Positions 1 through 64,000 of a stretch of 64,000 bases of DNA are shown here, piece after piece. Made by a program: the position numbers and the translations under genes. Origin of the DNA: Bugula neritina (lineage: Eukaryota; Animalia; Bryozoa); assembly GCA_964035545.1 (NCBI GenBank), contig OZ037766.1:12886722-12950721 (forward strand), read 5' to 3'. The notes beneath the pieces were generated by a model. It ran no database searches. It was not told where the DNA came from and worked only from the letters and a program-made list of their open reading frames with translations. Position 1 is the first letter of the stretch. The number at the start of each line of letters is the position of its first letter.

Positions 1-200
1 TCATGATCATCTAGAGATTCCATGAGAGTGTGTAGCTGCTAACAAAAAATAATGCAATGCAGATTATGGTAAACAGCACACAATCACAATAGAATAAGCA
101 AATCTTACTTGGGTGACTGGTTAATTTAATTGTTGACTCCAAGTCAACCACGACCATGACCGCGTTGACGAGAATCGATAAACGCTAGCTAACCGAAAGA
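1..200 (-). other. Possible 5' end of a divergently transcribed gene running off the window (MESLDDH...)
   Basis: On the minus strand there is a donor CAA|GTAAG at ~108, an acceptor TTGTTAGCAG| at ~36 and an ATG at 23-21. CpG-richer sequence lies at 150-220. The fragment is too short to identify. Confidence 0.3.
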
Positions 201-2723
201 TGTATGTGGGCGTGTCCTACGGCTTATTTCTTTTACTGATTTATCTTTTTGTAAAGTAATTGGCATATCTTAGTTTCAACTACAAACTACAATATTATTA
301 TACCTGCAGTAAATAGTCAAAATAATTTTTTTATGCATGTCTCAAACAAACTATTGTGATTTAAATGCAAGCTTGTTTATGTTTAAACATTGTGGCGTTC
401 AACTCAGTTATGCACCTACTACGACAGTGCCACTAGCTGGCAGTAGCTAGCAGTGATAGTCCTAGCAGCAGTGATATCATTATATGATACAGAAGCGGTA
501 TTGCAGCAGCTGTCGCTTTACTGTAAGAATAGACAGCAGCCTGAAATATGTCTATGGTATTACAGCCTAGTCGCTCCAAGCATAATAATATTTGAGATGG
601 GGAATGTCATTAGAGACCGATCACGGTCACAATCACAGCGACATGATCTAATCAGGAGAAATGTTTTGAAGGACCAATCAAAATTAGAATTATATCTCTA
701 ACTTAAAGTTCCAACTAACGTTTGCCAGAGAATCGCCCACGTGAGGTGTAAGCTGAGTAGATGTGTGCACGCTAATGATTAGCTACTACTTTAAAATTTC
801 ACAAATAATGTTTGATATATAAAACCTGGGTTTTATAGCGTATCCACTAAATTCAAAACAGCCCTGTAAAAAATTCAGAAATGATCAATCATCTCAGAAA
901 AAAATTAAATTCCTTGACAATATCAATATCAATAGTAATACTCAATGATACTTATTTTACACTTGATTCATGATGAGAATTAAAATTACAGAAATATTGA
1001 TAACAGAAAACGCATTTCAATAAGTTGATAGCATTGAAAATTCTGCTACTGCAATTTGAATTTGAATTTATTTACAATTTAAATTTCAATTTGAATTTCA
1101 CTATTTCAGTATTTGAATTACTATTACTATTAGTCAATTAGTAATTTAGTTACATTTACTGAATTAGTATTATTGGTGATGCTATTACTAGTATTAGTAG
1201 TATTATTAGTATTAGTAGGTATAAAATAATCATAGTAATATTTTTATTATTGTTATTAATGTCTGATATTTATAACTTTTGTTTAAAAATACTAATAGTA
1301 ATTTTTTATGTTTGCACTTAATAATTATACTTATAGTGGTAATGAATAAACTAAAAAAAGTACCAGAAGTTAGTAAACAAAGTTATTTATTATTTTAGTA
1401 ATTATAGACTTTAAAGAGTCTAATTTTTAGTTTAGTTTGTCATTCTGAAAACCGCAGTATGTATTTATAATAATTACATCACTGGTTATGTAATGAGGAG
1501 ACTGCTAACTTGCAATTATGTAATCCTATACCATAATTTGCATATTTACTTGTATTTATTCATTGACATCCAAACATTTACAGTCAGTTTGACTGTCTCT
1601 GCACTTATGCTATAATGTTGTTTCAGCAATGTTGTCAGTTCCAGTTAATCAGTTGCTGCATAAAGTTTGTTATAAACTGCATGTACGAAAAAGTTATTTT
1701 TGATAAATTTTATAACTACTTCTAATGCATCAATCAGTTTACTCATCACTGGCAGGCAATAACTATGACCATCTGGGGCACATGTTATATTGTGGCTAGC
1801 AAAAAATAAGCAATTGGTAAATAGCCTTCAACATTCTTATTCTAAAATATTAATTGAAGGTTGTGTTAAAACAATTACATGCAATTGCAAGTAAAAAAGT
1901 CATTCAAAGCAAGAAATTTTTATCTGCAATTACCTTTCATAAACAATCATGAATCATTAATGTGGAAGCTTGATAAAAAATACAATTTCGTTCTAACATT
2001 TCTCAGTTCACTTAAAAAATATTATTTACTCTCTTAAAATTTAGTTTTCATAAATTTATATAATTTCCTAAAAACAAATTTTCAGCATGAATAATTAATA
2101 ATATGTCCATTCAATCATTTTAAATTTAATTGCTGCTACATAAATAAAAATGCCTTCATCTTTGAAAGAAGAAGTCAATTCCTAATAATCAAAACTTATT
2201 TTTGAACAGTTGCTTAATAATAAATCACCTTAAAATATCGTAACTAGTGATAAGAAATTGAGTTGATATTTATGATATTAAACTTGAAAATAGTTTAATG
2301 TAGGCACTATAAACTAAAAGTAAGCCCATAGTACCAAACCAAATGATGTGAAAGCCTTGAAGTTGTTCATGATGATCTCCAATCCTGATACTTATTTTGT
2401 GTTTTACTCTATCATTTGTTTTATTATTTAATTATTAGACTTTGTATTGTATGTGTTTAAATCATTGCTGTATATATTATGTGCAACAATACAGTTATTT
2501 TCTTCACCTATGTATATCATGGCTAATATACTTTGTCTACTGGTAAATCAAATTTTGAATAAAACAAAAATATTTCTGTTATATGCCAATTCATCTGTGA
2601 TTTTCATATAAAATAAATATTTAGAAGTAAACTTATGCTGTATGTTTTTGGTGTCATCCCAGATAGACGATAGGCTAAATTTCCCACTTAGACGATTCCC
2701 AGTTGGACGCTTCCCAGTTAGAC

Positions 2724-2975
<252 letters not shown>

Positions 2976-3025
2976 GTCTAACTGGGAAGCGTCCAACTGG
3001 GAATAGTCTAAGTGGGAAATTTAGT

Positions 3026-3070
3026 CTGAGGAGTGCCGAAGAGGCATGAAACTATTAGTAGCGCAATAAA
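3026..3070 (+). ncRNA. Minimal type I hammerhead ribozyme core (stem I mostly missing), as found in Penelope-like/retrozyme remnants
   Basis: CTGAGGA (3026-3032), stem II GTGCC/GGCAT with a GAAGA loop, GAAA (3048-3051), near-palindromic stem III ACTA-T-TAGT, cleavage triplet GTA (3058-3060), then AATAAA (3065-3070). Confidence 0.65.
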
Positions 3071-3201
3071 ACATCTATATAATTAAATTGCTTTTTTCTT
3101 CAATAATATAATTGCTCATTATTATACACATAATAATTTGAGCACTTTTTCATCTGCTGTTTTTTTAAAAAGCTCATGCTACGAATATATATGTATATAT
3201 G

Positions 3202-3240
<39 letters not shown>
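3026..3240 (+). mobile_element. Short retroelement-like insertion (hammerhead core, AATAAA, hairpin, (AT)n tail)
   Basis: It is flanked by the imperfect direct repeat agtgggaaatttagtct (3011-3027) / agtaggaaatttagcct (3240-3256). It contains a hairpin tgctcattatt...aataatttgagca (~3113-3144) and an (AT)n tract at 3186-3238. Confidence 0.55.
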
Positions 3241-3241
<1 letters not shown>

Positions 3242-3456
3242 TAGGAAATTTAGCCTATCGTCTAACTGGGAATGGTCTATCTGGGATTAAAACATGTCTT
3301 TATACCAGATTTCAATTGGCTTGTGAGTTTGTAGCTGAAAGCTGTAAATTTGTTAGAATAAACTTGTTTTTTTTCATTTCATAAATTGTTGAGTTTCTCC
3401 TTGTAATGTATAATGCTTATTGCGTTCACCATTTAATGTGTGATTTTTCTTTGTAG

Positions 3457-3988
3457 ATCGTCAATGATGTCACCAGCATCATTTCAAGCTCTCCAGCAAG
3501 ACTACAACCTTAAAAATAGTCTTTCACAGAGTATCTCACATTTTAATAGTTTTAGCCATAAAAATTCTAATGTGAAGTACAAGTCCACCCAGTTCGCATG
3601 TGAACTTGGTTTCAGGTGATTAATTGTATCTGTTTCATTATATTTTAATGTTTGAAAAAATCTAACAATTTATTTTAAATGTATTTGTTTGGATTTATTG
3701 CAAAAAAAAACCATACATTTGGCGCAAGTATAAGATTGATACTACGTAAATTGTTTTCCTTTTAGCAATATATTTTTTGATAAGCATTAGCTTCTTCTTC
3801 AACATGGCGTTCAGTCAGTAGGTTACATTTTCTCTGCTGTAGGGTCTACATGACTCTTGGATGTTGCTTCATCTGTCATAAAAATCAAGCTCACATAAGA
3901 GGTGAACTGACTGTTTCATTGCCTTTATTGGGGTTAGAAGGACTACTGTTGTTAGTTAATGTTAGTTACATTCCTGCTATAGTGATAT
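3457..3988 (+). pseudogene. Decayed copies of Twinkle exons 7 and 8 (3457-3615 and 3843-3988)
   Basis: 3457-3615 aligns to 36811-36982 (shared atgtcaccagca, ctacaaccttaaaaatagtctttcaca, agtatctcac). 3843-3988 contains agaggtgaactgactgt and gaaggactact, matching the Walker A exon 37295-37429, but the P-loop is destroyed. Confidence 0.85.
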
Positions 3989-4603
3989 GTAAGTTTAATT
4001 GATATCAAAGAAACAACAACTCTATCTGATGAATACATACATATACATTATATGCTATAGAAGGTGTTATAATATTCCAAAATATTTATATTTATAATAT
4101 ATATATTTATATATATATATTTATAATATTTATTTTTACCAATTCTTGTTGCTTTTTTGAAATCTTCAAAATGTTTTGAAATCAAATAAATGTTAGAACT
4201 ACTGCTGCTATCTGTAAACAATTTTAAAAAAAAACTTTACAAGGCATTATTTCAAGAGAAAAACATTTTATTCAACTCTTAACAGAAATTTTGTAGTGCC
4301 ATGCAAATTGTTGTTTTGTTATGTTTTGTAGGTTGGTTTGGACCCCAAAATCTAACAGATGTTGTTTTTGCTTGAACTTGGACATGCTGAATGTGAAATT
4401 AACCTTTTCACATAACATTTGTACTCAAATGGCTGCTACCAGCTTAACAGTCTTCCGCTATCATGTAAATTATAATTATTTATTTATTATTTTAAGCTTA
4501 TAATGGTGTTTATTCTAGCACAACTGCAGTTTAATGGTGTGCTTATGTAAGCGTAATTACTGGTTTGAAGTAGAAACATTTTACTTTCATTTGACCGTTG
4601 CAG

Positions 4604-5277
4604 CTCTTAGTTCATTTCACAAAGAATCCATCAACCACTCTCTAGTTTTCTGCTTGTGCATGTAGTTCCATGAATTCTTCAGATTGATACTGAGGTTTGA
4701 GCCCAACAGTTGAAATATTTCTGGTCTAAACGCAACAGAGGTAAGTTTCAAGTATTCACAAGTATTTAATCCATAGGTCTTGAATTATTTTTTGTTTGAT
4801 TAAAAATTTAAGTCATTACGTTTGAATTAGCAAATTTTTAAATTGATAAAATTTATGGAAATACAATGTTGGTGGAGTTTTATTTGTATGCTAATTGCAA
4901 AATTAAAAAATGTTAGTGGGGGAAGTTGGGAAAATATGTGTTGTGGTAAAGCAATGCATTGTTGCCATGTTGAATTAAACTGTAGTTACAGAGTGTGACC
5001 AATTCTCTTTAAAAAATATAAACCTATTAGTAGTACTAAATAAAAAGCTTTGTTACAGTGTGTATTTGAGTCATTTTACTTTATTTAGAAGTAGTCCAAA
5101 CTGGCATTTTTGACCTATTTTATACTTATAGGAATATCACTGCTGATGTAAAATTTTTTGTTTAAAAGTAGTTTGTTTAATAAAACCAAATATTTTTGTA
5201 ATTTTGCTACATTTTCCACACATTTTTTATAGATTTTTTTTATAGAACATAGGTTTTCTGGTAATTTTTGCATCATG
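4604..5277 (+). other. Candidate non-coding 5' exons of AGO-A1 (4604-4740 and 5132-5277)
   Basis: Consensus donors GAG|GTAAGT (4741) and ATG|GTGAGT (5278), each with an upstream AG acceptor. The first coding exon itself begins with an acceptor (TGTAG|5842), so at least one upstream exon is expected. Confidence 0.45.
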
Positions 5278-5860
5278 GTGAGTAAGCTGTATTTAATTAT
5301 CAAAACATGAGGCTATATAATTTGTAAAATTGATTTTATATTTGATTATGCTTATGGTTATACTTACAATGTTTTAAATGAAATATGAAATATACCAATT
5401 TTCTCACCTAATAGTAATAGCCATAGTTTACAAATCTAGCTTGTAAGGTGGTTAGTCACTGTCTTCACAATTTTCCACAACTAATTTTTTATTATCAAAT
5501 ATAAATGAAACTAACTTTATTGTTGCAAGATGCCCTTTTAGCCTTTTTTCCTATACAATAATATTTTGTACTTGGCAAAAAGTACTGCAACCTCTTGTAT
5601 TTTGATGACTTTTAACCAATTGTAATATTTGGTGCTAATTTGCTGACATGTGATACTAAATGAAGTTAAACGACCCATTATTGGTATCTGCACACTATTT
5701 TGAGACTGAAATAATATTCACAAAATGAAACCAACTTTCAACTTTAACAATCAATTGCTGTTAGCTAAATTTATCACCCATTTACATTACTAAACATTTA
5801 TCAAAAAGCTACACCTAAGGCTGGCTTTGTTGGTGTTGTAGATCACCTAACAGTCAAACA

Positions 5861-8800
5861 ATGGAGGGGTTTATACGCCCTGACAGACCAAACTTTGGAA
5901 CAAGGGGAGATGGTATTATTCTCCGTGCAAATCATTTTAAGATCAAAGTTAAAAAGGGTTCCATACAGCACTATACTATCAAGATGCTTCCAGATAATCT
6001 ATCCAAGAGACATCGAAGGTACTGTTTGCTGTTTAATTTAAACTTATAACTCAAGTTTTCCACAAATTTATGTGTTTTGTCAGATGCATTTGCTGTCCAA
6101 ATTTGCTGTAAAATATTTATTCTCTAAGCATCCATTTTTAAAAAAATTGCATCTAAAACGTTTAAAACACTGAATTTCACTGCTTAATTGTACTTGCTTT
6201 CTGTATTTAGGAAAGTATTTGAGAAATTACTACAACTTTATTCTTCAATATTTGCTGGCCAGCTTCCAGTGTTTGATGGCATAAAGAATATATACAGTAA
6301 AGATCCTTTACCAATGATTAAGGGCAAGGTATAACAGTACTTCCTTTTGATTTATTCAGCTTCTGATACAGTTATTGATTCCCCAGGTTTTTATAATTTA
6401 AGGAACTTTGTTCAAAAGTTTGAATTGCTTTGTTTCCAGTATTTCTAGTGACCCTAATTCCACTTGTTTATGTTTTCCTGATGTTGAATGTATTAGTACT
6501 TATTTTGTACTTCAGGATCTGTTATCATTTTATAGAATTAAAATATTTCACACAAATTCAATGTATGAGTGTAAATAAAATATGATATTTTACAAATCAT
6601 AGAATAGCAAGTTGCAAGGCTGAAGAATAAATAACTGTCCCATCTGTTGATGTTTCCCTGTCTTTACTCTGGTTTATTATTGTACAGCTGGAGCTGGAAA
6701 CTTTGTTGCCTGATGATGAAAGAGTAAAAGTCACAGTCCTAATTCAATGGATCTCACAACTTAGTCTACCTTCTTTCTCTGGCTCATCAGATGAACTCAA
6801 CAATGAAATGCCATACAGTGCCATTCAAGTGTTAGATGTGATAATGAGGTATTCAGCCAGCTTGAGGTAAGTACATGTAAACTATAATATGACAAAAGAT
6901 TCTTTATAAAACTTTTAAACCATCTTTATTGTTTAAATACAATTGCACCTGTCAGGTAATTCCCTGGTTTTCTATCTGAAAATCTTTTCTCCCTTCATCA
7001 GTTAGATCTCCCTAGTAGTTGTTTTCTCTCATCTGAAGTATATATTTCGCTGTTTTGTATAAAAATAAAATATTTGCGGTTCGGAAATATAAAACCTTTC
7101 CGAACCACCAAAATTTTAAGATTGTATAAAGGTACTCAAATTTTGCATTGTTTTTAGATACACTCCAATTGGCCGATTTTTCTTTCAACCTCCAGAGAAC
7201 TCTAATCAGTCGTTGGGTGGTGGTAGGGAGGTGTGGCATGGCCATTTTCAAAATGTTCAGCTGTCTTGCTGGAAAACCATGCTAAATATGGATGTTGCTG
7301 CCACAGCGTTCTATAAAGCTCAGTCTGTTGAGAAGTTTATGATGGAGGTGAACTATGCTTATTTAGTCATATGTTACACTCTTGCTGGCAATAAATCCGC
7401 CTTCTATATTCAATCTCTGAATTTTTATACCTTCTATATTTTGCGGTTTTTTGTCTATAGTGAGGAAATTTTGAGTGCTGCTGCTCGAGAAAGAAATATA
7501 CGTTATTTGGTTGATTCTAGGTGCTGGGTATTACAGAGATGTCTCTTCAGACTAGGCCTCTTTGTGAGAGGCAGCGGAAAAAGTTTTATAAAGAGATAGT
7601 GGGCTTGAAGGTGGAAGTAACACATTCTGGGTATAAACGCAAATACAAAGTGACAGGCGTGACTAAACGCCCTGCACGCACACAGTCGTACGTATTCCAA
7701 AGTTGTTAGGTACAACTATTAGTGAGATAAGGGCATATCTGTAGTGTTTATTAGTAGATTGTCGTTGTTATTTTTTAAATAGCTGGTAAACTTCTGAAAT
7801 CTAAACTTAGCAGTATACAATGCTGCAGCTTTTATAGTTCAGTAATGAGAAAGTTCCTCATATTCCTAGTATTTATTGTCTAGGTTTCCCCTAACTCTGG
7901 AGTCTGGCCAGACTGTTGAATGCACTGTAGTTAAGTATTTCCGAGAGAAATATAATATTGAACTGGAATTTCCATACTTACCATGCCTTACAGTTGGGAA
8001 GGAGGAAAGACACACATACTTCCCTCTAGAGGTTTGTTTCTATTTTAGCAGCTGGTATTTTGTGTATTTAAGTTTCCAGGCTTATAATGAGCAGATGTTG
8101 GCTGAAGTAATTCTTATTTCTCATTAGTTCTAGTTTAGAAAGTTACTATCTTTTGAAAGATGCTTTGTGGAGTTTACTAGATGTTGCTGTAATTATTTTA
8201 GCCTAATTCAACAGTCACTCTTAGCAAATATTTTTTAAAAAGCATAAAATATTGTTTGCTTTATGAAAGCAAGTATTTGCAGGTTACTTGTTTTAAATAT
8301 CTAGACTGAAAGAGAATAAAATCTTCTTCCAAAATGTTTAGTTCTTTGTTTGGGTTGCAGCATATGCGTGTTTGTAACTTTTTAAAATTATTTGATTGAC
8401 TTTTAGAAATGATAGATGGGTGAATTGATATAAACTAATCAGAAATAGATCAATATTGATATTCTGATTCTTTTTCAGTTTATTGACTTTAAGATAAAAA
8501 GTATCAGAGTTGATTTATTTGTTGTAAAATAGTGAAAAATGGATAAATTGGCCATGTTTATGAATATTGATGTAGATATTTGAGTTGAATTGAATTGTGT
8601 AAAAATGTTTTTTGGAAACAGCTCTTGAATCATAATCTATATGGATACTTCAACAAAATAACCTAATTCCAAATTGAAGGTCAAATTTATGTTTCTTTTG
8701 ATAAGCCTAAAAATTATATATTTTGATTTTAAACTAAATTATTTCTCATATCTAGCTTACACCATTTAAAAAAATTTGTTCTAATGCATATAAATGTTAT

Positions 8801-11800
8801 AGTTTAAGTTACATTCTGAGAATTAGAAAATTATAAAAGTTGGATGCAAAAAACACTTTCTTTTAAAATAAACCCAATAAAATAGTTTCAAGGATCATAT
8901 TTAGTAACGTTGACAGAATACAGCACTTCAGGTTACTGGTTGCAGGTTTGTTCGATTGTAAAGGGTCAAAAGTGCAACAAGAAGTTAACTGACTTCCAAG
9001 CCTCTGGTATGATCAATGCGACAGCGCGCTCAGCTCATGATAGAGAAAGGGAAATTAACAACCTGGTAGGTGGTACTAAGTATGGTAGTGTTTAGTGCAG
9101 TAGTCTAAAGAACAGTATTATAGCTTCGCAGTCCTTCTTGTTATACTGTTTATTTTAAACAAATTTTCATCTTATATGATTTCAGGTGCTCCAGGCAAAT
9201 TTCAACGAAAACCCTCACCTTAGACAGTTTGATATATCTGTGAATACTGAAATGACCGAACTCAACGGACGAGTGTTGAGCCCCCCTATGATACTCTATG
9301 CGGAACCAGTAAGTTTTTGGTATTTTGGTCATCTAGTAATATAATTAACAAACTACCTAAATATGGATTTTAGAAAAGTAATCTGTCTGTGTAACTGGAT
9401 AATTTTTTGTAGAACATGGCGGAGCCGAGACGAGGAGTGTGGGATGGTAGAGAGAAACCATTCGTTGAAGCTGTAGTGATTGAAACTTGGGCCATAGCAT
9501 CTTTTGTTCCACAGGAATCGCTGGGAAGTGAAAATTTGAAGTGAGTTTTGTTAATTTATTAATTAAAAATAGCTTACACAAGTTGATAGTTTAATGGCCT
9601 TTGTCGGGTTCGAAACCATGACTTCATTTTCAAGTTATTAATTTTGCTCTTGCTAGCCTTTATAAAAATTATCTTGTAAAATTCTCCCAGCAAAAAAGTT
9701 TTAATGCAAAATAATCTAAGACCATAAATGCCATTCAACAATATTTTTTAATTTTCCAATGCATTAAATCAACTCCAACAGTTTGTTTACAAAGCACAAT
9801 GTGCTCTTTCTGTCACTGATACAAACTAAAGCTTTGATATTTTATGGAATGCAGTCATTTTCTTTTAGGAGCTTTGCATTGGAGCTTTACAGAAACTCGA
9901 GAAGTGCTGGACTGCATATAAAAAGACCTCCTAATTACAGATATGCAGATAGTGCAGAAATAGAATTATTGTTTAAGAAGCTGAAATCAGAGTTTCCAAA
10001 AATTCAACTTGTGTTTGTTGTCTTGCCTCCTAAAAACAAGATCTACGGTAAATATTGGCTGCTTAGCTAGTAATTTACATGTTAACTTATACCAAAACAA
10101 ACATTTTCTGAACTTGCACTTTCTTCTAATAAAAGCAGTCTGTTGAGTTATTGGTAGTCAGTACCTAATGGTGTTGTATTGCTTGCTGTGACCACGCTTT
10201 CTATACTTTTATAGCCGAAGTAAAGAGGGTGGCTGAGATTGTATGTGGAATAACTACACAGTGTGTGCAGCTTCAAAATGTACTCAAGCTATCTCCCAAA
10301 ACTCTTTCCAACATCTGCCTCAAAATAAATACCAAGTTGGGAGGTATTAACGCTGTTACAGAAAGAGATGCAGAGTTTGAAAAGAGGTATTTGTTCTGTT
10401 TACATGTATAATAGACTTTTGCTCACACACTAAAAAACACACACACACACATCCCATTAATTGTACTGCCCAATTTTTGTTATTTCTGCAACCAGTAGAG
10501 ACCATGTTTTTCGGCTTTGATATTATTGATACATGTCTTTGTCTTTTATAGAGGGCCTACCATATTCCTTGGAGCAGTTGTTACTCATCCTCCAGCTGGA
10601 TGCAGTCGGAGACCATCTATTGCAGCCGTGAGCACTTATGTTAATAAAACTATTATTGATTGATTTATTACACATCACAGACATAAAAAAATGTTGTGAA
10701 ATTCAGTGTAAATACTGGCTATAATAAGGTATGAACAAACTTGGGAAAAAAGGTCAGAACTGTATTGTATTCAATATCGAGTGCTGTAGTTAGTTTCTGA
10801 ATATATAAATCTATGTCATGATACTCAATGCCAAGTTTAGAGCAGTATTTGGAAATATTTCTTGTAGCCTTTTTATCGCTGGCATAGATACAAGTAAAAG
10901 TAATAGGTAGACCATACGCGGTGAGAGACATGATGAAACTGTTGAATGACATATATATTTGCTAGAGGTTTAGAGCTAAAATAGACAAATTTCTTCACAT
11001 TTGTCATTCTTCTTGATACTGTTGTAACCACTGATAAATCATGTTCCTGAAATCTCAAACTCTGATACAGCAAGGTATCTTACCATTTCATATTATTGCG
11101 TTTTAACGTATTGAGGAATAGCTTTATTTAGTAGATACTGGTTGAATTACAGGTTGTGGGTAGTATGGATGGCTTCCTCTACAGATATTTGCCTGAGATT
11201 CGACTTCAGACTAATGAAAGTGAGGTTATAGAAAACCTGGCTGATATGGTGAAAAACCTGCTTATAAAGTTCAAGATAAAAACAACCTGGAAACCAACTA
11301 AAATCATCTACTACCGCACTGGAGTGTGTGAGAGCCAGTTCAGCTATGTATGTCTACAGAAAAACTAGTAATAATTTTGCTTCAGTAATAAAAAGACTCC
11401 TTACAGCATCTTAGTAAACTAATGCTTCCATTTGGAGGCCAGATTGTGGTTAGTCTAACTGAAATAATATAGTTGTTGTAAACAAACTTTATAGTAAAAC
11501 TAAAAGTACAATGAATACTTCTTTGATTTCAAGGTGCTGAATTGTGAGGTGAGAGGTATAAGAAGGGCTTGTTTGATGTTGGAGAAAGATTACCAGCCTG
11601 GTATTACCATGATAGCTGTTCAGAAAAAACATCACACCAGGCTCTTCTGTGCTGACAAGAGAGATCAGATTGGTAGAAGTGGGAATATTCCTCCTGGTAC
11701 TACTGTTGACGTGGGAATCACACATCCTACCGAGTTTGATTTCTTTCTCTGCAGTCATGCTGGTGTCCAGGTAAATTGTTTTATCACTTGATCAATACTT

Positions 11801-12467
11801 TAAATATATCCTCATGAACTAACATTTTTAGAAACACTTTGAATTGTGTCATTTACATAAAACCAAAAGAGTAAGGCATTCTGATAGCCACTGTGTTCAT
11901 CTTAAGAGTTGAATGAATATAAATACATGGTACTGATGTACTGATGATTCTCACAGATAAATTACCTTTACAGGGTACCAGTCGACCGTCTCACTACCAT
12001 ATCCTCTGGGATGACAACAAATTCGGAGCAGATGAGTTACAAACCATGACTTATCAATTATGTTATACATATTCCATCTGCACCAGAAGTATTTCAATGC
12101 CAGCTCCTGTCTTCTATGTTCACAGCTTAGCCAACAGAGTTTGCGCATATCTGCAACACAACTACCAGGATAGGTATGTGATGGTCGGCTTCAATAATAT
12201 TGGCGTTTCTAATGTAATCCATTTGGGTTTATTGCATAATTTGATGGCTACCATGTTGCAATTGGTGATCTAAGATACAAATCTTTCGTTCCAATATTTT
12301 TGCTGCCCTATTGTCATTTCACTGCTGCTGCTCATCACTACTTCCCTTTTGCTTACAGTCCGGAAAGCAGTTACCACTCTGGAAGCGATGAGGAGATGAA
12401 TTTGGCTGAGCTGAGCAAATCTGTAATTGTTCATGATGATTTGGGGTCTTCTATGTTTTTTGTCTAA
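5861..12467 (+). CDS. Argonaute (AGO clade, miRNA-type-derived), paralog A1; 16 coding exons, predicted 832 aa; predicted non-slicer
   Basis: Exons 5861-6018, 6211-6328, 6688-6866, 7158-7347, 7521-7687, 7884-8031, 8946-9065, 9186-9308, 9413-9540, 9869-10047, 10215-10386, 10552-10627, 11153-11347, 11534-11770, 11974-12173, 12359-12467. All are GT-AG, phase-consistent and total 2499 nt. Motifs: [34 protein letters not shown]...[41 protein letters not shown]...GTSRPSHY, C-terminal MFFV*. AATAAA at 12686-12691. Confidence 0.95.
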
Positions 12468-13537
12468 CCTTCTCTCAATGATGTCTCTCTCATGACATTT
12501 CTGCAGGCTATTTTGTCTTTATAGTAATTAGTTTTATCACAGGTACTAATAACTTTCTTGTAAGCTGTATTGTTAGCAGATGCATATGCTCAGTAATACG
12601 ACTGCTATTAACACATGCTAAATGCTTACTTTTTTCTTTTAACCCAAAATATGATTTTAGTTTTCAAGTATTAGTAGGCTGCAAGAATAAAATCACTGTA
12701 AATATTCCATCAAGTTTTGCTTTCTATTTTACTCTACAGTACAAATTGTCTGAATTGCACTAAAAATATTTCATGCAAATTGAAGTGATTATGTAGTCAA
12801 TAGAAGCTCTATATAACGTACTGAATAATATTCTACAACACAAAACTTATGGAAGTAGTAAACTTTTCATTATAAAATAATCATTACCCTCATTACTGCT
12901 AACAAGAAAGCAAATAATATAAGTTGCAGTCTAAAAGGAAGTAAATATGAGGTGCAGGACACTTGATAGAGGTCTGCATTAAATTCATAGTGAGCCAATA
13001 AAAAGGTGATAAGGAAACACTGTTGCATACTTGTAATATAAACAATTTAGGACCGTTTTTTGTTACAAACTGGTCTCATATTAAAGGGAATATTCAAAAT
13101 GGCTTTCTAGATAATCGCTTTTTTATACTATATTTGAGAATGTTTCATAAAATACCTACATAATACTATATTTTATCCTCCAAATAAAATCTCTTTATTG
13201 AATGGCCACAATTGTCATTAAAAAACGACTGCCTTCGTAATTTCAATCAAATTAGCTACGTTGGGGAGACTATCAAGTTTTTCAAATACAGCTTAAAGAT
13301 CAGGCAAGGCTATCTAGCTGTCTAGTATTGTCTAATGAATTTATTGTATTTTAATGCTAGAATAGCCCATCTAGTAGATACAAGAAAAGCAAGCTTTGTA
13401 AATATAGCTTTGCAAAAGTAGCTTCTTGAAGCAGCTTTTTGGAGCACATAAAGCAAATATTTGTGGTGAATATACCAGTTACCATTTGACTGGTAAAGTC
13501 TGCTGGCGTTGTTTGAGTATTAGTTTGTTTTATAAAT

Positions 13538-14757
13538 ATGGCTTCAAGTGCCCATGCAGAGTGCAGCTTTCAGCTTGCCAAGTTTAGATGTCCTGACAGA
13601 CCATCATTGGGAAGTGAAGGACAGCCAATTTCTCTCTCAGCAAGTATTTTCCAATTGTTTTTCTCGGAACAATACATTCATCATTATGCCGTTACCATAA
13701 CTCCTGGAAACTGTCCTATTGGAATCAACAGGTATTTATTTATTCCTACTCTAATTATTTCATTGATATGCTGAGAAACTCATTCACACATGTTATATTC
13801 ATCTGTTTGTTTCCATTTGCTAAGTAGTTTTTCATACTATATTATTTGGTGAGCTGCCATTCTATAGAGTTTATAAATATAAACTCATATGGCATGTGCT
13901 AACTCACCACTGATCTATATTATGCTACAATATAAACTCACTGTTGTATTAGTATTTTTGCATGTCTTAGTGTGTGTGTTAGTGTGTATGTGCTTGTGTG
14001 TGTGGGTGTGCTTGTGTGCGTGGGTGTTGGTATGTAATTTACCTAAAGTATGTAAGTATGCATTTGTATGTTATATACATAATATATGTGATATATAATA
14101 ATATATACACACCTAATACTACATGTATAGCATATTATAAACAATACATATTTGAACATTAGGATAAAACAGAATTTCCTCTATTTAAAACTTTAGATAT
14201 TGACAGACATATTTTTTTTCTTCAAACTATAGGGAAGTAATTCAAAATCTGATCAAGAAATATTCTTCGACAATCTTTGCTGGCCAGTGTGTGGTGTTTG
14301 ATGGCAGAAGGAATATGTACAGTAAATATCCTTTACCAACTGGTAGAGGCAAGGTAATAATGTTGTCCTTTGCTATTCACGGTTGCAGGTCAATGCTATT
14401 CTAACAGGAATTGATTTAACTTTTTTCAGAAAATACAATTTTAATAAAACTAAATTCAACTTTGCAATATATGCTACTTCATTCATTTGTACTAAGTAAG
14501 TATCTGCTACAAATTTAACTTTTAATTTACTGTTATTGTGATTCACTTTCTACAAGTAGATTTACTTGTCTGTAGTTGGAACTAGAATCACAGTTAGCTG
14601 ATACAGAAGGAAATGGGGTATTCACAGTCTCTTTAATGTGGGTCACACAAGTTAGTCCGGCTGCTTTAGAAGATGTGTTGAATGGAGAGATGCATCAACT
14701 TCAACTGAATGCTAATCATGCCTTTAACACTATATTGAGGGATTTACCAAGCACTGT
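13538..14757 (+). pseudogene. Partial Argonaute B' (exons 1-3 only, N domain); truncated duplicate of AGO-B with an open reading frame, possibly 5' exons of AGO-A2
   Basis: Exons 13538-13731, 14233-14353 and 14576-14757 match AGO-B exons 1-3 with identical lengths (194/121/182 nt), no stops and intact splice sites. Similarity to AGO-B ends near 14980, inside intron 3. Confidence 0.85.
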
Positions 14758-15706
14758 GTAAGTACACCTACAGGATAGCAAATAAGAAAAACATCTACTA
14801 CCTGTTATTTAATGCAGCTCTAAAAAACCGGGTTCCTATTTATTGTGTAAGTTGGTTTTTCTCACATCAGTTAAAATATTTTACTAGATCAAGTATATGA
14901 AAAAAGGTTTCATGCAACAGCTTTTTATTTGCTATTACCTAATTGCGTAAAGTTTATCGATTTGACAAGGCTATATTTATTTTATATTTATAGGAATATA
15001 ACTGCTGACGTAAAAAGTTTGTTACCTAAAAATAATGATGCGTTTAATAATGTTGCTACACTTCCCACACAATTTGTATAGACTTTTGTTAGAAAACATA
15101 AATGCCTTGGTTATTTTCGCATCATGGTGAGTAAACTGTGTTTAATTATCAAAACACAAGGCTATATAATTTGCATAATTAATGTTATATTTCGCAAATA
15201 GTTATACTTACATTGTTTTAAATGAAATATGCGTGACCAATGTTTTCACTTGATAATAATAGTTTACAGAAAGTAGCTTATAAGCTTATAAGATGGTTAA
15301 TTACTCTCCTCACAATTGTCCACAACTAATTTTTTATTATCAAATGAAAATGAAACTAACTTTATTGTTGCAAGATGCCCTTTTAGCCTTTTTTCCTAAA
15401 CAATAATATTTTGTACTTGGCAAAAAAATGCTGCAGCTTCTTGCATTTTGATGACTTTTAACCAATTGTAATATTTGGTGCTAATTTGTCAACATGTGAT
15501 AATAAATGAAGTTAAACAGCCCATTATTGGTATCTGCACACTGTTTTGAGACTGAAATAAAATTCACAAAATGAAACCAACTTTCAACTTTAATAATCAA
15601 TTGCTGTTAGCTAAATTTATCACCCATTTACGTTACTAAATATTTGTCAAAAAGCTACACCTAATGCTGGCTTTGTTGGTGTTGTAGATCACCTAACAGT
15701 CACACA

Positions 15707-18700
15707 ATGGAGGGGTTTATACGCCCTGACAGACCAAACTTTGGAACAAGGGGGGATGGTATTATTCTCCGTGCAAATCATTTTAAGATCAAAGTTAAAA
15801 AGGGTTCCATACAGCACTATACTATCAAGATGCTTCCAGATAATCTATCCAAGAGACATCGAAGGTACTGTTTGCTGTTTAATTTAAACTTATAACTCAA
15901 GTTTTCCACAAATTTATGTGTTTTGTCAGATGAATTTGCTGTCCAAATTTGCTGTAAAATATTTATTCTCTAAGCATCCATTTTTAAAAAAATTGCATCT
16001 AAAACGTTTAAAACACTGAATTTCACTGCTTAATTGTACTTGCTTTCTGTATTTAGAAAAGTATTCGAGAAATTACTACAACTTTATTCTTCAATATTTG
16101 CTGGCCAGCTTCCAGTGTTTGATGGCATAAAGAATATATACAGTAAAGATCCTTTACCAATGATTAAGGGCAAGGTATAACAGTACTTCCTTTTGATTTA
16201 TTCAGCTTCCGATACAGTTATTGATTCCCCAGGTTTTTATAATTTAAGGAACTTTGTTCAAAAGTTTGAATTGCTTTGTTTCCAGTATTTCTAGTGACCC
16301 TAATTCCACTTGTTTATGTTTTCCTGATGTTGAATGTATTAGTACTTATTTTGTACTTCAGGATCTGTTATCACTTTTTAGAATTAAAATGTTTCACACA
16401 AATTCAATGTATGAGTGTAAATAAAAAATGATATTTTACTAATCACAGAATAGCAAGTTGCAAGGCTGAAGAATAAATAACTGTCCCATCTGTTAATGTT
16501 TCCCTGTCTTTACTCTGGTTTATTATTGTACAGCTGGAGCTGGAAACTTTGTTGCCTGATGATGAAAGAGTAAAAGTCACAGTCCTAATTCAATGGATCT
16601 CACAACTTAGTCTTCCTTCTTTCTCTGGCTCACCAGATGAACTCAACAATGAAATGCCATACAGTGCCATTCAAGTGTTAGATGTGATAATGAGGTATTC
16701 AGCCAGCTTGAGGTAAGTACATGTAAACTATAATATGACAAAATATTCTTTATAAAACTTTCCATAATCATGTTCATTGCTTAAATAGAATTGCGCCTGT
16801 GAGGTAATTCCCTGGTTTTCTATCTCAGAAATGCCCTCCCCCCAGTACCTCAGTTAATTCTCCCTTAGTAGTTGAATTCTATTATCTGAAGTAGACAAAT
16901 TTAAATTTTGCTGCTTATATGTAATCACTTATTTGCAATATTTGAAGCTTTTTTGTGTAAAAATAAAATATTTGCGGTTCGGAAATATAAAACCTTTCCG
17001 AACCACCAAGATTTCAAGATTGTATGAAGGTACTCATAATTTTGCATTGTCTTTAGATACACTCCAATTGGCCGATCTTTCTTTCAACCTCCAGAGAACT
17101 CTAATCAGTCGTTAGGTTGTGGTAGGGAGGTGTGGCATGGCCATTTTCAAAATGTTCAGCTGTCTTGCTGGAAAACCATGCTAAATATGGATGTTGCTGC
17201 CACAGCGTTCTATAAAGCTCAGTCTGTTGAAAAGTTTATGATGGAGGTGAACTATGCTTATTTAGTCATATGTTACACTCTTGCTGGCAATAAATCCGCC
17301 TTCTATACTCAATCTCTGAATTTTTATACCTTCTATATCTTGCGGTTTTTTGTCCATAGTAAGGAAATTTTGAGTGCTGCTGCTAGAGAAAGAAATATAC
17401 GTTATTTGGTTGATTCTAGGTGCTGGATATTACAGAGATTCAGACTAGGCCTCTTTGTGAGAGGCAGCGGAAAAAGTTTTGTAAAGAGATAGTGGGCTTG
17501 AAGGTAGAAGTAACCCATTCTGGGTATAAACGCAAATACAAAGTGACAGGCGTGACTAGTCGTCCTGCACGCACACAGTCGTACGTATTCCAAAGTTGTT
17601 AGGTACAACTATTAGTGAGATAAGGGCATATCTGTAGTGTTTATTAGTAGATTGCCATTATAATTTTTTGAATAGCTGCTGAACTTCTAAAATCTAAACT
17701 TAGCAGTATACAATGCTGCAGCTTTTATAGTTCAGTAATGAGACAGTTCCTCATATTCCTAGTATTACTTGTCTAGGTTTCCCCTAACTCTGGAGTCTGG
17801 CCAGACTGTTGAATGCACTGTAGTTAAGTATTTCCGAGAGAAATATAATATTGAACTGGAGTTTCCATACTTACCATGCCTTACAGTTGGGAAGGAGGAA
17901 AGACACACATACTTCCCTCTAGAGGTTTGTTTCTATTTTAGCAGCTGGTATTTTGTGTATTTATGTTTCCAGGCTTATAATGAGCAGATGTTCCCTGAAG
18001 TAATTCTTATTTCACATTAGTTCTAGTTTAGAAAGTTACTATCTTTTGAAAGATGCTTTGTGGAGTTTACTAAATGTTGCTGTATTTATTTTAGCCTAAT
18101 TCAACAGTCACTGTTAGCATTTATTTTTGAAAGAGCATAAAATATTGTTTGCTTCATGAAAGCAAGTATCTGCAGGTTACCTGTTTTAAATATCTAGACT
18201 GAAAGAGAATAAAATCTTCTTCCAAAATGTTTAGTTCTTTGTTTGGGTTGCAGCATATGTGTGTTTGTAGCTTTTTAAAATTATTTGATCGACTTTTAGA
18301 AATGATAGATGGGTGAATTGATATAAACGAATCAGAAATAGATCAATATTGATATTCTGATTCTTTTTCAGTTTATTGACTTTAGGATAAAAAGTATCAG
18401 AGTTGATTTGTTTGTTGTAAAATAGTGAAAAATGTATAAAATTGGGCATTTTTAAAAAGTGTTGATGTGGATATAATTTATTTTTGTCTTCTTTAAATAT
18501 TTGAGTTGAATTGAATTTTGTAAGAATGTTTTTTGGGAACGGCTGTTAAATCATAATCTATATGGATACTTCAACAAAATAACTTATTTCCAAATTGAAG
18601 GTCAAATTTATGTTTCTTTTGATGAGCCTGAAAATTATATATTTTGATTTTAAACTAAATTATTTCTCATATCTAGCTTACACCATTTAAAAACTTTTGT

Positions 18701-21700
18701 TCAAATGCATATAAATGTTATAGTTCAAGTTACATTCTGAGATTTAGAAAATTATAAAAGTTGGATGCAAAAAACAGTTTCTTTTAAAATAAACCCAATA
18801 AAATAGTTTCAGGGATCATATTTAGTAACATTGACCGAATAGAGTAATTCAGGTTACCGGTTGCAGGTCTGTTCCATTGTGAAGGGTCAAACGTGCAACA
18901 AGAGGTTAACTGACTTCCAATCCTCTGGTATGATCAATGCAACAAAGCGCTCAGCTCATGATAGAGAGAGGGAGATTAACAACCTGGTAGGTATTACTAA
19001 GTCTGGTAGTGTTTAGTGCAGTAGTCTAAAGAACAGTATTATAGCTGCGAAGTTTTTCCTGTTATACTGTTTATTTTTGACAAATGTTCATCTTATATGA
19101 TTTCAGGTGCTCCAGGCAAATTTCAACGAAAACCCTCACCTTAGACAGTTTGATATATCTGTGAATACTGAAATGACCGAACTCAACGGACGAGTGTTGA
19201 GCCCCCCTATGATACTCTATGCGGAACCAGTAAGTTTTTGGTATTTTGGTCATCTAGTAATATAATTAACAAACTACCTAAATATGGATTTTAGAAAAGT
19301 AATCTGTCTGTATAATCAGATAATTTATTGTAGAACATGGCGGAGCCGAGACGAGGAGCGTGGGATGGCAGGGAGAAACCATTCGTTGAAGCTGTAGTGA
19401 TTGAAACTTGGGCCATAGCATCTTTTGTTCCACAGGAATCGCTGGGAAGTGAAAATTTGAAGTGAGTTTTGTTAATTTATTAATTAAAAATAGCTTACAC
19501 AAGTTGATAGTTTAATGGCCTTTGTCGGGTTCGAAACCATGATTTCATTCTCAAGTTTAATTTTGCTCTTGCTGGCCTTTATAAAAATTATCTTGTAAAA
19601 TTCTCCCAGCAAAAAAATTCTATTACAAAATAATCTAAGACCATAAATGCCATTCAACAATATCTTTTAATTTTCCAATGCATTACAAAGCACAATGTGC
19701 TCTTTCTGTCACTGATACAAACTAATGCTTCGATATTTTATGGAATGCAGTTGTTTTCTTTTAGGAGCTTTGCATTGGAGCTTTACAGGAAGTCGAGAAG
19801 TGCTGGACTGCATATAAAAAGACCTCCTAGTTACAGATATGCAGATAGTGCAGAAATAGAATTATTGTTTAAGAAGCTGAAATCAGAGTTTCCAAAAATT
19901 CAACTTGTGTGTGTTGTCTTGCCTTCTAAAAACAAGATCTACGGTAAATATTGGCTGCTTAGCTAGTAATTTACATGTTAACTTATACTAAAACAAACAT
20001 TTTCTGAACTTGCACTTTCTTCTAATAAAAGCAGTCTGTTGAGTTATTGGTAGTCAGTACCTAATGGTGTGTTGTATTGCTTGCTGTCACCATGCTTTCT
20101 ATACTTTTATAGCCGAAGTAAAGAGGGTGGCTGAGATTGTATGTGGAATAACTACACAGTGTGTGCAGCTTCAAAATGTACTCAAGCTATCTCCCAAAAC
20201 TCTTTCCAACATCTGCCTCAAAATAAATACCAAGTTAGGAGGTATTAACGCTGTTACAGAAAAAGATGCAGAGTTTGAAAAAAGGTATTTGTTTTGTTTA
20301 CATGTATAATAGACTTTTGCTCAAACACTAAAAAAAACACACACACACACATCCCATTAATTGTACTGCCCAATTTTTGTTATTTCTGCAACCAGTAGAA
20401 ACCATGTTTTTCGGCTTTGATATTATTGATACATGTCTTTATGTTTTATAGAGGGCCTACCATATTCCTTGGAGCAGTTGTTACTCATCCGCCAGATGGA
20501 TGCAGTCGGAGACCATCTATTGCAGCCGTGAGCACTTATGTTAATAAAACTATTATTGATTGATTTATTACACATCACAGACATAAAAAAATGTTGTGAA
20601 ATTCAGTGTAAATACTGGCTATAATAAGGTATGAACAAACTTGGGAAAAAAGGTCAGAACTGTATTGTATTCAATATCGAGTGCTGTAGTTAGTTTCTGA
20701 ATATATAAATCTATGTCATGATACTCAATGCCAAGTTTAGAGCAGTATTTGGAAATATTTCTTGTAGCCTTTTTATCACTGGCATAGATACAAGTAAAAG
20801 TAATAGGTAGACCATACGCGGTGAGAGACATGATGAAACTGTTGAATGACATATATATTTGCTAGAGGTTTAGAGCTAAAATAGACAAATTTCTTCACAT
20901 TTGTCATTCTTCTTGATACTGTTGTAACCACTGATAAATCATGTTCCTGAAATCTCAAATTCTGATACAGCAAGGTATCTCACCATTTCATATTATTGCG
21001 TTTTAACATATTGAGGAATAGTTTTATCTAGTAGATACTGGTTGTATTACAGGTTGTGGGTAGTATGGATGGCTTCCTCTACAAATATTTGCCTGAGATT
21101 CAACTTCAGACTAATGAAAGTGAGGTTATAGAAAACCTGGCTGATATGGTGAAAAACCTGCTTATAAAGTTCAAGATAAAAACAACCTGGAAACCAACTA
21201 AAATCATCTACTACCGCACTGGAGTGTGTGAGAGCCAGTTCAGCTATGTATGTCTACAGAAAAACTAGTAATAATTATGCTTCAGTAATAAAAAGACTCC
21301 TTACAGCATCTTAGTAAACTAATGCTTCCATTTGGAGGCCGGATTGTGGTTAGTCTAACTGAAATAATATAGTTGTTGTAAAACAAACTTTATAGTGAAA
21401 CTAAAAGTACAATGAATACTTCTTTGATTTCAAGGTACTGAATTGTGAGGTGAGAGGTATAAGAAGGGCTTGTTTGATGTTGGAGGAAGATTACCAGCCT
21501 GGTATTACCATGATAGCTGTTCAGAAAAAACATCACACCAGGCTCTTCTGTGCTGACAAGAGAGATCAGATTGGTAGAAGTGGGAATATTCCTCCTGGTA
21601 CTACTGTTGACGTGGGAATCACACATCCTACCGAGTTTGATTTCTTTCTCTGCAGTCATGCTGGTGTCCAGGTAAATTGTTTTATCACTTGATCAATACT

Positions 21701-22367
21701 TTAAATATATCCTCATGAACTAACATTTTTAGAAACACTTTGAATTGTGTCATTTACATAAAACCAAAAGAGTAAGACATTCTGATAGCCACTGTGTTCA
21801 TCTTAAGAGTTGAATGAATATAAGTACATGGTACTGATGTACTGATGATTCTCACAGATAAATTACCTTTACAGGGTACCAGTCGACCGTCTCACTACCA
21901 TATCCTCTGGGATGACAACAAATTCCGAGCAGATGAGTTACAAACCATGACTTATCAATTATGTTATACATATTCCATCTGCACCAGAAGTATTTCAATG
22001 CCAGCTCCTGTCTTCTATGTTCACAGCTTAGCCAACAGAGTTTGCGCATATCTGCAACACAACTACCAGGATAGGTATGTGATGGTTGGCTTCAATAATA
22101 TTGACGTTTCTAATGTAATCCATTTGGGTTTATTACATAATTTGATGGCCACCATGTTGCCATGGTGATCTAGGATACAAATCTTTCGTTCCAATATGTT
22201 TGCTGCTGAATTGTCATTTCACTGCTGCTGCTAATCACTACTTCCCTTTTGCTTACAGTCCGGAAAGCAGTTACCACTCTGGAAGCGATGAGGAGATGAA
22301 TTTGGCTGAGCTGAGCAAATCTGTAATTGTTCATGATGATTTGGGGTCTTCTATGTTTTTTGTCTAA
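15707..22367 (+). CDS. Argonaute paralog A2 (tandem copy of A1); 16 exons, predicted 830 aa; predicted non-slicer
   Basis: Exons 15707-15864, 16057-16174, 16534-16712, 17057-17246, 17420-17580 (6-nt in-frame deletion vs A1), 17777-17924, 18867-18986, 19107-19229, 19334-19461, 19765-19943, 20113-20284, 20452-20527, 21053-21247, 21435-21671, 21875-22074, 22259-22367. No frame breaks were seen. Confidence 0.95.
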
Positions 22368-25300
22368 CCTTCTCTCAATGATGTCTCTTTCATGCCATAT
22401 CTGCAGGCTATTTTGTCTTTATAGTAATTAGTTTTATCACAGGTACTAATAACTTTCTTGTAAGCTGTATTGTTAGCAGATGCATATGCTCAGTAATATG
22501 ACTGCTATTAACACATGATAAATGCTTACTTTTTCCTTTTAACCCAAAATATGATTTTAGTTTTCAAGTATTTGTAGGCTGCAAGAATAAAATCACTGTA
22601 AATATTCCATCAAGTTTTGCTTTCTACTTTACTGTGTACAAATTATCTGAATTGCACTAAAAATATTTCATGCAAATTAAAGTGATTATGTAGTCAATAG
22701 AAGCTCTGAATAATATTCTACAACACAAAACTTATGGAAGTAGTAAACTTTTCATTATAAAATAATCATCACCCTCATTACTGCTAACAAGAAAGCAAAT
22801 AATATAAGGTGCAGTCTAAAAGGAAGTAAATATGAGGTGCAGGACACTTGATAGAGGTCTGCATTTAATTCATAGTGAGCCAATAAAAAGGTGATAAGGA
22901 AATACTGTTGCATACTTGTAATATAAACAATTTAGTACAGCTATTTTACAAACTGGTCTCATATTAAAGGGAATATTCCAAATGGCTTTCTAGCTAATCG
23001 CTTTTTTATACTATATTTGAGAATGTTTCATAAATTACCTACATAATACTATATTTTATCTTCCAAATAAAATTTCTCTATTGAATTGCCATAATTGTCA
23101 ATAAAACCGCCAGCTTTTGTAACTTCAATCAAATTAGCTACGTTGGGGTGACTTTCAAGTTTCTTACTGTTATGCACTTTTCCAAATACAGCTTAGAGAC
23201 TAGACATGGCTATCTAACTGTCTAATATTGCCTAATGAATTTATTTTATTTTAATGCTAGAATCACCCATATAGTAGATACAAGAAAAGCAAGCTTAGTA
23301 AATATAGCCTTGCAAAAGTAGGTTCTTAAAGCAGCGTTTTAGAGCACATAAAGCAAATAATTGTGATGGAGATACCAGTTATTATTTGACTGGTAAAGTC
23401 TGCTGGCGTTGTTTGAGTATTAGTTTGTTTTATAAATATGGCTTCAAGTGCCCATGCAGAGTGCAGTTTTCAGCTTGTCAAGTTTAGATGTCCTGACAGA
23501 CCATCATTGGGAAGTGAAGGACAGCCAATTTCTCTCTCAGCAAATATTTTCCAATTGTATTTCTCGAAACAATACATTCATCATTATGCCGTCACCATAA
23601 CTCCTGGAAACTGTCCTATTGGAATCAACAGGTATTTATTTATTCTTACTCTAATCATTTCATTGATATGCTGAGAAACTCATTCACACATGTTATATTC
23701 ATCTGTTTGTTTCCATTTGTTAAGTAGCTTTTCATACTATATTATTTGGTGAGCTGCCATTCTATAAAGTTTATAAATATAAACTCATGTGGCATGTGCT
23801 AACTCACCACTGATCTATATTATGCTACAATATATACTCACTGTTGTATTAGTGTTGTGTGTGTGTGCGAGTGTGCGAGTGTGCTATATACATACTATAT
23901 GCAATATCTAATAATATATACACACCTAATATTACATGTATAGTAGGTATCTTATAAAAAATACATATTTGAACATTAAGCAAAACAGAATTCTAAAATT
24001 TAGATATTGAAAGACATGTTATTTTCTGCAAACCGTAGGGAAGTAATTCAAAATTTGATCAAGAAATATTCTTCGACAATATTTGCTGGCCAGTGTGTGG
24101 TGTTCGATGGCAGAAAGAATATGTACAGTAAACATCCTTTACCAACTGGTAGAGACAAGGTACTAATGTTGTCCTTTGCTATTAACGTTTGCAGGTCAAT
24201 GCTATTCTAAAAATACAATTTTAATAAAATTAATTTAAACTTTGCAATATATTCTACTTCATTCATTTGTACTTTAAGTGCGTATCTGTTATAACAAATT
24301 TGATTTTTAATTTACTGGTAATGTGATTCATTTTCTACAAGTAAATTCACTTGTCTGTAGTTGGAACTAGAATCACAGTTACCTGATACAGAAGGAAATC
24401 GGGTATTCACAGTTTCTATAAAATGGGTCACACAAGTTAGTCTGGCTGCTTTAGAAGATTTGTTGAATGGAGAGATGCATCAACTTCAACTGAATGCTAA
24501 TCATGCATTTACCACTATATTAAGAGATTTACCGAGCACTGTGTGAGTGCACCTACAGGATAGCAAATAAGAAAAACACCTACAACCTTTTTAGGGCCAT
24601 CCTATTTATCATATAGAGTAGTTTTTCTCACATTAGTCAAAATATTTTACTAGATCAAGTATATAAAAACTTAAACAGCTATAATGCAACTGCTTTCTAT
24701 CTGCCATTAATGGTGTAAAGTTTATAACTTTAAAAAAGCTGTATTTATTAAATTTTTTTTACAAAATAAACAGCAATTGTTTTGAAATAAGCAAATACAA
24801 GGCGATATGCAACAATAACATAGCTTTCTCCTTGGAAAGGTAGAGTTCACTTTTTAATATTTTTCATAAAAAAAGCATTAGGCTTTGTTTTTCTTATTGA
24901 GGATTTCTTAGTTGCTCATTTCTGTACACTACTCATAATACTTATTACAAGTTTGATAATAATATCCCAAAGTATCCCCTCGCCCTTTCCTAGTTACACT
25001 TCTGTCTCTTTTCCTAGTGACACTCCTTTTCGTGAATGTTTCTTTCTACCCCTGAGGAGATGTGAAGACTCCATGGGTTTTGATAGGAAGGAATTGTCTG
25101 TCTGCCACCAAACTGTCAAGTCATGTATTTGGAAGCCAATGGTAAACATAGATGTGTCAAATGCAGTGTTTTATAAAGTACAGCCGGTTTTGGAATTCTT
25201 AGAGGAGGTAAAACACATGCCTTTATAATATTTATAAAACCATGCATTTCTGCCTTAATCTATAATACATGTGCTAGTGATATACACACACATGCTTCCC

Positions 25301-28300
25301 ATTTCAATTTAAACAAAGTATTACTTTCAGCTTTGTTCTTGTCTAAAGGTTGGTTACTCTACTACTGATTGGAAAGATAAACACTATTCTTTTTAAAGTA
25401 CACTGAGCTATGATAATGAATTTTTCATTCTAATGTATGTTTTGTCCATGGAAATATTGTTTGTTTGGTGGGTTTATACAGGTATTGCAGATTCCACATC
25501 TGGCCAGCCATGCTTTGCCCTTGACTGCAGCTCAAAGAGCTAAGTTCTGTAAAGAGATAAAAGGTTTAAAAGTGGAGGCAGCTAATACAGAGTTTAGGCA
25601 GAAATACCTAGTAATAGATGTTACTAATCTGCCTGCATTTACACAACCGTATGTATTGTAAGAATATCAGGTGAATTCAGCTTCTGATTTGAAACTACTT
25701 TCAAGTTTCTAAAGCTAGTTATTAGCATTTTTAAGAATATTGAAGCTTTTACTAGGTTTTTTTGATTCTGAAACTTCTTTTACTAGATTTAAAAGCCTTT
25801 AGTTTAAAACAAAGTTTTTCAAAAAAAGCTCATGAAAATGATGAAAAAGTTTATATTATCTTATGCAAATAATGTTTGACTCTTTGGTTACTCAGAATAT
25901 TTTCTCTCATCAAAGTTGGATATTCCATGTCACCATCAGCAGCAGCAGCAGCTATCATTTTAGTGTCACTCATTGCTGAGAAGGATTTCACTCTTTTCTG
26001 TTCTTTTCACTATTTCTGTGCTTTAGGTTTCCAATGCCAATTGGAGAAGAAACTGTTGAATGTACTGTGGCACAATATTTCCAATACAGATATAAAAACG
26101 AACTTCAATTTCCACATTTTCCATGCCTACAAGTTGAATGGAAGCAAAAACAAATATATTTTCCTTTAGAGGTTTGTATCATATGTGACTTTTGATCTGT
26201 CTTATAGTAAAAAACAGTTCTTGGCATAGGCCACAATCTGTTGTGTTGACAGATGTAATATATTTTCTATGCCTAAAACCAAGCGATAGCAGAAATATTT
26301 AGCTATAGGTTTATTTGCTCTGCATTGCCAATTATTAACATCTATTCCAGGTATGGTGTTCCTGATTCAATTTGTTGACATTTTTGTACTTGTCTGCAAT
26401 TAAAGATATAGTTTTTGACTAATTTGTTCATGTTGTCTTTTATCCAGCCTAATGCAATAATCTGTTAAACAAGTTTTTCAAAATTACTTTTGTTTTCTAA
26501 CAATTTTGCAAATTAATGTATAAAGATGACTTTTCTTTAGGTATGCTGCATTGTGGATGGTCAGAGGTGCATCAAGGAACTTACTGGGCAGCAAAATTTG
26601 CTTAAAGCCACAGCCGGTTCAGCCCCTGATACACAAAGTGATATCAACAATGAAGTAAAGAATATATTTCGCTGGCTGTGGCAACTATCACTTTGTAAAC
26701 TGAAGCACATGCTTGTATCGGTGTATTATAAGTATACTAGTAATCGTTTTTGTACCGGATATAAGTAGCTTGCAATTTTGCTTGTCAAATATTTTGAACT
26801 TACTATACTAGGTCTTTAAATGTTAGCTGCAAGGTTTTGTGGTTTACCAGTAAAGTTATGGAGCAGGTTACTCAATTTCAACTTTTTTGGGATTACATGA
26901 GTAGTAGCAAAAAAGTTCACTTATAAGCTAAATACACTAGATTTATTTCTGAGAACAGTCCATTTGTTCTCATAGACATTAAAAATTAAATGTGGTTGCA
27001 GATGGCGGTAGCTAAATTCAACCATGGCTTACTGCAGTTTGGTATATTTGTGGGTGATAAAATGAGAGAAGTACAGGGGCGAGTGTTGAGTCCCCCTGCT
27101 ATACTATATGGTGGAAAGGTGAAGTATCAGGTCTTTTTAAAATTTCTGTAATTCACTTGCTTTTGATGCCTTATTCCTACTTTTTAAAATATCATTGGCT
27201 TTGTGATACTTAAATACACATAGCTTTTGTACATAACTATCATGCCGTTTTTATATGAAATAGTTGCAATTTTTGCAGACAGAAGCATTGCCTATTCAAG
27301 GCACGTGGGATATAAAGAATAGAAAGTTGTTTGCTGGCATTAGGATTGATGTGTGGGCTATAGTGTGTTTTGTTCCTTCAACATCAATGGAAATTGGCAT
27401 GTTGGTGTAGGTTTACAGTTTAAACTCGCTGTGGCATTCATATTGCAACTTCCTATAGAATGATCACTGTTTAGTGTCATTATAAATTTGACATTTATAA
27501 TTTTAATTTAAAATAAGCTGTTTTTTCCAGTTAATAGGAAGGAACATGTTTTAATGGAGTCAAAGCAAACCTGTAGGTAGGTAGGTAGGTTAAAGTTTGT
27601 ACACACCCTTCTGCAACTTGTCTAAATAATATAAATATAGCAAAAGCCTGCATATTCCTTCCATTCTTAAACAAAACTAGTGTCCTTTTGAACAGATTCT
27701 TCCCGCTCAACTATATATGTAATATTTTAGTTATTCTTATGAATTTCAGACTAATTATATTTTCATTATAGAGAATTTACTAATCAACTCCACCTTGTCT
27801 CAAACAAACTTGGAATGCACATAGTAAGAACTCCTTGCTGCTGCCAATACGCATCTAGACCAGAAGAGGTTGAACCCTTGTTTCAACAGCTGATAAATAG
27901 ATATCCATCACTTCAACTTGTGTGCGTTGTGGTCTCTTACCAATCTCCAGTCTATGGTAACAGCTACTTTTTAGCTAATTGCTATTATGTTACAAGAATA
28001 CCCCATTTAGTCCCATAACATTTCCTGTTGTAACTCTATTGTCGCAGAACTTTCCTCTTCCGGTTTTGGAGTAGGTCTTAAACTTTTATAAGAATATTAC
28101 AACCACCCCCAGCTGTAACTCTTGGTTTTAGAGCAGCAGGTTTCAAACTATTGTAAGAATATTACAATCTCTTGCCACTTTGTTTATTAAGGCACTTGTA
28201 AATATTTATTAGAAATTGCTAAGTTAATTCAATATGCATATGCATATATTATGTAATTCATCATTTCATGCAACCTAACATATTCTGTTGCTTATTAAAG

Positions 28301-29288
28301 TTGTGCTGATCTATTTTAGTGTACACAGTTATCTTAGCAGATGGGTAAATTTATTTCAATGACTTTTTCACCAAAATACTAAAACAATTCTCCACGACTG
28401 CATTGCTTTCTGAATATATATAGCATACCAGTTATTAGACACACTTAGCAGTTTGTTTGAAGTTTGATTAGATAGTCTTCATGCGATTTTCATTTTTTTA
28501 GCTGAAGTTAAAAGAGTAGGTGACACTGTAGTTGGATTGGTTACACAGTGTGTACTTTCCAAAACTATTCATAGCTTATCTCCACAAAGACTCGCCAACA
28601 TCTGTCTCAAAATAAATACCAAACTTGGTGGGGTCAACAACATTCTACTACCCAGCATCAGGCCAAGTGTATTTGAGTAACTATTAATACTATTTATTTC
28701 CTTAATTGTGTGTTCTTCCATGTTTGTTACAAGTCGTAAATGTGAATTATTTTCTCGATCAAAATGTTTGAGTAAAAAACTTGTATACTATATTTTGCAT
28801 TTTCCTAGTGATCAGACAAAATATAGTTTAAAATATTTTTGCGATTTTATAGTATTAAGAGAACATTTTACTTGTTTTATTGGTATGTTTTCAACTGCAT
28901 GCGATATCTATGAAATGGGTATAGAGTTTTCTTAAATTAAATAAACACTATCTTGGAATTTACCATAAGGACATAGTAATATATTTAGCATATAATTTAT
29001 TTTTATTCGCCTAAATTGTATAGAGTATTTTCTGATATAGAATATATTTGATATTATTTTCTTAATTTGATTCATTTATAGAAAACCTGTGATCTTTTTT
29101 GGAGCTAATATTAACCACCCGCATGTTGAAGGCCTTGACGAAGTAGCCATTGCAGCTGTAAGTTTTACTTATGTGTCTTGTTTGACATTTCTCACAACCA
29201 AATTTGGCTATTTTTCTTGCTTATTGAGCTACTTATATTGCAAGTGACTGTAGTTATGTTCTAATTGCTAGGCCATTGAAAAATAATT

Positions 29289-29360
29289 GCCCCCACTGGG
29301 AATCAAACCCTAGACCTCTGGCTTGCAAGCAAGTGTGCTAACCATTACACCACAGGGACC
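29289..29360 (-). mobile_element. tRNA-derived SINE head or tRNA pseudogene in AGO-B intron 12
   Basis: Minus strand reads GGTCCCTGTGGTGTAATGGTTAGCACAC...GGGTTTGATTCCCAGTGGGG. It has an A box and a degenerate B box (GTTTGA), but poor acceptor and anticodon stems. Confidence 0.65.
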
Positions 29361-30060
29361 ACTGGGTAAACTTGTCACTACAGCCATATTAAACAGATTT
29401 GAACTGTGCTGTTTTAGGTTGTGGCTAGTATAGATGCCCACCCCTTTCGCTACTCCTCCACTGTGTGGGTCCAGAAGAATAAGCATAATATTATAGAAGA
29501 CCTGGCTGGTATGGTTAAAAAGCTGCTTATATCTTTCTACATAGCTACCAAGTATAAACCACATAGAATTATCTTCTACCGAGCTGGAGTGTGTGAAAGC
29601 CAGTTTAGTCAGGTACGTCTTCCAAAAGACGAGAAATAATTACTTCAGTGTTAAAATGACTGGTTACAACATTTTAGAAATTTAATAATTCCATTTGGAG
29701 ACTAGGTTGTGGTTAGTTTAACTGAAATAATATAATTGTAAAACACGTTATAGGGAAAATCTGCTAGTTTTTTTTACTAAAAGTACAATGAATACTTTTG
29801 GTATTTCAAGGTGCTGAATTATGAGGTGAGAGCTATAAGAAGGGCTTGTTTGATGTTAGATATAGAATACCAGCCTGGTATTACACTAGTAGCAATTGAC
29901 AAAAAGCAAAATATACAACTTTTATGTGCTGACAAAAACAATGAAACTGGCGAAGGTCGTAACATACCCGCTGGTACAACTGTGGACTGCGGAATCACAC
30001 GTCCATCTGTGTTTGATTTCTTTCTCTGTAGTCACAGAACTGCACAGGTAAAAACATCCT

Positions 30061-30204
30061 ACTATTTTCTGCAGTTGTATGCTCTATTCTGCAGTTGTAT
30101 GCTCTATTCTGCAGTTGTATGCTCTATTCTGCAGTTGTTTGCTCTAGTCTGTGATTGTTTGCTCTATTCTGCAGTCCTCTGCTCTACTTGGCAATTGTCT
30201 ACTC
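30061..30204. repeat. 20-bp minisatellite (gcagttgtatgctctattct), about 7 copies decaying toward the 3' end, in AGO-B intron 14
   Basis: Directly visible tandem units. Confidence 0.95.
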
Positions 30205-33200
30205 AACCCTGTATCCATCTTCTGTAGAAGTAGTATTATTGACTCAAAACTATTGACAGTGAAAACAAATTTGTAATTTATTTTTCTTAAATTTATCAGG
30301 AATTTTTTTGAATTCTTTACAGGGTACTAGCCGCCCGTCTCACTACCATATTCTCTGGGATGACAACAAATTCGGAGCAGATGATTTGCAAAAACTGACG
30401 TATCAATTATGTCATACATTTGCACCAGAAGTATTTATGTACCAGCTCCTGTTTACTATGCTGACCTTGTAGCTAGTCGAGCTTGCAGTCACCTGAATAA
30501 AAAGAATAATAGCAGGTCTGTCACAGGCTGTCTATGCTTATTGGTAGTGAAATAATACAGCAGTTATACTATGATAACGGATATAGATACTATTGTAAAG
30601 GCTCTTGCTTTTCTGTCAGTGAGAGACTTCGACTTACTGATTGAGGAGACGTAACTCAAATAATTTAGCCCAGATAGATGTTTTATTGTACTCACAAAAA
30701 GTGTCTTCAGTATAATGCACATCATTGGATTGCTAAGTTTCTATACAAGATTCACATAGGCCTTTTTGTAAGAAGGAGGGGGTAGTATGCTGGTGTGACA
30801 TTTTATCTAATCCACCGATATATAGCTGTGTTTTCATTGGGTTAAACATTTCAAGTACTTATAAACCATTTAGCTGCTACTGTATGTATGCACTCATTAA
30901 TTAAAACAAATATATGATAAAGGAAGCCTTACAGTTTTATACTGAATAAACAGTTACATAATTCAATTTGATTTAATTTAGTTTAATTCATTTAAACATG
31001 TTTACATAAGAAGCAAAGAAGGAAGTAAAAACCTAAAAGTGCTTGTCCATCATGTATACCATAATTATCTTATGCCTATTGCCTATGTCTAATATTATTA
31101 ATTTTTATTTAACAATGTTTTTTGTAAATTAAAAGTTACTTTTGTGCTAATTTGTTAGCTTGTACAAATTTATTTGAAGCAGTTTTATTATTAAGGTGAT
31201 AATATAATATTCTAATTAAAGATTCTTTTTTAAAATTTATTGTTTGAAACAAAGCAACTTTCTTGCAAAACCATGAAGATTTCAAGCAGTGAAACTTGAT
31301 AAAACTACCAGTCTTTTACTATTAGTGCAAGTGGATATATTTTATAAATGTCAGTCTTATCCCTGCACGAAGATATTTTCAATTACACTATTTTTGTGTT
31401 GTTTACAGTTGTGGAAGCAGTTATATTTCTGAGAGCGATGACAAGATAGATTTGGCTGAACTGAACAGAGCTGTGAAAGTCCATCCAGCATTGAAATATT
31501 ATATGTACTTCATTTAACCCTCACAATACAATGAACATGACCACTTCATACTAGTGCTTGTCTTGGGCAGCCACCACTAAAAGAATATTCTCATGATATT
31601 ACATCATGTATATAGTTTGTAGTTGAGAGTTTGATATTAATATATTATAATCCCCTATAAAAGCCCTACAACTTCTGACATGTGCATCAAACTATGATGA
31701 ATGTAAGTTTGATTTAAGCAAGAAAGAAATTGATATTTAGTATACCGATTGCTGCAATAATATGCTGCCTTGTGGCAATACACATGCAGACCTTGATTGA
31801 AGTAATCTAATAAAATCCTCATTGTGGTAATATACTACTTTGGCATTTGTAACACCTTCTCTATCAAACCAAAATTTAGTTTAGTATAATGAAAATATAA
31901 TTTGAAAATTGTCACTAATATATCATTTTTAAAGTCCACTAAAACCCCTGTAACTTAGATTTTTTTATGTATGTCTTTATGCGTTTTATAATGCTATACT
32001 TCTGCAATAATTTATATAATATAATACAAATAAAAGCATTTTCAAGAAAAAGTCAACAACAATTTAAACTAATGATGTTTTGGAACAGATGAATTATTTA
32101 TACAGCAGCTGGTAAATTTTTTTTAATTATTAGCACTAATTAAACTTTATAGTAAATACCTTGTAGCTAGTAGGTGTATGACTTTACATAAAAAGTTCTC
32201 CAGAGATTATCTAGCATATCCCATCATGGCAGCATCACCTTTTCAGAATATATTAATTAACTTATAAAATTAATTGGTTCATTGTATTAAACTTCATTCA
32301 TTACAGCTTTTAAAACCATAGATGATGTGCATTTCAATAAACCATAGGTGCTCAGCAATCATCAAGTCTATTCCATTATAGCAGTGCCATCTACAACAGT
32401 TGTGTCTTAGTTTAGACTCATGATATCCAACCTTTTTTTTATTAACCTGAATGCAAAATCAAGCTAAGTAAACATTTTACAGCGCTGAACCTAACTTTGG
32501 AAACACATTTTACCAATTTTTAAGCTTTTTTAGAATGATTCTGCCAAAAGCTCAAGTTACCTAAGGCAACTTCTGTGATACCTAAGGTTAGCGCATTACT
32601 TTACCCAAACTATTTCGGTTGCAAAACATTCGCATCATTAGTTTCACTTTTCTTAGCGATTCCATTTCATTCCAGAGACACCTTTTCCGCTCATGTGCTT
32701 ATGTAACTAAGCAGTAAATTCAAATTATCCAGTCTGAGTCTATTCTCAGACTCAAGGCTTCAGCTAAATATCATATCAATGATAACCACTAACAGTGTAA
32801 AACTTCGTGATTTTAATTCATGATTTTACTCATTATACAAATATTTATCGTAATTCTAATACTTAGTTAATTATATGTTGGTCTATTTTTAATCTATAAT
32901 AATAATTATATTTAATTCATTTCAGAGATAAACTTAAAGTTAAAGTTAAAGATTTAGATTGAAAATTGAATTATATATTTAAATTTTAAAATAAAAAATA
33001 AATACCTATAGTTATACTTTCTTACATTTATGATTTACCTAATTTTATCGTTACTTGTAGTTGTATTTCAAGTTTAAATTATTTTATATTTCGATTTCTT
33101 AATTTTAATTTACAGGTGTTGGTTACCGTTATCAGTTATGCCTTATGGTAGACACAGTCATAACAGTCAATCACCTGCCTAGGTGAAAGTTCATTCATTT

Positions 33201-33441
33201 TTCTATTGTTTATGGCTTTAAAATTAATGTTAGATTATAATGGCTTCGAAAAATTATAATATTAATGTCAAATTATAGCGTGTTGTGGGGCATTCTTGTT
33301 ATATAAAGGAAATATTTATTCGGTCACATTTTCTACTTTCTTGTTAAATCTTGATAAACATGTGTGCAACAGATTATTTAAACTGCTATTTTTTATTTTG
33401 TCATTGCAGGTTGAGCTAAATATGTTTTATTTACTCAAGCA

Positions 33442-36400
33442 ATGTTTCAAAGAGCTTTGCTAAGCTGTGGTTACAAGGAGAGATTCACAATATTCACTAC
33501 TGTCAGAAGTCTTAGTAATGAGTTGAATGCATCTGAATCCGAGCCTGTTTCTCTAGAGAGTGTAACTTCTCATTTAACAAAATATGGCATGACTTATCAA
33601 CAGGGCTACGCATGCATTAAAACTACCTGTCCCCGATTTACTCAGCCAAAACTAAAATTGAATAAATTGGATCAGCTGTATATCAATAAAACAACTGGTG
33701 AGCGCTTTTGTGATATCTTTTTTCAATCCACTATATGATGATAATGCATTGATTCTATGATCAAATGTGTAGAACCAATGACTTTGTAGATATTTCTCGT
33801 GTGATTCTTATGCAATGCAACACCAGTTGCTATGGGTGCACTGGCCTTGATCTTGAGTTATTCATATTTGAGTTGGCATTTATCTCATTTTGTTATCATT
33901 TAAAAAATACTGTAAAAATATGTCCACTATGCTCATATAGTTACTGGGGCAGAGCAAATTGTATGTACATATTGATAGACTTTAATTTAATCATAATGTG
34001 CTTCATTTATTACAAAGCTCTTATTTTTTGTAAGATATAATTATTTCTGATATTAATACCAATTATACACCATATACTACATGCTGTCTAATCAATTTTT
34101 TGGAGATTCGTAATACAATATGCAGGAGCACTACACTGGTTTATGTCACGTGATAGAACCCTGAGCTTCATGAGATTACTCGCTGTATAAAATATAGTTG
34201 GAAATGTTTCAAGTATTACTGCTTGAATTATTGAAATGATAATTTAAGATATTTTTCTATGTTTTTTCATTTCAGGGTTTTTCGTGTGTGCAAACTGTAA
34301 GAGGTCTGGTCCTTGGGAAAAGCTGAGGGATAACATCAGTCTCATTGCTGGATCATTAAATAACGGGAAAGTGCTGAGACCTGTGTAAGATATAATCTTC
34401 AATTATTTATAAATTTTTTTGTGAAAATAATAATATTTTTTCATCATAATTAATCAATGATTTAGCTTTTGGAGTAATACTTAATCTTTTTCTTTTAAAG
34501 TTTATGCTTCAAGAATTGGACAGAAGATGCAAGTGAACAAAGTGTTCACGATTCAGTGTCTAAGATTATGTCTAAATGTGGAACAGAGCCTCTTGAAGAG
34601 GAAGAATTTGCTTACCTCTCTCAGGTAAATATTCTTGTGGAATTCTAACCTTTCTAACCACAAGTCACGATGCAAGATATTTAGTTCTGTTACGTTTATG
34701 CAGTATTGAAATATCCACTAACCTTTAGCTGCTTAATATCTTTTCGGAGTTGTGTGCCCAAACAATTTACGTTTTTCATCTGTCCCCTACATTTCAGAAT
34801 ATAAAAGCAATCATCCTCATAATATTATTGTTAGATGATAATTAGTAAAACTCGATAATGGTTTGATAATAAGCTTGATCTGCAAACTACGATATAGTTT
34901 TTTTGAAAATATTTTGCTAAAACTATTAAAACTATAGCAACTACTCTAACTGTTTGGAGTATCTTCCAAAAATACAGTTTAGGTTCAACAAAATAAATAG
35001 CACAATATCTTTGCTTTCTGTTGGTCATAGAGTTAGTTTTGCTTTACAAAATCTGTTCTCTTTTGTAGCACCTGAAAATGGATGGTATTAACCAAAGAAC
35101 ATTTACTGCTTATAATGTGAAAATATTAAATGATAAAAGTGGAGTGATTCTACCATCATGTAATATTGACATGGTTTATATTTGGGCGAAAACCATGTCT
35201 CTAAAAAATAACAAACTGAAAACGCAAACATATCCAAGGTATAGTTATGGACTGGCAGAAAAATCTGCTTTTCTACAATTTTTTTGTAATAGTTGCAATT
35301 ATTGTATCCGTTATCTTTTTACAGACGAACAATTTTGTTTCTGTTGTGTTGAGGTCAAGATTCGTTTCTTGTACTGCTGAAAGTGAGGCTGTAGCTTTTC
35401 CATAAATAATAATTCTGCTTCTTTGATCTGAATGTATATTTCTCAACAGTTTTATGTTATGTTAGATTGAGGGAATAATAATTCAGCTCTCCTAGCTTGA
35501 ATGCAATTTCTTTCAACACTTAGGCCTACTTGTTATGCTAGAATGTGTGACCTGTAATGAAACTGAACTTGTAGAAGTTGCACTAAGCACTTGCTTTCAA
35601 TACAGATCAAATAATTTCCCAGTGCTTACCGTAGCACTCTTCTAATGTGGCAGCAAAGGAGTTCTCAATTTGCACTGCTAAATGAGTATAACTCCTAACG
35701 CAGACAACGTAGTTTCAGCATTTTCTAAGATGGTGATTGTGTTATATGAATGATCACCAATACTCTATATAGAAAATGTCATGAGATTGTTTTAATGTTG
35801 CAGAACTAACTATAATGGCTTATTTGGTTGGCCAGTTGCTAGAAACAGGAAGCATGTTGTGCTGACATCTACTGAGGCAGATGCTATGGCCGTATACCAG
35901 GAGACTGGGGTGGCTGCTATTGCACTTCCTCGAGGAATTTCCACTTTACCTCAAGAGGTTTATCTTACTCTTTACTAAAGCAAATTTAAAATATAATAAA
36001 GTGTTTCTACCGATGACCTAGTTGTAAACAGTAATGGTGCTATCTTTCTATTGAATATGAAATCAATTCATCGGACTTAGCAAAATTTTGTTTGATAGAC
36101 TTAATTTGCTTGCAAATAAGTTATAATTTTATCAATTCTACATCGTGCTGGTTTGTTCTTGTAAAATTACTGACATTCAAAGTTAATACATGTGTGTAAC
36201 AACATGTTGCTTAATAGGTAGTAAAAATATTTTCTTTTTTCCAAACTCACAACTTGGTTTATTTGCTTTTTGCAGGCATTGCCTTTGCTTGAAGGATTTG
36301 AAAAAATAACTTTGTGGTTTGATAATAGCGTTCCGGCATTTGAAAGTGCAAAGACATTTGCGAAGAAGTTAGGAGAGAGTCGTACTTGTATAGTGAGGTA

Positions 36401-39400
36401 GCTGAAATCTTGATGTCTGTGTAGAACTTAGTTGAAACCTGTAGTTAGTTATCTATTAAAAGCTCTCCGTTTACACGGAATTTCATTATACATATTTTTC
36501 GATCGGTATTTTTTATAAAATTTTTTGTTGTACATTACTAATTTGAGTTGTTCAACCCACTTGCGCTGTACTTATCACACTCTTAGTCTGTGATTACATT
36601 TACACCTTCTTGTCACAGATAGGGGTGTTGCCTTGCAGCAGCCTGTATACATGCTGTGTTGTATAGCAACATCTAAACAAATGCTATGTTGACAGGTTAG
36701 AAAATACTTGGAATTCGAAAGTGGTCACGTAAACTTGTTGACACCGACTTATTTTATTACCTTCTTTTCCATGATAACCTTGCTGTAGGTTCTTCTCGTG
36801 CTTGTTTTAGACCTGAAGCTATGTCACCAGCACCACTGCAAGCTCTTCAGCAGGGCTACAACCTTAAAAATAGTCTTTCACAAAGTATCTCACTGTTACA
36901 AGAGCATGTTATAAGTTTCAGCAGTCGACGGTCTGATGTGAAGCACGAGCTCGTACTTGCCGAACATGTCGCTGGAATTAAGGTAGTAGGATTTATACAC
37001 GTTCTTTGCACATTAAAGCATCGATATTGTGATTTCTGGTTGCAGTGTTTACATGAGTGAAAACTGTAAAAGTTTAGGGATGATTTTTCAGTTGAAATCA
37101 TTACAAATAATAATGTAGGTTAATATTAATTTAATCCTTTCCTAACCATGATTAGCCACGATGAGGATCTTTGTATAATATTGATGATAAGCCAGTGTGA
37201 ATTTTGTGTATTTGTTTAAAATTTAATATCCTGTTTGTCCGCAATTACTCTTTGTTATTCTGAGACACTTTGAAAGTTCTTCCCGTTGTTTTAGTGGAAA
37301 TACTTTCATAAGTTGACAGAATTGATGAAGGGACACAGGAGAGGCGAACTGACAGTCTTTACTGGCTCCACCGGCTCTGGAAAGACTACTTTTCTCAGTG
37401 AATACTCCCTGGACCTCTGCTCAAGTGGGGTGCGACTTTGTGGTCAAGTTATTATTAATGATGCTGTTTTTGGTGTAATTCTTGTGCTTAAGCTATGTAG
37501 ACTTAACTTTAATCCTCCAATTGTCAGAGAAAGCTTCCTGCTGAAAGTTTTGCCGTGTTCACGATGGCGGCAAAGTTTATTTGCATTCTCTTGTGGTTGT
37601 GCTAGCATCAAGATTTGAAAGTTAAGTATTGTTTGAAAATAAAAACTCAGGCAAGTTTATAGTCACCATTCCTGTGAGAAAACCCCATGATGGAAAGGGT
37701 TTTTGTTAAATCGGGCTAAGGACTTATTCAGATGGCGCACAGGAGCAATTTTGACTGGATGCTCTTTCTAACATCACCTATGGCCTTTGTCGGGTTTGAA
37801 CCCATAACTAGACTACGGCTGCTCCCTCATTGTTTAAACATTATAGCAGCTTCATAAGTTGGTTTCTACATATTATAAAGATGTGTCATCCAATGTATAG
37901 TAGCTGATGAGTATCTTATGCTTTAGTTTGTTTGTTTGAAGGTGAATACATTATGGGGAAGTTTTGAGATTACGAACATTAGGTTAATGAAGACAATGAT
38001 TCAACAGTTTGCCAGGTTTGTCTTTATATCTACATCCATGTGCACATATAGTGAGAAGACAAATATATGTTGTGTAACTTAATATTGCTGAATATACTAA
38101 TGTGGGTTTTGTGGATTATACTAAATCATTATTTTTGAAAATACCTGCAATATATCATGGGTTTCTCTCCATTTTGACCAAAATATAAATTTCATATAAT
38201 TTTGTTATGGTATGTTTTATAACATGTTTAGCATATTTATGGAAAGCTTGCACCTGCTCAAGTTACTCTTTTCCTAGCATTCGTTTGCACTCCTACATTC
38301 ACATAATATGTGCCTGTCTGGTTTTTTGCCAAGAATGTTGAGAATTTAGGATTTCCATATCAACTTTCAAGTCCAAGTCGAGAACTTGCTATAATTTTTT
38401 TAAGAATGATTAAATATATTCCTTGTCATTTTAATTACTATAAATCCTTAGATTATACAAAAATATTAAAAAAGGCGTAGATATAAGGTCATGCTATACA
38501 AAGTTAACTGTACTCATTTTAGAAAGGATCTCTCTCAGCATATAAGTGAATATGACGAGTGGGCCGACCAGTTTGAACTACTACCTATGTACTTTATGAA
38601 CTTTCATGGACAGCAAAACATACGCAAGGTCATTGAGGTCAGTCAGCAATACTTAGACATCCGATAGCCATGATTCTATGGCTTCACATTTTCTTTAAAC
38701 AAACAGTACAGCTTTTAATATTTCAAATGAGATACAATACCAGTTTTTGTCTCATAGACATAATACAAATCAAAAAATTTTCGGTAATAGTTTGTCATTG
38801 CTCCCAGCTATAATTTATTTTGACAATAATTTTTTACTATTTTGTTGCAGACATACTATATACATTAAATGCCACTAAATGTAATATTTTTGTGAGTTTT
38901 GAATCAATTTGCACCCCTAATTTGCCAATGTGTATTAAATAAAGTAAAATAACCCATTTGTGACTTTAGGCTGAAATGTTCATTTTTTAAAGGAAAAAAG
39001 AAAACAAATTCAGCAATGTGTTCCCATAATTCTATTTTTCCTTAGTTCTTTAGCTAATCCAATTATTTCATTTTCCTAAAATAAAATTATGCTCGGCACC
39101 TAACTAGTTGTTTTAATAAACTTTAGATTACATAACAGTGTTAATTTGTGCTTCTTTGAGGAAACTATTATATTCATGTTGTTCGATTGCACTAACTTGA
39201 ATATAATAGTTAACTATAACTAACATTGTTAAATTTTAATTCACATTATTTATTTGCTTTAGTTGAAAACTATTAAAAATGGTTTTTACTTCGTTTGTTT
39301 TTTGTCTACTAATATATCCTTGACACTATAAATTTGAAATCATATTCTAATATAACTTGCAGACCATGTCACACGCTGTGTACATCTATGACATAGCCCA

Positions 39401-40459
39401 TGTCATAGTCGACAATCTACAGTTCATGATGGGCTCGTTGGACTCGAGGTACGATCGGTTTAGTAAGCAAGACGAAATAGTCGGCATTTTTAGACAATTC
39501 GCCACAAAGATGAACTGCCATGTCACATTAGTTATACATCCACGCAAGGTACGGGTTTTACACTTGTGTTTTAATTTTGTCCTTTAATATGAAATATTGA
39601 CCAGCTCATATGCGACATTGATGAGTAATATACAAGTTGATGGTTATTTAGTACAGTTTTGGGTTGATTTTTCAAACTATTTGTTTAATATTATTTTACC
39701 TGCTGTTACCATTTTTTATAAGTCTAAAGGAACCATTTCTAACTTTCTACCATCTTTGGTATTAGTAATATCAGTTGTAAAAATACGGGTGGGGGTCATA
39801 GTCACCCCCTCTTCCTGTGGTGCTAGCATTTGATCCTGTGCTGTGAATTGTTTAGGAGGATGGAGAATCTCTCAGTACTAATTCTATATTTGGCGGTGCA
39901 AAGGCGTCACAAGAAGCAGACAATATTCTTATATTACAAACACATAAAGGGACTAGTTCAACTTATAACAAATATTTGCAGGTAGTTCAAACTCCAAATT
40001 ATTAATCCATTCTGTATAACCAACCAATCTCTCCCATCCTCAGGTCACAAATTACTATGGTATCAGTCATCGTACCTCCTAACAAGGATTATGTTGACAA
40101 TTGGTGTGCACGTTTTTGAAATTGAAATGATGCACTGTTGCTACTATTTTTATTTCTTCCAGTGAATTGGTTTAATAAATATAAATATGATTCTGAATCT
40201 AACTAGGAGGCTTAAGATAGAGATTTAAGCTTCGAATTGATTTCACGGTTGTAATAATTCAGTGCTATATCATTTTTATGATTTGCTAATACCTTAGATC
40301 ACTAAGAATAGATTTGATGGAACACTGGGCTCTATGCGTCTGAAGTTTGATAGATCTTGTAAAAGTTTTGCCTCCAAGTCTAATGGTTCTTCTAGAATAT
40401 CATCAAATGATGGTGAAACTGAAAGTGGTGAAAAAACTGACTACCCAACAGCTTGGTAA
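33442..40459 (+). CDS. TWNK: Twinkle mitochondrial DNA helicase (SF4), 13 coding exons
   Basis: Exons 33442-33697, 34276-34384, 34501-34624, 35069-35238, 35804-35957, 36276-36397, 36811-36982, 37295-37429, 37942-38015, 38523-38637, 39363-39548, 39856-39981, 40298-40459. Features include a presequence-like N terminus, YINKTTG/CANC, GLFGWP, Walker [61 protein letters not shown] and KNRFDG. AATAAA at 40615-40620. Confidence 0.96.
37670..37830 (-). mobile_element. SINE-like element in Twinkle intron 8, with short related fragments at ~9594-9623 and ~19515-19543
   Basis: The core atggcctttgtcgggtt(c/t)gaa occurs at three sites. On the minus strand a B-box-like GGTTCAAACC is followed by gatgttagaaagagcatccagtcaaaa, which resembles the V-SINE central domain (from recall, not a search). 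Confidence 0.5.
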
Positions 40460-42342
40460 TTTTTATATTATTTACAATTTAGTCAGATTTATATTTTTGT
40501 TTTTCTAATCATTGTTATACTAGAATACAGCATATTGTGACTAGGGATTTCGTTGTTGGTGTAACTAATTAATGATGCTGATTTTCTATATTTTTATGTA
40601 TTCCGTATTATTAGAATAAAGAAGATAGTTGTTATTAACATATTTTGAGTTATTTCACATGTAAATCAAAGTCAATAGTCACTCAAAGGCAACTGGCTAT
40701 GAATAAATTCAGTAGTTCTTTGTCATAAACTATGGACATGCTGACACCTGCCAACAAATGCCAATTTCTAATTACTGGTTATTTCTAAATCATGTGTGTC
40801 TCATTGCCTCATCTTTGTGTTGAAACCAAGATTTTGTTGGAGCACGCCAGCTTGTGGAGCATAAATGTATGCTCGGAAATATAAATTTCTTTTTCTGACT
40901 TCTGGTATTTGAAACTATAAATTAAACTGGAAATTCAGTTTCACCTCTATATTGAGCCCAGTACGTTTTCAACTTAATGATTATTAATGAAGCACAATTG
41001 TTTCATATATTATTAGAAAATTTTCTCAATGTGTTTTCCCATTTTAATTGTTTGAGCATCATATACATATACTGTTTCACTTTTACAGTCACTATTATAC
41101 GCAACAGCCTGCTTTTCGATTTACTACACCAGCGTAATCAATTAGCCTAAATGAAAGACGATTTTGTGCAAATTCTACTTCATTTCTTAGGACTTAGGTT
41201 AGCAAGTCATTTACAAACTGGTGAGTAAAAATAGTTTTAATGTTGAAAGATTTGGAAAAATCACATAAGTATAGAGTTATATAAATATTAGTTGAACTTA
41301 AAAGGCCGGATTATAAAATCAATTAATTTTTCTGTTACTTTCTTTATATCAAGAGTGGAATAGTAAAAATTGTATATAAATTATATATAAAAAATGAAAA
41401 GTTTAATTTCAAAAATAAAAAAAATAAATAAAAACTTTCAATACTCTTGTTACTTTATATAATATAATGAATAATGTGTTGAATATATGCAGATTGGAAA
41501 CTGTGCAATAGATGGTTTGTTTTAATTCATAACTAGATAACTATAAGTTTGTTAAATGGTTCTTTGTGACATCTTTAGCGTTTGTAAATCTTTGATGAGA
41601 AATGTTGTGATGTCGGCCTCTATCGATTATGTATTAGTTTTTACATTGCCTAGCCACTGCACCTCTGCCAATAAAAACACAGTAGAATCATTCAATATCA
41701 TTTAAGCAAAGAGCTATAAACTTCAATTAGAGTAGATCTTGTATGTGGTTCAAATAGATTGAAATGTTCTGATTAAAATGAGTTTGGTTTTATGATCTTC
41801 ATTACTACTTGATTCACAAATTATAGATGTGCATTTCTTGTTGAAACTCAACAATGCTAATATTTTCAGGTTTATGTTTAGTTAAATTGAGTATTTTGTG
41901 TTGGAAAAGTCAATGGCAAATTATTGTTTTTGAAAGAAGGAAATGATATGAATGCAAATTTATTTTATGCAACTAATTTTAAAGATACGTTTAACTACTT
42001 TCTAAAACATAATGAAAAACACCAACGTCTATTCACCAAGGTTTTTCTTAAGGCATTGCCCACATACTTGCACCTTTTTTGCTAGGTATTAAAATGCTGT
42101 TTATTTGCTTTAAATTATGGCATAAAACAAAAACTTAATGCACTATGTTCATTGGGGTAGACAGTAATGCAAACTTTGTATTGGCATTGAACCCTGACTG
42201 TGACTTGCAAATAGAAGTTTTTTAGGAGCTCAAATAAAGATTTTGTTTTGTACATTGACTATTCATTGACCTTTACTGGCAGAAAAAAATTATTTTGAAA
42301 ATTTAGCAAGCAGTTGAATAACCCCAAACTTACAGGTAGTCG

Positions 42343-45300
42343 TTAAGTTGTGTCTTGAGATTCAATAGTGGTTTCTACTTGTTTTTCTGCAGTTGTTGAA
42401 TGAGCAGCTCTAGTTAATTGTGTCTTGTGTGTTGTCAACTCTGGGCTGAGTGTCGGGAATTCAATAGTTGTTTTAATTTGTTCTTTAGTAGTCAAATCAC
42501 TACTTTCTGTGGATTGTGATTTGTATGTTGTCAATTCTGTAGTTGTTTTTACTTGTTCTTCTTTAGTGGTTAAATCACTGCCTTCTGTCGATTGTGTTTT
42601 GCCTGTTGTGGACTTTGGGTTGAAGGTTACTGGTTCAGTGGTTATTTGTACTGTTCCTTCTTCAATTGTCAAACCACTACCTGCCGTCGATGATGTTGCA
42701 TCTGTTGTCAATTTAGTTGTTGTTCCTGCTGGTCTTTCTTCAGTTGTAGAATCACCACCTTCTGTCGATTGGAATTTTTTTGTTGTCGAGTCTGATTTGA
42801 CTGTTTGGGGTTCAGTAATTGTCTCTACTGGTTTTTCTTCAGTTGTTGAATCACTAGCTTCGGTCGATTTTGTTTCAGTGGTCGTGGAGTCTGAGCTGAG
42901 TGTTGAAAGTTCAGTAGTTGTTTCCACTGGTTCTCCAGTTTTTAAATCACTAGCTTCTGTCGATGATGGTCTTCCTGTGGTCTGTTCAGTAATTGTTTCT
43001 GCTTGTTCTTTAGTGGTTAAATCACTACCTTTCGTTGGGAATGTTATTTCTGTTGTCAATTTAAGAGTTGTTGCTACTTGTACTTCTTCAGTTGTTGAAT
43101 CATTACCTTCTGTTGTTGAATAACTAGCTTCTGTCGATTGTGTTTCGCCTGTTGTTGACTCTGAGCTGAATGTTGTGGTTTCACTGGTTGTTTCTACTGG
43201 TCCTTCTTTAGTTGCAGTATCACTACCTTCTGTTGATGATGATCTTTCTGTTGTCTGTTCGATAGTTGTTTTTGCTTGTTCTTCTTCAGTGGTTAAATCA
43301 CCACCATCTGTCGAGGATGTTATTTTTGCTGTCAATTCAGGGGTTGTTTCTGTTGTTTCTAATTCAGTTGTCAAGTCACTACTTTCTGTTGATAGAGTTT
43401 CGTCTGTTGTGAAATTTGAGCTGAATGTTGGTGGCTCAGTGGTTTTTTCCACTGTTTCTTCTTCCGTTGTGAAATCATTACCTTCTGTCGATGGTGTTAT
43501 TTCTGTTATCTGTTCAATAGTTGTTTCTGCTTGTTCTTCTTCAGTGGTTAAATCACTACCTTTTGTCGATGTTATTTCTGTTGTCAATTCAGGTGTTGTT
43601 TTTACTCGTTCTTCTTCAGTTGTTAAATCACTAGTTTCGTTCGATTGTGTTTCATCTGTTGTGGAATCTGAGCTGAATGTTGGTGACGAAGTGGTTGTTT
43701 CTTCTTCAGTTGTTGAGTCTCTAGGTTCTGTTGATTGGAATTTATCTGTTGTTGACTCTGAGCTGAATGTTGGGGTTTCAGTGGTTGTTTCTATTGGTTC
43801 TTCTTCAGTTGTTGAATCACTGCCTTCTGTTGATGATATTATTTCTGGTGTCTGTTCAACAGTTGTTTCTGCTTGTTCTTCTTCAGTGGTTAAATCACTA
43901 CCTTTTGCCGATGATGTTATTTCTGTTGTTAATTCAGTGGTTGTTTCTATGAGTTCTTCAGTTGTTGAATCACTCCTTTCTGTTGATGATGTTCTTTCTA
44001 TTGTCAATTCTGAAGTTGTTTCTGCTGTTTTTTCTTCAGTTGTCAAGTCACTACTTTCTGTTGATAGAGTTTCGTCTGTTGTGAAATCTAAGCTGAATGT
44101 TGGTGGCTCAGTGGTTTTTTCCACTGTTTCTTCTTCCGTTGTTAAATCATTACCTTCTGTCGATGGTGTTATTTCTGTTATCTGTTCAATAGTTGTTTCT
44201 GCTTGTTCTTCTTCAGTGGTTACATCACCAGCTTCTGTCGATTGTGTTTCACCTGTTGTTGGTTCTGAGCTGAAAGTTATGGTTTCACTGGTTGTTTCTA
44301 CTGGTCCATCTTCAGTTGTAGAATCGCTATCTTCTGTCGAGGATGGTATTTCTGTGGTCTGTTCAGTAGTTGTTTTTGCTTGTTCTTTTTCAGTGGTTAA
44401 ATCACTACCTTCCGTTGATGATGTTATTTCTGTTGTCAATTCAGGAGTTGTTTCTGTTGTTTCTTCTTCAGTTGTTAAGTCACTACTTTCTGTTGATTGG
44501 AATTTATCTGTTGTTGACTCTGAGCTGAATGTTGGAAGTTCAGTGGTTGTTTCTACTGTTTCTTCTTCAGTTGTTAAATCACTGCCTTCCGTTGATGATG
44601 TTATTTCTGTTGTTAATTCAGTGGTTGTTTCTATGAGCTCTTCAGTTGTTAAATCACTCCTTTCTGTTGATTGTGTTTCTTCTGTTGTGGAACCTGAGCT
44701 GAATGTTGTAGGTTCAGTCGTTGGTACTACTGATCGTTCTTCAGTTGTAGAATCACTAGCTTCTGCCGATGATGCTATTACTGTTGTCAATTCAGTAGTT
44801 GTTTCCACTGATTCGTCAGTTGTTACATCATCAGGTTCGATCGATTGTGTTTTTTCTGTTGTCAACTCTGGGCTAAATGTTGTATGTTCAGTGGTTGGTA
44901 CTACTGGTCCTTTTTCAGTTGTAGAATCACTAGCTTCTGTTGATGATGTCATTGCTGCTGTTGATGTTTGAGTGGTTGTCACAGCTGGATTCACAACGTC
45001 TTCGTATACTGATAATACGATCACAGGATCGGCAATCGCTGTAATAACAATGAATAGGAGTGCTCACCAACTAATCTCTTTGTGAAATTTCTATTTTTAC
45101 CAGCAGGCTTCACTTTCAAATGGTTTCCACTTAAGACGGTGAACTATCTGCTTGTTTTAAATTACTAAGTGCTATTTTGTATTATGTGTGGCTTACAGAT
45201 AGTAGTTGTTTTATTGACTGAGCAACCAAATAGGGGAGAAATTACTTTTGTAAACAAAAAATTACCTGTGACTGTAATCGAAGTTGGAATTACTGCAGGT

Positions 45301-48300
45301 GAGTAGTTTGGTAGGTTTATTATCACAGCTTGAACAGCCACTATGTTATCTGCTGGAGTAGCTCCTGGAACCGGAGTTGAAGTTGTTGCGAATACAACCA
45401 CAAAAATAACTATCACTGACCCCTCCCTACAAATATCAGAATACTTTCATCATTCATGTTGACTGGCATAGTAAGTTTATATAGAAGTAAAACATAATAC
45501 CATGAAAATTAAACATAATATAAAAACAAAAGCTTTCAATCATATTTTCTAGTTGTACTCGGTTATTTGGAAGTCAACAGGTCATTTTCAAGATTAATTA
45601 TTAAAACAACTGCTTATGGCTTCCAGTAGTTTACAAGTTAAGAAAATCTATGATTTTGTTCAACATCTAGTTGATTTAAGTCTGCTTGTAATGCAAAACT
45701 ATGCTATCTACTCTCAATCCCCCTCCCTATAAAATATTGACCAATTTGGTATATCAGAAGTCACCCTTCCTGTATATTTGGAAGTAACTTCAAATAATCA
45801 ATTTACACACATTGTTCAATATATTTTATATTATGTATGTGACTTGTAGCATATAGCGCTCTTTTGTTTGCTAATTTAGCTACCATTCATTTATGAAGTT
45901 TTCCTCTCTTTTAGTTTCATTAAAGTGTTAGCGTCTAGTATCAATAAAAAATATATTTGGTTAAATTTGCAAGCTGTATAGACAAATGGTATATGCATTG
46001 ATAAGTCAATCTTCTTTGCTTTTGATATGTTTATAAGTTGCGAAAATTGCATGCTCATTAAAAAGTTGGCTACTGCCACATTTCAAAGTTAAAATAGACT
46101 AAAACCTATATGTAATGGTAACTTGCAGGGTTCGTTTATACTAAAAACCATGCATCGTACATTAAAATGGCAATTTTTTTATTGAAGAATAAAGAAAGTA
46201 TATAACTATACAGATTGAGTCGTGAATGTTTTGAACTGGAAAATAAACTTGATCTATGTGCTTATCATTATAGCTAATCTTATTTAGCTATTAAATATTA
46301 ATTGATCATATTGACAACTCACTTTGTATTTCAAAACATGTTTTGGCTCTGTAATATGACTTGAATCAAGTTGATCAATCAGCAATTACTTATTGAGATA
46401 CTATTTTAGAAATAAACACCTACTCATTTAAAATAATACGTTGAAGTTTTTTATCTTAAAATACCCTGCATTTGTTTGTCCCCAATTATAAACAAAGCCA
46501 TTTAAATTCCACTATTATATTTCCACACTTACTGGAACTCATTCACAGCACATCCGGTGTACTCATCTGCCAGGTCAGAAGCAGCATATGTCTGGTCAAC
46601 TGCATCACAAAATTCAGCTGCTTCTCTCTTGAATACTTGGGAGTTTGGGTCACGTAGTTCAACCGAGAATGTTTTGTTTAATGTGGTTGAAGCATTGTAT
46701 GCATCTAAAACAAAATATGCACCATTGTAGCTTTTATTTGCTCCCTATTATCAATTATCTCATTAGCCAAACTGTGTTTATCCGGAGTAGAGGTAACAGG
46801 GGGGGGGGGGGAGGGGGTCACAATAGGCCAATTTTGCTATTATACTAGTTAAGCAATTCAGAGACGAGCAATGGCACAAATATCAGTAAAAACTAGGCTT
46901 GTCACCTTTGAGTTTGAAGAGTTATAAAGCTTTAATGACATCTCAAAAATTTACAAAGGGTAAGTAAAGGCAGATTTTGATGTATGTTCCGCAGAAGCTG
47001 AAAATACAATGGCTGAATAATTATGTTTTTGCGTTTTTATTAAAGAAAAAAATAACAACTTCAAGTCGATAAGTTCTCACAATTTGACTGGCTCTTTGTA
47101 CCCCTATGACTATTGTGCCCCGGTTACCCCTATTGTCACTAGCTCTGTGCTTTTGTTTTTTGACACATGATGTCATGAGCTTTTCTCATCTGTACCTTGT
47201 CCATAAGTTGTGTTACTCAAGAATTGATAATTAGAGATATCTAGCTGATATTTAATTTGATTGAAGAAGTCTACTATAATACCACATTGTTGTTACTTAC
47301 AGATTGCTTGCGAAGAAGTTGTGTTTTGTGTTGGAGAGAGAGTCGTTGTTTCTATTGGTTTTTCTTCAGTTGTTAAATCAATACCTTGTGTTGATTTTAT
47401 TTCTGTTGTCAATTGAGTAGTTGTTTCTATTGGTCCTTCTTCAGTTGTAGAAGCACCAGGTTCGATGGATTGTGTTTTGTCAGTTGTGGAATCTGAGCTA
47501 AATCTTGGAAGTTTAGTGGTTGTTTCCGCTGTTCCTTCTTCAGTTGTTAAATTACTGCCTTCCGTCGATTGTGTTTCGTTTGTTGTGGATTCTGAGCTAA
47601 TTGTTGAGGTTTCAATGGTTGTTTCTACGGGTTCTTCAGTTGTTAAATCACCAGGTTCAGTCGATTGTATTTCGTCTGTTGTCATTTCAGTAGTTGTTTC
47701 TTCGGTTGTCAAATCACTGGCTTCTGTCGATTGGAATTTATCTGTTGTTGACTCTGAGCTGAATGTTGGGGTTTCAGTGGTTGTTTCTATTGGTTCTTCT
47801 TCAGTGGTTACATCACTACTTTCTGTCGATTGTCTTTTGTCTGATGTGTACTCTGAGCTGAACGTTGGAAATTTGGTGGTTGTTTCTACGGGTTCTTCTT
47901 TGGTGGTAGAATCACTAACCTCTGTCGATTGGAATTTACCCGTTGTTGACTCTGAGCTGAATGTTGGGGTTTCAGTGGTTGTTTCTATTGGTTCTTCTTC
48001 AGTGGTTGCATCACTGCTTTCTTTCGATTGTGTTTCACTTGTTGTGGAATCTGAGCTGAATGTTGGAAATTTGGTGGTTGTTTCTACTAGTTCTTCTTTG
48101 GTTGTAGAGTCACTAACTTCTGTCGATTGGAATTTATCTGTTGTTGACTCTGAGCTGAATGTTGGGGTTTCAGTGGTTGTTTCTATTGATTCTTCTTCAG
48201 TTGTTAAGTCTTTACCTTCTGCCGATGATGTTTTATCTGATGTCATTTCAGTAGTTGTTTCTACTGCTTTTTCAGTTGTAGAATAACTAGCTTCTGTCGA

Positions 48301-51300
48301 TTGTAATTTATCTGTTGTTGACTCTGAGCTAAATGTTGGGATTTCAGGGGTTGTTTCTATGGGTTCTTCTCTAGTTGTTAAATCACTACCTTCAGTCGAT
48401 TGTGTTTCGTGTGTTGTGGAGTCAGGGCTGAATCTTGGAAGTTCAGTGGTTGTTTCTGCTGTTTCTTCTTCAGTTGTTAAATCACTGCCTTCTGTCGATG
48501 ATGTCAATTCAGCAGTTGTTACTACTTGTTCTTCAGTTGTCGAACCATCAGGTTTGGTCGATTGTGTTTCGTCTGTTGTTGACTCTGAACTGAGTGTTGG
48601 GGTTTCAGTGGTTGTTTCTACTGGTTCTTCAGTTGTTAAATCCCCAGGTTCAGTCGATTGTGTTTCCTCTGTTGTCATTTCAGTAGTTGTTTCTTTGGAT
48701 GTCAAATCACTGGCTTCTGTCGATTGGAATTTATCTGTTGTGGACTCTGAGCTGAATGTTTGGGTTTCAGTGGTTGTTTCTATTGGTTCTTCTGCAATGG
48801 TTGCATCACTACGTTCTGTCGATTGTGTTTCGTCTGATGTGTACTCTGAGCTGAACGTTGGAAATTCGGTGGTTGTTTCTATGGGTTCTTTGGTGGTAGA
48901 ATCACTAACCTCTGTCGATTGGAATTTATCCGTTGTTGACTCTGAGCTGAATGTTGGGGTTTCAGTGGTTGTTTCTACTGGTCCATCTTCAGTTGTAGAA
49001 TCGCTGTTTTCTGTCGAGGATGGTATTTCTGTGGTCTGTTCAGTAGTTGTTTTTGCTTGTTCTTTTTCAGTGGTTAAATCATTACCTTCCGTTGATGATG
49101 TTTTTTCTGTTGTCAATTCAGGAGTTGTTTCTGTTGTTTCTATTTCAGTTGTCAAGTCACTACTTTCTGTTGTTTGGAATTTATCTGTTGTTGACTCTGA
49201 GCTGAATGTTGGAAGTTCAGTGGTTGTTTCTACTGTTTCTTCTTCAGTTGTTAAATCACTGCTTTCCGTTGATGATGTTATTTCTGTTGTTAATTCAGTG
49301 GTTGTTTCTATGAGCTCTTCAGTTGTTAAATCAATCCTTTCTGTTGATTGTGTTTCGTCTGTTGTGACATCTGAACTGAACGTTGGAAGTTCAGTGGTTG
49401 TTTCTACTGGTCCTTCTTCAGTTGTTGAATCACTGGCTTTTGTTGATTGGAATTTATCTCTTGTTGACTCTGAGCCTAATATTGGGGTTTCAGTGGTTGT
49501 TCCTATTGGTTCTTTTTCAGTTGTTAAATCATCCCCTTCTGTTGATTGTGTTTTGTCTGTTGTGGAACCTGAGCTGAATGTTGTAGGTTCAGTTGTTGGT
49601 ACTACTGATCGTTCTTCAGTTGTAGAATCACTAGCTTCTGCCGATGATGCTATTACTGTTGTCAATTCAGTAGTGGATTCTACTGGTTCTTCTTCAGTTG
49701 TTGAACCACCAGGCTCAGTTGATCTACTTTCTGTCGATGATGTCATATCTGTTGTCAATTCAGGAGTTGTTTCTGCTTGTTCTTCTTCAGTTGTTAAAGC
49801 ACTCCGTTCCGCCGATGATGTTGTTTCTGTTGTCAATTCAGTAGTTGTTTCCACTGATTTTTCAGTTGTTACATCATCAGGTTCGATCGATTGTGTTTTT
49901 TCTGTTGTCAACTCTGGGCTAAATGTTGTATGATCAGTGGTTGGTACTACTGGTCCTTTTTCAGTTGTAGAATCAATAGCTTCTGTTGATGATGTCGTTG
50001 CTGCTGTTGATGCTTGAGTGGTTGTCACAGCTGGATTCACAACGTCTTTGTATACTGATAATACGATCACAGGATCGGCAATCGCTGTAATAACAATGAA
50101 TAGGAGTGCTCACCAATTAATCTCTTTGTAAAATTTCTATTTTTACTAGCAGGCTTCACTCTTGAATGGTTTCCATTTAATAAGACGGTGAACTATCTGC
50201 TTGTTTTAAATTAAAAAGTGCCATTTTGTATTATATTTGGCTTACAGATAGTAGTTTTTTATTTTATTGACTGAGCAACCAAATAGGGGAAAAATTACCT
50301 TTGTCAACAAAAAATTACCTGTGATTATAATTGAAGTTGGAATTACTGCAGGTGAGTAGTTTGGTAAGTTTATTGTCACAGCTTGAACAGCCACTATGTT
50401 ATCTGCTGGAGTAGCTCCTGGAACTGCAGTTGAAGTTGTTGCAAATACAACCACAAAAATAACTATCACTGACCCCTCCCTACAAATATCAGAGTACTTT
50501 TATCATTTATGTTGGCTGGGATAGTAAGTTTATATAAAAGTAAAACATAATACCATGAAGATTGAAGATAATGTAAAAACAAAGCTTTCAATCATATTTT
50601 CTAGTTGTACTCGGTTATTTGGAAGTCAACAGGTCATTTTTAAGATGAATTATTGAAACAGCTGTTTATGGCTTCCAGTAGTTTACAAGTTAGGAGAATC
50701 TATGACTTTGTTCAACATCTAATTGATTCGAGTTTGTTTGTAATGCAAAACTATGCCATCTACTCTCAATTCCCCTCCCTATAAAATATTGACCAATTTG
50801 GTATATCAGAAGTCACCCTTCCTGTATATTGGAAGTAACTTCAAATAATCAGTTTACACACATTGTTCAATATGTTTTATATTATGTATGTGACTTGTAG
50901 CATATAGCGCTCTTTTGTTTGCTAATTTAGCTACCATTCATTTATGAAGTTTTCCTGTCTTAGTTTCATTAAAATGTTAGCGTCTTGTATCAATAGTGAA
51001 TATATTTGGTTAAATTTGCAAGCTTTATAGACAAATAATATGTGCATTGATAAGTCAATCTTATTTGCTTTTGATATGTTTATAAGTCGCAGAAATTGCA
51101 TGCTCCTTAAAAAGTTGGCTACTGCCACATTTCAAAGTTAAAATAGGCTAAAACCTATATGTAATGGAAACTTGCAGGGTTCGTTTATACTAAACACCAT
51201 GCATCGTTTATTAAAATGGCAAATTTTCTTTTATTGAAGAATAAAAACAATATAGAATTATACAAATTGAGTCGTGAATGTTGTGAACTGGAAAATATAC

Positions 51301-54300
51301 TTTGTCTATGTGCTGATCATAACAGCTAATCTTATTTAGCTATTAAATATTAATTGATCATGTTGACAACACACTTTGTATTTCAAAACATGTTTTGGCT
51401 CTGTAATATGACTTGAATCAAGTTGATCACTTCGTAATTACCTTATTGAGATTCGGAAACCATTTAAAAACAAACACCTAGTCGTTTAAAATAATACGTT
51501 GAAGTTTATCATCTTAAAATACCCTGCATTTGTTTGTCCCCAATTATAAACAAAGCCATTTAAATTTACATTAATTCCACTATCATATTTCCACACTTAC
51601 TGGAACTCATTCACAGCACATCCGGTGTACTCATCTGCCAGGTCAGAAGCAGCATATGTCTGGTCAACTGCATCACAAAATTCAGCTGCTTCTCTCTTGA
51701 ATACTTGGGAGTTTGGATCACGTAGTTCAACTGAGAATGTTTTGTTTAATGTGGTTGAAGCATTGTATGCATCTAAAACAAAATATGCACCATTGTAGTT
51801 TTTATTTGCTTCTTATTATCAATTATCTTATTAGCCAAACTGTGTTTATCAGATAGTAGTAGAGGTAACAGGGGGGGGGGAGGGGGTCACAATAGGCCAA
51901 TTTTGCTATTATACTAGTTAAGCAATTCAGAGACGAGCAATGGCACAAATATCAATAAAAACTAGGCTTGTCACCTTTGAGTGCGAAGAGCTATAAAGCT
52001 TTAATGACATCTCAAAAATTTACAAAAGGTAGGTAAAGGCAGATTTTGATGTATGTTCCGCAGAAGCTGAAAATACAATGGCTGAATAATTATGTTTTTG
52101 CGTTTTTATTAAAGAAAAAAATCACAACTTCAAGTCGATAAGTTCTCACAATTTGACTGGCTCTTTGTACCCCTCTGACTATTGTGCCCCGGTTACCTCT
52201 ATTGTCACTAGCTCTGTGCTTTTGTTTTTTGACACATGATGTCATGAGCTTTTCTCAACTGTACCTTGTCCATAAGTTGGGTTACTCAAGAATTGATAAT
52301 TAGAGATATCTGGCTGATATTTAATTTGATTGAAGAAGTCTACTATAATACCACATTGTTGTTACTTACAGATTGCTTGCGAGGAACTTGTGTTCTGTGT
52401 TGGAGAGAGAGTCGTTGTTTCTATTGGTTCTTCTTCAGTTGTTAAATCAATACCTTGTGTTGATTTTATTTCTGTTGTCAATTGAGTAGTTGTTTCTATT
52501 GGTCCTTCTTCAGTTGTAGAAGCACCAGGTTCAATGGATTGTGTTTTGTCAGTTGTGGAATCTGAGCTAAATCTTGGAAGTTTAGTGGTTGTTTCCGCTG
52601 TTCCTTCTTCAGTTGTTAAATTACTGCCTTCCGTCGATTGTGTTTCGTTTGTTGTGGATTCTGAGCTAATTGTTGAGGTTTCAATGGTTGTTTCTACGGG
52701 TTCTTCAGTTGTTAAATCACCAGGTTCAGTCGATTGTATTTCGTCTGTTGTCATTTCAGTAGTTGTTTCTTCGGTTGTCAAATCACTGGCTTCTGTCGAT
52801 TGGAATTTATCTGTTGTTGACTCTGAGCTGAATGTTGGGGTTTCAGTGGTTGTTTCTATTGGTTCTTCTTCAGTGGTTACATCACTACTTTCTGTCGATT
52901 GTGTTTCGCCTGTTGTGGAATCTGAGCTGAATGTTGGAAGTTTAGGGGTTGTTTTTACGGGTTCTTTTTTGGTGGTAGAATCACTAACTTCTGTCGATTG
53001 GAGTTTATCCGTTGTTGACTCTGAGCTGAATGTTGGGGTTTCAGTGGTTATTTCTATTGGTTCTTCTTCAGTGGTTGCATCACTGCTTTCTTTCGATTGT
53101 GTTTCACTTGTTGTGGAATCTGAGCTGAATGTTGGAAATTCAGTAGTTGTTTCTACTGGTTCTTCTTTGGTTGTAGAGTCACTAACTTCTGTCGATTGGA
53201 ATTTATCTGTTGTTGACTCTGAGCTGAATGTTGGGGTTTCAGTGGTTGTTTCTATTAATTCTTCTTCAGTTGTCAAGTCTTTACTTTCTGCCGATGATGT
53301 TATATCTGTTGTCATTTCAGTAGTTGTTTCTACTGCTTTTTCAGTTGTAGAATCACTAGCTTCTGTGGATTGTAATTTATCTGTTGTTGACTCTGAGCTG
53401 AATGTTGGGGTTTCTGTGGTTGTTTCTACTGTTTCTTCTTCAGTTGTTAGATCTTTACCTTCTGCCGATGATGTTATATCTGTTGTCATTTCAGTAGTTG
53501 TTTCTAGTGCTTCTTCAGTTGTAGAATAACTAGGTTCTGTCGATTGTAATTTATCTGTTGTTGACTCTGAGTTGAATGTTGGGATTTCAGGGGTTGTTTC
53601 TATGGGTTCTTCTCTAGTTGTTAAATCACTACTTTCAGTCGATTGTGTTTTGTGTGTTGTGGAGTCAGGGCTGAATCTTGGAAGTTCAGTGGTTGTTTCT
53701 GCTGTTTCTTCTTTAGTTGATAAATCACTGCCTTCTGTCGATGATGTCAATTCAGCAGTTGTTACTACTTGTTCTTCAGTTGTTGAACCATCAGGTTCGG
53801 TCGATTGTGTTTCGTCTGTTGTTGAATTTGACCTGAATGTTGGAAATTCAGTTGTTGTTTCTACTGGTTCTTCTTTGGTTGTAGAATCACTAACATCTGT
53901 TGATTGGAATTTATCTGTTGTTGACTCTGAACTGAATGTTGGGGTTTCAGTGGTTGTTTCTACTGGTTCTTCAGTTGTTAAATCCCCAGGTTTAGTCGAT
54001 TGTGTTTCGTCTGTTGTCATTTCAGTAGTTGTTTCTTTGGATGTCAAATCACTGGCTTCTGTCGATTGGAATTTATTTGTTGTCGACTCTGAGCTGAATG
54101 TTGGGGTTTCAGTGGTTGTTTCTATTGGTTCTTCTGCAGTGGTTGCATCACTACTTTCTGTCGATTGTGTTTCCTCTGTTGTTGAATTTGACCTGAATGT
54201 TGGAAATTCAGTAGTTGTTTCTACTGGTTCTTCTTTGGTTGTAGAATCACTAACATCTGTTGATTGGAATTTATCTGTTGTTGACTCTGAGCTGAATGTT

Positions 54301-57300
54301 GGGGATTCAGTGGTTGTTTCTAGGGGTTCTTCTTCAGTTGTTATATCACTACCTTGAGTCGATCGTGTTTTGTCTGTTGTGGAATCTGAGCTGAATGTTG
54401 GAAATTCAGTGGTTGTTTCTACTGTTTCTTCTTCAGTTGTTAGATCACTACCTTCTGTCGATGATGTCATATCTGTTGTCAATTCAGGAGTTGTTTCTGC
54501 TTGTTCTTCTTCAGTGGTTAAATTACTACCTTTTGTTGGTGATGTTGTTTCTGTTGTCAATTCAGTAGTTGTTCCCACTGATTCTTCAGTTGTTACATCA
54601 TCAGGTTCGATCGATTGAGCTTTTTCTGTTGTCAACTCTGGGCTAAATGTTGTATGTTCAGTGGTTGGTACTACTGGTCCTTTTTCAGTTGTAGAATCAC
54701 TAGCTTCTGTTGATGATGCTATTTCTGTAGTTATTTTTACTGGTTGTTCTTCAGTTGTTAAACCACCAGGTTCAGTTGATTGTGTTCTATCTGTTGTTGG
54801 ATCTGAGCTGAATGTTGGAAGCTCAGTGGTTGTCTCAAATGGCCCTTCTTCAGTTGTGGAATCACTAGCTTCAGTCGATTGTGTTTTGTCAGTTGTGGAA
54901 TCTGAGCTGAATGTTGGAAGTTCAGTAGTTGTTTCTACTAGTTGTTTTTCTGTTGTCGAGTCACTGGCTTCAGTCGATTTTGTTTTGTTTGTTGGCAATT
55001 CTGTAGTTGTTTGTACTGGTTCTCCTTCAGTTGTTAAATTACTAATTTTAGTTCTCTCAGTTGTTGTTTCCACTTGTTCTTGAGTTGTTGTTTCACCACC
55101 TTCAGTCGTTTGTGTTTTGTTTGATGTCAGTTTTGTGCTCAACGTTTGAAGTTCCGTTGTTGTTTCTACTGGTTCTTCTTGAGTTGTTGAATTAAATGCT
55201 TCAGTCGATTGGGTTTTACTGATTGGCAACTTTGAGCTGACTTCTTCGGATTCAGTAGTTGTTTCTAATATTTGTTTTCCATCTGTTGTCAATTCGCTAA
55301 AAGCAGTTGTTGTGTTTTGTTCCTCAAAAGTCGTTTTGTTTTCATTTTCATCTGTTGACAGTGTGCTCGTGGTGGAAGTTGATGGCGCTAAGCTACTTAC
55401 TGTTGTACTGCTTTGTTGAGTGGTTGTTATTGAAGAAGTTGTTGTTTGTATGTTCAACGTAGTGTTTGCTGTCCTAGTCGTTGTTGCTGTTGATGTTTGA
55501 GTGGTTGTCACAGCTGGATTCACAACGTCTTCGTATAGTGATAATACGATCACAGGATCGGCAATCGCTGTAATAACAATGAATAGGAGTGCTCATCAAC
55601 TGGTCTCTTTGTAAAATTTCTATTTTTACTAGGAAGCTTCACTTTTGAATGTTTTCCATTTGATAAGGCATTGAACTAAATGCTTGTTTTAAATTAAAAA
55701 AGTGCCCTTTTGTATTATATGTAGCTTACAGATAGTTGTTTTTGAATTAAGTTCAACTGCAATAATTTATTTATTTTTCAATTTATTGAGTGAGCACTCA
55801 TTTAAGGAAAAATCACTTTTACTTTTGCAAGCAAAAGGTTACCTGTGATTATTATTGAAGTCGGAATTACTGCGGGTGAGTAGTTTGGTAGGTTTATTAT
55901 CACAGCTTGAACAGCCACTATGTTATCTGCTGGAGTAGCTCCTGGAACTGGAGTTGAAGTTGTTGCAAATACAACCACAAAAATAACTATCACTGACCCC
56001 TCCCTACAAATATCAGAATACATTTATTATTCATGTTGACTGGGATAGTAAGTTTATATATAAGTAAAACATAATACCATGAAGATTGAAGATAGTGTAA
56101 AAACAAAGCTTTCAATCATGTTTTCTAGTTGTACTCGGTTATTTGGAAGTCAACAGGTCCTTTTTAAGATTAATTACTAAAACAGCTGTTTATGGCTTCC
56201 AGTAGTTTACAAGTTAGGAGAATCTATGACTTTGTTCAACATCTAGTTGATTCGAGTTTGCTTGTAATGCAAAACTATGCTATCTATTCTCAATCCCGCT
56301 CCCTATAAAATATTGACCAATTTGGTATATCAGAAGTCACCCTTCCTGTTTATTGGAAGTAACTTCAAATAATCAGTTTACACACATTGTTCAATATGTT
56401 TTATATTATGTATGTGACTTGTAGCATATAGCGCTCTTTTGTTTGCTAATTTAGCTACCATTCATATATGAAGTTTTCCTGTCTTTTAGTTTCATCAAAA
56501 TGTTAGCGTCTTGTATCAATAGTAAATATATTTGGTTAAATTTGCAAGCTTTATAGACAAATAATATGTGCATTGATAAGTCAATCTTATTTGCTTTTGA
56601 TATGTTTATAAGTCGCAGAAATTGTATGCTCATTAAAAATTTGGCTACTGCCACATTTCAAAGTTAAAATAGGCTAAAACCTATATGTAATGGTAACTTG
56701 CAGGGTTTGTTTATACTAAAAACCATGCATCGTTTATTAAAATGGCATACTTTCTTTTATTGAAGAATAAAAACAATATAGAACTATACAAATTGAGTCG
56801 TGAATGTTGTGAACTGGAAAATAAACTTTGTCTATGTGCTGATCATAATAGCTAATCTTATTTAGCTATTAAATATTAATTGATCATGTTGACAACACAC
56901 TTTGTATTTCAATACATGTTTTGGCTCTGTAATATGACTTGAATCAAGTTGATCAATCAGCAATTACCTTATTGAGATTCGAAAACCATTTAAAAAAAAC
57001 ACCTAGTCGTTTAAAATAATACGTTGAAGTTTATCATCTTAAAATACCCTGCATTTGTTTTTCCCCAATTATAAACAAAGCCATTTAAATTTACATAATT
57101 CCACTATCATATTTCCATACTTACTGGAACTCATTCACAGCACATCCGGTGTACTCATCTGCCAGGTCAGAAGCAGCATATGTCTGGTCAACTGCATCAC
57201 AAAATTCAGCTGCTTCTCTCTTGAATACTTGGGAGTTTGGGTCACGTAGTTCAACTGAGAATGTTTTGTTTAATGTGGTTGAAGCATTGTATGCATCTAA

Positions 57301-60300
57301 AACAAAATATGCACCATTGTAGTTTTTATTTGCTCCCTGTTATCAGTTATCCTATTAGCTAAACTGTGTTTATCAGATAGTAGTAGAGGTAACGAGGGGG
57401 GGGGGACAATGGGCCGAATTTTGCTATTATACTAGTTAAGCAATTCAGAGACGAGCAATGGCACCAATATCAGTAAAAACTAGGCTTGTCACCTTTGAGT
57501 GTGAAGAGTTATAAAGCTTTAATGACATCTTAAAAATTTACAAAAGGTAAAAGCATATTTCGACTTGCCTCTTCAACATGTATGTTCCAAAGAAGCTAAA
57601 AATACAATGGCTGAATAATTATGTAATTGCGTTTTTTTTAAAGAAAAAAAATCACAACTCTAAGTCGATAAGTTCTCACAATTTGACTTGCTCTTTGTAC
57701 CCCTATGACTGTTGTGCCCCGGTTACCTCTATTGTCACTAGCTCTGTGCTTTTGTTTTTTGACACATGATGTCATGAGCTTTTCTCATCTGTACCTTGTA
57801 TCCATAAGTTGTGTTACTCAGATATTGATAATTAGAGATATCTGGCTGATATGTAATTTGATTGAAGAAGTCTACTATAATACCACATTGTTGTTACTTA
57901 CAGATTGCTTGCGAGGAACTTGTGTTCTGTGTTGGAGAGAGAGTCGTTGTTTCTATTGGTTCTTCTTCAGTTGTTAAATCAATACCTTGTGTTGATTTTA
58001 TTTCTGTTGTCAATTGAGTAGTTGTTTCTATTGGTCCTTCTTCAGTTGTAGAATCACCAGGTTCAACGGATGGTGTTTTGTCAGTTGTGGAATCTGAGCT
58101 AAATCTTGGAAGTTCAGTGGTTGTTTCCGCTGTTTCTTCTTCAGTTGTTAAATCACTGCCTTCCGTCGACTGTGTTTCGTCTGTTGTTGACTCTGAGCTA
58201 AATGTTAGGGTTTTAGTGGTTGTTTCTATGGGTTCTTCTTCAGTTGTTAAATCACTAACTTCTGTCGATTGAAATTTATCTGTTGTTGACTCTGAGCTGA
58301 CTTTTGGGGCTTCAGTGGTTGTTTCTATGGGTTCTTCTTCAGTTGTCAAATCACTACCTTGAGTCGATCGTGTTTTGTCTGTTGTGGAATCTGAGCTGAA
58401 TGTTGGAAATTCAGTAGTTGTTTCTACTGTTTCTTCTTCAGTTGTTAGATCACTACCTTCTGTCGATTGAAATTTATCTGTTGTTGACCCTGAGCTGAAT
58501 GTTGGGGTTTCAGTGGTTGTTTCTATGGGTTCTTCTTCAGTTGTTAAATCACTACCTTGAGTCGATCGTGTTTTGTCTGTTGTGGAATCTGAGCTGAATG
58601 TTGGAAATTCAGTAGTGGTTTCTACTGTTTCTTCTTCAGTTGTTAGATCACTACCTTCTGTCGATAATGTCATATCTGTTGTCAATTCAGGAGTTGTTTC
58701 TGCTTGTTCTTCTTCCGTGGTTAAAGCACTACTTTCTGTCGATTGTGTTTCACCTGTTGTGGAATCTGAGCTAGATGTTGGAAGTTTAGGGGTTGTTTCT
58801 ACTGGTCCTTCTTCAGTTGTAGAATCACTAGCTATTGTCGATTGGAATTTATCTGTTGTTGACTCTGAGCTGAATGTCGGGGTTTCAGTGGTTGTTTCTA
58901 TGGGTTCTCCTGCAGTCGTTACATCACTACTTTCTGTCGATTGTGTTTCACCTGTTGTGGAATCTGAGCTGAATGTTGGAAGTTCAGTGGTTGTTTTTAC
59001 TGGTTCTTCTTCGGTTGTAGAATCACTAACTTCTGTCGATTGAAATTTTTCTGTTGTTGACTCTGAGCTGAATTTTGGGGCTTCAGTGGTTGTTTCTATG
59101 GGTTCTTCTTCAGTTGTTAAATCACTACCTTGAGTCGATCGTGTTTTGTCTGTTGTGGAATCTGAGCTAAATGTTGGAAATTCAGTAGTGGTTTCTACTG
59201 TTTCTTTTTCAGTTGTTAGATCACTACCTTCTGTCGATAATGTCATATCTGTTGTCAATTCAGGAGTTGTTTCTGCTTGTTCTTCTTCAGTTGTTAAATC
59301 ACTACTTTCAATCGATTGTGTTTCGCCTGTTGTGGAATCTGAGCTGAATGTTGGAAGTTCAATGGTTGTGTTTACTGGTTCTTCTTCGGTTGTAGAATCA
59401 CTAACTTCTGTCGATTGAAATTTATCTGTTGTTGACTCTGAGCTGACTTTTGGGGCTTCAGTGGTTGTTTCTATGGGTTCTTCTTCAGTTGTTAAATCAC
59501 TACCTTGAGTCGATCGTGTTTTGTCTGTTGTGGAATCTGAGCTGAATGTTGGAAATTCAGTAGTGGTTTCTACTGTTTCTTCTTCAGTGGTTAGATCACT
59601 ACCTTCTGTCGATAATGTCATATCTGTTGTCAATTCAGGAGTTGTTTCTGCTTGTTCTTCTTCCGTGGTTAAAGCACTACTTTCTGTCGATTGTGTTTCA
59701 CCTGTTGTGGAATCTGAGCTGAATGTTGGAAGTTCAGTGGTTGCTTTTACTGGTTCTTCTTCGGTTGTAGAATCACTAACTTCTGTCGATTGAAATTTTT
59801 CTGTTGTTGACTCTGAGCTGAATTTTGGGGCTTCAGTGGTTGTTTCTGCTTGTTCTTCTTCAGTTGTTAAATCACTACTTTCTGTCGATTGTGTTTCACC
59901 TGTTGTGGAATCTGAGCTGAATGTTGGAAGTTCAGTGGTTGTTTTTACTGGTTCTTCTTCGGTTGTAGAATCACTAACTTCTGTCGATTGAAATTTTTCT
60001 GTTGTTGACTCTGAGCTGAATTTTGGGGCTTCAGTGGTTGTTTCTATGGGTTCTTCTTCAGTTGTTAAATCACTACCTTGAGTCGATCGTGTTTTGTCTG
60101 TTGTGGAATCTGAGCTAAATGTTGGAAATTCAGTAGTGGTTTCTACTGTTTCTTTTTCAGTTGTTAGATCACTACCTTCTGTCGATAATGTCATATCTGT
60201 TGTCAATTCAGGAGTTGTTTCTGCTTGTTCTTCTTCAGTTGTTAAATCACTACTTTCTGTCGATTGTGTTTCGCCTGTTGTGGAATCTGAGCTGAATGTT

Positions 60301-63300
60301 GGAAGTTCAGTGGTTGTTTTTACTGGTTCTTCTTCGGTTGTAGAATCACTAACTTCTGTCGATTGAAATTTATCTGTTGTTGACTCTGAGCTGACTTTTG
60401 GGGCTTCAGTGGTTGTTTCTATGGGTTCTTCTTCAGTTGTTAAATCACTACCTTGAGTCGATCGTGTTTTGTCTGTTGTGGAATCTGAGCTGAATGTTGG
60501 AAATTCAGTAGTTGTTTCTACTGTTTCTTCTTCAGTTGTTAGATCACTACCTTCTGTCGATAATGTCATATCTGTTGTCAATTCAGGAGTTGTTTCTGCT
60601 TGTTCTTCTTCAGTGGTTAAAGCACTACTTTCTGCCGATTGTGTTTCACCTGTTGTGGAATTTGAGCTGAATGTTGGAAGTTCAGTGGTTGTTTTTACTG
60701 GTTCTTCTTTGGTTGTAGAATCACTAACTTCTGTCGATTGAAATTTATCTGTTGTTGATTCTGAGCTGAATTTTGGGGCTTCAGTGGTTGTTTCTATGGG
60801 TTCTTCTTCAGTTGTTAAATCACTACTTTCTGTCGATTGTGTTTCGCCTGTTGTGGAATCTGAGCTAGATGTTGGAAGTTTAGGGGTTGTTTCTACTGGT
60901 CCTTCTTCAGTTGTAGAATCACTAGCTATTGTCGATTGGAATTTATCTGTTGTTGACTCTGAGCTGAATGTCGGGGTTTCAGTGGTTGTTTCTATGGGTT
61001 CTCCTGCAGTCGTTACATCACTACTTTCTGTCGATTGTGTTTCACCTGTTGTGGAATCTGAGCTGAATGTTGGAAATTCAGTAGTTGTTTCTACTGTTTC
61101 TTCTTCAGTTGTTAGATCACTACCTTCTGTCGATAATGTTATATCTGTTGTCAATTCAGGAGTTGTTTCTGCTTGTTCTTCTTCAGTGGTTAAAGCACTC
61201 TCTTCTGTCGATGATGTTATTTCTGTTGTCAATTCAGTAGTTGTTTTCACTGATTCTTCAGTTGTTACATCATCAGGCTCGGTCGATTGTGGTTTTTCTG
61301 TTGTCAACTCTGGGCTAAATGTTGTAGGTTCAGTGGTTGGTACTACTGGTCTTTTTTTAGTAGTAGAATCACTAGCTTCTGTCGATGATGCTATTTCTGT
61401 TGTCAATTCAATAGTTGTTTCTACTGGTTCTTCTTCAGTCGTTACATCACTACTTTCTGTCGATTGTGTTTCACCTGTTGTGGAATCTGAGCTGAATGTT
61501 GGAAGTTCAGTGGTTGTTTTTACTGGTTCTTCTTCGGTTGTAGAATCACTAACTTCTGTCGATTGAAATTTATCTGTTGTTGATTCTGAGCTGAATTTTG
61601 GGGCTTCAGTGGTTGTTTCTATGGGTTCTTCTTCAGTTGTTAAATCACTACTTTCTGTCGATTGTGTTTCGCCTGTTGTGGAATCTGAGCTAGATGTTGG
61701 AAGTTTAGGGGTTGTTTCTACTGGTCCTTCTTCAGTTGTAGAATCACTAGCTATTGTCGATTGGAATTTATCTGTTGTTGACTTTGAGCTGAATGTCGGG
61801 GTTTCAGTGGTTGTTTCTATGGGTTCTCCTGCAGTCGTTACATCACTACTTTCTGTCGATTGTGTTTCACCTGTTGTGGAATCTGAGCTGAATGTTGGAA
61901 GTTCAGTGGTTGTTTTTACTGGTTCTTCTTCGGTTGTAGAATCACTAACTTCTGTCGATTGAAATTTTTCTGTTGTTGACTCTGAGCTGAATTTTGGGGC
62001 TTCAGTGGTTGTTTCTATGGGTTCTTCTTCAGTTGTTAAATCACTACCTTGAGTCGATCGTGTTTTGTCTGTTGTGGAATCTGAGCTAAATGTTGGAAAT
62101 TCAGTAGTGGTTTCTACTGTTTCTTTTTCAGTTGTTAGATCACTACCTTCTGTCGATAATGTCATATCTGTTGTCAATTCAGGAGTTGTTTCTGCTTGTT
62201 CTTCTTCAGTGGTTAAAGCACTACTTTCTGCCGATTGTGTTTCACCTGTTGTGGAATCTGAGCTGATTGTTGGAAGTTCAGTGGTTGTTTTTACTGGTTC
62301 TTCTTCGGTTGTAGAATCACTAACTTCTGTCGATTTAAATTTATCTGTTGTTGATTCTGAGCTGAATTTTGGGGCTTCAGTGGTTGTTTCTATGGGTTCT
62401 TCTTCAGTTGTTAAATCACTACTTTCTGTCGATTGTGTTTCGCCTGTTGTGGAATCTGAGCTAGATGTTGGAAGTTTAGGGGTTGTTTCTACTGGTCCTT
62501 CTTCAGTTGTAGAATCACTAGCTATTGTCGATTGGAATTTATCTGTTGTTGACTCTGAGCTGAATGTCGGGGTTTCAGTGGTTGTTTCTATGGGTTCTCC
62601 TGCAGTCGTTACATCACTACTTTCTGTCGATTGTGTTTCACCTGTTGTGGAATCTGAGCTGAATGTTGGAAATTCAGTAGTTGTTTCTACTGTTTCTTCT
62701 TCAGTGGTTAGATCACTACCTTCTGTCGATAATGTCATATCTGTTGTCAATTCAGGAGTTGTTTCTGCTTGTTCTTCTTCCGTGGTTAAAGCACTACTTT
62801 CTGTCGATTGTGTTTCACCTGTTGTGGGATCTGAGCTGAATGTTGGAAGTTCAGTGGTTGCTTTTACTGGTTCTTCTTCGGTTGTAGAATCACTAACTTC
62901 TGTCGATTGAAATTTTTCTGTTGTTGACTCTGAGCTGAATTTTGGGGCTTCAGTGGTTGTTTCTGCTTGTTCTTCTTCAGTTGTTAAATCACTACTTTCT
63001 GTCGATTGTGTTTCACCTGTTGTGGAATCTGAGCTGAATGTTGGAAGTTCAGTGGTTGTTTTTACTGGTTCTTCTTCGGTTGTAGAATCACTAACTTCTG
63101 TCGATTGAAATTTTTCTGTTGTTGACTCTGAGCTGAATTTTGGGGCTTCAGTGGTTGTTTCTATGGGTTCTTCTTCAGTTGTTAAATCACTACCTTGAGT
63201 CGATCGTGTTTTGTCTGTTGTGGAATCTGAGCTAAATGTTGGAAATTCAGTAGTGGTTTCTACTGTTTCTTTTTCAGTTGTTAGATCACTACCTTCTGTC

Positions 63301-64000
63301 GATAATGTCATATCTGTTGTCAATTCAGGAGTTGTTTCTGCTTGTTCTTCTTCAGTTGTTAAATCACTACTTTCTGTCGATTGTGTTTCGCCTGTTGTGG
63401 AATCTGAGCTGAATGTTGGAAGTTCAGTGGTTGTTTTTACTGGTTCTTCTTCGGTTGTAGAATCACTAACTTCTGTCGATTGAAATTTATCTGTTGTTGA
63501 CTCTGAGCTGACTTTTGGGGCTTCAGTGGTTGTTTCTATGGGTTCTTCTTCAGTTGTTAAATCACTACCTTGAGTCGATCGTGTTTTGTCTGTTGTGGAA
63601 TCTGAGCTGAATGTTGGAAATTCAGTAGTTGTTTCTACTGTTTCTTCTTCAGTTGTTAGATCACTACCTTCTGTCGATAATGTCATATCTGTTGTCAATT
63701 CAGGAGTTGTTTCTGCTTGTTCTTCTTCAGTGGTTAAAGCACTACTTTCTGCCGATTGTGTTTCACCTGTTGTGGAATTTGAGCTGAATGTTGGAAGTTC
63801 AGTGGTTGTTTTTACTGGTTCTTCTTTGGTTGTAGAATCACTAACTTCTGTCGATTGAAATTTATCTGTTGTTGATTCTGAGCTGAATTTTGGGGCTTCA
63901 GTGGTTGTTTCTATGGGTTCTTCTTCAGTTGTTAAATCACTACTTTCTGTCGATTGTGTTTCGCCTGTTGTGGAATCTGAGCTAGATGTTGGAAGTTTAG
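42343..64000 (-). CDS. 3' part of a giant multi-SEA-domain mucin-like glycoprotein (PTS4-SEA-PTS3-SEA-PTS2-SEA-PTS1-stop); the 5' end lies outside the window
   Basis: Exons on the minus strand: >64000-57902, 57296-57125, 56003-55843, 55567-52370, 51772-51601, 50479-50319, 50084-47301, 46704-46533, 45426-45266, 45038-42343 (stop). All are GT-AG with phases 1-2-1 per module, so the four long T/E/S ORFs join into a single frame. Confidence 0.88.
45266..46704 (-). other. SEA domain copy (two exons), GSVIV motif
   Basis: Exons of 172 and 161 nt, near-identical to the other two copies. Confidence 0.85.
50319..51772 (-). other. SEA domain copy (two exons), GSVIV motif
   Basis: Exons of 172 and 161 nt, near-identical to the other two copies. 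Confidence 0.85.
55843..57296 (-). other. SEA domain copy (two exons) with autoproteolysis-type motif FQEG/SVIV
   Basis: Spliced translation: YAYNASTTLNKTFSVELRDPNSQVFKREAAEFCDAVDQTYAASDLADEYTGCAVNEFQEGSVIVIFVVVF. It has the SEA-like F-x-x-x-L-x-D-x-x-S-x-x-F pattern and a GSVxV motif. Confidence 0.85.
57902..64000 (-). repeat. Coding VNTR of 99-nt and 78-nt units with higher-order periods of 375, 573 and 3117 nt
   Basis: The same motif recurs at 58573, 59146, 59521, 60094, 60469, 63211 and 63586. 375 = 3x99+78 and 573 = 5x99+78. Sequence at 59761 and 60481 recurs at 62878 and 63598 (+3117). Confidence 0.9.

Follow-up and report, generated by a model that had tools for sequence, protein, structure and literature searches.

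Tandem miRNA-class Argonaute paralogs in the bryozoan Bugula neritina have probably lost the catalytic tetrad after duplication of the canonical gene

The window analyzed here, a stretch of 64,000 nucleotides from contig OZ037766.1 of the bryozoan Bugula neritina, contains between positions 5861 and 31517 three 16-exon Argonaute genes on the plus strand, A1, A2, and B, which probably constitute a tandem family of catalytically dead Argonautes that is specific to this lineage and derives from the miRNA-class AGO of the same animal. This presumed parent, an intact gene with a complete D-E-D-H tetrad to which we refer as the canonical AGO, lies on the same contig and strand, about 10–18 kb upstream of the window, and spliced alignment to it delineated the three genes (Table 1). 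The alignment is collinear with the canonical AGO over its full length and the N-PAZ-MID-PIWI architecture is present: In the exons of A1, PAZ and Piwi score above the Pfam cut-off and ArgoN is weak (22 bits vs. a cut-off of 30.9). All 30 splice sites of A1 and A2 are intact. The coding sequences joined from the window, with an X at the frameshift of B, were used for pairwise identities, dN/dS, neutral simulation, and trees.

Table 1. Features of the Argonaute cluster; positions refer to the window.
Feature	Position	Strand	Description	Basis
A1	5861..12467	+	16 exons, 832 aa, ORF intact, introns all GT-AG, tetrad V-E-T-H	spliced alignment, translation and splice sites
A1 exons 1–8	5861-6018, 6211-6328, 6688-6866, 7158-7347, 7521-7687, 7884-8031, 8946-9065, 9186-9308	+
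A1 exons 9–16	9413-9540, 9869-10047, 10215-10386, 10552-10627, 11153-11347, 11534-11770, 11974-12173, 12359-12467	+
B′	13538..14757	+	B exons 1–3 only (13538-13731, 14233-14353, 14576-14757)
A2	15707..22367	+	16 exons, 830 aa, ORF intact, GT-AG introns, tetrad V-E-T-H
B	23438..31517	+	16 exons, tetrad N-N-A-D, one frameshift in exon 15
B frameshift site	30415..30430	+		exon 15 nucleotide alignment and frame analysis
Segmental duplication, first copy	5116..13956	+	matches 14978-23856	self-blastn

The arrangement of the cluster reflects a segmental duplication whose unit comprises A and the 5′ end of B. Its two copies are 93.7% identical over 8957 aligned bases in self-blastn, and identity in the adjoining B′/B stretch (14066-14989 vs. 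23879-24757) is just 82%. The proteins of A1 and A2 are 95–97% identical (97% over aligned tree columns). A2 is a recent duplicate of A1, and B′ is a remnant of the segmental duplication. In B′, the ATG, the open frames, and every splice site including the exon-3 donor are preserved; it shares 91% amino acid identity with exons 1–3 of B at a dN/dS of 0.36.

We then compared the catalytic residues, which are numbered according to human AGO2 (D597/E637/D669/H807) on the basis of exon-wise PDB alignments and of the alignment to the canonical paralog. In A1, D597 is replaced by valine (GTT 10577-79, residue 9 of exon 12) and D669 by threonine (ACT 11318-20, residue 56 of exon 13); E637 and H807 are retained. 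In B, no tetrad residue is left: D597 is changed to asparagine (AAT 29107-09), E637 to asparagine (AAT), D669 to alanine (GCT 29583-85), and H807 to aspartate (GAC), the latter being read only in the frame reached after the frameshift at about 30421-30424. The D597 position of B was assigned through gap-free spliced alignment to the canonical paralog because the 25-aa exon alone gave no PDB match. A first-pass annotation had read the tetrads as V-E-T-H in A1 and A2 and as N-N-A-D in B, and the alignments to human AGO2 and the canonical paralog confirm all of its coordinates. As the complete tetrad is absent from all three genes, we infer that A1, A2, and B are non-slicing Argonautes.

The residues for guide binding and partner recruitment, which the same annotation had described as kept, are indeed retained. 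The 5′-phosphate pocket (K533, Q545, C546, K566, K570, and R812) is found in A1 by PDB alignments and in B by alignment to the canonical gene, the latter of which also shows Y529 in both A and B. Moreover, F653, K660, P661, R688, L694, and Y698, which we take to be the positions of the GW182-binding Trp-pocket in PIWI, are conserved in A and B. According to the alignment to the canonical gene, B is devoid of the positions equivalent to H271, R280, R710, H712, and R714, presumably RNA-contact residues.

The origin of the cluster was addressed by a maximum likelihood tree, in which the topology of the four genes is (canonical,(B,(A1,A2))), both nodes being supported at 100/99. The branch lengths are 0.038 for the canonical gene, 0.15 for the A/B stem, 0.60 for A, and 0.62 for B, meaning that the paralog branches are about 20 times as long as the canonical branch. 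The tree, which includes few named references and no human, fly, or C. elegans WAGO sequence, nests this group with flatworm AGO1 as well as nematode and priapulid AGOs inside the miRNA-AGO clade. Because A and B are placed as sisters of the canonical AGO on long branches, we regard them as lineage-specific miRNA-AGO derivatives. Furthermore, the canonical gene and its three paralogs agree in all 15 intron positions and phases, and an AU test rejects a grouping of the canonical gene with flatworm AGO1 to the exclusion of A and B (p=0.006). Trees, AU test, and intron positions together sustain the first-pass proposal of a lineage-specific tandem expansion from a miRNA-class AGO, and the phylogeny it had recommended puts A and B next to the canonical AGO of their own genome.

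An siRNA-class origin would be the main competitor to this assignment: A and B could be survivors of an ancient 'siAGO' lineage that merely adjoin the miRNA AGO. Piwi and PAZ six-frame searches of the genome found no further AGO-clade gene and no siRNA-class AGO, siAGO-group proteins have been reported in some bryozoans (PMC11114477), and trees can be misled by long branches. Long-branch attraction, however, would draw A and B away from the short canonical branch rather than toward it. Since, in addition, both reach 50–51% identity with flatworm AGO1 but 57% with the canonical gene of their own genome, share its intron positions, and are nested with it at high support with the alternative topology rejected, we consider an siAGO ancestry most improbable. 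Membership in the PIWI clade is rejected as well: The two PIWI-clade genes of the genome (contig C4, 9.39 Mb; contig C2, 7.08 Mb) form the outgroup of the tree, and for every A/B exon with any PDB match the best matches are human AGO1–4, PIWI matches being far weaker. Descent from nematode WAGOs, from which the first-pass annotation had already set the cluster apart, is excluded by the sister position to the canonical miRNA AGO and by the AU test. A further candidate, the P0063 cluster with its common 'GVCES' motif, reads D-E-D-K and is placed by the tree outside the canonical/A/B clade.

The codons allow the order of the catalytic losses to be considered. The D669 position carries ACT in A and GCT in B, the D597 position GTT in A and AAT in B. 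For D669, two steps suffice if GAT changed to GCT on the stem and GCT later to ACT in A, whereas independent losses require three; most parsimoniously, this aspartate would have been lost once, in the A/B ancestor. Slicing was probably also lost only once, since A and B share a stem with 100/99 support and parsimony favors two over three steps at D669. Because A and B are sister genes, their catalytic losses are not fully independent, and the earlier claim of independent loss therefore survives in part: It applies to D597, which alone looks independently changed, and probably fails for D669. The history of the cluster may then be envisaged as follows: Duplication of the canonical DEDH AGO would have been followed by loss of the second catalytic aspartate (D669→Ala) in one copy, whose subsequent evolution was about 20 times as fast as that of the parent gene. 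Once A and B had diverged, the first aspartate would have changed separately, to valine in A and to asparagine in B, with B presumably losing the glutamate and the histidine too. A later segmental duplication of A together with exons 1–3 of B would finally have given rise to A1, B′, and A2.

Fast evolution without a catalytic tetrad raises the question of whether the genes are functional at all, as A1, A2, and B might all be pseudogenes derived from the canonical AGO that are decaying and not expressed. B carries a frameshift, and there is no RNA evidence for the locus: Run X1 covers A1 (6470-12469) completely with DNA, and runs X2–X4 yield short pieces of the same region with 95–99% identity, some of which include intron flanks while none spans an exon–exon joint. 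None of the runs covering the locus is recorded as RNA, so the absent joints count neither for nor against expression. A third A-type sequence, found on a contig from a public metagenome (P0151/L035), lacks 18 nt in frame within a core strand of PIWI, and because of this lesion not every copy need work. Its retained valine and threonine and its dN/dS of 0.45 relative to A1 speak for selection. The comparison of A1 and A2, on the other hand, gives dS 0.044, equal to their intron distance of 0.044, and dN 0.012, hence an ω of 0.28 (p=3e-5), with 24 of 47 changes nonsynonymous versus 78% expected. The ratio is thus not near 1, the value that the first-pass annotation had associated with decay. 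Neutral simulation to 43% amino acid divergence produces a mean of 23 stops (about 12–35, minimum 12), whereas A1, A2, and the frame-corrected B have no in-frame stop, and wholesale pseudogene decay is rejected on these grounds. Together with the complete ORFs of A1 and A2, both of about 830 aa, their intact splice sites, and the selective retention of functional pocket residues, this makes general decay very unlikely. A1 and A2 are under purifying selection and their reading frames have been maintained over the long term, although ω values of 0.28–0.45 are relaxed relative to the canonical gene.

At the frameshift site, exon 15 of B is 7 nt shorter than exon 15 of A1 and A2, and because of this frameshift the gene is not intact in the assembly, where the protein ends early after '…LCHTF' and 16 out-of-frame residues. 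By translation B is otherwise open throughout, and past the lesion the shifted frame runs on without interruption for 66 codons and ends at the homologous stop. Versions without the deletion exist, since runs X2–X4, which stem from a different sample, contain a contig of about 2.4 kb that is A1-like, passes the site without a gap, and is then identical to B. It is conceivable, if rather doubtful, that B is also a working gene whose frameshift is due to misassembly or is a null allele restricted to the sequenced haplotype. The open 66 codons, the solitary lesion within about 830 codons, the dN/dS of B against B′, and the gap-free contig would fit this possibility; a 7-nt gap relative to the paralogs, outside any long homopolymer, is however an unlikely long-read error, and the tetrad is lost completely, as are several RNA-contact residues. 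B probably worked for most of its history and, in the sequenced haplotype, is probably a recently broken or polymorphic null copy with additional erosion of its RNA contacts.

From the retained residues we infer that the products of A1 and A2 are functional Argonautes that bind guides and do not slice. Because the MID 5′-phosphate pocket, PAZ, and the Trp-pocket residues of PIWI are retained, they would silence targets without cutting, most likely via a predicted GW182/TNRC6-type partner or by steric block in the manner of vertebrate AGO1 and AGO4. Slicer-deficient miRNA-class paralogs that silence without slicing are well known, AGO1 and AGO4 of vertebrates being examples, as are lineage-specific AGO expansions, and the locus is not a new principle. 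Like A and B, human AGO1 and AGO4 are miRNA-class paralogs with MID/PAZ guide-binding and GW182 Trp-pocket residues and an incomplete tetrad. Human AGO1, however, has its histidine changed and AGO4 its second aspartate and histidine, whereas A has lost both aspartates; and while human AGO1–4 are slow-evolving and about 80% identical to one another, A and B have diverged to 57% identity with their parent on branches about 20 times longer, after an independent, lineage-specific duplication. With nematode WAGOs, which load RdRP-made 22G RNAs, A and B share a lineage-specific, fast-evolving expansion without catalytic residues, but not an origin: A and B arise within the miRNA-AGO lineage of the bryozoan and retain miRNA-class MID and PIWI motifs. 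The AGO2 copies of the Drosophila obscura group and the flatworm-specific AGOs are likewise fast-evolving recent duplicates, tandem or dispersed, which are usually read as specializations for germline, antiviral, or transposon defense. These mostly derive from an siRNA-class AGO and usually keep the tetrad, in contrast to A and B, whose parent is a miRNA-class gene and whose tetrad is gone.

A more far-reaching and, in our estimation, unlikely proposal is that A, perhaps along with B, represents a re-invented second small-RNA arm with a cleavage-independent role in antiviral or transposon silencing or in the colony or germline. It is suggested by the fact that neither an siRNA-class AGO nor an RdRP was found in the genome and that Dicer-2 is reported absent from bryozoans (PMC11114477), although the RdRP search (PF05183) was weak and its controls were equally silent. 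If true, duplicates of a miRNA AGO, released from slicing and evolving fast, would have converged on a role comparable to that of WAGOs. For the undescribed small-RNA pathway that the first-pass annotation had considered, spliced reads were looked for and not found. Exon-based searches recovered no orthologue from other bryozoan species. Protein searches with single exons (13 and 14 of A1, 13 of B) returned no spliced A- or B-type fragment, only canonical-type exons of other organisms and the A-type contig mentioned above; a metagenome scan with B exon 14 gave matches of at most 58% identity, some of canonical exon-14 length and the rest unclassified, and a representative search with the A1 exon-14 ORF gave nothing above 83% identity. 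The homologous-protein search used a length window that omits full-length annotated proteins, and a blank there means little.

Gene models for this locus probably already exist. The supplement of a survey (PMC11114477; Genome Biol Evol 2024) lists three AGO models with neighboring numbers from an earlier B. neritina assembly, Bugula_ne_g27968, g27971, and g27974, one with a strong MID-domain match (901 aa) and two with weak ones (621 and 1003 aa), a pattern that fits the canonical gene plus divergent paralogs; by numbering and MID scores they would correspond to the present cluster. In that work the paralogs are undiscussed and paralog clades are collapsed in the figures, the word 'catalytic' is used in the main text for Dicer only, and 'DEDH' and 'slicer' are absent from all but the reference list (PMC11114477). 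Bryozoans are almost unexplored for small-RNA biology, and the locus offers a clean, datable series in which a miRNA-class AGO was duplicated, lost slicing, accelerated about 20-fold, and was re-duplicated under purifying selection. A1 and A2 are candidates for the role of a non-slicing, fast-evolving AGO in a lophotrochozoan seemingly without a classical siRNA Argonaute. The cluster also calls for caution with bryozoan 'siAGO' calls in broad surveys, which may include long-branch derivatives of the miRNA AGO.

A six-frame Pfam search for Piwi and PAZ domains across the whole assembly (216,009,554 bases) returned only seven Argonaute-type loci, four of which form the cluster of this locus on contig C2. 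Two further loci are PIWI-clade genes, and the seventh is a divergent PIWI-like gene on a 36.7-kb unplaced contig, C216, whose PAZ and Piwi matches are interspersed with in-frame TAA/TAG, a pattern that fits a ciliate genetic code; this contig may come from an epibiont and not from the bryozoan. One extra PAZ match on contig C9, where a Piwi match is absent, is at a guess Dicer. No separate siRNA-class AGO was found in these whole-assembly searches, and a weak search of the assembly for RdRP, in which the controls stayed silent too, gave no match. siAGO-group proteins are reported from some bryozoans, Dicer-2 from none.[PMC11114477]

Gene models were built with a protein-to-genome spliced aligner written here, which accepts GT-AG introns in all phases and permits frameshifts. 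Guided by the full-length flatworm AGO1 P0045 on the DNA immediately upstream of the window, it recovered a canonical miRNA-class AGO, whose protein then served as guide within the window. The canonical gene precedes the first base of the window by roughly 10-18 kb, shares 76% identity with the flatworm protein and carries the complete DEDH tetrad (D597/E637/D669/H807 of human AGO2) in the motifs GADVTHP, RQEIIEDL, YRDGVSEGQF and YYAHLVAF. A1, A2 and B agree with the canonical gene in the position and phase of every one of their 15 introns, and the introns of A1 and A2 are without exception GT-AG.

Features of the Argonaute cluster, related loci and the neighbourhood (plain coordinates, window; L027 and L031, DNA pieces upstream of the window; C, contigs of assembly G000)
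Feature	Location	Strand	Description
Canonical miRNA-class AGO	L027:1879-9778 + L027:9999 to L031:104; G000:C2 ~12868600-12876825	same as cluster	16 coding exons, intact
A1	5861-12467	+	832 aa, uninterrupted; spliced alignment to canonical protein
B' (partial copy of B)	13538-14757	+	3-exon fragment; spliced alignment to canonical protein
A2	15707-22367	+	830 aa, uninterrupted; spliced alignment to canonical protein
B	23438-31517	+	single frameshift; spliced alignment to canonical protein
Segmental duplication	5116-13956 vs 14978-23856		93.7% identity (self-comparison)
Intron 13 alignment, A1 vs B	11226-11757 vs 29491-30034		75% identity over 550 nt
Third A-type gene	L035:700-2595		exons 12-15
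PIWI-clade gene	C4 at 9.39 Mb		Pfam Piwi/PAZ
PIWI-clade gene	C2 at 7.08 Mb		Pfam Piwi/PAZ
PIWI-like gene	C216:33756-35433		Pfam Piwi/PAZ
(AGC)n repeat	L031:3918-5837		~1.9 kb
NMD3-like exon	L031:7298-7660	-
Twinkle-like exons	33442-37618	+
Long repeat-built exons	42343-64000	-	893, 925, 1063, >1934 aa

According to the spliced models, A and B share 57.5% and 57% amino acid identity with the canonical protein, 50-51% with flatworm AGO1 and 47-48% with each other, while A1 and A2 are 95-97% identical (97% in the aligned tree columns with corrected models). A maximum likelihood tree of 23 rows (LG+C20+F+G4, PIWI root) has the topology (canonical,(B,(A1,A2))) with UFBoot/SH-aLRT of 100/99 at both nodes; the branches of A (0.60) and B (0.62) are longer than their shared stem (0.15) and the canonical branch (0.038). 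A quick tree of 45 rows agrees with this topology. A clade uniting the canonical protein with flatworm AGO1 to the exclusion of A and B is rejected (p-AU 0.006), the constrained tree being worse by 18.3 lnL. By these trees and this rejection, A and B go back to a single duplicated copy of the miRNA AGO of their own lineage. They belong to a known kind, lineage-specific, catalytically dead AGO paralogs.

Human AGO2 numbering was fixed by phmmer comparison of individual exons with PDB sequences: At the tetrad positions A1 reads V (GTT), E, T (ACT) and H, and B reads N (AAT), N, A (GCT) and, in the shifted frame, D. Single-exon PDB matches support each assignment except the first in B; exon 12 of B alone is too diverged to match any PDB sequence, and its N is therefore taken from a gap-free alignment to the canonical exon. 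K533, Q545, C546, K566, K570 and R812 are retained by A1 in the exon comparisons, and F653, K660, P661, R688, L694 and Y698 by A as well as B according to PDB alignments and alignment to the canonical protein. The latter alignment also reveals replacement of QKRHHTRLF by DKKQNIQLL and of the PAZ motif ITH by AAN in B, positions which we take to be RNA-contact residues; erosion at such positions appears visibly stronger in B than in A.

The first-pass annotation had described tandem slicer-dead Argonautes, derived from the miRNA-class AGO, with independently lost catalytic residues. Its observation is confirmed, all codon coordinates being correct on rechecking, and its interpretation holds only in part. 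The canonical codon at both aspartates is GAT. At D597, a single step separates GAT from GTT in A and likewise from AAT in B, and two steps lie between GTT and AAT, which makes independent change cheaper, as had been proposed. At D669, by contrast, a shared change on the stem from GAT to GCT followed by GCT to ACT in A requires two steps, and independent losses require three. Judging from these codons, slicing was most likely lost once, in the A/B ancestor, after which the useless site would have eroded separately in each lineage.

Omega is 0.28 for A1 versus A2 (dS 0.044, dN 0.012; 24 of 47 changes nonsynonymous versus 78% expected, binomial p=3e-5), 0.36 for B versus B' in exons 1-3 (dS 0.107, dN 0.039, p=0.01) and 0.30 and 0.33 for A1 and B versus the canonical gene, where dN is 0.30 and dS is saturated at ~1. 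Between the 15 introns of A1 and those of A2 the JC distance is 0.044, equal to the dS of the two genes. When the canonical coding sequence was mutated neutrally to 43% amino acid divergence (n=200), 12-35 stops arose (mean 23), versus zero in A1, A2 and frame-corrected B. Purifying selection, more relaxed than in the parent, has consequently acted on the family during most of its history.

The frame of B is interrupted only at ~30421-30424, where nucleotide alignment finds exon 15 shorter by 7 nt than in A1 and A2, which shifts the frame; the 66 downstream codons are still open and reach the homologous stop. Most likely, the B copy of the sequenced haplotype was inactivated recently. In sequencing runs X2-X4, from a different sample, a ~2.4-kb contig follows A1 12021-12094 across the place of this deletion with three mismatches and no gap, and is identical to B from 30437 onward. 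This A/B mosaic suggests either that gene conversion took place or that a frameshift-free B-type allele exists, and B-type 3' ends without the deletion may be present in other individuals.

The segmental duplication comprises A plus the 5' end of B, and the adjoining B'/B stretch shares only 82% identity. The two values indicate a layered history, either partial homogenisation of an older duplication or two events. L035, a 2.6-kb contig of JGI metagenome 3300003318, groups with A in the quick tree and shares 85% nucleotide identity with A1 and A2, and 80% with B across part of exon 13, intron 13 and exon 14. It retains V and T at the D597 and D669 positions, carries B-like tracts ([21 protein letters not shown]) and lacks RRPSIA of the PIWI core through an 18-nt in-frame deletion in exon 12; against A1, omega over exons 12-15 is 0.45 (dS 0.136, dN 0.061, p=0.011). 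The contig represents an additional paralog or else the orthologue of a sibling lineage. Intron 13 is the only intron alignable between A1 and B, which suggests that it either holds a conserved element or was once part of a conversion tract. Taken together, the tracts in L035, this intron and the mosaic contig suggest gene conversion among paralogs. B' retains its ATG, three open exons and a phase-2 exon-3 donor matching the phase-2 acceptor of A2 exon 4, so that an in-frame chimeric transcript of B' exons 1-3 and A2 exons 4-16 is conceivable.

Small-RNA loading by A1 and A2 is probable, given that both are under selection and retain the PAZ residues together with the 5'-phosphate pocket. With neither aspartate left they would be unable to slice, and we propose from their sequences that they repress targets by occupying them or through a GW182-type partner, in the manner of vertebrate AGO1 and AGO4. 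Their fast evolution would fit, speculatively, specialised defence, germline or colony-specific roles.

Run X1 covers introns and exons of A1 alike and hence is DNA. X2-X4 yield short, slightly diverged pieces over A1, some with intron flanks, with exon-exon joints absent; none of the listed runs is recorded as RNA, and the others listed with words of the A1 stretch (~5% each) are exclusively "symbiont metagenome" runs, as might be expected of a Bugula holobiont. Exon-by-exon searches of the protein collection returned no spliced A- or B-type fragment. A survey of lophotrochozoan RNAi genes based on an older B. neritina assembly lists in its supplement Bugula_ne_g27968 (901 aa, strong MID match) as well as g27971 (621 aa) and g27974 (1003 aa), both with weak MID matches, which by their neighbouring gene numbers probably represent this cluster; its main text uses "catalytic" only in a Dicer passage, contains neither "DEDH" nor "slicer" outside the reference list and does not discuss the Bugula paralogs.[PMC11114477]

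By eye, the NMD3-like exon and the (AGC)n repeat lie between the canonical AGO and A1, and exons resembling the Twinkle mitochondrial helicase, with a [10 protein letters not shown] motif, lie downstream of B. Further on, four very long open exons are built of 33-aa (99-bp) Thr/Ser/Glu-rich tandem repeats, and three of the four close with the same TTLSPTQNT.SSQAICK tail; the whole resembles tandemly arrayed genes for mucin-like secreted proteins.

Follow-up and report, generated by a model that had tools for sequence, protein, structure and literature searches.

An open Argonaute N-domain fragment ahead of a tandem Argonaute paralogue in Bugula neritina: probably a leftover of partial duplication

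Can a truncated Argonaute gene that lies directly ahead of an intact paralogue contribute its N domain to that paralogue by splicing? This question is raised by a locus of Bugula neritina in which the genes are arranged in the order A1, B', A2 and B within the window, i.e. the whole stretch of 64,000 nucleotides analysed here. An earlier note proposed that the third exon of the fragment B' can be spliced in frame to A2 to produce an Argonaute with two N domains or with an exchanged N domain, so that several Argonaute architectures could arise from a single locus. The most likely reading (probability about 0.55) is that B' is a leftover gene fragment, whose open frame and splice sites have been kept largely by time and by conversion from B and not by a role in a fusion.

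Self-comparison of the window has revealed a 9.86-kb tandem duplication behind this gene order (Table 1). Positions 5116-13956 match positions 14978-23856 with 93.7% identity over 8957 columns, and positions 14066-14989 match positions 23879-24757 with 82% identity. The two copies are 3-30% different with many indels, and the identity is patchy along their length. Of the two breakpoints, one falls within intron 3 of B and the other about 745 nt ahead of the start codon of A, in or beside two genes as in fusion genes produced by partial tandem duplication, and the junction itself is a short T/A-rich stretch common to both parents. Exons 1-3 of B' (13538-14757, + strand), the 5' part of a gene, lie upstream of the A2 body (15688-22367) on the same + strand. 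As a result, a copy of the B promoter region stands ahead of A2 together with the N-domain exons 1-3. The intron phases are common to A1, A2 and B (2,0,2,0,2,0 and so on), as the earlier note had stated, because these genes are paralogues. In the full-length parent B, about 7 nt are deleted near 30405-30412, which shifts the frame.

The earlier note had named a haplotype mis-assembly as an outcome that would undo its proposal. This concern was not borne out. The contigs L007 and L008, which were assembled independently from other samples labelled Bugula neritina and are about 10-15% diverged from the window, carry the same B'-junction-A2 order with the junction at an identical position. An assembly artefact, such as two haplotypes set in tandem, is hardly credible for this reason, and the window contains no N bases. 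Furthermore, the divergence between the copies fits paralogues shaped by gene conversion. A mis-assembled junction is ruled out as far as the data go. Because L007 and L008 share the order, the duplication is older than the split between them and the window. The locus is thus a genuine and evolutionarily old partial tandem duplication, and it lies inside an Argonaute cluster of four genes (Z, A1, B', A2, B).

Table 1 Features of the A1-B'-A2-B locus (window positions)
Feature	Position	Strand	Basis
Repeat unit copy 1 (A1 and B')	5116..14977	+	Self-comparison, identity profile
Repeat unit copy 2 (A2, and exons 1-3 and part of intron 3 of full-length B)	14978..24757	+	Self-comparison, identity profile, three-way alignment
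Duplication junction, from B intron-3 sequence to A-upstream sequence	14975..14989		Three-way alignment; L007/L008
Argonaute gene A1, ATG to stop	5861..12467	+	Open exon stretches, exon-by-exon tblastn with fragments of paralogue Z, intron model
Full-length parent gene B	23438..31517	+	tblastn exon mapping with Z fragments; comparison with B'
B' exon 1, ATG at 13538, phase-2 end	13538..13731	+	ORF, Pfam; ATG and donor conserved in L008
B' exon 2, phase-0 end	14233..14353	+	ORF, Pfam; splice sites conserved in L007 and L008
B' exon 3, phase-2 end, donor GT at 14758	14576..14757	+	ORF, Pfam; orthologous ORF P0001 on L007 and L008
Candidate 5'UTR exon of A2	14994..15126	+	Acceptor AG 14992-14993, donor GT 15127; predicted exon use
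Proximal upstream block of A2, possible promoter or 5'UTR, inside the duplicated segment	15316..15687	+	Cross-species conservation; suggestive
A2 exon 1, acceptor-like AG 15686-15687, ATG 15707, phase-2 end	15688..15864	+	ORF, Pfam, intron model
A2 exon 2	16057..16174	+	Pfam, intron model
A2 exon 3, phase-2 end, N-domain end	16534..16712	+	Pfam, intron model
A2 exon 4, ArgoL1	17057..17246	+	PF08699 3e-15, intron model
A2 remainder: PAZ, L2, MID and PIWI exons to stop	17420..22367	+	Pfam, tblastn; exon cores all open

B' is a truncated copy that ends in intron 3 of B, as expected for a duplicated pseudogene fragment. Each of its exons matches ArgoN (PF16486), and together they cover profile positions 1-142; exon 3 has only three genomic matches, namely B', B and Z. 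The statement that B' has kept its frame and all splice sites proved correct: it starts with ATG, its three exons are open, and GT/AG is present at all five sites. Neither a stop nor an indel was found in B' in the window and in L007/L008, and the ATG and the five splice sites are kept there. When 10-25 random substitutions were placed on B', the probability that the ATG, the absence of stops and the splice dinucleotides are all kept was 0.17-0.49, and so the open frame alone is not informative.

The geometry of splicing out of B' exon 3 is as the earlier note described it. The exon ends in phase 2 at ACTGT/GTAAGT with its last base at 14757, and translation of the joined bases showed that the junctions 14757>15688, with the last two bases carried over, and 14757>17057, with phases matched, are both in frame, reading 11 and 10 residues, respectively, with no stop. 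Unspliced read-through meets an immediate stop (TAA 14759-14761). The in-frame relation between B' and A2 is no more than chance, because the correct phase over the 19-nt leader is expected in one case out of three and six stop-free codons are likely.

The frame from B' into A2 is open only when the segment 14994-15126 is skipped. This candidate exon has an ordinary acceptor and a donor that agrees with the consensus in 6 of its 7 flanking positions. A1, A2 and L008 have retained the two splice sites; the body of the exon is poorly conserved, with two different deletions in L007 and L008. Inclusion of this exon brings a TAG at 15079-15081 after 29 codons, in agreement with a caveat already raised, and in sp2 the frame closes in the leader as I-T-stop (TAA). 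The B' donor meets its first acceptor at 14994, and a near-consensus donor comes next, so that splicing by default would close the frame. In a transcript of B', if there is one, the exon-3 donor would be expected to pair with this first competent acceptor downstream, leaving an N-domain ORF of roughly 195 codons on an mRNA that is expected to be prone to nonsense-mediated decay. An in-frame Argonaute with a doubled or exchanged N domain would require skipping of one or four good exons, respectively, and would amount to a minor isoform at most. For B'/A2, transcription, the choice of splice sites and the use of promoters are predicted here from the sequence.

It is quite improbable that B' exon 3 is joined to A2 exon 1, with 14994-15126 skipped, to give a functional Argonaute of about 1000 residues in which the N domain is present twice in tandem. 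The frame is open over 14757>15688 in both the window and the relative, and B' and A2 are both intact in the window. However, a segment with good splice sites must be skipped, the N domain of B' is losing conserved residues, and B'-A2 is not conserved as a coding unit. In L007, a single short-read metagenome contig, B' is open while four or more disruptive deletions have broken the A2 orthologue; those in exons 3-5 remove 79, 121 and 16 nt, and the acceptor of exon 6 is lost. The two halves are not intact together in this relative that shares the junction, as far as this single contig goes. Because B' is open next to an A2 pseudogene in the sister taxon, its integrity there is not due to a chimera. 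The sequence of B' exon 3 was not found inside a long protein chain among 1.84 billion cluster representatives, a weak negative given that this clade is represented by ORF-level calls only.

Replacement of the A2 N domain by splicing of B' exon 3 to A2 exon 4 (17057) is far less probable still. The phases match, the frame is open, and the exon 3/4 boundary coincides with the boundary between the N and L1 domains. However, splicing would have to pass over four segments in between whose splice sites are normal, the codon at the joint encodes Val where A2 has Arg and where Z is basic at the aligned exon-3 end, and every argument against the protein with two N domains holds here too. Thus, the geometry, the junction and the intact B' of the earlier proposal stand, but the several Argonaute architectures are not supported, given the interception by 14994-15126, the relaxed B' and the A2 pseudogene of the sister taxon.

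A2 itself is intact in the window. Its exon cores are all open across N, L1, PAZ, L2, MID and PIWI, and the exon-by-exon Pfam matches follow in the genomic order ArgoN, ArgoL1, PAZ, ArgoL2, ArgoMid and Piwi, which is that of the AGO clade. At the first position of the DEDH tetrad, the one checked, the catalytic Asp is replaced (GAVVTHP in A1/A2 and GANINHP in B versus GADVTHP in Z); the tetrad is needed for slicing, not for AGO-clade membership. Because A2 is intact and the omega of A1/A2 is 0.34, A2 is probably expressed in the window genome. The C at 15704 is an A2-specific base and tells A2 from A1.

A2 was also suggested to depend on the promoter of B', since it lacks what A1 has upstream of 5116. 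The latter observation is right: nothing 5' of 5116 is repeated in the self-comparison of the window. The dependence is not supported: 370 nt 5' of A exon 1 were duplicated along and are somewhat better conserved than introns. The cross-species difference of 15316-15687 is p = 0.111 compared with 0.148 for introns (Fisher P = 0.06), with 3 gap columns in about 373 compared with 192 in about 2240. This block leaves room for a promoter of A2's own, and A2, if expressed, would probably be driven by such proximal sequences (15316-15700). Should A have its true first exon upstream of 5116, however, the B' promoter would be needed for A2. In a reading in which the B' promoter does drive A2, the B' exons would form a long 5' leader, with the A2 ATG reached by leaky scanning or re-initiation, or the leader removed, which would be regulatory rewiring without a fusion protein. 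We regard this as improbable. A2 has lost everything 5' of 5116 yet is intact under the above omega, an acceptor-like AG lies 19 nt ahead of the ATG in A1, A2 and sp2, and chimeric structures formed by tandem duplication alter expression in Drosophila (PMC5460883), all of which would suit such a leader. However, a leader-bearing mRNA would be a target of nonsense-mediated decay, and the conserved block upstream of A2 lies within the duplicated segment. Moreover, ribosomes re-initiate inefficiently behind an ORF of about 195 codons, and a literature search on spliced-leader trans-splicing in bryozoans found chaetognath papers only.

The amino acid sequence of B' has evolved under relaxed constraint. 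B' differs from B at 14 residues, 9 of which can be polarised with Z and A; in all 9 cases it is B' that has the derived state, and the paralogues conserve the residue. Those in exon 3 at residues conserved in Z, B and A include L28P, I20L/K21M and P8A. The window B' branch carries 5 synonymous and 11 nonsynonymous changes (omega about 0.6, P = 0.25 versus 1) and the sp2 B' branch 9 and 16 (omega about 0.5, P = 0.07 versus 1), so neither single B' branch is significantly below 1, compared with 6 and 3 on B plus the stem branch (omega about 0.14). When both B' branches are pooled, omega is about 0.53 (27 nonsynonymous to 14 synonymous changes, one-sided P about 0.04). No indel is present in the B' exons, compared with 11 gap events in the flanking introns between the paralogues and 6 between the species (P for zero about 0.03-0.04). 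The pooled omega, the absence of exon indels, and the ATG, frame and five splice sites intact in two taxa are weak hints that B' is not fully neutral.

These signals raise the possibility that B' is a small gene of its own, in which exons 1-3 and a terminal piece from 14994 onward encode an Argonaute N domain as a separate protein of about 195 residues under weak purifying selection. Such a protein could, for example, modulate Argonaute loading, and the Argonaute N domain has a role in duplex unwinding and loading. The integrity of B' in two taxa despite a dead downstream A2 in one, the indel-free exons and an omega of about 0.5 instead of 1 are consistent with this. So are the closing of the ORF at near-equal length in both taxa, 29 or 30 codons further, and AATAAA at 15501 and 15556 as a possible transcript end. 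However, B' has replacements at residues conserved in Z, B and A, omega on neither of its single branches is significantly below 1, and the tail-encoding segment is unconserved, with two different deletions in the relative. We know of no stand-alone eukaryotic Argonaute N-domain protein. Such a small gene is unlikely, and it is equally doubtful that B' is expressed and has been kept open as a coding unit in two or more bryozoan taxa, either as this protein or, where A2 is intact, as an extra N-terminal module of an Argonaute with two N domains.

Gene conversion from B can also account for the integrity of B'. Over exon 1 and the beginning of intron 1, B' differs from B by 0.03, compared with 0.108 for exon 1 between species. 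Consistently, A1 and A2 are far closer to each other (p = 0.028) than to their counterpart in L007 (0.120 for A2 and 0.115 for A1) despite the older duplication, as in other tandem duplicates under concerted evolution. The locus undergoes concerted evolution by gene conversion, which is nothing unusual in tandem duplicates and provides a function-free explanation for an intact B'. Conversion from the constrained B can yield all three weak signals of B'; the conversion itself is demonstrated for one region alone, the 5' part of B' in the window genome. An intact frame with intact splice sites in a young, conversion-prone fragment is weak evidence for function, and a leftover fragment remains the preferred reading of B'.

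The locus is ordinary for tandem gene families. As in unprocessed pseudogene fragments, B' is a truncated 5' copy under relaxed amino acid constraint; unlike them, it is free of stops and frameshifts and has lost no splice site in two taxa. The canonical neighbour Z has the same exon structure and domain order as A1, A2 and B, with the N-L1-PAZ-L2-MID-PIWI arrangement of AGO-clade Argonautes such as human AGO2, but A and B lack the first catalytic Asp and are fast-evolving, and B is frameshifted. To our knowledge, no natural Argonaute has two N domains. In chimeric genes formed by tandem duplication in Drosophila (Rogers, Shao & Thornton 2017, PMC5460883), the breakpoints likewise lie in or beside two genes, and the downstream gene supplies 5' exons and a promoter region that come to stand, on the same strand, before a copy of its upstream neighbour. 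In contrast, the fusion product is only predicted here, and an intervening segment with splice sites breaks the frame. Because the partners here are paralogues of one family, the product would repeat or exchange a domain and would not combine domains in a new way.

If real, the fusion would amount to a natural experiment on how Argonaute domains can be arranged. One lineage has an intact A2 and another a decayed one, and its 5' neighbour B' has stayed open with no clear sign of a function. The locus is a well-documented case of a process that is familiar, in which a partial tandem duplication has outlasted a species split and parts of it have been homogenised by conversion.

The B' fragment, a copy of exons 1-3 of the Argonaute gene B, lies between two further Argonaute genes, A1 and A2, in an AT-rich animal genome of 216 Mb (window at G000:C2:12886722-12950721), and all genes discussed here are carried by the + strand. 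Self-comparison of the window reveals a tandem duplication with a unit of 9.86 kb, in which 5116-13956 and 14978-23856 share 93.7% identity and 14066-14989 and 23879-24757 share 82% identity. The gene order is based on open stretches, single-exon Pfam matches and exon-by-exon tblastn with the neighbouring paralogue. A fourth, canonical-looking Argonaute gene, Z, is located 10-18 kb upstream of the window (G000:C2:12869579-12876479; entries L004 and L006; window-relative -18100 to -10100), so that the cluster reads Z, A1, B', A2, B. The exon structure is common to A1, A2, B and Z, and the intron phases are common to A1, A2 and B. Exons 1-3 of B' together cover the whole ArgoN profile. The coordinates of the earlier note all hold on re-examination of the sequence, as do its observations that B' has kept its open frame and all splice sites and that A2 lacks the far-upstream sequence of A1. 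B' begins with an ATG and has GT/AG dinucleotides at all five sites, and the upstream homology begins at 5116 in A1 and at 14978 in A2.

Coordinates of the Argonaute genes in the window and of the exons of the B' fragment
Feature	Position	Strand	Basis or state
A1 gene	5861-12467	+	open stretches, Pfam, exon-by-exon tblastn
B' fragment	13538-14757	+	open stretches, Pfam, exon-by-exon tblastn
B' exon 1	13538-13731	+	open, ATG start
B' exon 2	14233-14353	+	open
B' exon 3	14576-14757	+	open; ends in phase 2, then GTAAGT
A2 gene	15688-22367	+	open stretches, Pfam, exon-by-exon tblastn
B gene	23438-31517	+	open stretches, Pfam, exon-by-exon tblastn

Z is much nearer to the canonical miRNA-class AGOs and retains GADVTHP intact, where A1 and A2 have GAVVTHP and B has GANINHP (window 10502-10630, 20402-20530 and 29077-29160); A and B have lost the first catalytic Asp by different routes. 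The last large PIWI exon of B carries a frame-shifting deletion of ~7 nt (window 30380-30480), where one frame reads ...LTYQLCHTF and then stops and the conserved continuation lies in another frame. A1, A2 and Z are continuous at this site. B is perhaps a pseudogene of recent origin, or else codes for a C-terminally truncated protein. Between Z and A1 there is a trinucleotide-type simple repeat of ~1.7 kb (entry L005, window-relative -5900 to -4180), open in all three + frames with poly-L, poly-Y/C and poly-T/A runs. Window 3437-3616, upstream of A1, and 36701-37057, in the region of a helicase gene, are alike in translation and probably represent copies of a dispersed repeat. This downstream neighbour (33400-40500, +) is made up of several exons, of which 37295-37615 and 39351-39584 encode a P-loop helicase-type AAA_25 domain (PF13481); it looks like a Twinkle/DnaB-type helicase. 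Positions 42300-64000 are occupied by a very large tandem array of 99-nt (33-codon) repeats that is divided into blocks, has a strong AT skew and shows higher-order periodicity at 198 and 375; it is probably a minus-strand gene coding for a repetitive protein rich in Ser, Thr and Glu.

In a three-way alignment, B' tracks intron 3 of B until about 14975-14985, where a few shared T/A bases are followed by A1-upstream sequence; the switch point is just 10-18 nt ahead of the AG at 14992-14993. When B' exon 3 was searched exhaustively against proteins, it matched P0001, a 61-residue ORF present on two JGI metagenome contigs from two samples, L007 and L008, whose names include AY690838, under which the mitochondrial genome of Bugula neritina is deposited. 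These contigs represent a related taxon labelled Bugula neritina (sp2), with BLAST identities to the window of 78-90% by segment and a substitution distance of about 0.10-0.15. L008 runs from the 3' end of A1 through all three B' exons and the junction into the A2 upstream region. L007 runs from B' exon 2 across the junction to A2 exon 7, and the two are identical across B'. Because the same arrangement occurs in independently assembled DNA, the mis-assembly that the earlier note had raised as an objection is excluded, and the duplication is older than the split of the two taxa. Window 14072-14107, in B' intron 1, was masked in the BLAST and MAFFT comparisons, with no bearing on the conclusions. 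A search for sequencing runs found one run, X1, and no RNA run; since X1 contains 0.81 of the words sampled over a mostly intronic stretch, it is probably DNA.

From exon 1 to intron 2, A1 and A2 of the window genome differ by p = 0.028, compared with p = 0.115-0.120 between L007 and either of them, and they have therefore been homogenised after the split. The 5' part of B' has been homogenised with B likewise, exon 1 and the beginning of intron 1 being at a distance of 0.03 from B, compared with a between-species distance of 0.108 for exon 1. Gene conversion is thus active in this array, and conversion from the parent B can refresh B' without selection on B'. The idea that the repeat unit is older at its edges than at its centre is only partly true. 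The A-side edge fits (A1-A2 about 0.3 against 0.13 between species), but the B'-side edge does not (0.19 within the genome, 0.22 between species) and is simply a fast-evolving intron.

It had been proposed that B' could be spliced to A2 to give a chimeric Argonaute, either with two N domains through the acceptor at 15688 or with a swapped N domain through that at 17057. Frames were tested locally, with the two terminal bases of B' exon 3 joined to each acceptor in turn. As proposed, both 14757>15688 and 14757>17057 are in frame without a stop, and 14757>14994 closes the frame at a TAG 29 codons on (15079-15081); unspliced, the frame of exon 3 stops at 14759-14761. The in-frame relation is not remarkable in itself because the phase fits the 19-nt leader by chance in one case out of three, and the common intron phases are due to paralogy.

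The frame into A2 depends on a candidate 5'UTR exon at 14994-15126. Its acceptor is T-rich, its donor (CATG/GTGAGT) fits the consensus as well as those of the confirmed introns of the cluster, and A1, A2 and L008 all retain both sites. Conservation of the body is poor, A1 and A2 being about 70% identical, and A, B and Z have no detectable similarity to one another in their 5' regions, which hence give the exon no confirmation. Each sp2 contig has a deletion in the body of this segment, the two being different but overlapping (L007:775-930, L008:2660-2830): one of 51 nt in L008 leaves the donor and removes the TAG, and one of 70 nt in L007 removes both. This stretch appears unstable or unconstrained in sp2. 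The 82-nt version in L008 has no stop in the B' frame and finishes in phase 0, and the next exon reads I-T-stop ten bases ahead of the A2 start codon. Thus, inclusion of the candidate exon closes the frame before A2 in both taxa, by the TAG in the window and by I-T-stop in sp2, and the frame is open only when 14994-15126 is skipped. A B' transcript that follows ordinary exon definition would take the nearest acceptor, 14994, yielding an N-domain ORF of ~195 codons with its stop upstream of many exon junctions.

The candidate exon ends in ATG (15124-15126) in A1, A2 and L008, which, spliced to 15688-15696, would form a three-codon uORF, M-I-T-stop, whose end lies 10 nt short of the main start codon; it may be a small regulatory uORF or a product of chance. 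Conservation of the 370 nt before A exon 1 (15316-15687) somewhat exceeds that of introns (p-distance 0.111 against 0.148, P = 0.06), with far fewer indels, which fits a proximal promoter or 5'UTR co-duplicated with A2. An ISRE-like motif in this block, GAAANNGAAACT at 15346, occurs once in the window and has no exact match in A1; it is not significant, as 33 of 100 shuffles do as well.

In the window genome, the exon cores of A2 are all open, with a single in-frame indel of 6 nt relative to A1; dN/dS between A1 and A2 is 0.34, and derived replacements (4 in A1, 9 in A2, 14 unpolarised) show no clear asymmetry. One of the fixed differences that tell the copies apart is base 15704, a C in A2 and an A in A1. 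The sp2 orthologue on L007 has deletions of 79 nt in exon 3, 121 nt in exon 4 and 16 nt in exon 5 and lacks the acceptor and the opening codons of exon 6, and is therefore a pseudogene, as judged from one short-read contig. Because B' is intact upstream of this broken gene, its integrity in sp2 is, on the same contig, not owed to a chimeric Argonaute. A functional double-N Argonaute, which the open 14757>15688 junction would allow, is quite improbable, and an N-swap Argonaute through 17057, in frame as it is, is less probable still. Exhaustive search of a protein library with B' exon 3 returned only P0001 and four spurious repeat proteins; this library has no spliced models of the clade, so the search is no test of a chimera. 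Homologous-protein searches with the A2 exon-1 stretch and P0001 gave nothing further within a length window that leaves out full-length proteins.

A stand-alone N-domain protein from B' is the most interesting alternative left standing, although an unlikely one. The pairwise Ka/Ks of B' and B is 0.36. When their 14 amino-acid differences are polarised with Z and A, 9 are clearly derived in B' (V14A, N36S and K44E in exon 1, K26R in exon 2, and P8A, R14G, I20L, K21M and L28P in exon 3), none clearly in B and 5 are unpolarised; several of the derived ones fall on residues common to all paralogues. A metagenome scan with B exon 3 gave no confirmed match to a full-length B of sp2, and exact-product look-ups of other L007/L008 ORFs gave no further contig; the B of the window was therefore taken as outgroup for branch counts, with sp2 providing a second B'. 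Omega is about 0.6 on the window B' branch (5 synonymous, 11 nonsynonymous; P(N<=observed, neutral) = 0.25), about 0.5 on the sp2 B' branch (9 and 16; 0.07) and about 0.14 on B plus the stem (6 and 3; 0.004), so that constraint on B' is about four times weaker than on its parent. In a neutral simulation with B exons 1-3 read in one frame, the ATG, open frame and splice dinucleotides survived 10-25 random substitutions with a probability of 0.17-0.49. Three weak signals speak against pure neutrality: a combined B' omega of about 0.53 (one-sided P about 0.04), the lack of indels in the exons of B', whose introns show 11 and 6 gap events, and the intactness of B' in two taxa. Conversion from a constrained B can account for all three; weak coding constraint on B' is possible.

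The most probable reading, to which we assign a probability of about 0.55, is an ordinary partial tandem duplication that gene conversion maintains in patches and that has left B' behind as a 5' fragment. The comparative evidence leans against the possibility that several Argonaute architectures arise from this one locus.
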